A DNA stretch of 64,000 nt from a virus. Its lineage: Duplodnaviria > Heunggongvirae > Uroviricota > Caudoviricetes. The stretch covers positions 37,318 through 101,317 of the IMG/VR virus record IMGVR_UViG_3300014208_000001. One strand, written 5' to 3'. Shown piece after piece: positions 1 through 64,000 of the stretch (its first letter is position 1; every line of letters starts with the position of its first letter). The notes beneath the pieces were generated by a model. That model ran no database searches. It saw nothing but the letters and a program-made list of their open reading frames with translations, and had not been told where the DNA came from. A program made the position numbers and the translations under genes.

Positions 1-81
1 CGTTTGATTTGGGTGATATGGATGTTTTGGATAGGTTGTTTGAGTATGTGGTGTGTCGGGCTCGTGAGTGTGATGGGGCGT

Positions 82-540
82 TTAAACGTCTTCGTCGTAA
101 GTCATGGGAGTCGCGTTATAAATGAAGTCGGTTATGGTTGTGTAGTCTGATAGTAGTATTTTGTTTGTTTTGCGGCATATTCCGTTATTATAGGTTGGTA
201 TCATTAGTTCTATTATTTTTTCTGTGATTGTTAGTGTTATTTTGTTGTTGTGTAGCTCTCCTGCTATGATTAGTGATTCTTCTATGTTTAGTGATGTGGC
301 GGTGGGGGTTCCGCGTATTCGTCTTTCTATTTTGGCTAGTCTGTTAATTAGTATTTCGGTGTCTGTTAGTATGATTTGGTGGAGTGGGTTGGTTATTGGC
401 TGGGTGGTGTGGTTTGTATCGAATAGTCTGTGTCCGTCTAGTAAGTTGAGTGGGTTTATTGTGACTATGTAGTTGTAGTAACTGTTTGATTGTGTTACGT
501 TTCCGTATCGTACTGTGGCGTTTATTATTATATGGTACAT
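82..540 (-). CDS. Expanded small-protein family A paralogue
   Basis: MYH start, LHQIILTD helix, ILLSDY end motif. Confidence 0.8.
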   Translation of the reverse strand: MYHIIINATVRYGNVTQSNSYYNYIVTINPLNLLDGHRLFDTNHTTQPITNPLHQIILTDTEILINRLAKIERRIRGTPTATSLNIEESLIIAGELHNNKITLTITEKIIELMIPTYNNGICRKTNKILLSDYTTITDFIYNATPMTYDEDV

Positions 541-899
541 ATGTGGTCCTTTAGTGTTGTGAATTCTGATAGGGGTATTTTTAGTATGTCTGGGGTAATT
601 TGGGATTCGAATACTATTTGTGTGTCTGTTATCGATATGTATAGTCGTCCTAGCATTGGTAATTGATGATATGTGCCGCTTATTCTTAGGTATGATAATA
701 ATAGTGCGGTTGGTTCTATGAGTGTTTGTTTTGCTTCGTTTAGTAGGAGTTCGTGGAGCGGGTTATCGATTGGTTTGGTTTGGTGCATTAATCCATTGTG
801 TATTATTGTTCCGTTGAATTTTTTATGTGGGTTTAGTGTTATTATGTGGCCTTGTAAATTGGCTTGGTATACTTTATTGGTTATTACGTGATATTTCAT
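528..899 (-). CDS. Family A paralogue
   Basis: MKYH, LHELLLNE, IPLSEF; shares LNP..L/NPLH with neighbours. Confidence 0.8.
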   Translation of the reverse strand: MKYHVITNKVYQANLQGHIITLNPHKKFNGTIIHNGLMHQTKPIDNPLHELLLNEAKQTLIEPTALLLSYLRISGTYHQLPMLGRLYISITDTQIVFESQITPDILKIPLSEFTTLKDHICTI

Positions 900-1266
900 T
901 TATTTCTTTCAGGTGTTTTTCTATTGTTGTGTATGTGTGGTATGGTATTTTGTAGGTGATATCGGATGTTGACATTGATAGTGAAGTTTCGTTTAATCGT
1001 ATAGATACTATATTATTATTGTATATTCCTGTTATGTGGCACCCGGCTCGTATCATTGCTGATGTTATTGTTATTGTGTTTTCTATATCGTTTATAATTA
1101 GTGAGTATATGCTGTCGTTGTCTATCTCTTCAAAATTATAATGTTTATTTAGTGGTACATTTGATAATAGTCTTAGTGGGTTTAATTTTACTATGTATCC
1201 TATTTTATCGTTTGCGTATTCTACGCCATTTTCAGTGTATGATATGTTTGTTATTTTGTAGTACAT
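874..1266 (-). CDS. Family A paralogue
   Basis: MYYK, IYSLIIND, IPYHTY. Confidence 0.8.
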   Translation of the reverse strand: MYYKITNISYTENGVEYANDKIGYIVKLNPLRLLSNVPLNKHYNFEEIDNDSIYSLIINDIENTITITSAMIRAGCHITGIYNNNIVSIRLNETSLSMSTSDITYKIPYHTYTTIEKHLKEINEISRNNQ

Positions 1267-1688
1267 TGATATGCTTCGGTTAAGTGTTTGGTGATTGAGG
1301 TGTATTCTGAGTACTTGATTTCGAATATTTTGTGGCGGATGTGTATAATGATGCGAGCTTGTGTTAAAAATATTAATAAACTGTGTATTACGTTATCGAT
1401 TTTGTATTTTGCTTGTATTCTGATATCATCATCATAATTTATACCTGGTATGATGCTTGTTTGTGCGTCAAAGTCTAATATTGTAGCTGATATAATTGTT
1501 ATTTCTTTTTCTTTTAATATATCTGATATAACAATGGTGTATAAATCATTGTTTAATGGTCTGTAAGTATGATATGCTAAGCAGACAACATCTCCTGATA
1601 ATAATTTGCTTGATTCTAACTGTATTATACGTCCATATAGAGAGCTGGTAACTGTGGAACTTTCAATAGTTGTTATTATACAAAACAT
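1251..1688 (-). CDS. Family A paralogue
   Basis: LYTIVISD, IKYSEY. Confidence 0.8.
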   Translation of the reverse strand: MFCIITTIESSTVTSSLYGRIIQLESSKLLSGDVVCLAYHTYRPLNNDLYTIVISDILKEKEITIISATILDFDAQTSIIPGINYDDDIRIQAKYKIDNVIHSLLIFLTQARIIIHIRHKIFEIKYSEYTSITKHLTEAYQCTTK

Positions 1689-1693
1689 ATTAT

Positions 1694-2131
1694 TTATTGC
1701 TTTGGTTGATACGTTGGTATAATTTTTTGAATTGATTGTTCTAATATTTGTTTATCATATTCTATTAAGTTTATTGTGTGTTGTACGCCTGTGCTCTTGG
1801 CTGCATAAGCTAATTTATGTGAGTGACTTGTATCTGTTGAGTTCATATATATTCTTTTGTCTGTGATTGTGATTACAAGTCGTATTACGTCTATCGTACT
1901 TATTATTTGCAATTGACGTTGATTGTCGAATACTTCGGCGTATATTATTTTTAATAATTTTGAGATATCTTGCAATAATAAAATGTGTATTGGGTTTTTC
2001 AATGGGTATATTTTTAGTACTGGTGATGTTTCTATATGTGTTCCATTTAGTAATACTATGAAATCATTTGATTTTGTTGCTATTCTTCCGTCGTATCTGT
2101 TAATTACGTGGTCTTCGATTATGTAGTACAT
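1694..2131 (-). CDS. Family A paralogue
   Basis: MYYI, IHILLLQD, INLIEY. Confidence 0.8.
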   Translation of the reverse strand: MYYIIEDHVINRYDGRIATKSNDFIVLLNGTHIETSPVLKIYPLKNPIHILLLQDISKLLKIIYAEVFDNQRQLQIISTIDVIRLVITITDKRIYMNSTDTSHSHKLAYAAKSTGVQHTINLIEYDKQILEQSIQKIIPTYQPKQ

Positions 2132-2532
2132 TTTATGATTTCGATCAACCTTTCTAATGTGTAATCGGTGTAATGCAATGCTGTGTAATTATTATTTGTG
2201 TTTATTTCTAAAAATGTTGGACCTATTACTATTGTTGTTGGTAAAAAAGTTGGCAGCGTATCACACGGTGTTGTGTCTAGTAATAATCTTGGTGTTTTAA
2301 CCATTAAGTAGTGTGCTGATACAATTTTGACGATTTGTGATACATCATTGATAATTGTATTTTCTAGATCATTTAATTTTCGTGCTTCGACTGTTTTTAT
2401 AGGTACTGATATGTCTCCATTGAAGCTAACGTAATTTTCTCCTATTTGTGTTACTATTTCATCATATAGTACGTATACTGAATTGTTTGTACTTTGTATT
2501 GGCCTTTTTTGTAGTTCGTAGTATATTTTCAT
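2119..2532 (-). CDS. Family A paralogue
   Basis: MKIYY, LENTIIND, LHYTDY. Confidence 0.8.
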   Translation of the reverse strand: MKIYYELQKRPIQSTNNSVYVLYDEIVTQIGENYVSFNGDISVPIKTVEARKLNDLENTIINDVSQIVKIVSAHYLMVKTPRLLLDTTPCDTLPTFLPTTIVIGPTFLEINTNNNYTALHYTDYTLERLIEIIKCTT

Positions 2533-2882
2533 ATTATATTTTTTAATTTTTGTGGGGTGTATTCTGATAATCGTATTAGTTTTTTAAATGTTAAATCAAC
2601 TCTTATTACAATTTCTGAGTTTGTAATACAGATGTGTAATCGTGTTGATTTATTGTTGCCGGTTAGGACGATTGAATTAGTATTATCGATTGCGTATCCG
2701 TTACAGACAGTGTATAGTTTAATGACGTCATTTAATATTACTTGATATACATCACTTAATATAATTAAGTGTTTTGTGTCTGGGGGTAGTAAGTATGGCG
2801 ATAATGTATAAATGTCATTGTTTAATTCGTAAACAATTTGATTATTGTATAGTTTGTTGTCTTTGATTACGTAATAGATCAT
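2529..2882 (-). CDS. Family A paralogue
   Basis: MIYY, VYQVILND, IRLSEY; ATGA overlap. Confidence 0.8.
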   Translation of the reverse strand: MIYYVIKDNKLYNNQIVYELNNDIYTLSPYLLPPDTKHLIILSDVYQVILNDVIKLYTVCNGYAIDNTNSIVLTGNNKSTRLHICITNSEIVIRVDLTFKKLIRLSEYTPQKLKNII

Positions 2883-3229
2883 AAATTTGTATACTCTAAT
2901 AGTGGTATTGTTTCATTTACGTATTTGTCTAATTTATATGATAATGGTGATGCTTTTGATATTTTTATTTCTTTATCTGTTACTACTATAGTCATGTGAA
3001 TATATTCATCAGAAGTACCATAAATATGTAATCTGTTATTGTTTAATGTGGCGCATCTTATACTCATTGCTTCTAGTGCGTCGTTTATGATTATGTTATA
3101 TATTATCGGTACTTTTATCATTTTTGATTTTGTTGCTATTCCTCGGGTTGTTCCGTGTATGGTTTTTGTGAAATAATTTTGTATGTATACTATTTCTGAT
3201 GTTGGCGAATAGATATAATGGTCTCTCAT
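2879..3229 (-). CDS. Family A paralogue
   Basis: Likely start ATG 3229 (MRDHYIY) overlapping upstream stop; IYNIIIND, YKLDKY. Confidence 0.75.
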   Translation of the reverse strand: MRDHYIYSPTSEIVYIQNYFTKTIHGTTRGIATKSKMIKVPIIYNIIINDALEAMSIRCATLNNNRLHIYGTSDEYIHMTIVVTDKEIKISKASPLSYKLDKYVNETIPLLEYTNL

Positions 3230-3615
3230 AGTTTGCGTTTGCATGCTTTTTTGAGTGTTTCGTATGAATAATTAATTAGTTTTATGCGGTTTTCGTATGT
3301 TTCAGTTGGTGATAATCTTGATATTATGATGGTATCTATTAGGATTGTTATTGATATTAATTTGGGAGCTGATGCGAGTATATTGATGCTTTCGATACTT
3401 TCATTTTGTAGAAGGGGTAAATTTGCGCCGGTGGCTGACTCTATTGATTTAGATATTTTATGTATATCATTTAATATGATTTGGTTTATGTTGTTTAATT
3501 TGATTAATGGGATAGTTTGTATACCACCTGATAATGATAATGCTCCGCACATATTATAGTAGGACCCATTTACTTTGGTCACTATTGTTCTGTCATGTAA
3601 ATAGTATGTTTTCAT
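3226..3615 (-). CDS. Family A paralogue
   Basis: MKTYY, INQIILND, IKLINY. Confidence 0.8.
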   Translation of the reverse strand: MKTYYLHDRTIVTKVNGSYYNMCGALSLSGGIQTIPLIKLNNINQIILNDIHKISKSIESATGANLPLLQNESIESINILASAPKLISITILIDTIIISRLSPTETYENRIKLINYSYETLKKACKRKL

Positions 3616-4031
3616 AATTTGATGTATGATAATCCTAAATTTTTGATTACTTCTTTGATTGATGGTAATTTTTCATAGTCAGTCATATTTATTTTATATA
3701 TATAAGTGTAGCTATATGGATTGAGTATTATATTTATTCCTGATGGGAGCATGTTTACTTTTATTTCTCCTGTGAGTCCTGGGTACGTACCATAAATTGA
3801 TAAATTGTTTGTATTATGGCAGTATGTTCCTGATTTCACATGCATTATTTTATGGGCGTCGAATATTATTATTTGGCAGAATGCGTCTAATAACACGATA
3901 TTAGGTGAATTTATGTTTATTTTGCTTAGTGTTATTTTATTGAGTGTTTTGTATTTGGTTCGTTTGCGGTATACAATATGTGTATTGTTCTCATTTGTTT
4001 CGTCATTTATGTAATAATAGTTTGTGGTCAT
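3612..4031 (-). CDS. Family A paralogue, first gene of leftward operon
   Basis: NYYY, FCQIIIFD, INMTDY. Confidence 0.8.
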   Translation of the reverse strand: MTTNYYYINDETNENNTHIVYRKRTKYKTLNKITLSKININSPNIVLLDAFCQIIIFDAHKIMHVKSGTYCHNTNNLSIYGTYPGLTGEIKVNMLPSGINIILNPYSYTYIYKINMTDYEKLPSIKEVIKNLGLSYIKL

Positions 4032-4038
4032 GTGATTC

Positions 4039-4066
4039 TTTTACAACGCATGTTTAATTTGTAATA
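4039..4066. promoter_or_regulatory. Quasi-palindromic element, candidate bidirectional promoter
   Basis: TTTTACA-N14-TGTAATA between divergent ATGs at 4031 and 4074, each 8 nt from the element edge. Confidence 0.7.
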
Positions 4067-4073
4067 TGTGACT

Positions 4074-4397
4074 ATGGAACGCAGAGTATATTATGAAACG
4101 ACTTTTGGTGAAGTTGTTATAAAGTGTGGTATCTTTCATTATACGCTTAGTGATAGATGGTGTATTGATCCTATTGAAGGTGAAGTAAATGAGATTTATA
4201 CTGTTTTGATTGATGATATTGTTGAATATTTGAGCAGTATTTTATCTGTTTATATTGATCATGATGATCGATTAATGTTTGAAGGACGTAAGGATAATGA
4301 AGTGGTTCATGGTAATGTTGATGATTCAATTTTTACCATGACAGTTGGCCAGAAACAAATTACTGTGACACTTGATCAATACGCGGGACTCAAATGA
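4074..4397 (+). CDS. Family A paralogue, first gene of rightward operon
   Basis: VYY, IYTVLIDD, VTLDQY; ATG 4074 preferred over GTG 4068. Confidence 0.8.
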   Translation: MERRVYYETTFGEVVIKCGIFHYTLSDRWCIDPIEGEVNEIYTVLIDDIVEYLSSILSVYIDHDDRLMFEGRKDNEVVHGNVDDSIFTMTVGQKQITVTLDQYAGLK

Positions 4398-4810
4398 TTA
4401 TTTTCACGAGAGATACTTATTTTACTAATATTCAACCATGGATTTATAATGGTAAAATATTAACCAATCCTGTGCGAGATTCTGATATTATTTTGGGCGA
4501 GATACACCAGATTATTCTTAATTATATATTTACGTTTTGTTTAAAGCATGGTTTGGATTGTAATAGCCAATTAGTTCATTGTTTTGATTCTGCTGATGTA
4601 ATTGATATTGGTGTTCATAGCGTAAATGCGGATGATTCTGTTGCTCTCATTTTTAATTTACAAATTACTAATATTGGTATTTTACTGTATGTTGATTCTT
4701 ATCGTACTGGGGTTGATATTGATTACTCTCCAACTTTTGCTGAGTTAGATTTTGATATGCTCACTGGGCATTTGGAATCATGTTTAGATGATTGTGATGT
4801 GGGCACATGA
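4394..4810 (+). CDS. Family A paralogue (divergent)
   Basis: EIHQIILNY helix; ATGA overlap. Confidence 0.7.
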   Translation: MIIFTRDTYFTNIQPWIYNGKILTNPVRDSDIILGEIHQIILNYIFTFCLKHGLDCNSQLVHCFDSADVIDIGVHSVNADDSVALIFNLQITNIGILLYVDSYRTGVDIDYSPTFAELDFDMLTGHLESCLDDCDVGT

Positions 4811-5139
4811 AATATTATTATGATAACGATAATCATATTTGTTATGCGATTTCTTTTGATGGTGAAACAATAAAATATAAGCGGATTTTTGAATATGCTG
4901 ATTATGAGATTTATTGTGTATATGATATAGAAGATGTATTATGTGCGATAATTGATGATTTCGTTGATTATTGTGATCATGTTACGCATAGTTATGCATG
5001 CGAAAATTCTATATGTATAAATGGTATTAAGGATAAGAAAATGGTCAATGTGCATGTTAAAGGTGGCAAAATATCATATTTTATCAATTCTAAAAAAACA
5101 ATGCACGTTACTTTTATTGAGTACTGTGGGTTTAAATGA
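4807..5139 (+). CDS. Family A paralogue
   Basis: MKYYY, LCAIIDDF, VTFIEY. Confidence 0.8.
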   Translation: MKYYYDNDNHICYAISFDGETIKYKRIFEYADYEIYCVYDIEDVLCAIIDDFVDYCDHVTHSYACENSICINGIKDKKMVNVHVKGGKISYFINSKKTMHVTFIEYCGFK

Positions 5140-5516
5140 ACAAGTTAGTTCAAATTATAAGAAGTATTAATGGCGATACTTATAATGGTATTGTTGCTGA
5201 AAATATTTATGGCCGTCTTTATATTAATGATAATTTTATAGGTAATGATACTGATTTTGTTACTCAGAAATTAAATGATGTGTATAGTTCTATAACCATT
5301 GAATGTATTGATTTGATGGATATATATAGTATTGATATTTTTCATCATTATAAGAATAATTATAATGAAATACAAGAAAGATTGTGCATTCATGGGTCTT
5401 TTGAGCATCAAGATGTGCATGTGTGGGCTGATTATGAGTCTGTGACCATATTTTATCGTAATAAAACAGTGGCGATTCCTTTGATTGACTTCGCTAATAT
5501 AAAAGATTATATATGA
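5136..5516 (+). CDS. Family A paralogue
   Basis: DVYSSITIE, IPLIDF. Confidence 0.75.
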   Translation: MNKLVQIIRSINGDTYNGIVAENIYGRLYINDNFIGNDTDFVTQKLNDVYSSITIECIDLMDIYSIDIFHHYKNNYNEIQERLCIHGSFEHQDVHVWADYESVTIFYRNKTVAIPLIDFANIKDYI

Positions 5517-5896
5517 AATATTATTACGATCCAGATATTAGGATCAATAATGTGTATAAAATTAATGATAATGGAAGATTCGTATGTGTTACTGATAGTG
5601 ATGTGTTTGCTTCGTCCGAGTCGCTTATAGAAGAAGCGTCTGAATTATATTCTTTGTTGATTGGTGATTTGTCTAATGTAGTTATGATAAGTAATTTATC
5701 GATGTTTGTTGAATGTTTAATTATAAATGCTTATTTGTCTAAATCAAGAATTGATATAATTATAAATGAATTGAATATAGGATATATGATTAATGATGAT
5801 ACTACGACGTCATATATTAATTTGTGCGATTATACCGGTTTTGATTTTCTTAGAATAGCTGTTAAAAATAAAGAAAGAAGGGAAAGGGTATTTTAA
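5513..5896 (+). CDS. Family A paralogue
   Basis: MKYYY, ELYSLLIGD, INLCDY. Confidence 0.8.
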   Translation: MKYYYDPDIRINNVYKINDNGRFVCVTDSDVFASSESLIEEASELYSLLIGDLSNVVMISNLSMFVECLIINAYLSKSRIDIIINELNIGYMINDDTTTSYINLCDYTGFDFLRIAVKNKERRERVF

Positions 5897-6216
5897 TGGC
5901 TAATTGGTATTTTAGCGATACACATATGAATGTAATTAGTGGTGTTGTGCAAGATATCACACAGTGTAAGAGTGTCGCTATAGAATCTATTCCTGACATG
6001 TATGCTGTTATTCTTGATGAGTTTGCGTCATTGTGGGTCATCGATTATGCTGGTTTATTTAAACCGAACAATTCACCTGAATTTTTGAGAGCATGGGGCG
6101 GCAGTAATATTTTAGAGATTCATGCTAGTGAGATTTTTTTATATGCTCATAGTATGACATTTCGTAGTAGGTTGATTGATTTTGTTAGTATTAGAAATAT
6201 GATTGGTAATAAATGA
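5896..6216 (+). CDS. Family A paralogue
   Basis: DMYAVILDEF, SRLIDF. Confidence 0.75.
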   Translation: MANWYFSDTHMNVISGVVQDITQCKSVAIESIPDMYAVILDEFASLWVIDYAGLFKPNNSPEFLRAWGGSNILEIHASEIFLYAHSMTFRSRLIDFVSIRNMIGNK

Positions 6217-6605
6217 TTTATTACGCTTATAAAAATGATGTTATTTATTATGTTGATGGTGTTTGTGTTAGTTTAAGTGGTGTAGAATATGATAGTGATC
6301 CAAAAGATGATCCGATTTATAATATTGTGGAAATTCAGGAGATTTTTTGTTGTTTGATTGATGAGTTTAGGGAATTGTTTCAAATTAGTGATGCGTTGTC
6401 TGGGCGGATGATGTCTGGTACGCGTATTATTACGGTTTATTATAATAATACATCGTTAAGATTGTACCCAGATAGGTTCAGATTGACTATATATGGGGTT
6501 TTGAAACATTTTAGTGAGGGTGGGTTACTAAATCAGAACAGTGAGATTACAGTGTTTTATCATGATTATACTAATTTAAAAGAACATTTATCGCAATTAT
6601 ACTAA
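6213..6605 (+). CDS. Family A paralogue
   Basis: MIYY, EIFCCLIDEF, VFYHDY. Confidence 0.8.
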   Translation: MIYYAYKNDVIYYVDGVCVSLSGVEYDSDPKDDPIYNIVEIQEIFCCLIDEFRELFQISDALSGRMMSGTRIITVYYNNTSLRLYPDRFRLTIYGVLKHFSEGGLLNQNSEITVFYHDYTNLKEHLSQLY

Positions 6606-6794
6606 TTTATCGTTCTCTTTAGCCCATCTTTCGTATAATTCTGCGAATTGGTCTAAGCCAAATCGTTTTATATTATCTGCTAGATTAGTTAATGATTCGC
6701 ATAATTCATTTTCAGTATTGTGTACAATTGAAAATGAAATTGGAAATTGCCCGTCTTCTGATTTTCTATCTATGATTAATGTGTATTCTGTCAT
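6597..6794 (-). CDS. Small hypothetical protein
   Basis: 65 aa ORF with GGAGG ribosome-binding site upstream. Confidence 0.7.
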   Translation of the reverse strand: MTEYTLIIDRKSEDGQFPISFSIVHNTENELCESLTNLADNIKRFGLDQFAELYERWAKENDKLV

Positions 6795-6810
6795 TTTTTC
6801 CTCCGTTGTA

Positions 6811-6838
6811 TTTTACGGTAATGTTTCATTGTGTAAAA
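6811..6838. promoter_or_regulatory. Quasi-palindromic element, candidate bidirectional promoter
   Basis: TTTTACG-N14-TGTAAAA between ORF 6794(-) and tRNA-like gene 6851(+). Confidence 0.7.
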
Positions 6839-6850
6839 TTCTTTATTCTC

Positions 6851-6933
6851 GGGGAGGTGACAGAGTGGTCTAATGTACAGTTTTTACTGTGTACGGTTTA
6901 CCGTATCGGGGGTTCGAATCCCTCCCTCTTCCG
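6851..6933 (+). tRNA. tRNA-Ser-like (class II) gene with collapsed anticodon arm and no anticodon; possibly pseudo-tRNA
   Basis: Acceptor GGGGAGG/CCTCTTC, D arm ACA-GAGTGGTCTAA-TGT, long variable arm GTACGG-TTTA-CCGTAT, T arm GGGGG-TTCGAAT-CCCTC; anticodon arm only CAGT-TTTT-ACTG; no encoded CCA. Confidence 0.8.
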
Positions 6934-6947
6934 CTTGAAAGAGTAAA

Positions 6948-7589
6948 ATGTCCAAAGAGTTAATTGAATCTCTTGAGAAAAAGTTGCGTGAGGTAACTGC
7001 CGAACGTGACGAAACCGATGCATTATTCGATTTGCAATGGAAAGCTGACCAAAGGGCTATCAAACTCTGGCAAAAAGCACATCCGGGCAAAGAGAACATA
7101 TGGCCAGATCGATGTGATATGGTTGTGTGGTTAATGGACCAGTTAGACAAATTACAGAGTAAAAATCAAATGGCAACAATTGACAAATTCGATGGCGATT
7201 TTGGATTCTTATCTAACTTTTGGCCATCTAAAGTGACCCTTGATGGTGTTGAATTTGATAATGTTGAAGCAGCATTTCAAGCTGCAAAAACACATGATTT
7301 AACCGAACGCGAAAAAATTAGATCCGCATCAACCCCAGGCAAAGCAAAGAAATTAGGCAGAAAAGTATCATTACGCGAAGATTGGAACGATATTAGAATT
7401 AGCGTTATGCGTGATTTACTACAACAAAAATTCAATAATAAAGAATTGCGTAAATTACTAATCGATACTGGTTCAGCAGCACTGGTCGAAGGTAATACAT
7501 GGAACGATAAATTTTGGGGAGTTTGTGATGGCGAAGGAGAGAATAACTTGGGTAAGTTATTGATGGATATTAGAAATGCGTTATTATAA
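6948..7589 (+). CDS. NADAR (YbiA-like) ADP-ribosyl hydrolase with a 74-aa N-terminal extension
   Basis: FLSNFW, EAAFQAAK, AKKLGR, LVEGN.W.DKFWG, GENNLGKLLM; internal ATG at 7170 starts the NADAR domain. Confidence 0.92.
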   Translation: MSKELIESLEKKLREVTAERDETDALFDLQWKADQRAIKLWQKAHPGKENIWPDRCDMVVWLMDQLDKLQSKNQMATIDKFDGDFGFLSNFWPSKVTLDGVEFDNVEAAFQAAKTHDLTEREKIRSASTPGKAKKLGRKVSLREDWNDIRISVMRDLLQQKFNNKELRKLLIDTGSAALVEGNTWNDKFWGVCDGEGENNLGKLLMDIRNALL

Positions 7590-8019
7590 GTGCATGTTTT
7601 CGGATTCGCCATTAGCAACACATCGTATATGCTCATTAATATATATTTCATATGGCATCACGACAACTAACGTTGATGACATAATATGCAAATTTTTAGT
7701 ACAAACAGACTTTGATTATAAAGCTGATTGTAATGTAAAAGTAGAAGAAATATCTGAACTTCACAATATTATAATAAATGACTTTACTAAAATTATTAAA
7801 GATATTAGTGTGGCTAATATTACTGGCAGTAACAATATTCTTGAATTAGTTGGATTTTTAGACGGCGTAAAAGTATTTTTATATGCTGATAATAATGGGC
7901 TAGACATATACTTTGACAGCACATCAGATAGTAACAAAATTTATACAGTTAATATGTTAGAATATGATGGATTACCAATTGAAGAGCGTATGTGCAAACA
8001 CCAGCTTATTGTGAATTAA
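7576..8019 (+). CDS. Family A paralogue
   Basis: MRYY, ELHNIIINDF, VNMLEY. Confidence 0.8.
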   Translation: MRYYKCMFSDSPLATHRICSLIYISYGITTTNVDDIICKFLVQTDFDYKADCNVKVEEISELHNIIINDFTKIIKDISVANITGSNNILELVGFLDGVKVFLYADNNGLDIYFDSTSDSNKIYTVNMLEYDGLPIEERMCKHQLIVN

Positions 8020-8289
8020 ATGCTTTATTATTCACCTATTTTGCATGAATGGGATTACGATTTGCATAAAATTGTAATCAATGATTTTGCGGCAATTGGT
8101 GCAATCGGCACAATATGGTCAAATGGCGGCGATTCGATTCAGATAGACGGTAATTTAAAAGGATATCGTTCTAGTATTATAATAGATGATGTTATCAAAT
8201 TGCTCATATATAAAAGTACTGTTATTACAATCACAGTTAATATCGTTGACTATGTAAGTGTCTGTGATATGATCAAGGATGTCATATGA
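8020..8289 (+). CDS. Family A paralogue (minimal, 89 aa)
   Basis: MLYY, DLHKIVINDF, VNIVDY. Confidence 0.8.
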   Translation: MLYYSPILHEWDYDLHKIVINDFAAIGAIGTIWSNGGDSIQIDGNLKGYRSSIIIDDVIKLLIYKSTVITITVNIVDYVSVCDMIKDVI

Positions 8290-8639
8290 AATTTTATTTT
8301 GGAGATATGCTCAATGCATCTTATAGAGATGTTTATTCTGAGGATATGTATGATTTTGGTATGAATGAACGTGGTTATTATAGAGAGCCATTAGAGACAA
8401 TTCCGGTTGGAGAATTTTACGAAATATTATTAAATGATTTAATCACAATCGCCAAAATAAAGTACGCTGCACAAGTAAATGGTATATTATATGTTGACTG
8501 TATTAAATCATCAAATCCAACACAATTAAGTATAATTGTGACCGGCTCGTATATTAAAATTGGGAAACTTTCCGCAGATATGCATACTATCAATATTTCT
8601 GACTACAATGATTTTGTGGAAGTATTGAATAAAATATGA
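8286..8639 (+). CDS. Family A paralogue
   Basis: MKFY, EFYEILLND, INISDY. Confidence 0.8.
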   Translation: MKFYFGDMLNASYRDVYSEDMYDFGMNERGYYREPLETIPVGEFYEILLNDLITIAKIKYAAQVNGILYVDCIKSSNPTQLSIIVTGSYIKIGKLSADMHTINISDYNDFVEVLNKI

Positions 8640-9031
8640 AATATTATCTTAATTATGCGATACAGGGTTCATTTGGTTCAGATCGCCGCGATGTATTATT
8701 TAGAATCGATGATAGGTTATTTCATTTTGATGGGACAGCTAGCGGATTCACTAACACAAGACCATGCATAGGAATAACATATGAAATTTTTATAGATGAT
8801 TTTGTTAAAAATATGGATCAAATTTTTTCAATAACCTATATAACTAATAACGTCACTTTAGCAGCATATTTAACAATGAATGGGTTATATAAATCACTAG
8901 CGGTTACAGTAACAATTAGTGATTCATCACTTATATTACAATATGTCAAAGACCAGCGTACAATGGAGCATATCAAAATAAATTTACTTGATTATGTAGA
9001 TTTATTGACTCTATTGAAAGAAATTAAATGA
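8636..9031 (+). CDS. Family A paralogue
   Basis: MKYY, YEIFIDDF, INLLDY. Confidence 0.8.
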   Translation: MKYYLNYAIQGSFGSDRRDVLFRIDDRLFHFDGTASGFTNTRPCIGITYEIFIDDFVKNMDQIFSITYITNNVTLAAYLTMNGLYKSLAVTVTISDSSLILQYVKDQRTMEHIKINLLDYVDLLTLLKEIK

Positions 9032-9402
9032 AATATTTTATATATCAGTCAGAAATTTTAATTAAAATTGATAATAATCCGTCGATTCCATACAGTGAAC
9101 CGTATTTTTTAACTGATTTTTCACATGATATGAATCCTATTTTATTTAATAGTAAAGTGCATATATGGATTGGTGAATTATATGAAACTTTGATAGATGA
9201 TTTTAGGAGAATTGGTCGTATAAGACACGCAAAATGTTTAGTAGACAATGCTGTGATGCTGTATGTAACTGTTGTTGACGAGTCATTTACTATCGTATTT
9301 AACAATGCTACTATTTCTATTTTAAAAGGTTTTTGCAATTATTTAATAGTAGAAACACCTTATAATGACTATATTGGATTTAAGGAATTATTTAAATTAT
9401 GA
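9028..9402 (+). CDS. Family A paralogue
   Basis: MKYF, ELYETLIDDF, TPYNDY. Confidence 0.8.
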   Translation: MKYFIYQSEILIKIDNNPSIPYSEPYFLTDFSHDMNPILFNSKVHIWIGELYETLIDDFRRIGRIRHAKCLVDNAVMLYVTVVDESFTIVFNNATISILKGFCNYLIVETPYNDYIGFKELFKL

Positions 9403-18104: not shown

Positions 18105-19811
18105 ATGGTCAAGATCAATACAGCATTAGTGCCGTCAGTCAGTGCTGGTAATGTATTCACAAGATTAACCACAGATGATACATTAAACATCAGATGGCTA
18201 ACAGCAACAGATCCGGTGGTCTACTCAGCAGCTAATAGACCAATAGCCGATATGACTATACGACAATTAGTTATAGCTAAAAGTCTAGATAATATTGGAG
18301 TCAATGTCGGACGGCAAAATATATTCCCATTCCTGGTTCAACCATATGTTGTATCAAGTGCTGGCGAAGCAGCACTACCAACAGGATGGATATGGGATCT
18401 CAGCATGAGTATCCCATGTATTTGGCAAAATGTTAGATTAGCAAAAATTATACGATTAGCAGGTGGAACAAACGCTGGCGGAACAAATGGTGATGTATAT
18501 GACGGTACCGTCACATTAATATTTTCTGGTTCAATGAGTGGCAGCACCACAGAAGTCGGATTATTTAAATGCTCATACGAAATAGATAATACTCTATCTT
18601 ATCAAAAATCACGAATATCATTATGTGAAACTGGCGATTTCACAACAGTAGTTGACAGTACAGAAGCGAATAATTTTTGTGGATTTGTTACATTTAGAAC
18701 ATTAGATACTACAGATACTGAAACTTTAGCATTTCTAGATATTATTGAACCATCAGTAACAGCTGATAATGCATACTACTTAAGTGATACAGCTGCTGGA
18801 GGCACAGCAGTAACTGATGATTTCAGCGCGACTAGTTTATCACATGGTACTGGTTTAATACTTGACGGTGCAGTTAATTCGATTCCAGATGTTGGGTCAA
18901 GCGTTAGTGGATGGTTAGAGGCATTTAATTTTCCGTTTGATGCGGCTGCATCAAGATTAAGTGTTGACAGTATAACAATACCAGTCGGGCTATTCAGAGA
19001 GTTTGATATTTGTGCTCCTGCTGGTGATGAGCCAACTGGTGATACTAGCGGCGAATATTATCCAGTATGGGTTAGTAAGATAACAAGAGTTGGTACTGGT
19101 AGTACATTAAGATTTACATTTAGTACTTATAATATTACTGATGTTGAAACTGGCGGTGCACCCAGCACCGACCCAGTTGATTTTGGATATTTAGATTTAA
19201 GCCAAACCAATACTAGTGGTGAAATTCTTGCAATAGTTCCAAATGATGATTTGTTACTTGGAGGCGGCCATCAAGGATTCGGTAGAGGCCACGTTGTCCT
19301 TTCTAACCTTTGGGGCGACACGAGCGGTACTGTCTCAGCTTTCTTTGATGCCTTCGATACCTTGGTAGGGTCTCCAATAGAAACGGCTTTCGCGCAAAGC
19401 TCGACACGTCTAAGTAATTATGGTATTAGCAGAGTACCAAAATATATTCCAACCATAGATCAATCAAGAGCATTACTAGGAAGTACAGACAGATTAACAA
19501 CTCCAATTGAACCAAGTATAAATAATCGATACGTTTGTGAGCAAGACCAAGGATTAGGTAATCAAGTCGACGTTCAGAGTGTTGGTGGCATCACCACCGC
19601 TATTGAAAATTATGGATATACTGGTAGCCTATGCCACAGATGTGTTAAATTAGTAGTTGATCAAACTAAAATCAACTCAGATAGTGGTTTTTATGATACA
19701 TATGTGTTACCAAAATTAACAGTATTATTGGGACGTCTGCCCTTGTTCGGTGACGTATGGTATAATGGTACTTCATTCCTAACATATAACGGTGACAGCT
19801 GGCAAAGCTAG
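18105..19811 (+). CDS. Probable virion structural protein (acidic, G/S/T/D rich)
   Basis: 568 aa, composition typical of tail/baseplate proteins; C-terminal GDVWYNG...YNGDSW; AAATATATAGTAG upstream. Confidence 0.65.
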   Translation: MVKINTALVPSVSAGNVFTRLTTDDTLNIRWLTATDPVVYSAANRPIADMTIRQLVIAKSLDNIGVNVGRQNIFPFLVQPYVVSSAGEAALPTGWIWDLSMSIPCIWQNVRLAKIIRLAGGTNAGGTNGDVYDGTVTLIFSGSMSGSTTEVGLFKCSYEIDNTLSYQKSRISLCETGDFTTVVDSTEANNFCGFVTFRTLDTTDTETLAFLDIIEPSVTADNAYYLSDTAAGGTAVTDDFSATSLSHGTGLILDGAVNSIPDVGSSVSGWLEAFNFPFDAAASRLSVDSITIPVGLFREFDICAPAGDEPTGDTSGEYYPVWVSKITRVGTGSTLRFTFSTYNITDVETGGAPSTDPVDFGYLDLSQTNTSGEILAIVPNDDLLLGGGHQGFGRGHVVLSNLWGDTSGTVSAFFDAFDTLVGSPIETAFAQSSTRLSNYGISRVPKYIPTIDQSRALLGSTDRLTTPIEPSINNRYVCEQDQGLGNQVDVQSVGGITTAIENYGYTGSLCHRCVKLVVDQTKINSDSGFYDTYVLPKLTVLLGRLPLFGDVWYNGTSFLTYNGDSWQS

Positions 19812-19876
19812 TTAGTTAAGCCAGAAATCATTCAAATTTTTGTGTATTTGAGTAAATAAACTCAAAGGAACACAAA

Positions 19877-21439
19877 ATGGCGATATCGAATGATATAATT
19901 GAAACTATTATTAATTTATATTCACAAAACATATCAATATCAACAATAAGCAAGAAGATTAATATTAGTAAATATCACATCACTAAAATATTAAAATCAG
20001 CTAATATAGAGATTAAAAAATGTAATTATCAAAAATTAAATATTGATATTAATGCGATCAATAAACTATATTATGAAGACAAAAAATCAACATATGATAT
20101 AGCAAAATTATATGGTTGTAGCGATGAAACGATACGTAAATTAGTAGTTGTACGACCTATAGCTGAAAGGAACATATTATCTGAAGAGTCAATCGCTAAA
20201 ATAGCTATTAAATCTAAATTATTATGGCAAAATGAAGAATATATTAAAAAAGTGAAAAATGGAACATCAACTAAAGAGTATAAAGAAAAATTACGAAATG
20301 ATGGTATCAAGAATTATGACATGTCTTTAGGTAAGTGGATGAAATCAGCAGAGAGTAAATTAATTATATCAACATTAGCCAAAAAAAACTGGAATAATCC
20401 AGAATATCGTGCCAAACAAGAGGTGTGGTACTCTGAAAGAATAACACGTATAAGTGCCGCCGCTAAAGAAGCATTAAATGATCCAATACGTAGAGAAAAA
20501 TGGATAAACAAACTACGAAAATCATCGGCAGCAAATAGATTATCCAATGGATGGGTTAGTACACCACAAAAACAATTATATTATATACTTACAGTTTCAG
20601 ATATCACATTTAATGAGGAAGGACCTGACACAATTATAAGTCCTTTTTATACAGTCGATTGTGTAATTCCCAAACAACAAAAAATGCATAGACCTTTAAT
20701 AATAGAAGTGCAAGGCGAATATTGGCATAATCTGCCGCATGTAATTATTAAAGATAAACAAAAAGAAACATATATCCGTAACCATACTGATTATGATTTA
20801 TTAAAATTGGACGAATTAGAATTATCGTCATTTAATCAAATACAAGGAAAATTGAATGAATATGGCTTAATTATAACTAGTATAAATTGTGCAACTAGTG
20901 ATTTAATAATAGAACGAATCTCAGAAGAAGACGCTAAAATGTTTTATTCAATTTTTCATTATACAGGCACAATCAGGAAAGGCGCTATCGCTTTCGGAGC
21001 ATATTATAATAAAGAACTTATATGTGCTATAAGTTATACTTATCCGATGAGAATCGAAACCGCTCAAAAATTAAATTGTCAAATACATGAGATTATGGAG
21101 ATATCAAGATTGGCTAGAAAAACAAATGTAATATGCAAAAATTTAATTAGTTTTATGATAGGAAATACACGTAAAAAATTACAAAATATTGTTAAATTGG
21201 TTAGTTTTTCCGATTCAACATATGGCCATACTGGTAAAGTGTATGCAGCTTCTGGATTTAAATTTGATGGTTTGACTAGTGATGATTATCATTATATTTC
21301 ATTATATGGTAAATATCATAAGAAAACAATATGGGATCGATCCAAACGAATGAAAATGACAGAAGATGAATATGCTGAAAAACATGGACTAATTAAAATA
21401 AAAACATCACCGAAATCACGATGGGTTTATGATATGTGA
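19877..21439 (+). CDS. HTH/helical repeats + Vsr/DUF559-like endonuclease + Mom-like GNAT domain (homing-endonuclease-like)
   Basis: VDC...IEVQGEYWH...D..K nuclease motif; FHY.G, EISRL, LVSFSD...GHTGKVY.ASGF. Confidence 0.8.
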   Translation: MAISNDIIETIINLYSQNISISTISKKINISKYHITKILKSANIEIKKCNYQKLNIDINAINKLYYEDKKSTYDIAKLYGCSDETIRKLVVVRPIAERNILSEESIAKIAIKSKLLWQNEEYIKKVKNGTSTKEYKEKLRNDGIKNYDMSLGKWMKSAESKLIISTLAKKNWNNPEYRAKQEVWYSERITRISAAAKEALNDPIRREKWINKLRKSSAANRLSNGWVSTPQKQLYYILTVSDITFNEEGPDTIISPFYTVDCVIPKQQKMHRPLIIEVQGEYWHNLPHVIIKDKQKETYIRNHTDYDLLKLDELELSSFNQIQGKLNEYGLIITSINCATSDLIIERISEEDAKMFYSIFHYTGTIRKGAIAFGAYYNKELICAISYTYPMRIETAQKLNCQIHEIMEISRLARKTNVICKNLISFMIGNTRKKLQNIVKLVSFSDSTYGHTGKVYAASGFKFDGLTSDDYHYISLYGKYHKKTIWDRSKRMKMTEDEYAEKHGLIKIKTSPKSRWVYDM

Positions 21440-21440
21440 T

Positions 21441-22181
21441 TTATATTATGCTTGATATATCAAATTCAAAGTCGTATGATGCTCTTTTATTTGCAGGTTT
21501 CTCAGGTTCGTGAATAGGTTTATGAGGGCATGATTGTAATATACCATCATGATATTTATTTTTATCTCCTTTAATCATTACTGACATATTACACTCTGGG
21601 CAAAACCTAAGAATTTGTATTAATGGAAACTTATCAATAATTGGTTTAATGGTATCTATATCACCTGGCTCCACATTAGCGGTACCACTATTACCTCTAA
21701 CAACAGACGCATACCCACCAGATGGATAATCACTAGACAATTTCACACCATTTGATTTTAATATATTCTTCCACATATGATCGGTTGCACGCCCAGCATA
21801 ATATTTTTTCACAATTATTGGATCATATCCAAAAGCTAATCCACGTACAAGATGATTCTCAGGTGAGTCAGTATTAATCACTAAATCTACAATATCAGAA
21901 TTCTCTGGTAATGATACCATTAACTGACTACCATAGTCAATTACATATAATCCATTGAGATCGCCTTTAGCATTTTCTTTCCACGGATTGCCGACTAATC
22001 GTGCACCAGTATTCAATTCTTTAATTAGTAATTCGCTAGTGTGCTTATCACCTGGGTTAGTATGATTATGCTTACTCAATGCCCATTTTAATAATTTATT
22101 AACTGGTGGCGATTTTGGAAGAACTTTTGAAAAATAATCATATAAATCATTAGAACTTTCGATTATCGTTTTAAGTTTCAT
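21441..22181 (-). CDS. Hypothetical protein with MKLKTIIE leader (possible internal head protein)
   Basis: Leader motif; CPEC near C-terminus. Confidence 0.65.
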   Translation of the reverse strand: MKLKTIIESSNDLYDYFSKVLPKSPPVNKLLKWALSKHNHTNPGDKHTSELLIKELNTGARLVGNPWKENAKGDLNGLYVIDYGSQLMVSLPENSDIVDLVINTDSPENHLVRGLAFGYDPIIVKKYYAGRATDHMWKNILKSNGVKLSSDYPSGGYASVVRGNSGTANVEPGDIDTIKPIIDKFPLIQILRFCPECNMSVMIKGDKNKYHDGILQSCPHKPIHEPEKPANKRASYDFEFDISSII

Positions 22182-22227
22182 TGTAAAACCTATTGAGATT
22201 GTTTATTGATTTTTGCGTTAGAAACAA

Positions 22228-22440
22228 TTATATCGTTTTGAATCCGGTACCACCAGTATAACCATGGCCTGATGTTCTTTGCTTTTTGGCCCCTCCGACA
22301 GTCTTCCTATTCTTCCTATTAAGATCTAAATGTTCGTTCTCAGTTGTTGGTGCTTCATTATTAATTTGATTTCTTTCACAATTAATATGTCTGCCTAGAT
22401 ATTTATTGTTTTTAATAATATATAATTTATCTCCTGCCAC
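22228..22440 (-). CDS. Small basic protein; frame stays open upstream with a CxxC motif
   Basis: In-frame upstream KNCFVCHIKF precedes VAGDK...RHINC; true start uncertain. Confidence 0.45.
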   Translation of the reverse strand: MAGDKLYIIKNNKYLGRHINCERNQINNEAPTTENEHLDLNRKNRKTVGGAKKQRTSGHGYTGGTGFKTI

Positions 22441-22534
22441 AAATTTTATGTGGCATACAAAACAATTTTTTACTTTACATGTATCACTATCCCAAATTCT
22501 TTCAGTGGTTTCAGATAGTTGTCGTTCTGTGGTT

Positions 22535-22960
22535 TTAATTCCTAGATCTAGTTGTGTGATAATTATGTAAAATGTTAGTATTAATCATAATAGTATTAAC
22601 AGCATCTCTAGTTAAAATCGATGCTGATATATCATATAATCTATTGTTAGCGATTGATGTTGCTTCTTGATACCAACATACATTATATAACTTAATCAAT
22701 GCTAACCTAGAATGCAATAGATACAATGATATTGATATGATGCCTATCATACCAAGCCTAACTCCAATCGACTCACTAATTATCAAAAATATAACTGGCA
22801 TTATACATTGACCGCTATATAATAATGATAATATATGGTCACGCCTAATTAAGTGACTGTATTTGGTTGATAATTCGCAGAAGATTTCACTATGAAATTG
22901 ATCAAAATCAGTTTTAACCAATTCCTTAAATTCATCATACGTAATTTTGTCAATATCCAT
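22535..22960 (-). CDS. Membrane protein (two hydrophobic segments)
   Basis: CIMPVIFLII and LGMIGIISISLYLL. Confidence 0.65.
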   Translation of the reverse strand: MDIDKITYDEFKELVKTDFDQFHSEIFCELSTKYSHLIRRDHILSLLYSGQCIMPVIFLIISESIGVRLGMIGIISISLYLLHSRLALIKLYNVCWYQEATSIANNRLYDISASILTRDAVNTIMINTNILHNYHTTRSRN

Positions 22961-22968
22961 ATTTTTAT

Positions 22969-22996
22969 TTTTACATTATTACGCCGCATTGTAAAA
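22969..22996. promoter_or_regulatory. Perfect inverted repeat element, candidate bidirectional promoter
   Basis: TTTTACA-N14-TGTAAAA between divergent 22960(-) and 23031(+). Confidence 0.7.
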
Positions 22997-23030
22997 TAAA
23001 AAATGTGAGGTAGAACACATTTAGGAAATT

Positions 23031-23543
23031 ATGATGAAACACTTAACACTATTGTTTATATTAATACCTGCGCCACTTATGGCTGAATCATTTGATGCTA
23101 TAAAATCGAAAGAATATTTGCAATCTATTCAATATAAGTTAACTAGACTACGAGTTCTTCTCAAAGAAGATAAACGTGGCAGAGCTTTACGATATGAAAT
23201 GACAGCTCGGGCTATAGATTCATTACCGATGCTTAAAGTTGATGATGAATTATTAACGTTCGGTATCCATGTCAGTAGTTCATTGAGATATCAAGCTGAT
23301 GTAGAACGTCAATCGTTAGTTCATGCTGGTGTGCGTAGGGCGCAAACACGATATGGTTATTATAATGGTTATTATTTTACCCCAAATTTTAGTACGTATT
23401 ATATGAATCCAAGAGCTATAAATGCAGAAGAAAATGAAAAATCCGCTATCGTTAGATTTTCAAATTGGCGGGATATAGAAGATAAAATGGTAGAAATCAG
23501 ACGATCATTGACTCAAAAGTATAATATTGAATTTATTGAATAA
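23031..23543 (+). CDS. Secreted helical protein (signal peptide), possibly host-derived
   Basis: MMKHLTLLFILIPAPLMA signal peptide; IDSLPMLKVDDELL and IRRSLTQKYNIEF. Confidence 0.7.
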   Translation: MMKHLTLLFILIPAPLMAESFDAIKSKEYLQSIQYKLTRLRVLLKEDKRGRALRYEMTARAIDSLPMLKVDDELLTFGIHVSSSLRYQADVERQSLVHAGVRRAQTRYGYYNGYYFTPNFSTYYMNPRAINAEENEKSAIVRFSNWRDIEDKMVEIRRSLTQKYNIEFIE

Positions 23544-23979
23544 TATCCTTAATTGTAGTAAATTCAGTATAAGAGCATTCTTTATGTATTGTGAATACTG
23601 AATCGGTGCCTTCTGGTTTGACCAATAATTTAATCGATGATTCATCAGCTTGCAAATATTTCATATCAATCAAATAATTATGTGATACCAATATTGTTAC
23701 AATATTAGAATTCATATTATAAAATGCGAAACCACATCGTAAATGATACGCTTCTGTTAGTATGATATTATATATATCATTTTCGATCATTTTGAATTCT
23801 ACAGAGTGTTCAAAATCCTGCGTGCGTGGTATAGGTTTACGATAAACTTCATCAAGAACTGAATATGGCCTATGATAGATACCAAATGGTATGTGTTTAC
23901 GGCCTTCAAATGTATAAATATCCCTATCGTGGATAGTTATATCAATTGGTGGTTTAGGGATGCTGTAATAAAATTTCAT
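23533..23979 (-). CDS. Family A paralogue
   Basis: Likely start MKFYY 23979; DIYNIILTE, CSYTEF. Confidence 0.75.
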   Translation of the reverse strand: MKFYYSIPKPPIDITIHDRDIYTFEGRKHIPFGIYHRPYSVLDEVYRKPIPRTQDFEHSVEFKMIENDIYNIILTEAYHLRCGFAFYNMNSNIVTILVSHNYLIDMKYLQADESSIKLLVKPEGTDSVFTIHKECSYTEFTTIKDIIQ

Positions 23980-24491
23980 CACGTCCAGCCGTTGGCGGCA
24001 ATCTCCGCCCATATAATTTTCTCAAAATAATCGGAATCGTAATCTACCAATTTAACACTGCGTACTTTTACTCCGATAGTTATAGTAAATGCACTACGAT
24101 CACCGTCGCTATAATGTGTTTGAATCGGAAATGGATAAGTATAATCCGATTCTATTCTTGCTGGATAATAAATAGTAATATATGGTATTGTGTGATTGGC
24201 ACTACAAATTGCGACATCAAATGAATTTTTGGTACTTGATGTTGCTTTATCAAAAAGTAATTTATATTTTCTAACTGCTGAATAAATATCATTAAGTAAT
24301 ACATTTTCTATATCGCCAAATGGGACTCTATAAAATGTTTCAAATCCAGCAAATGCAAAAGATCGTAATCTCACAAATCCTTTACTATTGACGCCAATAT
24401 TGGTATAAATTAAAATTTCGCTTTGATATACGTAAAACTTATCGATTGTATTATCGGCTTGTTCTATTTTGACATAATTGGTTATAGCCAT
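23979..24491 (-). CDS. Family A paralogue
   Basis: DIENVLLND, VKLVDY. Confidence 0.75.
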   Translation of the reverse strand: MAITNYVKIEQADNTIDKFYVYQSEILIYTNIGVNSKGFVRLRSFAFAGFETFYRVPFGDIENVLLNDIYSAVRKYKLLFDKATSSTKNSFDVAICSANHTIPYITIYYPARIESDYTYPFPIQTHYSDGDRSAFTITIGVKVRSVKLVDYDSDYFEKIIWAEIAANGWT

Positions 24492-24817
24492 TTATATTTA
24501 TAGTGGTGTTTTACACCACTCCTTTCAATAATACCATCATTCACCAAGCCACGTAAAGCTTTGTTTATTGAATCTCTATTATATTGGCTTTGTATGATAC
24601 TTGTATCATTACTAATTGAATTAACCATATCACGTAATTTAAAACCATCATTGACACGATCACGATGGTTTACTATTATTTGTTTCCATGTTCTTTTTAA
24701 TTGACAAGTATTATGTTGTTGTTGATTAAGTATGACTAATTTGATCAATTCGGCAGCTTCGTTGATTTGGCAATTTATTATTATACCTGGTAGATGTGAA
24801 AATTTAACTGTTGCCAT
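24482..24817 (-). CDS. Winged-helix DNA-binding protein
   Basis: SINKALRGLVNDGIIER. Confidence 0.6.
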   Translation of the reverse strand: MATVKFSHLPGIIINCQINEAAELIKLVILNQQQHNTCQLKRTWKQIIVNHRDRVNDGFKLRDMVNSISNDTSIIQSQYNRDSINKALRGLVNDGIIERSGVKHHYKYKWL

Positions 24818-25255
24818 TTATTCCTCCGTATCAAACATTGTTAACCAGTTTTTGCAAAAATACGAACCATCGTAATCATAAAAAGAGATAGAAATTTCTT
24901 TAAATAACCGTTGATCTATATGGGCATCACAATTAATAAACAATATTTTAACTATCGATGGGTATGCGGCATTTCTTGTAATAATATGAACAACACGTCT
25001 CTGATTAATATCATTAACTTCTACAGAAACATCATTATCAATACAAATCGCATTATTAATTTTCAAATCAAATTTTGTGATTGTGTCATATATATCATTT
25101 AATAATATTGTATTAAAATCATTCAGTTTGCTAATACTAGCTATTTCAATATTAATATTTTTGTTGTTAGTTAATAATTTTGGTGATTGTCCATTGATCA
25201 CTATCGAATAATTTATTGTGCTAAAGTGTGATTGTGCTATATAAAAATCTAGCAT
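24818..25255 (-). CDS. Family A paralogue
   Basis: DFY, DFNTILLND, ISFYDY. Confidence 0.75.
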   Translation of the reverse strand: MLDFYIAQSHFSTINYSIVINGQSPKLLTNNKNINIEIASISKLNDFNTILLNDIYDTITKFDLKINNAICIDNDVSVEVNDINQRRVVHIITRNAAYPSIVKILFINCDAHIDQRLFKEISISFYDYDGSYFCKNWLTMFDTEE

Positions 25256-25701
25256 AATCTAAATGTTTCAATTAAGTAATTATAAACAAAATCATAAATC
25301 CCAGGTGATGTCCGTTCTGAATTGCCAGCTATATTAATAATTTGATAACGTTTAATAAATTCAACTGTTACTGTGTGGTTTAATGGTGTAATTATATCAA
25401 TATCTAAATATGGTTTTTTATATTGGTTTATCATATTCAACGTCAGTAATTCTCCTGATGAACTCCAATCCGATGCGAATCTTATTGTGGCGTCTGATTC
25501 TTTTACATTTAATGCTGTTCGTGGTGGATAATATGGTGATTCGTGTTCTTTTATATTAAATGCTTCTGCGAATTCTGGCCATGTGCCATCTTGTGCTTTG
25601 AACCCTTTGGGCATCCAGCCGCCAGTTTCGATATTAGAATCAAATGCGGCTATTAGTGCCGCTCTGTCTGCACCAGTTTGGCCACCAGAAATTATTTTCA
25701 T
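25249..25701 (-). CDS. SLOG superfamily protein (putative molybdenum-carrier/YpsA-like)
   Basis: MKIISGGQTGADRAAL, GGWMPKG, RT..NV..SDAT, NIAGN. Confidence 0.85.
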   Translation of the reverse strand: MKIISGGQTGADRAALIAAFDSNIETGGWMPKGFKAQDGTWPEFAEAFNIKEHESPYYPPRTALNVKESDATIRFASDWSSSGELLTLNMINQYKKPYLDIDIITPLNHTVTVEFIKRYQIINIAGNSERTSPGIYDFVYNYLIETFRLC

Positions 25702-25708
25702 TATGTTC

Positions 25709-26347
25709 TCACAGCAAAAATTTATCAACCACATCTTTAATTATTGATTTATCAAGTAATGATAATTTATATTCTTTGGAATTATCTAAAAATGATGATG
25801 AAGTTATAAAACAATAATATGTCACGTCCATATCAGTTATAAATCGTACTGATGTTCCTCTATTATTGACTCTTATTGTTGCGTTAAACATTAAGTGTAT
25901 ATCATCAGGATCTGGGTCTTTTGAACAATCAATAGCTTTTTGTCCGTTCTTAGTATCGATAATTGATGCGAATGTGATGAATTGTATTCTCTCAAGCGGT
26001 TTTGTTATTTCTATGCCATATGGTGTTTCTGACATATATCCAATCCATTCATATTTTGAAAATTTTCTGCGATTATTTCTATATTCATTGACTTTTGCGT
26101 CTGATGCACCTTTAGCATTATCTATCATAGCTGTAAATGCATTATATAACACTAAATTAAATGATTTGTTTTGAAATCTGCGTTTGTCTATTCTAGTGTA
26201 GCTGCCATCTATGTTTCTCTCATAGATCCAAATATCATCAGAATCATCTACTATTACTTTTATGCCTTTATCTTTATTAATATATGAATCTCGTATGAAT
26301 ATAAAACCATTATCTGTTAGATATTGTGTGAGCTTATCAATACCCAT
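25709..26347 (-). CDS. Family B protein
   Basis: DNGF...KDKGIKV, GASDAK; likely start MGIDKL. Confidence 0.65.
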   Translation of the reverse strand: MGIDKLTQYLTDNGFIFIRDSYINKDKGIKVIVDDSDDIWIYERNIDGSYTRIDKRRFQNKSFNLVLYNAFTAMIDNAKGASDAKVNEYRNNRRKFSKYEWIGYMSETPYGIEITKPLERIQFITFASIIDTKNGQKAIDCSKDPDPDDIHLMFNATIRVNNRGTSVRFITDMDVTYYCFITSSSFLDNSKEYKLSLLDKSIIKDVVDKFLL

Positions 26348-26351
26348 TTTG

Positions 26352-26735
26352 TTAATGCCAATGTGTAAAGACGATGCATTTGACATCTGACTCGCTAAAC
26401 TCTCTTTTCAAAAGTTCTGTTGCTTTTTTGGATAGTAGTTCACGCTGCTTTTTACCCATCATTTGTTTGACGTTAGTTATAATATTTAAATCGAACCCAT
26501 CATTTTCTAAATGTTTAGTCAAAATTTCACCGTATACAATATATTCACCATTCATTCCATCACAGATTAACGTGTGCCCATCGCAATCTGATATTATTTC
26601 TTCTTGATACGCATTATCTTCTAATTTGTTGAATTCATCGTAATGTGCTTCTGAATACTGGAAAAATTCTTGTACAGCATCATGATCGGTCAGCGCCACG
26701 CCGACCACAATGTAATGTGTTTTTACGACACCCAT
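26352..26735 (-). CDS. Hypothetical phage protein
   Basis: DGMNGEY motif, 127 aa. Confidence 0.7.
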   Translation of the reverse strand: MGVVKTHYIVVGVALTDHDAVQEFFQYSEAHYDEFNKLEDNAYQEEIISDCDGHTLICDGMNGEYIVYGEILTKHLENDGFDLNIITNVKQMMGKKQRELLSKKATELLKREFSESDVKCIVFTHWH

Positions 26736-26737
26736 AG

Positions 26738-27031
26738 TTACCTCATTAGTTTGATTTTGTTCAATGCTTGCATCAATACAGCTTCTGTATAATCTCCATA
26801 TTTTATTCGTGTCAATTGATATGATAATTTATCAGAAATTGTAATAGAATCTTGGTCTGTACTAATTTCGGCTATTGTACGTGTGATGCCCATTGCATAT
26901 GCCATTTGCCCTTTTAGTCGGACATCAATTATATATGTGTGATTTTCAGGTATACGGCATTTACGAATGAATCCTTCGAATTGGGCCGATTCGTTAATAG
27001 TCGCGATTAGTGCTTCTAAGATATCATTCAT
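26738..27031 (-). CDS. Helix-first variant related to family A
   Basis: MNDILEALI, IKYGDY. Confidence 0.6.
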   Translation of the reverse strand: MNDILEALIATINESAQFEGFIRKCRIPENHTYIIDVRLKGQMAYAMGITRTIAEISTDQDSITISDKLSYQLTRIKYGDYTEAVLMQALNKIKLMR

Positions 27032-27038
27032 ATGTAAT

Positions 27039-27066
27039 TGTTGCAGCTCATTCTGCTTTTGTAAAT
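27039..27066. promoter_or_regulatory. Copy of quasi-palindromic promoter element
   Basis: TGTTGCA-N14-TGTAAAT, 8 nt from ATG 27031 as at 4031. Confidence 0.6.
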
Positions 27067-27308
27067 TACAATTTATTTATTAATCTATTGAATCTATCTA
27101 ATTCGTGTTGTGGTAGATCTTCTAATGATTCATTACCAATTAAAACATCAAATAATCTGGTATTTATAGGTGATTTTACTCGTGTTTTATAAATTTCTAA
27201 CCTTCATCGTGATATATTTTTAATAGATTTCGATTTATATAAATGAAGCAGAAAGTCTATTACCCATGCTTCACCGGCGGTATATTTGAGAAGATTTTTA
27301 TATAACAT
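27066..27308 (-). pseudogene. 80-codon ORF with in-frame TGA at 27204-27206 (not in ORF track)
   Basis: ATG overlaps upstream TAA; MLYKNLLKYTAGEAWVIDFLLHLYKSKSIKNISR*RLEIYK...RLINKL. Confidence 0.55.
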
Positions 27309-27550
27309 TATACTATGCTTTTTTCAACTAGTTTATATGAATCTTTAGCTGGTTCGCCTTCCCGTATTATAGTACCATATTCTATTAGTGTGAAAATTGC
27401 TTTTCTTACTGCGCCGATAGCTCTAGTATTACCGTAGCATTTTATAGAAATATCAGATGCTGACATTGGCCCATCTGATAATAAATTAACAACTTTATCG
27501 AGTAATGCGATAGCCATTCTGTTTTTCACCTTGTTAACTCCAAACATCAA
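27308..27550 (-). CDS. Winged-helix DNA-binding protein
   Basis: GPMSASDIS...AVRKAIFTLIEYGTIIR. Confidence 0.6.
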   Translation of the reverse strand: MMFGVNKVKNRMAIALLDKVVNLLSDGPMSASDISIKCYGNTRAIGAVRKAIFTLIEYGTIIREGEPAKDSYKLVEKSIV

Positions 27551-28022
27551 CCCATTCTAAAAATACGCCGGAGCCAGAAGGCAATCCATCGGATGTCAAA
27601 TCAGCCCACACACATGTATCAACGCCAGTTGTTCCTATGTCATCTAAATCATACCAACCAGGTCCTTGAGTAACAGGCAATGCAATATTTTCTGATATAT
27701 CACTATTATAATGATACAAAAATGGGTCAGTTGGTAATGCAAAGCAATTAAATGTGGTACGAACGTAATCGATATATTGGACTGTGCCATCAGCTAATAT
27801 TGTGTACGCATTTGTTTCATTAGATATAATTTGGCGATTTATTGTGATAATTCCTTTAACATAAACATTATTATTTTCTATTTTGCCGGACCTGGATTCA
27901 CCCCATACGTACGGTTGCAAAATTGTAGTCGTTATATCGATTATACTATTTTTAGTTATCCATTCTATCATGTATTGTTGCTCATATGCGTCTTTGAAGT
28001 ATATATTGCCGTTCGGTTCCAT
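27534..28022 (-). CDS. Hypothetical, probably structural protein
   Basis: GGAGG RBS, CAAATATAT upstream, acidic. Confidence 0.6.
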   Translation of the reverse strand: MEPNGNIYFKDAYEQQYMIEWITKNSIIDITTTILQPYVWGESRSGKIENNNVYVKGIITINRQIISNETNAYTILADGTVQYIDYVRTTFNCFALPTDPFLYHYNSDISENIALPVTQGPGWYDLDDIGTTGVDTCVWADLTSDGLPSGSGVFLEWVDVWS

Positions 28023-28089
28023 AATTCCTCCGTTATATATATTTGGTCCACTGCAAAGCTAAAACAGATAATACTATAAAGGCAACAGA

Positions 28090-31000
28090 ATGCTCTCAAG
28101 TCCAAGTTTCCTTTTATTCCCAACGAATAATAATAGAACTGCATGGAAACCAGTAAAATTCCCAGTTATATTAGTAGCCACAAATAGATATGACCCATTA
28201 GGTATACCGATAGATAACTCAGAAATATTTAACGTTAGAATATACATCGAAAATGTCCCACACGAAGCTCGAGTAGCTGGGCATCAACATATAGGTATGC
28301 GATTCCCTGATAGAGAGTTATACGCAAGAAATATACAACCACTAGAGCTATCAGATAAATATATCCCACTAACTGCATTCACAGATTCAAATGGAGTGCC
28401 AGTAACCAATCCACAAGATAATGATATAGTAACATATACGACATCAACTGGAATAACATCAACTTTACAATATACTAAAGGCGCAGAATATTATGATTTA
28501 AGTGATATTACAGTAGAAGTAGAACAATTACCATCTAGCATCTATAATTTAGTATACGAATGCTCATTCTTTTCAAGAGTCGTATCAATAGAAAACCAAG
28601 AAGAATTACTATGCATAGACACAAATACAACAGCATTATCACAAACTAGAATATTAATAAATCACCCAGGAGAAATACTAGAAGAATTATTCAATAGAAC
28701 ACCAGGAATCTTATTCACAGCACAAAACAAAGCATCAGACAAAACAATCGAATTTTATAGACCATTCTCAGACACATTACAAAATATATTGGATGAACAA
28801 AACTTATTAAGATCATTAAATTGGATATATGATGCGCCAGCCGAATCATTACCATTAATAAGTGACTTATTAGGTTGGAATGTACCATATTTCCCACAAT
28901 CATTAGACAAATTACGGAAGGCAGTATTAAGAAAAACTGTAGAATTACAGCATTTAAAAGGGTCAAAACAAGCGATAACAGAACTCTTCAAATTATTCGG
29001 ATTTGAAATATTAATAACAAACTTATGGATATCAAAAGACGGCAGCAGATTAATACGCCCAAATCAATCACTGCCAATAGCATATCAAGACCAAGAAATA
29101 CCAATAAATATCGTTCCACAAATAGATGCGATATTAAATAATTATAGGACTAATGGATATGGTTCTCTAACAATACCATTATTATTTAAACCACAAGAAG
29201 TAGTCGGATTAGATAATTTCGCAGCATTACAAGCTGGCGGAAATATTACACTAGACGCATATATAGTTGATGTATCATCTGACGCATATACAACATTAAC
29301 ATCAATAATATCGGATATAGAAAGTAACCCAAATAATTATGGTGAAACATCTACATTTTTAGAAACAGATGGGTATTTGCTACCCATTTCAATAAGCGAC
29401 GCGATGCGTGGCCTTGAGGTTCTGGGCCACAGCCAAATCTTGATATCGGGGAAGTTCGGAGAGGCCGCCGACGAGGTTCTCGTGGGCCAAGAACCACCAC
29501 TTTCGAAACTAGGCTGCTCTTTAGACAGGCTAAATAATAACTTATCAATAACATTTAATGGATATATAGATTTCACAGATACTGCTATATTCGCATTCGC
29601 ATCATATAAAAAAGCTGAATATGATATCCCACCTGATTTAATAAATTTACAAAGCAATTGGTTTGATATACAATTATTAACACAAGACTTAGAAGAATCA
29701 GCTGACCCAACAACATTAGAATTTGCACTGGAATTCTTACGTAACGTAAAAGCATTTCATAGTTTATTAAATGTAGTAGCACAACGTATAGAATTGAACG
29801 ATGATTATGAAGTAACAGATTTAAAAATTGGCGGAAATATCAAACAACGATATGACATCGACTTTGGCAAATTACAAGTACCACCCGCTATATTACCATT
29901 AGACCCATCAAACTCATGTACAAGTCAAGACCCTAAAGATTTAGGCTATAAAGATTCAGACCTATTATATAGAAGTAGAAAAATACAATCTTTAATAGAG
30001 GAGTTCACAGCAGCTCTTCTATACGAAGATGGTGCTATAAAAAATCAGAATAGAACCAAAGAAGACATATCAACTGGTATAGAATTCGGATTCGTAAATC
30101 CAACAACAACAGCCGGGCAAGGTGACGCCCAATCAATAGAAACAATAGATCCAAGTGCCAATTCTTATACAGCAAACGCAAATAGTTCAGAATATTCATC
30201 ATTTATAAGAGAATACACCGAAGATAGAACACCATATGAAGAATTAGATGGATCAAGTGATTATTATTATGCTGGAAGAATTAAAGATGACATACTTTAT
30301 CAATCTACGATTAAAATAGATGATTTTATCGCAAGATCGCCATGTTTAATAACATATAGCTCTGGAGTTTATTGGACATATCCAACATACAGTGAAATGT
30401 ATAGAAGAGGCGTTAGTGGTAACATCGATAACTCTAGAAAAATACTATACACAAGCGGTAGACCATCTTCTGGAGAACAAATAGATGGTATACAGCAATC
30501 ATATATAACTTCAACTGGCAATATCACATCAGATACTATCAGTAATTTAAATATTATGTATAGAAAATCAAGAATATCAATAGACACTTCACTACATTAT
30601 AGTAATAGACCATACCCAGAATATTATGATCAAAATTGGTACGTCGCATTAAATAAACCTAGTCTGAATGTTACTAAAACTAATATGCACTTGCCTGGCT
30701 GCAGGTTTCCAAGATATGGTATTAAAACTACATATACACACCCATTATATAATAAAAAACCATGGGATGACGATTACTGCTCAGACCCAACATTTATGGA
30801 TGCTATATTAGTTAATGATACCGCTGGTGATGAAGTATTATCATACCCAGTTAACTCTATAACATACACAGGTAATGGATTAGACCAAGACATATTTTCA
30901 TATGGTGATCATTCTGATTATACTGGTGATACGTCGCGTGTCATCCATAAGATCTATTTAAATCAATTTAGTGGCCATGAAGCTATCGAATGGGAGGATG

Positions 31001-31512
31001 ATGATCAAGTATCATCAGTGATTACTGATATTATTAATGTTAGTAATCCTATTTTCAATAGCTATAATGAATGTGGTAGTAATTTTGTTGATTTTGCTGA
31101 TGGTTATGCTAGTTTAAGTGGCTACCAAACTTATAATGAAGTTATTCGTAATAACATTGATAGAGATGGTTCTAATTCTGAATTATTAATTGCGTTGGGG
31201 TGTCCTGTTGATCCTGTGTCTATTACAGCTTTATTTTTATATGGTTCTGGTATTCAAGTTGAAAATGGTTATAGGTACGATTGTGGGTGTTTATTAACAC
31301 CTTGTGGTGTCACTAATATTACTGATGTTACTTGGCAAGAAGATATTGATAATACTATTTGCTCTATTGATAATTATGTTGATGCTGATGGGAAGTATGA
31401 TTTTGGATATGATTTAATGACTATTGATCAACGTTTGAGGTTTGATGAGTCGATTGGTATTGCTGATGTTTATTTTAATGGTGGTATTGGATCGTTTTTA
31501 GAGAGCGTTTAA
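28090..31512 (+). CDS. Baseplate wedge / tail protein with P2 gpI-like domain
   Basis: APAESLPLISDLLGW...LRKTVELQHLKGSKQAITELFKLFGF, later VKAFHS; 1140 aa. Confidence 0.75.
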   Translation: MLSSPSFLLFPTNNNRTAWKPVKFPVILVATNRYDPLGIPIDNSEIFNVRIYIENVPHEARVAGHQHIGMRFPDRELYARNIQPLELSDKYIPLTAFTDSNGVPVTNPQDNDIVTYTTSTGITSTLQYTKGAEYYDLSDITVEVEQLPSSIYNLVYECSFFSRVVSIENQEELLCIDTNTTALSQTRILINHPGEILEELFNRTPGILFTAQNKASDKTIEFYRPFSDTLQNILDEQNLLRSLNWIYDAPAESLPLISDLLGWNVPYFPQSLDKLRKAVLRKTVELQHLKGSKQAITELFKLFGFEILITNLWISKDGSRLIRPNQSLPIAYQDQEIPINIVPQIDAILNNYRTNGYGSLTIPLLFKPQEVVGLDNFAALQAGGNITLDAYIVDVSSDAYTTLTSIISDIESNPNNYGETSTFLETDGYLLPISISDAMRGLEVLGHSQILISGKFGEAADEVLVGQEPPLSKLGCSLDRLNNNLSITFNGYIDFTDTAIFAFASYKKAEYDIPPDLINLQSNWFDIQLLTQDLEESADPTTLEFALEFLRNVKAFHSLLNVVAQRIELNDDYEVTDLKIGGNIKQRYDIDFGKLQVPPAILPLDPSNSCTSQDPKDLGYKDSDLLYRSRKIQSLIEEFTAALLYEDGAIKNQNRTKEDISTGIEFGFVNPTTTAGQGDAQSIETIDPSANSYTANANSSEYSSFIREYTEDRTPYEELDGSSDYYYAGRIKDDILYQSTIKIDDFIARSPCLITYSSGVYWTYPTYSEMYRRGVSGNIDNSRKILYTSGRPSSGEQIDGIQQSYITSTGNITSDTISNLNIMYRKSRISIDTSLHYSNRPYPEYYDQNWYVALNKPSLNVTKTNMHLPGCRFPRYGIKTTYTHPLYNKKPWDDDYCSDPTFMDAILVNDTAGDEVLSYPVNSITYTGNGLDQDIFSYGDHSDYTGDTSRVIHKIYLNQFSGHEAIEWEDDDQVSSVITDIINVSNPIFNSYNECGSNFVDFADGYASLSGYQTYNEVIRNNIDRDGSNSELLIALGCPVDPVSITALFLYGSGIQVENGYRYDCGCLLTPCGVTNITDVTWQEDIDNTICSIDNYVDADGKYDFGYDLMTIDQRLRFDESIGIADVYFNGGIGSFLESV

Positions 31513-31619
31513 TAGTAATGTATTAATATGCGTAAAACTAAATACAATTGCATCAATGTGCGTAACGTATATAAAAATAGAGCGGAAATGGTTCGCTCAA
31601 ATTTTTAAAGGGTTTGACT

Positions 31620-31925
31620 ATGTCAACGGCTGTGAAATCGGATGGTAAAATTCAATCTTATGCTGAAAAATTCATTGACTCATTCGATGAATTAAAAGAA
31701 GATCAAATTATGAAAGCTGTAGAATATTTTTCATCTATTAAACAAAATAATCGTGAAGTGATTGATGATATAAATTTACCAACACTTTGCGGTATTATAT
31801 GTAAGTTTTATAACAGATTCAATAAATGTCCGGCAATATTCAAGAAATATTGTGAGATTAAATTGAAGCAAGGTAAAACAAGTTGGGCGGCTGAATTAAA
31901 AACAACTAAATTACCTTGGGAATAA
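31620..31925 (+). CDS. Hypothetical protein
   Basis: ATG 31620, about 100 aa. Confidence 0.65.
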   Translation: MSTAVKSDGKIQSYAEKFIDSFDELKEDQIMKAVEYFSSIKQNNREVIDDINLPTLCGIICKFYNRFNKCPAIFKKYCEIKLKQGKTSWAAELKTTKLPWE

Positions 31926-31932
31926 TAAAAAG

Positions 31933-31967
31933 AAAACACCCTCCAGTTTTTATCTGGAGGGTGTTTT
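31933..31967. terminator. Bidirectional intrinsic terminator
   Basis: AAAACACCCTCCAG-7nt-CTGGAGGGTGTTTT between convergent genes. Confidence 0.85.
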
Positions 31968-32224
31968 TAAATAAATTTAACTGTTTTCTTTTCAGCAAAT
32001 TCACCAATCAATGCAAACATCCATGACATAATTATAAGAATCCAATTATTTTGATGATACAATATCGTAGCGATTATAGCAACTGTGATTCTTGGTGCGA
32101 ATAACCAACCAAGCCAATATAATATGCCTCCACCGTAACTTGTAAAGAAGAGCATTGTTAATCTTGGAAAGAAAAACATTATAAATATGAACAGTATAGA
32201 ATGGTTGGTCCAAAAATTGTACAT
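31967..32224 (-). CDS. Small integral membrane protein
   Basis: Hydrophobic, FFFPRLTML and LGWLFAPR. Confidence 0.75.
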   Translation of the reverse strand: MYNFWTNHSILFIFIMFFFPRLTMLFFTSYGGGILYWLGWLFAPRITVAIIATILYHQNNWILIIMSWMFALIGEFAEKKTVKFI

Positions 32225-32242
32225 GTTTTTCCTTTAATAGTG

Positions 32243-32815
32243 ATGATTATTGGCTGCTGCTGCGCAAAGGGCAGGAACTTAAACAGCTACGCTCGTTGAG
32301 TCCGCTGGAGCGGTGGTGCGTTTAACGGCTGTATTGGCCAGTTGACGCTTTACTGTTCAGCAGGAGAATGGAAACTTGACATCGTCGATCAACTCGGATT
32401 TTGTCCTACTGAGACTATCACTGCAACGACAGGAACGTGTTCTCCGTTCTCACTCGACTTTACATTTACCCCGCCTCCGTGCTTTGGTTGCTCAGACGGA
32501 ACTCTCGCGATTACGGTGACGGAGTAGAGTTGGATGGCTGTAATCCAGATCCTTGCCAGTGGCGACTTTCGCACCTTTGACACGACCAGATGATCAAATC
32601 AGAATCGAGTGCCTGATGATAGCCACATGTACTACATCGGTAATGGAGCAACTGCCAGCTCGCTGGACTTCCAGCTATGGTCCTGCATGATGCAGAGAGT
32701 GCAGCACCAATCAAGCAGATTACAATAATGACCAGGATCGGCTTAACCATGTGTGATTGCTCCTCATTTAGTGGAAGGGCTCGCAACTGGTGCGAGGGGC
32801 GGGATGGTGAGTTTG
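32243..32815 (+). pseudogene. GC-rich foreign insert with decayed Cys-rich gene fragments
   Basis: About 50% GC; MIIGCCC...*VRWSGG...CSPFSLDF...ITVTE, MAVIQ...TR*, MCDCSSFSGRARNWCEG. Confidence 0.55.
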
Positions 32816-33151
32816 TTTTGAATATATCATGCTGTTAAATTTATCAAAACCATCATAGTCAATTATTTTGATACTCTCGTCAATACCAATGTCTTCATTG
32901 GCTAATCCATTATTATACATAAATCGCATATATTTATTATCAATTCGTATTTCAACATCACAAAATGCTGCGTATCTTTTAGCTACAAATATAATATCAT
33001 CTCTTGATACGATATAATCAGAACCATATAAACAAACAAAATCATTTATTATCAAATTGATTAGTTCACTTACTGGCTGTGTGGTATAATCCGATGATAT
33101 TAGTATAGCGCCATCATGGATCGTACTCAAACTATAATAATATTGTATCAT
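32768..33151 (-). CDS. Family A paralogue; C-terminus runs into the GC-rich insert
   Basis: MIQYYY, ELINLIINDF, IKIIDY. Confidence 0.75.
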   Translation of the reverse strand: MIQYYYSLSTIHDGAILISSDYTTQPVSELINLIINDFVCLYGSDYIVSRDDIIFVAKRYAAFCDVEIRIDNKYMRFMYNNGLANEDIGIDESIKIIDYDGFDKFNSMIYSKQTHHPAPRTSCEPFH

Positions 33152-33363
33152 TGTTCAAACTCTATCATACTATCTAATGCTTCATTTTGCGTTACTATAT
33201 ATGGTGACCAATCTTCTGTATCATTAATATAATATGTGTTATCGATTTTATAAACTAATAATATAGCCCACCAACTCCATCCTGAATCTGTTTCAAGGTA
33301 CAATATTTCAGCATGATTTAAATCGATATTCCAATATTCAGTAACATAATCATATTCGTTCAT
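33148..33363 (-). CDS. Small acidic hypothetical protein
   Basis: 71 aa, overlapping starts/stops. Confidence 0.65.
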   Translation of the reverse strand: MNEYDYVTEYWNIDLNHAEILYLETDSGWSWWAILLVYKIDNTYYINDTEDWSPYIVTQNEALDSMIEFEQ

Positions 33364-33802
33364 TTGCCGGCCTCACCGCGCCTGATTCTTTTATTTTAAT
33401 ATTGAAACCATTATAATATTTACTATATGAGTCGATATAGTTAATTATTTTATTTGTTTTCTTTACAACATATATCATAATATCTTTTTGAGTATCATGC
33501 CCGATAGATACTAGCCATTTCGGGTGTGTTGGTTTTGTTATTGCTTCATATAATTCTTCTGTGGCTTCGTCTATTGTCATTTTGACATCTTCTGGTGCCC
33601 ATCCATATCCAGTTTCTTCTTGACCTATAGTACCGTCTGATTTTATTTCGTGCCATCTCCAATGATTTGAAACACCATATGTTCCCCAAAATTGGCCTGA
33701 TATTATCTTCACAGTACGGCCATCAGGGTGTTTAGTTATTAAACCAACACTTAATCTGCTACCGTACGTTGCTTCGACAATATCTTTAACCCACGGTTCC
33801 AT
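33350..33802 (-). CDS. Hypothetical protein
   Basis: Likely start MEPWV; HPDGR..KI.SGQFWG..GVSNHW.W. Confidence 0.65.
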   Translation of the reverse strand: MEPWVKDIVEATYGSRLSVGLITKHPDGRTVKIISGQFWGTYGVSNHWRWHEIKSDGTIGQEETGYGWAPEDVKMTIDEATEELYEAITKPTHPKWLVSIGHDTQKDIMIYVVKKTNKIINYIDSYSKYYNGFNIKIKESGAVRPANERI

Positions 33803-33810
33803 TGATATGC

Positions 33811-34221
33811 TCACTTTCCGTACCACAAGTATGCTGGACGTACAGCACAAATCGCACAATTGATCGATCCTACATCACCCCAATCTTCAACGTATACTCG
33901 CCATCCTAATTTATTGTCACCGTCATGGTCTGCGTTAGCATCCCATCCTGTCATTTCTGGTTTTGGTTCATTAGATTCTAACCATTGCATTGTTATTTCA
34001 GCGGCTTGTCTGGCTGATAAAGCGATATCATATATTATTGCTCTACTAATATGTGGATTTGTCCATAACCATATTAAACCATGATTTGCGTCTAAAATTA
34101 ACCCTCTAAAACTATCATCATCATCGTTCACTAATTTCAATGTTCTTGTTAACATGTCAAGACCATGACCGTTAACATTGAATATTTTGTTATCCCACAT
34201 GCTTCGACAGTAACTCCACAT
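33811..34221 (-). CDS. Hypothetical phage protein
   Basis: DHDGDN..GWRVY.E.WG, PAYLWYGK. Confidence 0.7.
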   Translation of the reverse strand: MWSYCRSMWDNKIFNVNGHGLDMLTRTLKLVNDDDDSFRGLILDANHGLIWLWTNPHISRAIIYDIALSARQAAEITMQWLESNEPKPEMTGWDANADHDGDNKLGWRVYVEDWGDVGSINCAICAVRPAYLWYGK

Positions 34222-34224
34222 AAG

Positions 34225-34584
34225 TTATCCAGCAGTGTCAATTTCAACGTGTCCGAAAATGATTATACCTTCGTCTACGCCAGTTTCAAAATCATCCTTA
34301 AAATCTACTATAGCTCCTAAAGTATCATAATGAATAACATGCTTAGTGATATCACTTATTTTAATACACCCTATACGGCCTGAATCAACTGGGTGTGTGG
34401 TTCCGATATTTGATTTATATGATCCGTCGCCGTAAGCTGTGCCATAATTAGCAAATCGTCGCTCACCCATTACAAATTCACCATCTTTTACATTATTTCC
34501 ATCTATGATAATATCGCATAACTCGTGCCATTCTTCGATCACGTAGCATAAGTCGCCGATATAGTATGTTCCGGCTGGCATCAT
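34225..34584 (-). CDS. Hypothetical phage protein
   Basis: PAGTYYIGDLCYV, TAYGDG.Y, VDSG.IG; AGGAG RBS. Confidence 0.75.
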   Translation of the reverse strand: MMPAGTYYIGDLCYVIEEWHELCDIIIDGNNVKDGEFVMGERRFANYGTAYGDGSYKSNIGTTHPVDSGRIGCIKISDITKHVIHYDTLGAIVDFKDDFETGVDEGIIIFGHVEIDTAG

Positions 34585-34603
34585 TTTGTGCTCCTATGTA
34601 AGT

Positions 34604-34637
34604 GATTGGCCTCGAAAGTTACCTTTCGAGGCCAATC
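34604..34637 (-). terminator. Perfect 15-bp hairpin with GTAA loop (minus strand) downstream of DUF1559 gene
   Basis: GATTGGCCTCGAAAG-TTAC-CTTTCGAGGCCAATC; weak U tract. Confidence 0.6.
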
Positions 34638-34720
34638 GGTGTTGGTTTGATCATCAACGGCCTAGGAAACTGCAGCGACCAAACCAGCCCCCGTACTCCT
34701 TACAATACGCGTCGCGTCGA

Positions 34721-35875
34721 TTAGTAGTCGGTTTGATTCACAATTTGCTGACCGTAACGACGGCCATCTGGTGTGAGCAAACGAGCATAGACATATTGAT
34801 CCATGTTCTCGCTCAGCGACCGAACACTCCCATCACACATTCCAACATTTAGTGCACCGGCATGATTAGAACTCAAACGTGGCTGGACACTAGTAGATGT
34901 CAAATGCGAGTTGAATCGTGACAGTGTGTTACCAGATCCACCCCAATTAGCAGCGGTAATTGTAGGTGCACCAATTGGATTCAAAGGACCATTATTTGCT
35001 GCTAATGCCGCACTGCTCCAACCAGCAGGTTGATTAGCATCAACAATCCAACCGAAACCAATACGATGCACTAGCGGTGATGCCCAACCACTATTCACAT
35101 CAGTTCCGACTACTGTCAATCCTGCTGTAATATTCTCACCGATCATGATTGTCGACGTGGTCCCATCACTTTGTGAAATGTAATCAAGGCTTGAACGGAA
35201 GGTGTCACTCTTCATCGCCAGTTCGGCTACCGAATTTGGGGCGGTACTAGAAAACATCTGAGCTGGTCGCCAGAACACACCACTGGCATAAGCCACCGAT
35301 GCGTCTTGAGCGGTACCAATTGTGCCATCGACATCATAATCGACACGGTAAGCATCATGTTGGCCGTCACTGAAGTACGATGTCGAAATATATCCGGCAT
35401 TTGCAACGTATGACAACCCCAGCGATTTCTGGTGATTGTTCTGATCGTCTGGACAAGTAAACGCTTTGACCCAGATTTTCTGCTCAGGAGTCAAATCGGC
35501 CGACCCGTTGGTATCGAGATCAGTAGGCGGTGCACTGCGGAATGTTCGATGTAATGCGGCATTGTCCAATGCCGGTAAAATTGTCACAGGCCACGAATGA
35601 ACGTATTGTGTGATTCCGTTTGCCGGATTATCGAGTTGAATTGTATCGACCAGCCGTGGCAGTTTGTCGCCGTTCCCTGTGGCAACATTGTGAATAGCCA
35701 ACACCATTTGCTTGACATTATTTTGACACTCGAGCTTGCGTGCTGCTCGACGGGCGTTTTGAACGGCAGGCAGGATCAGCGACATGAGAACCGCGATGAT
35801 CGAGATCACCACCAACAGTTCAATGAGCGTGAACCCCCTCCGAGAGCCAGATTGATTCTTTCGAAAACTACGCAT
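34721..35875 (-). CDS. DUF1559 family prepilin-type protein with H-X9-DG motif (Planctomycetota type)
   Basis: [42 protein letters not shown]; SW...ILP; CPDD; DGTTST; [15 protein letters not shown]; ATG 35875 after GAGAGGG. Confidence 0.95.
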
Positions 35876-35982
35876 GGTCAAACCCTCTCAATCCTAATGT
35901 GTGTTTGGCGAAATTGCCAACAAACTCTTACAAAATAAACGTAGCCGGTAAAACCCGATCAACAAAAAATCAAATTTATATT

Positions 35983-36411
35983 ATGAAAATATCATTAATA
36001 CATGAAGAATTCACACCTCATGAGATGCAATTATTGCAACGTTTCAATGGTAAAATATTAGATAGTATAGAAATAAATAATTATGAAATGTATTTAATAT
36101 CAATGAAACACCCAATGTACCCAAAAGACCTTCAATTACAATTAGCTATACAACAAACTGGGAAAAGTATTTGGTCCCCACAAGATCAAACAGAAAAAAC
36201 AAAATTCAACCCACGTAATGCAATTGTTATAAAACCATTACTATCAAAATTAAATGAATGGCTAAGTAACTATAAAAGCATATCAATAGCGTCACTGAAT
36301 CAAAATAAAGCGTCACAATGGGCTAGATTATTACAAAGATTCGGATATAATATTGCTTCAAAATCGTTTCATGGTATGGATTATTATATGGTATCTAATA
36401 ATCAGACATAA
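35983..36411 (+). CDS. Hypothetical protein with MKISLIHEE leader
   Basis: ATG 35983 three nt after CAAATTTAT. Confidence 0.65.
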   Translation: MKISLIHEEFTPHEMQLLQRFNGKILDSIEINNYEMYLISMKHPMYPKDLQLQLAIQQTGKSIWSPQDQTEKTKFNPRNAIVIKPLLSKLNEWLSNYKSISIASLNQNKASQWARLLQRFGYNIASKSFHGMDYYMVSNNQT

Positions 36412-36820
36412 ATCCAACTAATTTGCCATCGTCATAAATATAAAATGCAATTTTATTACTATGTGGCCCAGAAATATAATCATCCCATTTAATATTGAAA
36501 TTATACACTTCCTTTGGAGGTACTGTAACAATAAATATAGTTTCTTCACCGAACATATTCGAGCGCCGATTGCGACATTGCATCACGGCACGAATCATAA
36601 TAGGTTTATCATTGAAATTTGTAAAACTTGATAATGATTTTGATCGTTCAAACGACCCTAAATAATCAATTTTATAAACAGTTGTGATACTATTAATAGA
36701 TTGTTTTTCTTCTGATTTAGTAATAGCAATAGCTAACTTATAAAGTAGTAAACCGGTTAATATAAAAGAACATACAAAAAATGCAAGTATTAAGGATATT
36801 ATTACGTAATATGCTCTCAC
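36395..36820 (-). CDS. Membrane-anchored protein
   Basis: N-terminal hydrophobic helix. Confidence 0.65.
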   Translation of the reverse strand: MRAYYVIISLILAFFVCSFILTGLLLYKLAIAITKSEEKQSINSITTVYKIDYLGSFERSKSLSSFTNFNDKPIMIRAVMQCRNRRSNMFGEETIFIVTVPPKEVYNFNIKWDDYISGPHSNKIAFYIYDDGKLVGFMSDY

Positions 36821-37002
36821 TGTTTTACCTCACTTCTTGGATTTATCAGAATCCAAATACCGTTGATCAGTTGATACCCAAGGACTTTATATGATGTCGT
36901 GTAATGTTGATGTTTCGGCCACCAACGATTATACATTGTTTTGGTTTCATAAAGTTTTTTCTTTATGATCCTCCCATTATGTGTCATTTCTATTTTGTAC
37001 AT
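36817..37002 (-). CDS. Small hypothetical protein
   Basis: Coupled start/stop with neighbours. Confidence 0.55.
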   Translation of the reverse strand: MYKIEMTHNGRIIKKKLYETKTMYNRWWPKHQHYTTSYKVLGYQLINGIWILINPRSEVKQ

Positions 37003-37196
37003 TACTTGATTCGCAAATGCACAATAGGAGACCTAATGACAATCACACGCCCACACCCAGGGCATACATGCTTATATGATTTACCACTTGGTATAACCAT
37101 ATGCGATGGCGGCTCATGTTCACGATGTAAACATGGTTTCACATTCCATGATTTATCATCATCAATAAACCCTGATTTTTCTTTATTCAATTCCAA
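37002..37196 (-). CDS. Small Zn-binding protein
   Basis: C...EHEPP.H...HVCPGCG. Confidence 0.65.
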   Translation of the reverse strand: MELNKEKSGFIDDDKSWNVKPCLHREHEPPSHMVIPSGKSYKHVCPGCGRVIVIRSPIVHLRIK

Positions 37197-37632
37197 GCTC
37201 CTGAGCGATGCTGTCCAGTTCCATTTGACGTTTCAGTTCTGGGCTAATCACAGAATCAAGTCGACGCTGTAATTCATCTAATTTAGCTCTTTTCTGATTG
37301 ATTTGGATTTTATTAATGCGTGATTGGACATCACTGACCCATTCCTTTGTTGAATACCCATCCCACGTGAATTTTGGTGGATCAATGATACCAAGACTAG
37401 CTGCTGCTATATTATATGATTGTTCTTCGTGCGTGAGGAACGAAACAATACGAATCAATTTAATAATATCATGCTCAACATTCAAATTGATAGCATCAAT
37501 GGGTTTACCAGTGAATGAAAATGAGCAGTTGGTTTTAAGATTTGGCCGTTCAGCATCAGATATTTCTTTCTTCTGCTTTTTGACCAATTCAATCAACGCC
37601 AATGTCGTTTTATCAGTCGTTGCTTTCGCCAT
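37183..37632 (-). CDS. Conserved large-phage coiled-coil protein
   Basis: KTNCSF, GYS..EW..D, ISPELKRQMEL. Confidence 0.7.
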   Translation of the reverse strand: MAKATTDKTTLALIELVKKQKKEISDAERPNLKTNCSFSFTGKPIDAINLNVEHDIIKLIRIVSFLTHEEQSYNIAAASLGIIDPPKFTWDGYSTKEWVSDVQSRINKIQINQKRAKLDELQRRLDSVISPELKRQMELDSIAQELGIE

Positions 37633-38761
37633 TGTCCTTATCCTCAATCAAACTGTTGTGATTTAACAAACACTTCAAACCATTTTCAAGTGTTATCGAT
37701 AATGTTTTATAAGTATTTGGAATATACGTATCAAATGCATCATGTTTTGAATATGATGAATAACTACTATCTCTAACTCTATTAGCATCATATCTATCTT
37801 TAAAACTATTAGCGTTAATTTTACATTGCGACAACACACCGTTATTTAATGTAATTCTAGAATGAATATATGTACAATGTACTCTTTGCGAAGAATACCC
37901 AATATACATATCGTGTTCAGAACATTTTAGAAATGACATTGGCGATTCTTGATGATACCAATAAGTGCTCCAATCGACTTTTTTATATGGGATCAATTTA
38001 ATTTCTGCTATTTTACTACCATATACTGATTTATTGAAATAATCAACTAGCTCTGCATAATTATGTATGATAGTATCAGATACCAACATCGATATACTTG
38101 ATACATCATTTAAGAATGTGAATTTTGGTGGCTTATCTGGATACATATGAATATGATTGATAAATACGTATTTTTTGTCTACTGGTTTTTTGTCAGTCTC
38201 TGGATTATAAATATCAAATCGGCCAATATATACCAAAGATTCTTGTTTCTTATTGATATAAGTGGCACCACGTATTAATTCTTTGGCTTTTATCTTTTGA
38301 CTTTGTAATTTGGTATAATTAGTTGAATCGCTATAATCTTTTGATGATTCGGGCAGCAGAACTAGTTCTGTTCCATCCCATGCGTAGACAAATTTGCCTT
38401 CGAGTCCTTTACCTTTGCTACAATTGCATTCGCGAAGAATGAATAATAAATTGGCTACAGATATTTCGAATTCGAAATTGCGTGGATCATAGATTCTAAT
38501 ATATTCATTACGTGTATTCCAACCGTAACTTTGGCGTGCACCACCAACACCTTTATTAAGTACGAATCCTTCAGTTGGAACATTATCGTATTCAATTGGT
38601 TGGATTTTATCGTCTCTCCAACTTTGCCATGATGTTTCTTTACGCAATACGCCTTTTTGGTCATAGTAAATGACATACGCTAACATACCAGTGTATGTGT
38701 CTTTGCGTTTTTGAAATCCGACATTGATTCGAGACGGAATAAATAATTTTTTGGTTTCCAT
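37613..38761 (-). CDS. Conserved large-phage hypothetical protein
   Basis: VGFQKRKDTYTG.LAYVIYYD.KG.LRKE.SW..WRD, YDPRNFEFEIS. Confidence 0.8.
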   Translation of the reverse strand: METKKLFIPSRINVGFQKRKDTYTGMLAYVIYYDQKGVLRKETSWQSWRDDKIQPIEYDNVPTEGFVLNKGVGGARQSYGWNTRNEYIRIYDPRNFEFEISVANLLFILRECNCSKGKGLEGKFVYAWDGTELVLLPESSKDYSDSTNYTKLQSQKIKAKELIRGATYINKKQESLVYIGRFDIYNPETDKKPVDKKYVFINHIHMYPDKPPKFTFLNDVSSISMLVSDTIIHNYAELVDYFNKSVYGSKIAEIKLIPYKKVDWSTYWYHQESPMSFLKCSEHDMYIGYSSQRVHCTYIHSRITLNNGVLSQCKINANSFKDRYDANRVRDSSYSSYSKHDAFDTYIPNTYKTLSITLENGLKCLLNHNSLIEDKDNGESND

Positions 38762-38790
38762 GTTACTCTCTTACAAGCAAAAACGATCGG

Positions 38791-39186
38791 TTAAAACCAC
38801 CAACCACTCTCATTATAACTGATTTCTGGAAATAATTTAACCAACTCATGATAATGTTCTCTAAATGATGTATACCTAACCCATTCAACAGCTAACATAG
38901 GGCGCTTTATATTCTCATTTTCTCTATAAAAATATAGTCCATAATCAGTAAATTCTAGTATTATATTAAATTTTCTAGTATTGCACAGCATAACACGAAT
39001 ATTATTATTGGAGGTTTGTGTGCGAAAATCATAAACATTCTTCCACCCAACAGGGTGATCTTCTATTTCATTAAAAACAATATTCACTAATAAAGGAACT
39101 TCAGTACGATCAAAATATGAACCACTAATAGAGACCATGCGTGTCGATTTATGCCAATAATACTGATTAATATATGTAATAGTCAT
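38791..39186 (-). CDS. Family A paralogue (divergent)
   Basis: LVNIVFNE, VEWVRYTS. Confidence 0.6.
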   Translation of the reverse strand: MTITYINQYYWHKSTRMVSISGSYFDRTEVPLLVNIVFNEIEDHPVGWKNVYDFRTQTSNNNIRVMLCNTRKFNIILEFTDYGLYFYRENENIKRPMLAVEWVRYTSFREHYHELVKLFPEISYNESGWWF

Positions 39187-39519
39187 TCATCTACACCCAT
39201 CTGCATTAGTATTTAACCCAATAAGGACCCCATCATTCCACATTGCTGTTAAATCGCACTCAAATATATCCATAATATTAATATCAAATGCGGCCAAATT
39301 AGTACCAAACCATTCGTTGAATTCATATAAATCAAATGATCCAGCTATTATTTTATTGTTTGTGTGCACGCAATACCCATTTTCTGGGAATTCTTTATCA
39401 ATAATTGGCTTTTTATTAAAAACAACCACTACTGATGTGTGTCCTCCATATACACCAATCCATACTTTCTTTTTGCTTAATTTATGTGGAAGTTTTAATG
39501 ATGCCACTATCATACACAC
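39187..39519 (-). CDS. Hypothetical protein
   Basis: 110 aa ORF. Confidence 0.6.
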   Translation of the reverse strand: MCMIVASLKLPHKLSKKKVWIGVYGGHTSVVVVFNKKPIIDKEFPENGYCVHTNNKIIAGSFDLYEFNEWFGTNLAAFDINIMDIFECDLTAMWNDGVLIGLNTNADGCR

Positions 39520-39522
39520 CCT

Positions 39523-40362
39523 TTATAAATATTGATTTTTAAACGCTCTTTTTAATTTGTCTTTGTCACTTTTACACATCGGTTGATTACGGTACATTCT
39601 GTTTTCATATTTAACTGACTTACCGGGTGCTTTATTAACGATAGCATATTTAGTAAAATCAATACTCATCACAACAGCTATGTGTGTTTTAGAACCTAAT
39701 CGTTTAAATTTAAATAATATATATGGATCAGTAGCTAAATTATTAATCAATATTTTATTATTATCAATTTCGGCTATGTATATTTTGATATCTTCAAATA
39801 GACATATTAGTTGCTCGCCTTCGCATTTATATAACCAATGTATTGGCCTTATTTTATAGTCGTCACAATCTTCTTTTGTGGCACCATTTAATTTACTAAC
39901 TCTATCATATAACGCGTATATACTTACTTTATCTTTTATGATCTCTTTAAACTCCATTTTATACTTATTGTTTAAATTTCTGATTTTAACTGTGCATCTG
40001 TGGCACAACTCATTATGTATGTCTTCTTTATATCGCAGATTTACATCAATTCGTATTGATATTCCTTTTTCAGAATTTATTAAATCATACATACTCATTG
40101 ATTGCATCGATATTTTATATCCTGAATCGATAAATATTTTATAATATGAACTAATCGCATCCTTAAAATCGTCTAAATATAGTATTTCTAATTCAAGTGA
40201 TGCTAATTTTTCTAAATCAACATCATATTTGTCAAAACATTGTGGCATATGATGAATAACACTGTATGGGTTATTTTTATAAAGATGACCATCCATGTGA
40301 TGTATTGATATATTATGTCGTATATATCGATTATACGAAAATGTAAAGTCAGACAAGTCCAT
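39523..40362 (-). CDS. Family B protein
   Basis: DSGY...SEKGISI, GATKED. Confidence 0.65.
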   Translation of the reverse strand: MDLSDFTFSYNRYIRHNISIHHMDGHLYKNNPYSVIHHMPQCFDKYDVDLEKLASLELEILYLDDFKDAISSYYKIFIDSGYKISMQSMSMYDLINSEKGISIRIDVNLRYKEDIHNELCHRCTVKIRNLNNKYKMEFKEIIKDKVSIYALYDRVSKLNGATKEDCDDYKIRPIHWLYKCEGEQLICLFEDIKIYIAEIDNNKILINNLATDPYILFKFKRLGSKTHIAVVMSIDFTKYAIVNKAPGKSVKYENRMYRNQPMCKSDKDKLKRAFKNQYL

Positions 40363-40807
40363 TTTTATCTCTATAAGATTTCAATTCTTGCAATTTGCTC
40401 ATATTATTGTACCTAATATGCATCATATAGTGTTTATAATTTGATGTATACATATATCTATCTTCATCGTATATGATGCTGTCTAAATTATCGTGTATAT
40501 AATTACAAATAAATTCTATTGTTAAATTAATGCATGAGTTGATCATATCATCAATATAGTTTAATTTGAATGTTTGTATCTTATTCGTAAATGCTCTATA
40601 AGTATTATGAAATATTTTTACTATTATTTCTTCACGTTCAACAAAGATACTACATATAAAAAGTTTATTATATTTTATTTGTATATGCGTATCATCGAGT
40701 ACACAATTAGGATCTCTATTGCTCATAATAACTTCGGTTTTATCAATTGGTAATTTGTATATTTTATCGCGTATTAATTCATATAATGCTTTTAAAAGTT
40801 CATCCAT
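40349..40807 (-). CDS. Helix-first variant related to family A
   Basis: MDELLKALYELI. Confidence 0.6.
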   Translation of the reverse strand: MDELLKALYELIRDKIYKLPIDKTEVIMSNRDPNCVLDDTHIQIKYNKLFICSIFVEREEIIVKIFHNTYRAFTNKIQTFKLNYIDDMINSCINLTIEFICNYIHDNLDSIIYDEDRYMYTSNYKHYMMHIRYNNMSKLQELKSYRDKNGLV

Positions 40808-40986
40808 TTTGGCAACAAACTGGTTTTTGTTTTAGCATATACTCTTTGCAGAGAGTTTCAAAGCCTTTATTACTCGCTACTGGCCCGATCGATGAACATG
40901 TAAATAAATCTCTTGTTTGCCCGCTGTTGATAAGTTCAAAATATAAATGTGGCAAATCTGAGAAGTATGTGATGTCCATGATTTTC

Positions 40987-42126
40987 CTAGTGGTTGAGAC
41001 AGTTACGATAATCGAATTGTGCGAAATTGGGTGTCATCAAACCGGTAAGTCCATTATATTTAATTGTTACAGTTTTACCGATCCAATGATGCTTATTTTC
41101 TAAGCATTCGATGGCTTCTTCCATTGTGCCTTTAAATACAGCATCAAAAATTTTACCATTTGGCATTTTGACACTGATGATTTTAGCTTTGCCGCTCCAG
41201 TTGCCTTTTCCGGGCAAAATATCAAGAATTTCAAATTCGTCATCATCTTCTGGTTTCATTTTTAACAAATTAACACTACGATTATGAACGTATGGTGTAT
41301 TGATATTGCGTAGCATGATACCTTCTTGGCCATCAGCGACAAATTCTTCGTATAGTGCGTTGACTTCTTCCATGGTCGTGACATCATGAGATCGCACGTA
41401 TTCAGTGAATCTATAAATTCCGATCACATTCTGATCAATCCACGCTTTACGCACACGATATGGTGTTTCTTGCATCATCTGATCATTGCCGAACCCATAT
41501 CCATCATAAATATAGAATTTGATGATCTTTTCACTCAATTCTAAATCTTCTGCTGTGATGTTTTTGGTTTTTCGGCATATACTTGAGATCATATTGAGTT
41601 GTTGCCGATAATCATAATTAAATAGTTCACCGTCCAATACAGCATTTGGGTAAACTGTGAAGAATTCTTCTAATGCTCTTGCAATATGGGGAACACTGAT
41701 ATATGGTTCATTCTCGCGTGATTTCATACTATCTTTTGTAATGACGCATCTGAATCCATTGTATTTGCATTGTACAACCCAATGCCCTGTGGATGGGTCG
41801 ACTTTTTTATGGTGCTTTGAATATTTGTGTGCGAGCATCGGTTCAATGTATTTAACAGTGTCAATATCATTAATATTTTCGTGATAATTTGTTTTTAATT
41901 GCTTAGTATATTTCGCGTTGATTTCTTTGGTGGTCTGTTCGGTGGCTGTTGTGGCGTTTTTCTTACCTGTGTTTTTGGGCTCGACTAATGTCCAATCGCT
42001 GTATACTAATTGACCATCTTGCAATCCATTAACAGTGCGATATTTATCGTCATCTTGTTCCATATGCCATACTCTGATTTTGCCTTTTGAATCACGGTGA
42101 TACAGAGTTGGATAGGTAATAGGCAT
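40987..42126 (-). CDS. lig: ATP-dependent DNA ligase
   Basis: PMLA, KYNGFRC (motif I), LDGELF, YIYD, EGIMLR, LLKMK, C-terminal OB domain. Confidence 0.93.
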   Translation of the reverse strand: MPITYPTLYHRDSKGKIRVWHMEQDDDKYRTVNGLQDGQLVYSDWTLVEPKNTGKKNATTATEQTTKEINAKYTKQLKTNYHENINDIDTVKYIEPMLAHKYSKHHKKVDPSTGHWVVQCKYNGFRCVITKDSMKSRENEPYISVPHIARALEEFFTVYPNAVLDGELFNYDYRQQLNMISSICRKTKNITAEDLELSEKIIKFYIYDGYGFGNDQMMQETPYRVRKAWIDQNVIGIYRFTEYVRSHDVTTMEEVNALYEEFVADGQEGIMLRNINTPYVHNRSVNLLKMKPEDDDEFEILDILPGKGNWSGKAKIISVKMPNGKIFDAVFKGTMEEAIECLENKHHWIGKTVTIKYNGLTGLMTPNFAQFDYRNCLNH

Positions 42127-42162
42127 TCGAAGCTTTCAGTTTGAGGTCTAGCTGACTATATT

Positions 42163-42190
42163 TATTACACCATATGTACTTTTTGTAAAG
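42163..42190. promoter_or_regulatory. Quasi-palindromic element, candidate bidirectional promoter
   Basis: TATTACA-N14-TGTAAAG between divergent ligase and ART-like gene. Confidence 0.6.
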
Positions 42191-42214
42191 TTGGCGTATT
42201 GTCAAAATTATAAT

Positions 42215-42835
42215 ATGAAATTATCATTATTATTTGAGAGCGCTAAATCTGATGTGATCATTAATGCGTTAAAATCTATAAATGTTAATATATTGGCAGA
42301 TAGTGGAAATGCAATATGGGTTGAACCATACCCTAGTCAATATGGGCAATTAAAATTCATTATTAAGAGATATGGTTGGCAGATTCATAGTCTTACAAAA
42401 TATAGGAATCGAAAAGGTGAAGATAAATTATTAGGACATATTACACCATTGCGAGGTTCTAAATATAAACATACATCTGACAAATTATACCATATTACTG
42501 ATATTTCTAATGTTGATAGTATATTAACTAATGGATTAGATTTAAAATCTGAAGCATTAGAGATGAGATTTCCAAAAAGAATTTATTTATATCCTACACT
42601 TGATATGGCTGTGAGCCGATTAAAATACGCTAGAGCTGTTAATTTTGGAGGGAAGAAAATTGACCCAGCGTTATTAGAGATAGATAATTCTGATCATAAT
42701 ATTAAATTAACAGTAGATCCTGAAGCTTTTATGGATGTCTTTGCTTCTCATTATGATGATGATGTTGATATACCAGTCTATACCACTAAAATAATACCGC
42801 CAAATAGAATTAGAATGATATACCCTGAAAATTAA
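42215..42835 (+). CDS. ADP-ribosyltransferase-fold (Tpt1/KptA-like) protein with MKLSLLFE leader
   Basis: LYHIT...NVDSILTNGL, RIYL, LLEID, VYTTKIIPP. Confidence 0.75.
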   Translation: MKLSLLFESAKSDVIINALKSINVNILADSGNAIWVEPYPSQYGQLKFIIKRYGWQIHSLTKYRNRKGEDKLLGHITPLRGSKYKHTSDKLYHITDISNVDSILTNGLDLKSEALEMRFPKRIYLYPTLDMAVSRLKYARAVNFGGKKIDPALLEIDNSDHNIKLTVDPEAFMDVFASHYDDDVDIPVYTTKIIPPNRIRMIYPEN

Positions 42836-43692
42836 TTATATGGTAATGGTCTTATTTTAAGTTCTAATTGCTCATATTCTTTAATTTGGTCTATTAAATC
42901 ATCATATGTATAATCGAATTTGTTCAATGTTATCGTATCATTAATATATTCGCCTGGATCTTTTTTCAACGTTAGGTATGATTGTATCCCAGTAGCTTTA
43001 GATACGATATATGAATTTATTCTTCCCCAGAAATCATTATCTAAGCATAAGTTTAAATTTTTAAATTTATATTGCAAGCAGCCGAGTTGAAATGCACTAG
43101 GCATAACTGACGCTATGGCTATCGCATTATAGCCATTTTTACGCATAGCTATAGCATCAAATACACCTTCAACTATGAATATTTCATCGTTTTCACTATA
43201 TAAATCATATCCATATAAAAACCATCCATAATTACTTATTGTGTATTTAACGGTAGATGCTAAAGCCAGATCAGTGGTTATATTTCTAACACATACACCA
43301 GCCAATTCACCGTTGCGATAATCAACGAATGCTGGACCATTGATTATTATGTCACCAAACACATCTAATATGTAATCTTCTGGATATAAATATAAATCGA
43401 GTTTATCTTGGTATGATAATATATTATAGTCTATACTAAGCATATTGTCATAGATTCCACGTTTTGATAGCCATTCGTAATATTCACAATTTATCAATGC
43501 ATTTTCTAGTCTGGTTAATAATTCTTTAGTTTGTGTGTTACGTTGTCTTGTGATATAGAATGCTACTTTATTATAATTAATATCAAATCTGTATAAGTCA
43601 AGTAAATACGATAATCTTATGATATTGTCTATATCAAAAGTATAATGATCTTTACAGATATTATGATTTAATATATTAGAAACTATAGCCAT
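42832..43692 (-). CDS. TOPRIM-domain DNA primase-like protein
   Basis: WLSKRGI, LYGYD, IVEGVFDAIA, LDND, KDPGE. Confidence 0.8.
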   Translation of the reverse strand: MAIVSNILNHNICKDHYTFDIDNIIRLSYLLDLYRFDINYNKVAFYITRQRNTQTKELLTRLENALINCEYYEWLSKRGIYDNMLSIDYNILSYQDKLDLYLYPEDYILDVFGDIIINGPAFVDYRNGELAGVCVRNITTDLALASTVKYTISNYGWFLYGYDLYSENDEIFIVEGVFDAIAMRKNGYNAIAIASVMPSAFQLGCLQYKFKNLNLCLDNDFWGRINSYIVSKATGIQSYLTLKKDPGEYINDTITLNKFDYTYDDLIDQIKEYEQLELKIRPLPYN

Positions 43693-44378
43693 TTAATTGT
43701 TCTATCTAACACAGATTCGAAGTATGAATTTTGTGGTATGTACCCACCTTCATTGCCCCATTGTGCTAGATCATGATCTATTGAGTCAGATGGTTCTGTT
43801 TTAGCGGGAACGTTCCGGCGCTCTGCGTTTTTACGATCTATTGTGTGAGCTTCGTTACGTCTCTGTGCATCTATCTTACATTGTTTATGTGCGTCTAATA
43901 GTTTGCTGTATGGTATATCTATTCCTAATTTTCTGGCACCGATTGCCATTTGCTTAATGAAATCGAGATCACCTGCGTAGTATGCCTCATGATAGCATTC
44001 GCTCGATATATTTTTTATCACTGTGTCACCATCGACACCCCATACTTTTTTGAGTAGATTAAATATTTCACCATTATGATTGTGCTGTAAACCATAATTC
44101 ACGACACCCCAGAATTTACTAGCCATTTCACGGCTACCATGAGATGGATGATTTTGCACTAGTTTTGTTAATCTTGCTATAGGAATTTTAGTTAGCCATA
44201 AATTCTCTGGTGTTTCTAACAGTTCGTCATCGGATATATCGGCAAATGGATCATTATTTGTTAAATTAAGCATATTCGCAACGCTTTTAAGTCCTGGGCT
44301 TAATGCTGATAATGCTCCTATACTCTTTTGTATAAATTCTCGGCGATTTATTTCTTGTAATAGTGTAGACAATTTCAT
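43683..44378 (-). CDS. Hypothetical protein with MKLSTLLQE leader followed by NRREF
   Basis: ATG 44378 after AGGAG. Confidence 0.65.
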   Translation of the reverse strand: MKLSTLLQEINRREFIQKSIGALSALSPGLKSVANMLNLTNNDPFADISDDELLETPENLWLTKIPIARLTKLVQNHPSHGSREMASKFWGVVNYGLQHNHNGEIFNLLKKVWGVDGDTVIKNISSECYHEAYYAGDLDFIKQMAIGARKLGIDIPYSKLLDAHKQCKIDAQRRNEAHTIDRKNAERRNVPAKTEPSDSIDHDLAQWGNEGGYIPQNSYFESVLDRTIKWL

Positions 44379-44467
44379 AGGTATCTCCTGAAATAAATTT
44401 GATACAAAATTCTTCGTATTTTTGTTACCACGCAAATGTAATAATACCACTTTAAAGGTCATATAAA

Positions 44468-45391
44468 TTGCGCATAGACACCCATCGACATTTTGGCGGA
44501 TCAATTCCAGCACAATTTGTATGGGAAACAATAAACAAATTAGAATTACGGCATCTAGCCGAGTCATACGATGACGTTATTAAACAAATGGTCTTCACAA
44601 ATGATGAGCCAAAATCATTTCATAGATTTCTAGACAAATTCAAAATATTAGATAGTATAACATGGACAGAAGACATAATAGACCAATCAATCAAATCAGT
44701 ATGTGGCGAATTAGAAAATGATAATATAGACTACGCAATGATGGATTTTTCGATAAATAAATATATGTCAATAGGATGGCATAAACATGAAGCGATAAAA
44801 TTTATAAAAGACAGATTTGACTATTACAGAAAAGACAAAATAGGATTAATAATAAGTATAAAATACGAGAGTATGTTAGCCAGTCAGAGACAATATTCTA
44901 AATTAATAGAAAATGGTATCGTCCATGATTCAGTTATAGGCATAGATTTAGTCGGCGACGAAGAAATGTATGACCATACTATATGGTCTGATTTATTGAA
45001 AAATTGGGTATCTTCTAATAAATTAGTTAGAGCACATGTTGGCGAATTTGGTCCAGAAGAGAATATCACAACAGCTATAAAAAATTTAAGTGTCACAAAT
45101 ATAGCACATGGCATTAAAATATCTGATAATAATTTAATACAATTGGCGATAGATAATAATATTTATTTTGATTTAGGGTTGACAAGTAATTATTTCACTG
45201 GTGTGGTAACTGACGAGCATCCTATTGCCAATATGATTAATCACGGATTAAAATTAACATTAGGTACTGATGATCCGATTATTTGTTCAACTAATTTGGA
45301 TAAAGAATACGAATTAGCCGCAAAATATGTTAGCGATACTTCTAATTTAGTTAATAATGCTATCGAACTTTATGCAAAATATAAATTATAA
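44468..45391 (+). CDS. add: Adenosine/adenine deaminase family protein
   Basis: HRHFGGS, GIDLVGDE, HVGE, IAHG, TSN, GTDDP. Confidence 0.9.
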   Translation: MRIDTHRHFGGSIPAQFVWETINKLELRHLAESYDDVIKQMVFTNDEPKSFHRFLDKFKILDSITWTEDIIDQSIKSVCGELENDNIDYAMMDFSINKYMSIGWHKHEAIKFIKDRFDYYRKDKIGLIISIKYESMLASQRQYSKLIENGIVHDSVIGIDLVGDEEMYDHTIWSDLLKNWVSSNKLVRAHVGEFGPEENITTAIKNLSVTNIAHGIKISDNNLIQLAIDNNIYFDLGLTSNYFTGVVTDEHPIANMINHGLKLTLGTDDPIICSTNLDKEYELAAKYVSDTSNLVNNAIELYAKYKL

Positions 45392-45405
45392 TTTATGCAT
45401 ATCCA

Positions 45406-45675
45406 ATGGAGTTAAAAATGGCAGATCAAGTATTCAATTATAAAAGTACATTCACCAAATTTCTTAATAAAGTAAGCATAGATGATGATGATTTATTAAA
45501 ACAGAGTTTCGTTAGTGGTATTGAACTATCTTATTGGTTAGCTACATGGCTATATGACAATGATTTTGATGTAAATTCAGAATCATGGGATAATTTACAG
45601 CTAATTAAGTCATACTTTCCTAAATTATATGATACTGTATTATATGATATTTTCAATAGAAATCATGATACTTAA
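45406..45675 (+). CDS. Hypothetical protein
   Basis: 89 aa ORF. Confidence 0.6.
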   Translation: MELKMADQVFNYKSTFTKFLNKVSIDDDDLLKQSFVSGIELSYWLATWLYDNDFDVNSESWDNLQLIKSYFPKLYDTVLYDIFNRNHDT

Positions 45676-45962
45676 CTTAATCTGCTTCTTATTACAACCC
45701 ATTTACCTTCAACCATTTTTTTCAATGTCATTGGTGCTTTATGTGCGTTTAATTCATCGAAAAATTTAGAATTCATTTCGTTTAAATTGCCTTCGTACAT
45801 TTTAGTATTGTTTATAAATATTGCAGCCATATCTGAATCATATAATATAGTTGGATCATACTTAATTGTGCTTATTGTATTCTTATGCTTGCTTTTAGCT
45901 ATGAATGCTACGAATTCATCGCGTTCAGCTTCTGTCTGAAAAGTCATTGATATTGTTTTCAT
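45672..45962 (-). CDS. Hypothetical protein
   Basis: 96 aa ORF. Confidence 0.65.
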   Translation of the reverse strand: MKTISMTFQTEAERDEFVAFIAKSKHKNTISTIKYDPTILYDSDMAAIFINNTKMYEGNLNEMNSKFFDELNAHKAPMTLKKMVEGKWVVIRSRLS

Positions 45963-46030
45963 ATTTTACCCCATTAGATTTTTGAAAATTTCTGTGAGTA
46001 TATACTTATACAACATCTAAAGGGAAAAAG

Positions 46031-46432
46031 ATGAGAGCGCGCCGTATAGAAAAGAATTCAGCGGTCAAACAACCAACTATTATTAATGAAAAATTAGACA
46101 ATTTGAGTGCTGCTGTTGCAGCACCTGAAATGTCCGCTGAAATATTGCGTACTATAAATCAACCGATAAGAACTGTAGTATACGTTGAAGTTGGAGATGC
46201 ATCACAAGAACAAATCATGAATTTACTACGTGCAGTAAATGAAGCATATAAAAGTAATGAAGGTGGTATACACTATGTAATACCAGTTAGAAATGGTAAA
46301 TTACGAACAGAAATAGAATTCGAACAAGAATTTCTAGAAACCATTAGAAAAATATGCACAATTAGAGATGGCCAAATTGTGTTTACTGATGGAATGAAAG
46401 AAACAGTTGTAATTAGAGAGAAAGCAGAATGA
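46031..46432 (+). CDS. Hypothetical protein
   Basis: VVYVEVGD...HYVIPVRNG. Confidence 0.7.
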   Translation: MRARRIEKNSAVKQPTIINEKLDNLSAAVAAPEMSAEILRTINQPIRTVVYVEVGDASQEQIMNLLRAVNEAYKSNEGGIHYVIPVRNGKLRTEIEFEQEFLETIRKICTIRDGQIVFTDGMKETVVIREKAE

Positions 46433-46707
46433 CAAAATCAGAATTAGATACACAGAAAAAAGCGCTGTACAAACAACTTGATACTTATTGGAGCAAGATA
46501 GAAGCAATTCTAATATCTAAAAATATGCGTGGTGATGACTTACGGAAAATGAGCGATACGTTACGAGCTACAGTTAGTAGTGATAGAGAAGAAGTAATAC
46601 TAAACAATTTTGGATCATTATATTTAGACAGAATATCGCCTCTTTTATATCAAGTCAATACTATTGAAAATGAATTGACAGCCCTTGGAAATATAGCTGC
46701 CAAATAA
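46429..46707 (+). CDS. Helical hypothetical protein
   Basis: ATGA overlap. Confidence 0.65.
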   Translation: MTKSELDTQKKALYKQLDTYWSKIEAILISKNMRGDDLRKMSDTLRATVSSDREEVILNNFGSLYLDRISPLLYQVNTIENELTALGNIAAK

Positions 46708-46712
46708 TGCAA

Positions 46713-47093
46713 TCAATAAGATTGCATGTGGGAACATAACCGCCAAATAGTATTTAATAAATGCTGCTTGCTGTAATCAGTAAGATTTATTATTGCACGT
46801 GGGCCAGTAGAATCGAATATACTAATTTGATTACTTATTGCTATACGATTTAATAACCTGCTAAATCTGTGTGTATACATGATGATTAACGTATCTGTTG
46901 AAGGACCATTATGGTATGTCACAGAATCAAATATTATTGAACCAATTAAATCTTCTATTATTATACAATATAATTCTGGTAATTTAGTTTTCCATGTGCA
47001 TTCGATTGTATTTAATGATCCTAATGCTACATGATCATCGCTAAAAACTACAGAAGATGGCTTAATCATATCATAATAATATTGTTTATCCAT
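46713..47093 (-). CDS. Family A paralogue
   Basis: QYYY, ELYCIIIED, INLTDY. Confidence 0.8.
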   Translation of the reverse strand: MDKQYYYDMIKPSSVVFSDDHVALGSLNTIECTWKTKLPELYCIIIEDLIGSIIFDSVTYHNGPSTDTLIIMYTHRFSRLLNRIAISNQISIFDSTGPRAIINLTDYSKQHLLNTIWRLCSHMQSY

Positions 47094-47445
47094 TTAAATT
47101 CTCCTTCAATACTTTGATCGAATATTCATGTAATGGAATATTAATTATTGTACCGGGACCAACAAATTTAATATGATCTTGTGTTATAGTTATCGACTTA
47201 TATCGACGTGATGATCCGTGTTTATACGATACCGATAATTTTACGATTGATCTGGACATAAAATATTCAGCGTATTCTATTCTTGTTCGACATTTGATAT
47301 CATGTATCATAATTGAAAATAACGGTGATATTTTACGTGGTATACCAAATACATATGATTTTTTGTATTCTATACTTTTACAAAATATTGTGACTATTCT
47401 GTGATTCTCATATATAGTACTATCGACGTAATAGTATTCACTCAT
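47086..47445 (-). CDS. Family A paralogue
   Basis: MSEYYY, LFSIMIHD, IPLHEY. Confidence 0.8.
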   Translation of the reverse strand: MSEYYYVDSTIYENHRIVTIFCKSIEYKKSYVFGIPRKISPLFSIMIHDIKCRTRIEYAEYFMSRSIVKLSVSYKHGSSRRYKSITITQDHIKFVGPGTIINIPLHEYSIKVLKENLNG

Positions 47446-47472
47446 AATGCATAAAATTGTTATTCGATCCAG

Positions 47473-47630
47473 TTAAACGAGATGATTGCTATCGCGAGCA
47501 TGTGCAGAAGAAATGAGAGCACGCATCACAACTTCAGCATTATCAGCAATGATCTTCTTACGCTCTGACAATGTAGGCTTCGGTAGTACAATTTTCTGTG
47601 GTGGGTCACTGTAATGGTCTTTTTGTCCAT
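47473..47630 (-). pseudogene. Small ORF apparently frameshifted in an A5 run (47620-47624)
   Basis: AGGAG then MDK; shifted frame reads DHYSDPPQKIVLPKPTLSERKKIIADNAEVVMRALISSAHARDSNHLV. Confidence 0.45.
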
Positions 47631-47642
47631 ACTATTCTCCTA

Positions 47643-48062
47643 TCACTTTACTGTTTCTCTTTTTAACTTTTTCATTTCTTTATAAATATTGTCAGCGAAA
47701 TCATCAATGTTAAATTCTTTATTTCTTTTTGGATTTATTTCTGGTTTGCACCACAATTCGATACCATTTAATGAGTGTCCTAATATTCCGCATGTTTTGC
47801 TATAATTTACTAAAAATCTATATGCTGAGCTTAACGATTCATTTTTATTAATTAATTCTTCACCATTAGGCCAATAATCATTGATTACAAACTTAGCAAA
47901 CCAGTATGCCCATTGTGGGCATACGTTAAAATCAGACATCATCATTTGCGTTTTATATCTATCAGCGAATTGCTCAGTGACTTGAAATGCTTGGCCTATA
48001 GTGTATGTATAATTAATATTGTTATTTTTGGCATATTTGTATAATGTTTGGTCAAATAGCAT
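47643..48062 (-). CDS. Hypothetical protein
   Basis: WAYWFAKFVI..WP.GEE.I. Confidence 0.65.
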   Translation of the reverse strand: MLFDQTLYKYAKNNNINYTYTIGQAFQVTEQFADRYKTQMMMSDFNVCPQWAYWFAKFVINDYWPNGEELINKNESLSSAYRFLVNYSKTCGILGHSLNGIELWCKPEINPKRNKEFNIDDFADNIYKEMKKLKRETVK

Positions 48063-48175
48063 TATAACACCAAAAGTACAGAGTGATTAAACCCCACATG
48101 ACGCACATCATACCAACAAATGCGCTTATGCATATTGTTGCATAAATAACGGTGTACGTAAAAATTTGTATTATA

Positions 48176-48544
48176 TTATTTATCATGTATTTCACAAAAT
48201 ACTATTGCTTGTTTAGTATCATGCTGGTCATTGTACCATTCTGTCATATTTTCTGATACTATATCAGCACATTCACTATTTGGCAAATTAGAACATCCAT
48301 ATAATTCATAATTTTTATAATCTTTAGAATATGCTATAACAGCTTTGAATGCTCTAATGTCAGTATGTTTATCACATGATATTTTATTACATCTATCGCA
48401 TATTACTTTAAACGTTAATTTATTATTTTCAATACTAACTACTGCCGATAATTTATGTATCCCTAGAAAGCACAATAATTGATAAAATGGCTCAAAATAC
48501 AGTTTGATGATTTCAATCACCTTCACGGGAGGCAATTTGGCCAT
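48176..48544 (-). CDS. Hypothetical protein with DUF1660-like Zn motif
   Basis: LCFLGIHK...CDRC. Confidence 0.6.
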   Translation of the reverse strand: MAKLPPVKVIEIIKLYFEPFYQLLCFLGIHKLSAVVSIENNKLTFKVICDRCNKISCDKHTDIRAFKAVIAYSKDYKNYELYGCSNLPNSECADIVSENMTEWYNDQHDTKQAIVFCEIHDK

Positions 48545-48546
48545 GT

Positions 48547-49416
48547 TTACTTTCTCAGTAAGAATGTGGCTTTCTTTTTCCTAATAATCAAATCAACTTT
48601 AGGGAGAGAAACTCTAGTAGATGCACCAAGCGTTAACAATACATCAATCGCGTCCCAGTGTCTCTTAGCAAATTTTGATGTGTCATATTTAGATTTAACA
48701 TACCTAATCATGTTATATTTATTTAATTTATTACCAGCATATTTAACGCAATCGATAACATCACAATCGATAAAATCACTTGACAAATTATCAATAATAT
48801 TCGAAACCTCGAGCATATTAGAAGAAAAATTCACCAAATTACAAACCACGTCACGGTTCATAATAGATGATGCTAATGGCAATAATTGACGTCTGATAGC
48901 GTTACGAGTATAGATATCAGTATTATTTGTCTCATCGATAATATGATCTTGTTCAATCGACGCTAAGTATTTTACAATCTCATACTTACGCAAATTCAAT
49001 AATGGCCGATAAAAATTAAGGGTTTTACCATTATGAGTGATATTAACTTTTTCTTTAAGACTACAACACCCATTGATCCCAGATCCACGAAGGATATTAA
49101 ACATTACTGTTTCTGCAACATCATCCATATTATGTGCCGTGTGCAAAATATTATTACTATGATTAGTGGCTAATATATTCAAACGTGCTTCTCGTGCGTC
49201 GCATTCTGAAGCTGCTGGCCCGAGATTCAAATGATAAATAGTGAGTTTGATACCGTATTTTTCACACAAATCAGTAACGAATTTGGCGTCAAGATATGAA
49301 TTCTCTCTAATACCATGATCAAAATGTACAACTTCAAATGAGATGTTATTCTCAATTGCTTTACGCAACATTGCGACTGAGTCTGACCCGCCAGATACTA
49401 ATAATACATTAAACAT
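48547..49416 (-). CDS. tilS: tRNA(Ile)-lysidine synthase (short form)
   Basis: PP-loop SGGSDS, HFDHGIR, AREAR, TAHNMDDVAET, RGSG, RPLL, DETN, RNAIR. Confidence 0.92.
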   Translation of the reverse strand: MFNVLLVSGGSDSVAMLRKAIENNISFEVVHFDHGIRENSYLDAKFVTDLCEKYGIKLTIYHLNLGPAASECDAREARLNILATNHSNNILHTAHNMDDVAETVMFNILRGSGINGCCSLKEKVNITHNGKTLNFYRPLLNLRKYEIVKYLASIEQDHIIDETNNTDIYTRNAIRRQLLPLASSIMNRDVVCNLVNFSSNMLEVSNIIDNLSSDFIDCDVIDCVKYAGNKLNKYNMIRYVKSKYDTSKFAKRHWDAIDVLLTLGASTRVSLPKVDLIIRKKKATFLLRK

Positions 49417-49433
49417 GATATCTCCTAATAATA

Positions 49434-49461
49434 TATTGCAAAGATCACTCGAAGCGTAAAT
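49434..49461. promoter_or_regulatory. Quasi-palindromic element, candidate bidirectional promoter
   Basis: TATTGCA-N14-CGTAAAT between divergent tilS and 49499. Confidence 0.6.
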
Positions 49462-49498
49462 TTACAGATGCCAATAATTACGGAAATATGTCATTATC

Positions 49499-49987
49499 AT
49501 GAACAAGACACAAGATTCAGACACAGATAATATAATTTATGCGATATTTGAAGAATTATTTCATGTTCGCAATACTGATTTGCGAACCACTTTCATGCAG
49601 TCTACACCACCTTTATTTTGTAAAAAATGCGCACTATGGGTATATGTCAAAGACACTACTAAATTAGGATTGCATGTCATAGTTGAACAAGGATGCGTTA
49701 AAAACAGCGATACAAAACATACAAGTAAATCTCGTGTGCGTATTGTTATTAGTTTATCAGATAACTCTATTGTTGATATCACATTTACACACGGTCTTGA
49801 AAGTCATATTTTTTATACTTATAACAATCATATACCGTTATTTGATTTTTCAAAAGACACATTTATCGAATATATCAATGATTCTATCAAGAATATGCAT
49901 GCGTATCGCCTAAATTTAATACATAATTATGCTTATTCACAATCTGATTATTTAGCTATGATCGATCATAAGGATACACATGAATAA
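49499..49987 (+). CDS. Helix-first variant related to family A
   Basis: IIYAIFEEL, CxxC, IPLFDF. Confidence 0.6.
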   Translation: MNKTQDSDTDNIIYAIFEELFHVRNTDLRTTFMQSTPPLFCKKCALWVYVKDTTKLGLHVIVEQGCVKNSDTKHTSKSRVRIVISLSDNSIVDITFTHGLESHIFYTYNNHIPLFDFSKDTFIEYINDSIKNMHAYRLNLIHNYAYSQSDYLAMIDHKDTHE

Positions 49988-50366
49988 TGAAATGCTAAAA
50001 GCAATACACGCTGAAGTAATATCATTATTACCGACTTTGAAAAATATATTAATCACAGATTCATACAATCGTAAAATCAATAGCAAACAAGCTTATGTAT
50101 GTGATAACTGTGTTTTTAATTCTAGAATAGATGAATGGGATATCATAAATACGCCAGCTATTATAACATTATCGGCAAAATGTATAAATCATAATATTGA
50201 TATGAAGATGCGATTTTGTCCTACCCATCATTATGACTATAACCCTAATGAATTGATATTCTCGTTTTGTGGAAGATATGGCAAATTAAATTTAACTGAT
50301 TTTACAAGAGAATTATTGTTAACAAGAATAATTAAGATGATAATTGGTGAACCTGCTTTTTGGTAA
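49980..50366 (+). CDS. Helix-first variant related to family A
   Basis: EMLKAIHAEV, CxxC, LNLTDF. Confidence 0.6.
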   Translation: MNNEMLKAIHAEVISLLPTLKNILITDSYNRKINSKQAYVCDNCVFNSRIDEWDIINTPAIITLSAKCINHNIDMKMRFCPTHHYDYNPNELIFSFCGRYGKLNLTDFTRELLLTRIIKMIIGEPAFW

Positions 50367-50526
50367 ATCTTGAAAAAGCAACACATTTACAGAACATGTC
50401 CTCATTGCCCTTATTGCTTTGTTCGTATGTATTATGATAATTCTGAGCACACAAGGTACCGCTGTGGTACTTGCGGTAAGCGATTCGTTTTCGACAAGCA
50501 AACAACGAAATTGAAAGAAGAGGAAA

Positions 50527-50880
50527 ATGGAAGACATTTATGAAGGTGATAATGCGGTTTGTGTGATTGAACCGAAGCACAAAACCGATAAGACTAATGA
50601 AACGAAGCGTCAGCCACCATATGTTGTTATTATTTATAATGATAATGATCATACTGTTCCGTATGTTATTGAAGGTTTACAGAAAGTTTTTGGATATTCA
50701 GTTGAAAAGGCTGTTATATACACAGCTGAAATACACCATACTGGCAGATCTATAGTGTGGTCTGGTACAAGAGAATTAGCTGAGTTAAAACAAGAACAAT
50801 TGGTGAGCCTTGGGCCTGATCTTTACGGTGCTAAGCCGGTTGAGTACCCATTAGGAGTTACAATTGAACCAGCTACATAG
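50527..50880 (+). CDS. clpS: ClpS N-degron adaptor protein
   Basis: PPYVVIIYNDNDHT..YVIE.LQKVFG, EIHHTGRSIV, E.AELK, PLGVTIEP. Confidence 0.9.
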   Translation: MEDIYEGDNAVCVIEPKHKTDKTNETKRQPPYVVIIYNDNDHTVPYVIEGLQKVFGYSVEKAVIYTAEIHHTGRSIVWSGTRELAELKQEQLVSLGPDLYGAKPVEYPLGVTIEPAT

Positions 50881-50909
50881 TGTATGTAAAATTACACTAG
50901 GAGTTCAAA

Positions 50910-51242
50910 ATGCAATCAAAATTCATAGAAAAACCATGGGGCAATGAAGTTTGGTTAGAATTAAATGCGTCATATTGTTTTAAAAAGTTAACTGTACGAG
51001 CTGGTCATAGATTAAGTCTTCAATATCATCAATACAAAAAAGAAACACTTATTTTAATAAGTGGTAGTGCTGTTTTTACAATAGATAAAATCGACAAAAC
51101 ATTTAATGCTGGTGATTTTATCACAATTGATCCTGGCACAATCCATAGAATTGAAGCTATTACTGATTGTATTTTGTTTGAAGCTTCGACTCCTGAAGTA
51201 GATGATGTTGTACGAGTTCAAGATGACTATCAAAGGAACTAA
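50910..51242 (+). CDS. Cupin, mannose-6-phosphate isomerase type II-like
   Basis: KPWG, RLSLQYHQYKKET, PGTIHRI, EASTPEVDDVVRVQDDY. Confidence 0.88.
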   Translation: MQSKFIEKPWGNEVWLELNASYCFKKLTVRAGHRLSLQYHQYKKETLILISGSAVFTIDKIDKTFNAGDFITIDPGTIHRIEAITDCILFEASTPEVDDVVRVQDDYQRN

Positions 51243-51244
51243 TC

Positions 51245-51451
51245 ATGCATATCCAATTAATGGGTGGCCCATTGGATGGTGCAAAAATGTCCGACAAAAC
51301 GGACGTTTTATTCATAAAATTCGCTAATAATAGAATAGCAATTTATTATAAAGATAAGATTAAAAAACCACAACATTATAATTATTATACAATAGCGTCT
51401 GAAAGCGATTTAGAAGACATAACAGATATCATGTTAGATGAATTAAATTGA
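51245..51451 (+). CDS. Small hypothetical protein
   Basis: L.GGPLDG motif. Confidence 0.65.
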   Translation: MHIQLMGGPLDGAKMSDKTDVLFIKFANNRIAIYYKDKIKKPQHYNYYTIASESDLEDITDIMLDELN

Positions 51452-51895
51452 CAATTCAGTCGAACAATCTTGTTGATTTATAAAATCATCTATTTTTATA
51501 GCTCCATCGAATTCGATTAATTTGTACTTTTTGTTTATAACTATGGGGTATTCTTCTTGATTTTTAATTTCTAATTCAGCGTATAATATTGTATCGCTTA
51601 TCGTTAGTGATACGATATAGATATTATCACCTTTAGCGTAGACTATCGAATTATGTGTCATTATTAATGCTTTGTATTCATCATTATGACTTTCAAAGTT
51701 ATCAATGATAATTGCTTTTATTATATCGCTTTTACCAACAGCATCTGGTTTGCAATAGTCTCCAATCGAAACATTGATAGAAAATGTTGAGGAATTTGAC
51801 GTAGGATGCATATTGCAATCTTTCATGATGGAACATATCATTATGATTCGATGCCATTTACGCCGCAAAATGACATAATACGTTGTAGTTTGCAT
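51443..51895 (-). CDS. Family A paralogue
   Basis: TYY, DIIKAIIID, YKLIEF. Confidence 0.65.
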   Translation of the reverse strand: MQTTTYYVILRRKWHRIIMICSIMKDCNMHPTSNSSTFSINVSIGDYCKPDAVGKSDIIKAIIIDNFESHNDEYKALIMTHNSIVYAKGDNIYIVSLTISDTILYAELEIKNQEEYPIVINKKYKLIEFDGAIKIDDFINQQDCSTELSI

Positions 51896-52252
51896 AGTAA
51901 ATATATTGATTTGATATCTGAATATCGTAAAATCAATAATGATAAAGCTGATTTAGTACGCGGTATATTTATACTAGATGAACGAACATATAATGTGCTA
52001 ACCACAGTCGACAGAGCAGACATGTGGCTCACAGGTGACAAAGCATATTCGCAAAACGCACACCAATTAAAATCATGTGCTAGTGGATCTTCTGTTATAT
52101 TAGGACAATTGCCAGAATCTTCACAGCATTTCCTGGCTGGAAATACTATTGATGCACAAGCAGAATTAGAAACAATGGCTGATGAATTTGCACTGTTGAT
52201 TAAAGATATTAAAAGCGAAAGCCGCACCATCAAAAGTGTGATTGATCACTAA
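51806..52252 (+). CDS. Hypothetical protein (true start probably near 51900)
   Basis: Protein-like C-terminal two thirds. Confidence 0.55.
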   Translation: MHIAIFHDGTYHYDSMPFTPQNDIIRCSLHSKYIDLISEYRKINNDKADLVRGIFILDERTYNVLTTVDRADMWLTGDKAYSQNAHQLKSCASGSSVILGQLPESSQHFLAGNTIDAQAELETMADEFALLIKDIKSESRTIKSVIDH

Positions 52253-52348
52253 AAGTATCTGATGGGCAGCATTTACTTCATATTCTTGAATTGTATATGT
52301 TGTTTATGACTTGTGGATTATGTGAAGGGTAAACTTTTTGAGCGACTT

Positions 52349-52429
52349 TGTCCGGATTTATCGGAGATTTATTTGTAAATCAAGCAATCCGGACATCGCG
52401 TCCGGATTCGTGTCCGGATTCGTGTCCGG
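52349..52429. repeat. Cluster of TCCGGA-centred repeats
   Basis: TGTCCGGATT 52349 inverted with AATCCGGACA 52386; tandem GTCCGGATTCGT at 52400 and 52412 plus partial at 52424. Confidence 0.85.
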
Positions 52430-52447
52430 CTCTAGAAATATTTTGAC

Positions 52448-52657
52448 ATGACTAATGATGAACGCGAACGATTAAATATGTTACGAAATATTCGAGACGG
52501 ACATGGGCCATCGACACGCGCAGAGGCAGGATATTTTTGGGACGTATTAGAATTTTTGAAAGGTAAACAATTAAATAATGCTGGTATAAAAGAATTAGCA
52601 CGATTAGAATCATTAGATAATTTAACTATTGAATATCGTAATACCAATGACGAATAA
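52448..52657 (+). CDS. Small hypothetical protein
   Basis: 69 aa ORF. Confidence 0.6.
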   Translation: MTNDERERLNMLRNIRDGHGPSTRAEAGYFWDVLEFLKGKQLNNAGIKELARLESLDNLTIEYRNTNDE

Positions 52658-52665
52658 TTAGATAC

Positions 52666-52682
52666 ATTTCCTCTGAGGAAAT
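52666..52682. terminator. Short palindrome between convergent genes
   Basis: ATTTCCTC-T-GAGGAAAT. Confidence 0.45.
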
Positions 52683-52683
52683 A

Positions 52684-53115
52684 TCAAAACATATCAAATA
52701 CATTACGTATGTCATAACTACAAATATTATGCTCACTAGTTGTATAATATACATTCTTGATACCAAATGCAGAAATTACTTTCTGACACGCATCGCATGG
52801 TTTGGACATATGAATATTACCACTAATTGATAATCTTATATTTACCATATCACACTTTTGTATTAATTTTTTATATTGCATCGAATAATAAGGCAATTTA
52901 CTTATAGTATTCATTTCAGAATGAATATGGGCATGTTGTAATCCATATTGTAATGCTATTGGGTGAGTCGTTTGGCTATTATAGCCAAACGATATTATTT
53001 TATTTTTTAATATTAAGTATGATACGTGCCGATATTTACCATTTGTAGTTCCATTGATTTCATCAATGTTGGCATACGTTCGTTCTATTAATCGTTTTAA
53101 AATTTTATTATTCAT
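52684..53115 (-). CDS. Cytidine/dCMP deaminase-like Zn-dependent deaminase
   Basis: GYN, HSE, SKPCDAC, GIKNVYYT. Confidence 0.85.
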   Translation of the reverse strand: MNNKILKRLIERTYANIDEINGTTNGKYRHVSYLILKNKIISFGYNSQTTHPIALQYGLQHAHIHSEMNTISKLPYYSMQYKKLIQKCDMVNIRLSISGNIHMSKPCDACQKVISAFGIKNVYYTTSEHNICSYDIRNVFDMF

Positions 53116-53528
53116 CGTTGAAATGTTAATACGATTTTAGCTATTGTGGCTATTCCATTTTGAACCAATTCTAAATTATCCATTTTCATATCGCTGATTG
53201 TGGTATCAGCGATTCTACTTATTGTTCCGTCGAATATTGGATATTTATCTTTGTCATATAGTCTGAACCATGCTGCTGTTCCTGTTTTACTTACTATTGC
53301 TGTTACTATTTGATTAAATGATACTATACCTAAACTAGGTGTGCTAAACAATGGATATGGTAATGTGATCGTGGCTAATGGTGTTTTGCTTGGTGTGGTA
53401 TCTTGGTCTGATGGCAATGATCCATCAAATATATCTATTATTGGGCCGCTGTATGTGCTTCCTGAATGGATTAATGTGACCATCGCTTGCGCTAAGCCGT
53501 TCCGTGATTTTGTCGATAAATATGGCAT
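53112..53528 (-). CDS. Probable virion structural protein
   Basis: SRN..A, IFDGS.P, LATITL, GTAAWFRLYD. Confidence 0.6.
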   Translation of the reverse strand: MPYLSTKSRNGLAQAMVTLIHSGSTYSGPIIDIFDGSLPSDQDTTPSKTPLATITLPYPLFSTPSLGIVSFNQIVTAIVSKTGTAAWFRLYDKDKYPIFDGTISRIADTTISDMKMDNLELVQNGIATIAKIVLTFQR

Positions 53529-53561
53529 TCGTTTTCTCGTATTTTGTGGTAAATCAAACTT

Positions 53562-53590
53562 TTGAAAGTCTTAATCAAGGAGTTTAAAAT
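53562..53590 (+). promoter_or_regulatory. Sigma70-like promoter for candidate ncRNA
   Basis: TTGAAA-N17-TAAAAT. Confidence 0.55.
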
Positions 53591-53596
53591 GTGAAC

Positions 53597-53786
53597 TTAC
53601 TACATATATTAAATATTCGTCTAATAACGCCACAATCTATGATTGAGTATCTATGCTAGATACGTTTGGCGTAAGACGCCACCTTGTGTGGAAATGTGGG
53701 TTGGCCAATAGGCACTTTGAATCACCATTGGAACGTGGTTTAAAGCAATCCCACCTCGCCTAGAGCACGGATGCTCTTTTATTTTT
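53597..53786 (+). ncRNA. Candidate structured non-coding RNA
   Basis: Seven stems in 150 nt including an 11-bp stem with G-U pairs valid only on +; ends in AGAGCA-CGGA-TGCTCT-TTTATTTTT. Confidence 0.6.
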
Positions 53787-54138
53787 CAAAATTATATACT
53801 GACACAATTGGTATTTCCTTGCTTTTCTCCTTTATCCGAATACACATATTATATAAATTATCAAAACTCATAGGCATATCAAGAACCTGTAAAGCATCAC
53901 AAACCGATATATCATTTAATACTTTCCTTAATGTATATCCCCTCTCAGATGATTCAACCAATCCACATTTCACTAACTTAGATAATATTTTGGGCACATA
54001 CGTTTGAGATACCTCACGTATATGATTATCAGCCTCAATTATTGATACTATTTCCTTGCATTCTATTTCTGATTGACTATTGTGAAGAACCCTAATTATT
54101 TCTAATATATATTCTACGGCCCTGGTTTCTTTCAGCAT
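53779..54138 (-). CDS. Rrf2-family winged-helix regulator
   Basis: VSQTYVPKILSKLVKCGLVES..RGYTL....ISVCD. Confidence 0.8.
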   Translation of the reverse strand: MLKETRAVEYILEIIRVLHNSQSEIECKEIVSIIEADNHIREVSQTYVPKILSKLVKCGLVESSERGYTLRKVLNDISVCDALQVLDMPMSFDNLYNMCIRIKEKSKEIPIVSVYNFEK

Positions 54139-54542
54139 TTAATTTTCCCAATCAAGTCTTTGACATTGTAGTACAATTTTAACGATTCCATTTCCTTTAT
54201 AGTGAAAAATGCCATCGCAGCAAACTCATTATTATGTTTAAGCTCTTGAGAGCTAACCATTTTGCAATGAAAAAACGCAACATTCTTTTTCTTCTTATCT
54301 GGTATAGGATCACCAATAGTTCTAACTCTTATACCAGCTTCTTCTCTAGACTCTCTAACTACAGCTTGTTTTGGAGTTTCATTCCTCTTTATACCACCAC
54401 CAATAAAACACCATTTATTGTTTCTATCATCAGACGTTTTAGCCAATCCTAATAACCATTTATCTTTATACTCAACAACAGCAACAGATGCCTTATACTT
54501 AATCGCCTCTTCAAGCAATAATTCTACAACGTCATCAAACAT
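54132..54542 (-). CDS. Nudix hydrolase
   Basis: Nudix box GGGIKRNETPKQAVVRESREEAGI. Confidence 0.9.
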   Translation of the reverse strand: MFDDVVELLLEEAIKYKASVAVVEYKDKWLLGLAKTSDDRNNKWCFIGGGIKRNETPKQAVVRESREEAGIRVRTIGDPIPDKKKKNVAFFHCKMVSSQELKHNNEFAAMAFFTIKEMESLKLYYNVKDLIGKIKC

Positions 54543-54601
54543 AATTCCTCCCCAATATTTTATATTTGCAAAAATAATTTATAACCTCCAAAGGAACAAT
54601 T

Positions 54602-55270
54602 ATGAAATTTCGTACACTCGAAGAAAAATTAGACGCCAAACTAACCAAATTCACCGAGAATAAAAAGAATCAATTTACTAGTAAGAAAGTATTCATAGAA
54701 TACCTAACAGAAGGTGCGATATTAAATATTAATAAACTATGCTCAGAAATATTCTCAATACCATACGGCAAATACGTCGTATGGGAACTAAACGATTCAA
54801 ACGCATCACTAGTGCCATTAGGAACTAGTAACGACATACTACCATCATTGGATAAGCCATATGATATCATAACACAAACATTAGTCAACAATTGGGATAA
54901 AATATTCACCGAAGATGAATCTGACGATGGTACAGAATTCGTTTCACAAGTTGATATGTCATCAGTCGATAGATTACCACTAGCTAGAGCATTAGAAGAC
55001 CGTGGTATGACAGTAACCGAATTGGCTCGAGCTTGTGACGTAGACCCGCCAGCTATATCAAGAATCTTACGTAAACCAAATAGTGGCGCTGCTGGCGATC
55101 CTGGTGGCCGAAATCCATCAATGGCACTAGCTTCAAAAATCTGCGCTGTGCTACGTTTAGATCCTCGGGCCGCATTTCCTGACTTCTTCAGAGCTGACCC
55201 ATCCCACGAAGCAAGAAAACCACCTAAAAACCGTGGATCTGGCAAAAACGGTTATGGGGCCAGCGAATAA
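54602..55270 (+). CDS. XRE-family HTH protein with MKFRTLEE leader
   Basis: RGMTVTELARACDVDPPAISRI...RNPSMALASKICAVL. Confidence 0.8.
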   Translation: MKFRTLEEKLDAKLTKFTENKKNQFTSKKVFIEYLTEGAILNINKLCSEIFSIPYGKYVVWELNDSNASLVPLGTSNDILPSLDKPYDIITQTLVNNWDKIFTEDESDDGTEFVSQVDMSSVDRLPLARALEDRGMTVTELARACDVDPPAISRILRKPNSGAAGDPGGRNPSMALASKICAVLRLDPRAAFPDFFRADPSHEARKPPKNRGSGKNGYGASE

Positions 55271-55272
55271 CA

Positions 55273-55608
55273 ATGAAATTACGTAAAATATACGAAGACC
55301 TCACAAACTCTAGTATAAACTCAATGGCCGACCGCCTACAAGCCGATAGAGTATCAAAGCAATTATCACAAGACAGCGACACAGCAGCAGTTAAAAAGAT
55401 ACTACAACAAAAAGACGAAAACGATAAAAAGCAACATGAACAGCAAATGAAAGTATTACAGCCACAATTGCAAAAAATAGATAATACTATACGAAAAGTA
55501 CAAACTACATCAAATAATATAAATACTCAAAATACGAATAATATTAAACACGGCTCAGAATTAGAAGACGAAATAGATGAATTTAAGAGCACATTACCCC
55601 ACTGGTAA
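55273..55608 (+). CDS. Coiled-coil protein with MKLRKIYE leader
   Basis: Q/K/N-rich helix. Confidence 0.7.
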   Translation: MKLRKIYEDLTNSSINSMADRLQADRVSKQLSQDSDTAAVKKILQQKDENDKKQHEQQMKVLQPQLQKIDNTIRKVQTTSNNINTQNTNNIKHGSELEDEIDEFKSTLPHW

Positions 55609-55611
55609 AAT
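55568..55611 (+). repeat. 44-bp direct repeat, copy 1
   Basis: 39/44 identical to 56102-56145. Confidence 0.85.
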
Positions 55612-56014
55612 CTATGCTGTTATAAATAGAGCACTTATTATCTATAATAAATTTGTTTATGCTTTTTTCTATCATATGATCAAATCCATATAATATATCA
55701 CGGTCAAGCACACTATCATGCGTTTTTATCCAATTTTTAATAATATTATCATACATTTTAATCATATCAAAAATTTTATCGACTATATCATTTGTGTTAT
55801 TATTAATATCATTGTATCCACAAAATTTTAATTTAGAATATGCAAAAGTTATATTATTGATTATTTTATTGGATCTATTATCGATATCACTATTTGCATT
55901 AGAGCGCGAACTAACACTTTTCCTCATGCGATCAATAATATCATTGGCATAAGTCAATTCTGCGTTCACATATTTTAAATCGATGCAATCAGCGTACATG
56001 TAATCGCCCATCAT
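55583..56014 (-). CDS. Hypothetical helical protein inside the duplication-flanked cassette
   Basis: 143 aa ORF. Confidence 0.6.
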   Translation of the reverse strand: MMGDYMYADCIDLKYVNAELTYANDIIDRMRKSVSSRSNANSDIDNRSNKIINNITFAYSKLKFCGYNDINNNTNDIVDKIFDMIKMYDNIIKNWIKTHDSVLDRDILYGFDHMIEKSINKFIIDNKCSIYNSIDFTSGVMCS

Positions 56015-56101
56015 TCAGAAGCTTTGTTAACGACCCACGGTACTTTTGTTATAAGCACAGTGAGCAAAATTATATAATTATTATATCAATTAAATATATT
56101 C

Positions 56102-56145
56102 ACGAAATAGATAAATTTAAGAGTGCAATGCCCCACTGGTAAAAT
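56102..56145 (+). repeat. 44-bp direct repeat, copy 2
   Basis: ACGAAATAGATAAATTTAAGAGTGCAATGCCCCACTGGTAAAAT. Confidence 0.85.
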
Positions 56146-57485
56146 TATAACCATTTAATAAATCTAATCTTTGGAGGTGATATTACTTTATTATAACAAT
56201 ATTTAGTAGCGTATTCGGCTTCTTTCATATGCATTTTACACGCTAAATTATATAATGTCTTTTTAAGCATAACAAAACCATCATTATCAATATAGAAATA
56301 CGACTTATCAGTCATACCATCATATACCCAATTAGCGGCCTTATAAATGGTTCCAGTATGACCGACACCAGTATCAGCAAAACTGACTAACACTTTAATA
56401 TTATTTGGAATAAATTTTATGATTTTAGACAAAAACCATGATGCAAAATTTTTCTTATGGTATTCATCATGTATAACAAACCTACGCAATTCTAAACAAG
56501 TCAAATTATTAACACCTAATCTAGCCGCTGTTTCAACTCTAGTAGGAGCACTTAAAACAGCCACAGCTATAAGAGTAGTATTTAAAAATGCCCCTATCTT
56601 AATTCTGCCAGCTAATTTACCTAAATAATGGAATGAATTTAAAAATCCAGATGCAGTCATTTCATCAATTATATCAACAGTAACATTATTAAAATCAAAA
56701 TCATGTGATATAATATTATCAATACCAACCCATTTTCTAATTTGTTGTTTAACCCTATTTGCTGCGCCAAATTCATGTTCCCAAATATATTTAATTTTTA
56801 TACCTGGAAAATATCTTTCCATGTACGTTGCTTTAGCTCTATCTTTTGATATTGTTTTCGGCTGTGAATGTATATAATCACCTTGAACCTCAACTAAAAA
56901 ATCATAATCATTATGTATTATCCTACAATCAAAAGTCCAATGGCCAAATCTACATAAATCGCTACTTTCTTTATAATATGTTATATTATTATTATCTAAA
57001 ATTTTATAAAATGATTCTTGTAATTGTGATATTCTACCCGACATTTTTTGTCTACCAATAGCCATATTTATCTTCATAGCATCAGGTAATGTTTTACCTT
57101 TATTCCATGGTGCATTGCCTATGCACTTTGTTTTACTACTAATCATAGATCGTTCTTTTCCAACATCAGATAATAATATATTATGTCGTTTATTTATTCT
57201 AACTACAGTAACTCTACTTATATTGCATATTTTAGCTATTTCTTCTATCGAATGGGTATCTCGTAACAATGATATTTTGCTTATTAATTCTTCATCGTAT
57301 TGCTTTAATGGTGCTTTATACTTTAATGGTACGATATTTAATTTTTTAGCTCTTTTACTAAGTTGTGTTTCTGAAACATTATATAATTTACTAAATTCGC
57401 GTATTGTCATACTAGGTAATTTACTTATTATATCGTTGTCAAACTTTGACCAATCTATAGGTTTACCAATTGGCATAATTAACAC
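56145..57485 (-). CDS. HTH + NUMOD3-like + Vsr/DUF559-like endonuclease + Mom-like GNAT domain
   Basis: PWNKGK, FDC...VEVQGDYIH...D..K, IWEHE; FHYLG, ELRRF, ASWFL, LVSFAD...GHTGTIYKAANW. Confidence 0.82.
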   Translation of the reverse strand: MLIMPIGKPIDWSKFDNDIISKLPSMTIREFSKLYNVSETQLSKRAKKLNIVPLKYKAPLKQYDEELISKISLLRDTHSIEEIAKICNISRVTVVRINKRHNILLSDVGKERSMISSKTKCIGNAPWNKGKTLPDAMKINMAIGRQKMSGRISQLQESFYKILDNNNITYYKESSDLCRFGHWTFDCRIIHNDYDFLVEVQGDYIHSQPKTISKDRAKATYMERYFPGIKIKYIWEHEFGAANRVKQQIRKWVGIDNIISHDFDFNNVTVDIIDEMTASGFLNSFHYLGKLAGRIKIGAFLNTTLIAVAVLSAPTRVETAARLGVNNLTCLELRRFVIHDEYHKKNFASWFLSKIIKFIPNNIKVLVSFADTGVGHTGTIYKAANWVYDGMTDKSYFYIDNDGFVMLKKTLYNLACKMHMKEAEYATKYCYNKVISPPKIRFIKWL

Positions 57486-57491
57486 CGAAAA

Positions 57492-58544
57492 TTAATTAAA
57501 TATGATGCGCCATCGAATTGTCAATTCAACAGCATCCGATTTCTTAGCTGGCGATTTCAATATTCTATGTGAATAAATCCTAAACGTATCTCTATAAACA
57601 CCAATATTGCCGCTCAAAGCAACACCAGTAGAATCCTTCGGAACACGATCTAACGTAACATCTCGGCCACTAACAGCTTTAGATGTAATCAAATAATATG
57701 GATTAATTTGATCAAGAATAGCATCCGCAACAGCTGTACTAGATGGTTCGACTATTTTAATTTGATCTCCTTCTTTAAGAAATGTAGCGTCAACCCCAGC
57801 ATCTAACGTAATAGTAGCACCGCTATTAGCTGTGGCCAACATAGCTGTTGTAGTATCAGATGTCAGAAATAAATCTCTAGGATCACATTCGCAGCTAGTA
57901 AGATCGGTCGTTAGTTCAGGGGCACCAACTAACGCTACTTCGGTGATAGTAAAATAGTCACTATCGGTTAAACCAAATCCATTATATTCGTCTTTCCGCA
58001 TGATAGTTTCAAATACAACAACATTATTGATAGCGCGAACATCATCTTGTAATAATGGTGTACCCGCTGGTTGATATGAACTTTCGTAAAATATTCGTTC
58101 TACTCTTTTCAATGGTCTATATGGTTCACTGATTGGAATAGCATTGATGAGGCCACCATCGTAATCGGCACCAACACCTAGTGTTTTTGGGATATATCCG
58201 CCAGTTATTGAATCTAATGTGTAATATCTAGTATCGGTGGTGTTTAGTGGGTTGCCATTTGAATCGAATGATGCACCAAATACTAAATATCTTGGAGCAT
58301 AATCATCGACGTCAATTGAATGTGTAACATATGATGATGTATCTGGATCCCATACGTTTGCTGGTATTAATCTGTGAGATAATATTTCTTTTGCGAATAT
58401 TTTGATTATGTTATTTTCTCTATGGCGTGCTATTTCTTGACCATTTATATCTTTATATATTAATTCTATTTCACCTCTACATGATTGTTCTACACCATTT
58501 GGTGTTCGATTGATACCGTATGAATCGGACAGATTTAGTGACAT
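57492..58544 (-). CDS. Baseplate/tail-collar-type structural protein
   Basis: NII...AKEIL, VVFETIM...EYNG, ITEVAL, KSDAVELTIRWRIIF. Confidence 0.7.
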   Translation of the reverse strand: MSLNLSDSYGINRTPNGVEQSCRGEIELIYKDINGQEIARHRENNIIKIFAKEILSHRLIPANVWDPDTSSYVTHSIDVDDYAPRYLVFGASFDSNGNPLNTTDTRYYTLDSITGGYIPKTLGVGADYDGGLINAIPISEPYRPLKRVERIFYESSYQPAGTPLLQDDVRAINNVVVFETIMRKDEYNGFGLTDSDYFTITEVALVGAPELTTDLTSCECDPRDLFLTSDTTTAMLATANSGATITLDAGVDATFLKEGDQIKIVEPSSTAVADAILDQINPYYLITSKAVSGRDVTLDRVPKDSTGVALSGNIGVYRDTFRIYSHRILKSPAKKSDAVELTIRWRIIFN

Positions 58545-58553
58545 TTTTTCTCA

Positions 58554-59159
58554 CTATGGAGCAGAAACTGTTGTGGTGTAGAAGTAAGGTGAACTTACTT
58601 GCTTTAGAATTGCAGTAAATTCATCACCATTGACTAATGTGAATTCAGTGAATCTCAGAATTGATGTGTTTTGTATTTGTACACTTCTTGGATCTTTCAA
58701 TAATCCATTGACATATAAGTAACATTTAGTATTTGATGTAACGTATCCTCGTAGCGATTCTGGTATTGTTATACTATTAGTATTTGATGTTATTGCGCCA
58801 CTGAATGTTATTTCAGGACCGAATGTTTCTAAATATACTGATAATTGATCATACCATTGTTGTAATGTTACTCCATCAGCTAATGATATTATTTCTGATA
58901 ATGATGACCATGTGCCATTATTATAGACTTTTAATATATTGACATTAAGATCGAACCATAATGTGCCGTCTCTGTATTGTGTTGGTTCTGAAAATGATGA
59001 TTGATTTGATAATAATCCTATGAACCACATTAATATGTGATCATATCGTGCAGTACCTGGATTTGGTACTGTATCGTGATCTTGGCCTGTTACGCCAATA
59101 TCATTAGTGAAATCAATTTTAACGGCTGGAAACCGTAATCTATTATCTGGTAGGGCCAC
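58554..59159 (-). CDS. Probable structural protein
   Basis: GTLWFD...LKVYNNGTW, LYVNGLL. Confidence 0.6.
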   Translation of the reverse strand: MALPDNRLRFPAVKIDFTNDIGVTGQDHDTVPNPGTARYDHILMWFIGLLSNQSSFSEPTQYRDGTLWFDLNVNILKVYNNGTWSSLSEIISLADGVTLQQWYDQLSVYLETFGPEITFSGAITSNTNSITIPESLRGYVTSNTKCYLYVNGLLKDPRSVQIQNTSILRFTEFTLVNGDEFTAILKQVSSPYFYTTTVSAP

Positions 59160-59949
59160 TTATAGCACCTTGTTGGGGCTGATTGATTTGTTGGGCGATT
59201 TGGTTTTGTTCTGGGGGCACTATAGCTTGAGCGACGTCTCTGACAGTTTGTTCTTGGGCTTGTAATTCTTGTTTTTTCGCTTCTTCAGTGCCTGGTGCTT
59301 GGCCTTTGGCAAAATCGATTATGCTTAATAATTGTTTTTGAAAATCATTTGGATTTTGTAGTGTATCAGCACTTATTCTAGCTATTGGCTGTGGAGCGTT
59401 CGTTTGCGCGTTTACTATGTATAGTGTAATGCTTGTGTTATCTTTTGATGTGTCCCATTTAATACCTTGTTTATTTAATAATTCTTTAATATTAACACTT
59501 AATGATCTGCTGAGAACATCTATTGCTTTTCCAAATCTCGAGAATATACTTGGGTTATCATCAATCATTTCTTTAATCGATGATAATCTAGTTGGTAGTA
59601 CTTTTCTAAATGATGGTGAGAATGATGTTTTATTAGTTAGTATGTTATTAAGTTTTTGTGAAAATTCTATTGATTCTTCTATAATGTTTTTATTATGTAG
59701 TATGCTTATGAATTGGTTTTCGTTGACAGCTTCTGAGCTTAATGCTATTGCTGTTCCACCTCTTATTCGTTTGGTCGATAGGTGGATCATATTATCTTGA
59801 AATAATGGTGTAAGATCATGTATCATTTCGCTTATAATTGCTGGGTCTTTCACAGACGCAACAATAATACTTATATTGCTTTCATTATATACCATGTATG
59901 ATGATATACTTTTGTTTTCGAACCATGTTATGATGTTTTGTGTGACCAT
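59143..59949 (-). CDS. Hypothetical late protein with Q-rich tail
   Basis: 268 aa in minus-strand operon. Confidence 0.7.
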   Translation of the reverse strand: MVTQNIITWFENKSISSYMVYNESNISIIVASVKDPAIISEMIHDLTPLFQDNMIHLSTKRIRGGTAIALSSEAVNENQFISILHNKNIIEESIEFSQKLNNILTNKTSFSPSFRKVLPTRLSSIKEMIDDNPSIFSRFGKAIDVLSRSLSVNIKELLNKQGIKWDTSKDNTSITLYIVNAQTNAPQPIARISADTLQNPNDFQKQLLSIIDFAKGQAPGTEEAKKQELQAQEQTVRDVAQAIVPPEQNQIAQQINQPQQGAISGPTR

Positions 59950-60494
59950 TATTTTACCGCTTGCCTTATTTTAAGTGAAATACTTGAACGCCACACAAGC
60001 ATTTCACTAACCGATTTTGATGATCCTTCAACCAATATCATACCATCTCCATTAATATCTTCGTTTAGAGACCTATAATAATTTTTAAAATATTGAGCGA
60101 CAGCGTCACTTATTTCTGATATATTAGATAATCTCATTAATGGGCTATACTTAGCTATAAAAGCCGATGTAAATGGTTGATTATTGCCGGTCACTACCCA
60201 TACTTGATCTAATAAGTTAGGTTTAAATGTTAATGTTTTGTGTTTGTATCCAACTGTACAGCCGAATCTATTTAAACTTACATTTAATCCGCTTAATTTA
60301 TGGCGTATTTTGAGTGCTAAGTCACCGCACGCTTTATTTGTTGCCAATTCGATATCAGACTGTGCTTTTTTCAGATTATTTTGCGCTGTGCGATATTTAT
60401 CAATTAATATTTCTGTATCACTTTTAGTATTTGTAGGTATATCATCAATAATATGTTCTATTATTGCATCCATTTTTGATGATATCGTTGGCAT
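59949..60494 (-). CDS. Hypothetical late protein
   Basis: 181 aa, TAATG coupling. Confidence 0.7.
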   Translation of the reverse strand: MPTISSKMDAIIEHIIDDIPTNTKSDTEILIDKYRTAQNNLKKAQSDIELATNKACGDLALKIRHKLSGLNVSLNRFGCTVGYKHKTLTFKPNLLDQVWVVTGNNQPFTSAFIAKYSPLMRLSNISEISDAVAQYFKNYYRSLNEDINGDGMILVEGSSKSVSEMLVWRSSISLKIRQAVK

Positions 60495-60513
60495 TGAAAA
60501 CCCTCTATTTTAT

Positions 60514-60888
60514 TTATCTTTTAGTAGAGGGTTTATCACCTTTATAAATAACAGTACGAATTAAACCAAATAATAATATTACGACTTTGGGATTATCAAA
60601 CACTTCTTTCAGCACATCACCTGGAACAAACCCACTTCTATTGATAATTAAATTAACTATTTGCATACCATATTCTGGCTCTTCTTTTCTAATCATGCTA
60701 ATTATAGTATCTAAATCTGATTTTCCTATTTTATTGAATAAGGCAGCAATTTCATTATATGTCATCACATTATGGCGTACAATAGTGTTAGCTGTATGTT
60801 CTATCATTTTTGTATCATTTGCTACTCTCCATATATAATCTATATATATTTTGGATTTGCTTGTTGACTGTAATTCTGCGATTATCAT
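60514..60888 (-). CDS. Hypothetical protein
   Basis: 124 aa, ATGA overlap. Confidence 0.65.
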   Translation of the reverse strand: MIIAELQSTSKSKIYIDYIWRVANDTKMIEHTANTIVRHNVMTYNEIAALFNKIGKSDLDTIISMIRKEEPEYGMQIVNLIINRSGFVPGDVLKEVFDNPKVVILLFGLIRTVIYKGDKPSTKR

Positions 60889-61250
60889 AGGTATTCTACT
60901 GTGTCAGAAGCAACAGACATTATATCGTCTTCAGCGTTTTGCTCATCATCAAGAAAATCAAGACATTCGATACATTCATCACATTTGTCTATCAGTTTTC
61001 TAGCTTGATCAATACCACCAACGCATTCTATAAAGTCTTTAGCGGCTAATAGGTGTTCTTTTGTAAATTCTTGATCGCATCCGTCTTGCTCATATGTATT
61101 AGATTCGGTATCGTTAGAAATATTGCCAGCTAATGGGTTCATAGATAATGTTATTGATGGTGTATCAACCATCGATGATGATCCCATTAACCCAGCTGAG
61201 TATGGGGTGTCTTCCATCAACACGGCTATCATGCTTTGCGCTGTTTTCAT
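60885..61250 (-). CDS. Acidic hypothetical protein
   Basis: AGGAG RBS; AKDFIECVGGIDQAR. Confidence 0.7.
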   Translation of the reverse strand: MKTAQSMIAVLMEDTPYSAGLMGSSSMVDTPSITLSMNPLAGNISNDTESNTYEQDGCDQEFTKEHLLAAKDFIECVGGIDQARKLIDKCDECIECLDFLDDEQNAEDDIMSVASDTVEYL

Positions 61251-61280
61251 AGTATTCTCCTACAGTATATTTATTAGAAA

Positions 61281-61553
61281 TTACATTTTCTTATAGCATG
61301 CGCCACAGCAAGGTTCGTTATTATCTGGATAATAATATTTACCTTCTATTGTACAACCACATTGGCAGCAACAATCCATACTCTCTAGTATCTGATCTAT
61401 TCTTGCTTCCATGCTTTCATTAGTATTGATGTGAAGAGCGGCTAATTGTTTTTTGGCTTTACTTTTTGACATTGGTTTTTTGCTATATGTTTTGCCACTA
61501 TTTTTATTTGATACTTTATATCCAGATCCACTTTTAACGATATGATATGGCAT
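61281..61553 (-). CDS. Small basic phage protein with C-terminal Cys cluster
   Basis: MPYHIVKSGSGYKV...AKKQLAALHIN; GAGG RBS. Confidence 0.7.
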   Translation of the reverse strand: MPYHIVKSGSGYKVSNKNSGKTYSKKPMSKSKAKKQLAALHINTNESMEARIDQILESMDCCCQCGCTIEGKYYYPDNNEPCCGACYKKM

Positions 61554-61697
61554 TCTTTTGTCCTCTGAAAAGTTAATGCTATATTCGGATTTTTTGTGTC
61601 TATATGATAAGTTTGCTTGCTTATTTCGTACAAATATATAGTAGCTACGTAAGTGAAAATCAGCAATGTGCTGATTATTATATTTTAAGGAGAGATC

Positions 61698-62042
61698 ATG
61701 ACTACAGATTACCCTTCGGCAGTTCCGATGGACGAATTACTCAATGCTATTAACTTAGTTAAAAGCGGTGAGTTTGGGTCCAATGTTAGCACGCTAGCCC
61801 ATGACCTATGGGTTGTTCAGGGCTACGCTCAAAATGCTTTGATTGGTGCTCCAGTATCAACCCAGTCGGCATCGGCTGTTTTTGATGAGTGCGACGAAGA
61901 ATTATGTAAAGTTCAAAAAGTCGCTGATTACTTATCTGGTCCATCAGCTCAAGCTGCTATCCCAACTGAAATTCTTCAGTTATTGGTGTCTTGGGCAACG
62001 CAGCAATTACTGGCTCTGTTGTCGACGTACCTAACAAAATAA
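61698..62042 (+). CDS. Hypothetical protein, first of envelope/lysis-like cassette
   Basis: AAGGAG RBS. Confidence 0.75.
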   Translation: MTTDYPSAVPMDELLNAINLVKSGEFGSNVSTLAHDLWVVQGYAQNALIGAPVSTQSASAVFDECDEELCKVQKVADYLSGPSAQAAIPTEILQLLVSWATQQLLALLSTYLTK

Positions 62043-62053
62043 GGTAAGTGATC

Positions 62054-62530
62054 ATGGTAAAGTATCTTATTGGTGGCGGCTTATTAGCTGTTGGCGCTTG
62101 GAATGTGTACGTTCTTGGTACTGGTGGCGCTCCTAAAGACATAATGAATTTATCAGTAGCCGCCGGACCCACAATCGCTGGTTTGGTAACATTAATGTTT
62201 AGTACACTGAAAAATGCATTAATAGCTTCACTTCCAAAAACCAAACCGGCAACACCAGTAATTCCAGCAGCGCCAGTAAGTATCGATGATATAGTTGTGG
62301 CTATAAAAGAGCATCTTAAACCAGCTGATGCCACAACTCCAGCTAATCCACCTAAAACTACTGATAGTTTGCGAGATCCGCAAAATCAATCAGAGGTTTT
62401 ACAAGCAATAAATAAATTATATGATTATTTTAGCGACGATCCAGCATCGGTCGCTAAAATAGCTGACATAGCCAAATCATTCGTAACAAAATGTTACTCT
62501 GTGCCACTTATGGATCAGAGAAAGAAGTAA
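62054..62530 (+). CDS. Membrane protein (two N-terminal hydrophobic segments)
   Basis: YLIGGGLLAVGAW; IAGLVTLMF; Pro-rich linker. Confidence 0.7.
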   Translation: MVKYLIGGGLLAVGAWNVYVLGTGGAPKDIMNLSVAAGPTIAGLVTLMFSTLKNALIASLPKTKPATPVIPAAPVSIDDIVVAIKEHLKPADATTPANPPKTTDSLRDPQNQSEVLQAINKLYDYFSDDPASVAKIADIAKSFVTKCYSVPLMDQRKK

Positions 62531-62531
62531 T

Positions 62532-63023
62532 ATGAAAAAAATGATCACGCTATTGGTAAGTGTTGTATTCATCGGCGGATGCATACAGCCAAACTGGAAA
62601 GATACCACAACACCAGTTAAACCAAGTACACCAACAGCAGCATCTCCGCTACAATTAACAGATGCCGAATGGGCATCGGCCAAAGAATTTAAGGATGCTA
62701 TAAAACCAGGTTGCGAGAACGCAACAAAGCAAGACTTATATAGTGTTGCTGGTTTATTATATGGTATATCAGAGACATTAACGTCAGACTCTACTTTTAA
62801 ATATAATGTTCAAATTGATGATTTCAGAATAAAATGTATAGCTGTTAGATTTAATGGTAAAGATTTGACAACGATTATTCCGACTTTCTTATCAGTGGTT
62901 AAAGGAAAATTCGATTATTTAACTCCTGGCGACGCGCCGTTAACTGATATTAACAAAACAAAAGCAATATCAGATTTTAAAGTATTAGCTGGTGGGGTAT
63001 ACTTAGCCGCTGAGGAGAAATAG
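62532..63023 (+). CDS. Lipoprotein
   Basis: MKKMITLLVSVVFIGGC lipobox. Confidence 0.8.
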   Translation: MKKMITLLVSVVFIGGCIQPNWKDTTTPVKPSTPTAASPLQLTDAEWASAKEFKDAIKPGCENATKQDLYSVAGLLYGISETLTSDSTFKYNVQIDDFRIKCIAVRFNGKDLTTIIPTFLSVVKGKFDYLTPGDAPLTDINKTKAISDFKVLAGGVYLAAEEK

Positions 63024-63024
63024 A

Positions 63025-63921
63025 ATGCAGTATCATTTTGGTTATATTCCAAACCCAAAAGAGACAGCCAAATTCGTTTCTGCTCTTCCAGCACAAACAT
63101 TTGCGCAAGCTGCTCCATGGTCTATTAACGACGAAGAAGATTCTGATGTGTTCGCTTGGAGGCCATTAACCAGCTTAATCGGCACCCCTAGACTACATGC
63201 GTATCACCAAGGATCTGTTGGTTCATGCGTTGGTAATGGTACAGCTGGTGGTGTAAACATTACAACTGCCGCCGATATATTATGCCGTAAAGAACCAGAA
63301 AAATGGTTATTTAGAGCCGCAGCCGACGCGCTCTACGCAATGAGCCGCCAAGTAAGTAATACTCTTGGTTATCAAGATGGTAGTTATGGATCAGCTGCAG
63401 CAGACGCCATAAGCAAATATGGCGTCATTCACATGACAAAATATGGTAACATAGATTTATCAACATATAGTGCTCAAAGATGTAGAGATTGGGCTAGCCA
63501 AGGAGTCCCAAGAACAATATTAGACGCAGCTACACCACATAAGATGGTACAAGTAACATTAATACAAAATTGCCAACAATTACGATCAGCGATTAGAAAT
63601 TATTATGGCGTTAATGTTTGTAGTAGCCAAGGTTTTACATCATCTAGATCAGAAGGTGGTTGGGCCGCAGCTAGCGGCACTTGGAACCACTCAATGTATA
63701 TTGCAGGATACCGTGGCGGTAAAAGACGCGGATTCTTAATAGTTAACTCATGGGGTGACGATTGGATTACTGGCCCAGTTTGGCCAGATGATCAACCATA
63801 CGGATCTTTCTGGGCTGATTGGGATATAGTTGAAGGAATGCTTAGAAGCAATGATACGTTCGCATACGCATCATACCAAGGATTTATTAAAAAGGAAACA
63901 CAATGGGATACAAAATGGTAA
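63025..63921 (+). CDS. Papain-like (C1-family) cysteine peptidase
   Basis: QGSVGSCVG (Q, C), WNHSM (H), VNSWG (N). Confidence 0.88.
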   Translation: MQYHFGYIPNPKETAKFVSALPAQTFAQAAPWSINDEEDSDVFAWRPLTSLIGTPRLHAYHQGSVGSCVGNGTAGGVNITTAADILCRKEPEKWLFRAAADALYAMSRQVSNTLGYQDGSYGSAAADAISKYGVIHMTKYGNIDLSTYSAQRCRDWASQGVPRTILDAATPHKMVQVTLIQNCQQLRSAIRNYYGVNVCSSQGFTSSRSEGGWAAASGTWNHSMYIAGYRGGKRRGFLIVNSWGDDWITGPVWPDDQPYGSFWADWDIVEGMLRSNDTFAYASYQGFIKKETQWDTKW

Positions 63922-64000
63922 TAATGCTAATGTCATTAGCATTAGGTTGTAGCACACCATTGATAATTAAAAAGCAAGACACTACACCAACAATTCAATG
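63915..64000 (+). CDS. Probable lipoprotein, truncated by window end
   Basis: MVIMLMSLALGCSTPL, overlaps peptidase stop. Confidence 0.55.
   Translation, partial: MVIMLMSLALGCSTPLIIKKQDTTPTIQ

Follow-up and report, generated by a model that had tools for sequence, protein, structure and literature searches.

A probable bipartite promoter motif in a jumbo groundwater phage, likely shared by both genes at some divergent junctions

Described systems and the phage element

In the Bacillus subtilis plasmid pLS20, the start sites of the promoters Pc and Pr were mapped by primer extension, and each box of Pr lies on a box of the divergent Pc, its -10 on the -35 (TTtACA) and its -35 on the -10 (Ramachandran et al. 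2014, PMC4207663). The phage element described here would be alike in that the -35 box of one promoter (TTtACA in pLS20) is the -10 box of the other (TgTAAa), and the reverse, with both promoters inside the same short non-transcribed stretch (PMC4207663). However, pLS20 holds a single regulator-controlled switch with a weak, activator-dependent Pr, and its hexamers coincide exactly, with a 17-bp spacer both ways (PMC4207663). In the phage, the palindromic hexamers are 14 bp apart, the predicted -35 box overlies TGn and half of the -10 region, and the design follows from the consensus and thereby recurs at six junctions of the genome. Starts predicted from sequence would make one transcript, or both, leaderless. 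The palindromic promoter would be a tidy variant of a known arrangement and no new principle.

Bidirectional promoters built on -10 symmetry (Warman, Grainger; PMC12825309, PMC10268837) also consist of pseudo-symmetric DNA to which the polymerase binds either way, one binding event excluding the other. They share the -10 box, flank it with separate -35 boxes and start transcription at sites spaced by 18, 10 or 23 bp (PMC12825309, PMC10268837). In contrast, each -10 region of the phage element would be the -35 box of the other promoter, with predicted starts about 43 bp apart.

The early promoters of T4 have GTTTAC rather than TTGACA as their -35 consensus, which would match the TTTAC of the phage. 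Like the phage copies, they (UP/-35/TGn/-10) are many, strong and near-identical in their -35/TGn/-10 layout, and they head arrays of small early genes in a T4-related phage without an RNA polymerase of its own (Hinton 2010, PMC2988021). The TG of the phage motif is placed 14 nt past a TTGACA-like hexamer, the canonical -35/TGn spacing in T4 early promoters (PMC2988021). T4 early promoters differ, nonetheless, in their canonical TAtAAT -10 box, their lack of self-complementarity and their leadered mRNAs, whereas the phage has an A-rich -10 region without a conserved T at -7 and its own region-4-bearing sigma factor.

The lambda repressor gene cI, transcribed from PRM, is an example of a leaderless phage gene. 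Such genes, surveyed for example in PMC3160421 and PMC4007540, carry a -10-like signal close before the start codon. As predicted for the phage, a -10 region is fixed 6-8 nt before the ORF-opening AUG, with no space for a Shine-Dalgarno (SD) sequence. The known cases belong to hosts (Actinobacteria or Deinococcus) or are lone phage repressor genes, whereas about 18 leaderless genes are predicted in this one lytic-type jumbo phage, sometimes on both sides of an element.

The motif and its statistics

The source is the 356-kb (355,825-bp) genome of an uncultured groundwater phage. The window is a stretch of 64,000 nt of this genome, and positions refer to the window unless marked as genome positions. 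Gene calls were a crude longest-ORF set.

The motif TTRCA-N14-YGYAA occurs 16 times in the window, against 2.6 +/- 2.0 times in 100 dinucleotide shuffles, none of which reached 16. Over the whole genome, the same half-sites give 21 matches at spacer 14 (13 of them intergenic) and 1-7 matches at each of the other spacers between 6 and 25; as a strict palindrome, TTACA/TGTAA is found 10 times at N14 and 0-4 times at other spacers. When 4-mer dyads were ranked without bias over all intergenic regions, TACA-N14-TGTA came first (p about 6e-19). Window shuffles, spacer profile and dyad ranking exclude chance, and the motif lies mostly in intergenic DNA. All ten sites listed in the first-pass annotation carry the letters read there.

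Read gene-wise, the motif is directional. Its position weight matrix (PWM) gives tTTTAC-N15-TGnAAtA, equivalent to tTTTACn-N14-TGnAAtA, and a score of 11.5 was taken as the cut-off for a good promoter. Exact TTTAC-N15-TGnAAnA has 44 genome matches, with 7 at N14, 8 at N16 and 1-4 at other spacings, and 29 of the 44 fall in intergenic DNA, which is 8% of the genome. Typical sigma-70 promoters are less rigidly spaced, the two halves of the phage motif differ in their extended consensus, and the T at -7, elsewhere usually invariant, is present in only 42% of copies in the PWM. The motif had been presented as an element of divergent junctions; instead, it appears to be a general promoter, used at about 60 intergenic sites and mostly one-way across the genome. 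Of the 96 PWM loci, about 30 are intragenic and could be false positives.

The copies are oriented with the genes: among the 28 in minus-minus contexts, 23 run the same way as the genes (p = 9e-4), and every strongly asymmetric copy is among these. At 15 of 110 sites, the final A is followed at a distance of exactly 8 nt by an ATG that begins an ORF of 45 aa or more (0.47 expected per offset); at 3 further sites the ATG is at +9, and SD motifs cluster at +7 to +9. The fixed ATG at +8 fits transcripts starting at the start codon. On re-reading, the ATG and SD positions reported earlier were correct: ATGs lie 6-8 nt beyond the 28-bp element at 4031, 4074, 15999, 22960, 27031 and 38761, and CTCC-type SD complements end at 6804, 13990 and 49426. 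As had been proposed, an ATG or SD is located outside the boxes where the predicted transcript would begin. The sequence statistics establish the motif, its rigid spacing, its gene-wise orientation and its fixed distance to start codons; we infer transcription initiation, firing of the mirror reading and the sigma factor used.

A promoter probably read in both directions

The element is likely the main promoter of this jumbo phage, a bipartite promoter of the sigma-70 family, and one 28-bp copy would most likely serve both genes at six divergent junctions. Its class is probably early or middle. Host core RNA polymerase with a sigma-70-type factor would read tTTTACn as the -35 box, followed by N14, TGn and AAtA as the -10 region, and would start about 8 nt past the last conserved A. 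This start would be the A of the ATG in roughly 30% of copies, giving leaderless mRNAs, and the first base of the SD sequence in another group. A copy near consensus in both boxes would form a promoter on the opposite strand too; we propose that a single polymerase is bound at a time, so that the two directions compete. The first-pass annotation had each box as the -35 of one strand and the -10 of the other. The bipartite -35/(extended) -10 behaviour agrees with this, but the hexamer-on-hexamer geometry does not, as the -35 hexamer lies against TGn plus the first three -10 bases.

Both strands score 11.5 or more, and starts lie at the canonical distance on either side, at genome positions 41358, 60288, 237151, 286311, 345420 and 347365. 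At genome 286311, two start codons lie at +9 and +11 of the same element. Two of these six divergent junctions are in the window, at 4039 and 22969.

The element at 4039-4066 lies between head-to-head arrays of small genes. Rightward, it reads TTTTACA-N14-TGTAATA (PWM score 19.2) before the ATG at 4074, and its leftward mirror reads TATTACA-N14-TGTAAAA (14.9) before the ATG at 4031. On both sides, the ATG is 8 nt past the final A, and the 43 bp separating the start codons (42 bp between them) leave no space for a second promoter. The flanking N-termini, MERRVYY and MTTNYYY, match the M-x-YY beginning of the paralogues. The element at 22969-22996 (TTTTACA-N14-TGTAAAA) is a perfect 7+7 palindrome with scores of 13.5 rightward and 14.9 leftward. 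Its leftward ATG (22960) is 9 nt past the final A, and the rightward gene (23031-23543) would have a leader of about 27 nt. The earlier observation that elements head small-gene arrays holds, with arrays at 82-4031 (minus), 4074-6605 (plus) and 12456-15999 (minus).

Junctions strong in one direction

Six divergent junctions in the window had been cited as shared both ways. This stands at 4039 and 22969 but not at 6811, 16006, 42163 and 49434, where the mirror scores are 7.9, -2.9, 6.3 and 5.3 against the cut-off of 11.5. At 6811-6838, a strong candidate promoter points rightward (TTTTACG-N14-TGTAAAA, 17.7); its weaker leftward mirror (TTTTACA-N14-CGTAAAA) is followed by the SD sequence GGAGG from 7 nt past and the ATG at 6794. 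The rightward promoter predicted at 16006-16033 (TTTACT-N14-TGCAATA, 18.8) precedes gene 16069-16839. Its mirror is poor (TTGCA/AGTAAAG); the ATG of the leftward gene 15562-15999 sits 7 nt outside, and this gene has no other motif match within 220 bp. At 42163-42188, the predicted promoter points leftward (TTTACA-N14-TGTAATA, 13.5) to a DNA ligase gene (40987-42126, Pfam assignment), with a weak rightward mirror (TTACA/TGTAAAG). Two promoters would stand back to back at junction 49434-49487, their -35 boxes abutting. The one pointing leftward (TTTACG-N14-TGCAATA, from 49459 down to 49434, 14.2) has the SD sequence AGGAG at +7 and its ATG at 49416, and the separate rightward candidate (TTACA-N14-CGGAAATA, 49462-49487, 10.1) lies before the ATG at 49499.

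Origin of the symmetry and alternative readings

Reverse-complementing TGn and the first bases of the -10 region nearly yields the -35 box (TGTAAA gives TTTACA), and consensus copies therefore score on both strands. Symmetric copies are also present where a second gene is absent (genome 240286, 319417, 226004 and 329829), so the symmetry is a property of the consensus and not an adaptation shown for divergent pairs. Among genome-wide PWM sites, symmetric copies are not significantly enriched at divergent junctions. Good mirrors make up 25% of sites against a PWM prediction of 24%, an agreement that is partly circular because the PWM was built with palindromic copies counted on both strands. 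In a hand tally, perfect TTACA/TGTAA cores are found at 7 of 22 divergent junctions and 3 of 33 one-way sites, a gap that narrows without near-duplicate class-I copies.

Several of these observations would also suit promoters that work one way only, the mirror being a by-product of the near-palindrome that does not fire productively and the second gene using another, unrecognised signal. The four symmetric copies without a second gene would make a mirror RNA that is antisense or serves no purpose, good mirrors are as frequent as the PWM predicts, and junction 49434 has its separate back-to-back promoter. We nevertheless consider this alternative unlikely: the start codons at 4039 are both at +8 of one element, those at genome 286311 leave no space for another promoter, no further motif match lies within 220 bp of the examined junctions, and mirror ATGs at +7 to +9 recur.

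The dimeric regulator offered as an alternative in the first-pass annotation, a two-fold symmetric phage or host protein binding the palindrome to control divergent genes, with the promoter inside or beside it, would agree with the rigid spacing, the perfect 5-7 bp arms of some copies and the several HTH-bearing proteins encoded in the window, but is disfavoured, and very improbable. A systematic asymmetry (TTTAC[C/G]GG vs TGAAATAG) marks about 20 high-scoring copies, all of them gene-oriented; furthermore, the halves differ beyond the core, the ATG keeps the constant distance expected of a transcription start, 19 bp (a non-integral number of helical turns) separate the centres of the half-sites, and the closest relative has the same distal box and spacing with an unrelated, non-complementary proximal box, GCCACA.

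The sigma factor

For the bipartite promoter read in both directions, the reader may be the phage's own sigma factor, to which we give an even chance. The phage genome encodes a sigma-70-family protein in which the -35-reading helix (TRERVRQIE) is canonical, and no phage RNA polymerase was found with Pfam models. Reading by the host primary sigma, which would make the copies classical T4-style early promoters, is a weaker but serious possibility. Downstream lie small ORFans, as is typical of early genes, and the strongest copies cluster beside the terminal repeats (genome 0.5-31 kb and 350-355 kb), phage genome ends tending to enter the cell first. Moreover, the phage sigma is without the conserved aromatic residues of region 2.3 in the alignment, and the layout equals the T4 early -35/TGn/-10 design (PMC2988021).

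Other evidence speaks against the host factor. The closest homologue of the phage DUF1559 gene (83% aa identity) is in OW818684.1, a chromosome of 7.8 Mb whose sampled 20 kb have about 64% GC. If this lineage is the host, its two 16S promoters show the canonical layout (TTGACG-N16/17-TAnnAT), whereas in the phage motif position -33 is T instead of G and position -7 is without a conserved T. In addition, a sigma homologue is found only in G001, the relative with the same distal box and spacing, while three other relatives are without the homologue and without the distal box and spacing. We know of no primary sigma whose -10 resembles the proximal box of G001, GCCACA. Some factor other than the phage or host primary sigma is doubtful as the reader.

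Further copies in the window

One-way leftward promoters are predicted at 27039-27064 (TTTACA-N14-TGCAACA, 16.9, mirror 8.2), where gene 26738-27031 would be leaderless with its ATG (27031) at +8, and between two minus-strand genes at 48136-48161 (TTTTACG-N14-TGCAACA, 16.7 leftward and 8.1 rightward). The one-way leftward promoter predicted at 35926-35951 (TTTACCGG-N12-TGTAAGA, 22.8) precedes the captured DUF1559/N-methyl gene (34721-35881, Pfam assignment); the motif is absent upstream of the DUF1559 homologue in OW818684.1. Two sites already described as weaker score low, and their minus-strand geometry is still right. At 38769-38794 (TTTTAAC/TGTAAGA, 10.5), gene 37613-38761 is predicted to be leaderless, with its ATG (38761) at +8. 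The very weak candidate at 13997-14022 (TTAAC/TGCAATA, 4.5) has the SD sequence GGAGA 7 nt past, before gene 13402-13992, and only its -10-like half and the SD distance fit.

A probable internal promoter points leftward at 24850-24875 (TTACG-N14-TGCAAAA, 15.1) within the 3' end of gene 24818-25255 and would serve 24482-24817 from an SD-led start, with GGAGG and ATG 33 nt downstream. Rightward, a probable promoter at 51732-51757 (TTTTACC-N14-TGCAATA, 19.0) would serve ORF 51806-52252, in an uncertain context as it overlaps a competing minus-strand ORF call. Variants with CG for TG, as in the 6811 mirror, are found in high-scoring one-way copies elsewhere.

A rigidly spaced, probable promoter motif

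The first-pass annotation proposed a symmetric element, TTRCA-N14-YGYAA, at ten places in the window (4039, 6811, 13997, 16006, 22969, 27039, 38769, 42163, 48136 and 49434). All ten sites, and the ATG and Shine-Dalgarno (SD) positions beside them, read as described there. The element is clearly more frequent than chance: it occurs 16 times in the window against 2.6 +/- 2.0 times in shuffled sequence, and none of 100 shuffles reached 16. The best control on its reality is the comparison of spacers. Genome-wide, the half-sites gave 21 matches at N14 (13 of them intergenic) and 1-7 at each other spacer from 6 to 25, while the strict palindrome gave 10 matches at N14 and 0-4 at other spacers. A dyad scan made without any motif assumption ranked TACA-N14-TGTA first among the intergenic 4-mer pairs (p ~6e-19). 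De novo motif discovery by expectation maximization on intergenic DNA was swamped by strand-composition bias, recovering the motif from only 2 of 40 seeds; dyad statistics and the refinement of a seeded position weight matrix (PWM) were adopted in its place. Refinement over the whole genome led to about 90-110 sites, the genome-wide PWM score having a mean of -26 and an SD of 9.

A large subgroup with very high scores is found at 0.5-31 kb and 350-355.8 kb of the genome, between minus-strand genes. These copies are strongly asymmetric and read TTTAC(C/G)GG-N12-TGAAATAG in the direction of the genes; from them the polarity of all copies is set, giving tTTTACn-N14-TGnAAtA for the family. The -35 hexamer resembles TTGACA. 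Its consensus is t-T-T-T-A-C-n, with T, T, A and C at 93, 93, 82 and 98%, and the only mismatch to TTGACA is a T instead of G at -33. A TG (76% and 99%) follows exactly 14 nt after the hexamer, the spacing of sigma-70-type promoters (17 +/- 1 bp spacer, TG at -15/-14). This spacing is rigid, with 44 exact matches (29 intergenic) against 7 and 8 at one nucleotide less or more. With a 17-bp spacer the -10 region reads A-A-t-A-n-t, where A at -11 reaches 97%, T at -7 only 42%, and -12 is A rather than T; alignment with a 16-bp spacer (nAAtAn) is no better at -7.

The motif lies mostly upstream of genes: of 96 loci, 64 fall between genes or at the 5' end of one, while intergenic DNA makes up 8% of the genome. 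In minus-minus contexts, 23 of 28 copies are oriented with the genes (p = 9e-4), including every strongly asymmetric copy. The proposal that the two boxes are the -35 and -10 of a promoter fits the TTGACA-like hexamer, the TG 14 nt further on and the A-rich -10 region. Judged from these features, the motif is most likely a sigma-70-type phage promoter that would be intrinsically two-way when close to consensus.

Start codons and leader classes

The distance between the motif and the start codon points in the same direction. Among 110 sites, 15 have the ATG of an open reading frame of 45 aa or more precisely 8 nt beyond the motif's last A (+8), and 3 others have it at +9, where 0.47 would be expected per offset; the Poisson probability of this pile-up, computed from those counts, is below 1e-15. 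Numbering the TG as -15/-14 puts the first base of these start codons at -1/+1, which is the signature of leaderless mRNAs. Often leaderless starts had been predicted for the element, and the 18 sites at +8/+9 conform to the pattern of leaderless genes, a -10-like element a fixed 6-8 nt before an AUG with no SD. Two of the predicted leaderless starts, 4031 and 4074, give the N-termini MTTNYYY and MERRVYY, which match the M-x-YY beginning of their paralogues in alignment. In a second group the SD begins at +7 to +9 and the ATG lies at +18 to +23; in the class-I copies, the asymmetric group of the terminal region, the ATG lies at +36 to +41. All three leader classes point to a single predicted start site about 8 nt past the motif.

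In the arrays of small genes at window 82-6605, internal genes mostly have no upstream SD, and stop and start codons overlap. Translation in these arrays seems largely SD-independent, which fits a tolerance of leaderless starts.

Proposed two-way use of the motif

Since TTTACA and TGTAAA are reverse complements of each other, any copy that has A at position 4 and a T following the TG would be a promoter on both strands. Scores of at least 11.5, the PWM cut-off, are reached on both strands at at least 12 loci, and no mirror (opposite-strand) reading shifted by 1-3 nt reaches that value. Six of these loci are divergent junctions with a canonical start distance to both genes: window 4039 (genome 41358; starts at +8 and +8), window 22969 (genome 60288; +9 and +35), and genome 237151 (+9 and +60), 286311 (+11 and +9), 345420 (+8 on one side, SD and ATG at +20 on the other) and 347365 (+8 and about +40). 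At 4039 the start codons are 43 bp apart, and the 42 bp between them cannot accommodate a second promoter.

A 28-bp two-way element had been suggested for six junctions in the window. This reading is retained, as a prediction, for 4039 and 22969, where both strands score at least 13.5, as they do at the four further junctions elsewhere in the genome. The other four (6811, 16006, 42163 and 49434) are strong in one direction only, with mirror scores of 7.9, -2.9, 6.3 and 5.3. Junction 49434 has a separate rightward candidate at 49462, placed back to back with its -35 box abutting that of the first. Symmetric copies are found at one-way sites as well (genome 226004, 240286, 319417 and 329829), and good mirrors accompany 25% of the sites, against 24% predicted from the PWM, a comparison that is partly circular as the palindromic copies have part-symmetrised the PWM. 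Both observations indicate that the symmetry belongs to the consensus itself. It would provide two-way promoters whether or not it had been selected for divergent junctions.

Could the element be an operator?

The same symmetry could be that of a palindromic operator bound by a dimeric regulator, the alternative offered in the first-pass annotation. This explanation is disfavoured. Two-fold symmetry is not present in all copies, and the best copies, TTTAC[C/G]GG-N12-TGAAATAG, score 20-28 forward but 3-10 in the mirror and are aligned with the genes. Moreover, the two halves of the motif differ in their flanking preferences, and the distance from motif to ATG behaves as a start-site distance. 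In the closest relative found, the distal box and the spacing are kept while the proximal box is unrelated. A regulator may additionally bind the symmetric copies of what is most likely a promoter.

Other types of element can be dismissed. A terminator or hairpin would have arms of 5-7 AT-rich bp around a 14-nt loop, and the element stands at gene starts rather than ends. A sigma-54 promoter would carry GG at -24, which is missing, and the Bacteroidetes-type promoter TTTG/TAnnTTTG gave no match.

Phage relatives and probable host

The genome is a single contig of 355,825 bp with 34% GC, of which the window covers bases 37318-101317. It comes from groundwater metagenomes, and IMG/VR rates it as complete, with direct repeats at its termini. 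Among its products are Mom-like proteins, a DNA ligase and a tail protein. IMGVR_UViG_3300014208_000001 is an uncultured jumbo phage. Two large proteins (window 19877-21439, plus strand, and 56145-57485, minus strand) join an N-terminal helix-turn-helix and HNH-like segments to a Mom-like DNA-modification domain at the C-terminus. A 3.3-kb stretch gave no match to deposited phages by blastn. Contigs from four DNA runs placed on window 3500-23499 were short, low-depth, near-identical pieces from which no usable signal of conservation emerged at the elements.

The closest relative found is G001 (IMGVR_UViG_3300013121_000020), a 354-kb genome with 38.7% GC and 52% identity in a 568-aa protein. 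Because PWM iteration on this genome converged on coding periodicity, a regular expression with spacer control was used instead. The top intergenic signal of G001, T(T/A)ACGG-N12-GCCACA, has the same 15-nt gap as here, with 39 matches at N15 against 5-19 elsewhere, and is oriented towards genes (examples at 222-267 kb). The distal box and the gap are common to both phages, whereas the proximal box GCCACA is unrelated. The phage's own pattern gave 0 matches in G001 and in two further related phages (G002 and G004), and 5 in a third (G003). In G002-G004, two of which are incomplete genomes, neither motif nor a sigma homologue was found. Orthologous junctions sought through ligase relatives (42-49% identity) showed no motif and no synteny.

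A clue to the host is given by a DUF1559/N-terminal-methylation (pseudopilin-like) gene at window 34721-35881 (minus strand), a GC island of 48.5% between flanks of about 30%. Its counterpart on the 7.8-Mb chromosome OW818684.1, where the 20 kb sampled have about 64% GC, is 83% identical in protein and 71% in DNA, and its more distant homologues belong to Pirellulales and other Planctomycetota. By this similarity, the gene is a probable acquisition from the host, and the host is probably a planctomycete. In the phage the gene stands behind a predicted phage-type promoter at 35926-35951.

Which sigma factor reads the motif?

Sigma and RNA polymerase genes had been named as worth looking for, and the former is present. 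One sigma-70-family gene of 349 aa (genome 176,584-177,633, plus strand) matches the PHROG 'RNA polymerase sigma factor' and Pfam region 4. No phage RNA polymerase was detected with the Pfam models Rpb2, Rpb1 and T7-like, which very divergent ones could escape, and a promoter for such an enzyme was set aside. The region 4.2 helix of the phage sigma, TRERVRQIE, resembles that of primary sigmas. Its region 2.3 lacks the conserved aromatic residues. Upstream of the gene there is no main motif, and a TAATAA box lies 6 nt before the ATG. Similarity search returned no IMG/VR relatives for the sigma gene or for a 440-aa gene.

G001 has a sigma homologue at 267747-268403 with the same helix. Both 16S promoters of the candidate host-lineage chromosome OW818684.1 are canonical, TTGACG-N16/17-TAnnAT, and the phage motif departs from them at -33 and in lacking T at -7. 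The motif pattern itself has 4 matches in that chromosome against 0 for a control pattern, which is not informative. The G001 pairing and the differences from the host promoters lean towards the phage sigma, to which we give an even chance of being the reader. The host sigma is a somewhat weaker candidate, although the strongest copies adjoin the terminal repeats and precede small ORFans, typical of early genes. A reader that is neither of the two seems improbable.

A fuller scenario can be drawn around the phage sigma, and we regard it as rather doubtful in its entirety. The diverged sigma-70-family factor would read the motif, whose -35 and TGn/-10 would have evolved as reverse complements; the holoenzyme could then dock either way on 28 bp, so that an intergenic region of 42 bp would yield two mRNAs, both leaderless. 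G001 would have kept the TTAC box and the 15-nt gap while its proximal box (GCCACA) and sigma diverged, so that jumbo-phage sigma/promoter pairs would keep the -35 and swap the -10 reading.

Comparison with known promoters

A mapped precedent for a box shared as -35 and -10 exists in pLS20, where Pr (aaGAtA-17-TgTAAa) coincides with Pc (TTtACA-17-TATctT) (PMC4207663). A -35 lying over a divergent -10 is likewise predicted here at 4039, 22969 and four further junctions. In contrast to pLS20, there is a 3-nt offset, as the -35 box is matched by the TGn instead of the -10 hexamer. In the widespread bacterial bidirectional promoters of Warman and Grainger, both directions use a common -10 element; the start sites flank it or lie inside it, typically at distances of 18, 10 or 23 bp (PMC12825309), whereas in the phage each -10 region overlies the other's -35 and the predicted starts are about 43 bp apart. 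The layout and spacing are those of strong T4 early promoters, which have the same -35/TGn/-10 arrangement (PMC2988021). As far as the sequence indicates, what is new here is the hexamers 14 bp apart, the near self-complementary consensus, the genome-wide recurrence and the predicted leaderless starts on one or both sides.

If confirmed, the element would be a compact natural two-way promoter of 28 bp with a defined consensus. It would represent a second bacterial bidirectional geometry, -35 over TGn/-10 with starts 43 bp apart, next to the well-studied type that shares the -10. About 60 promoters in three leader classes would be catalogued for an uncultured giant phage, and a lytic-type phage would be seen to rely on leaderless starts on a large scale. 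To our knowledge, the promoters of planctomycete hosts and their phages are essentially unstudied. The motif would also help annotation by pinning down where many small ORFan genes truly start, and the comparison with G001 provides a candidate sigma/promoter specificity pair.

Other promoter-like signals

Where the main motif is absent, (C/T)AAATATA(T/A) is enriched upstream of genes (24 regions, with 7 expected). This signal, which has no -35 box, precedes the SD-led starts of many large genes by 10-25 nt; examples in the window are 18065 (plus strand, ahead of 18105-19811) and 28044, 54567 and 61272 (minus strand). By analogy, it looks like a T4-late-type, -10-only promoter class. The canonical TTGAC-N17-19-TAnnnT shows no enrichment. 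A small number of perfect or near-perfect extended -10 promoters, TTGACA-N14-TGn-TAYAAT, occur in intergenic DNA outside the window, at genome 22924 (minus strand) and 267813 (plus strand), and are candidates for immediate-early promoters read by the host sigma. The site at 22924 heads a minus-strand array of 19 genes with internal class-I promoters. Two dyads, CCCC-N16/17-GGGG and CCGG-N9-CCGG, are strongly enriched in intergenic regions genome-wide and probably represent terminator hairpins belonging to the GC-rich terminal region.
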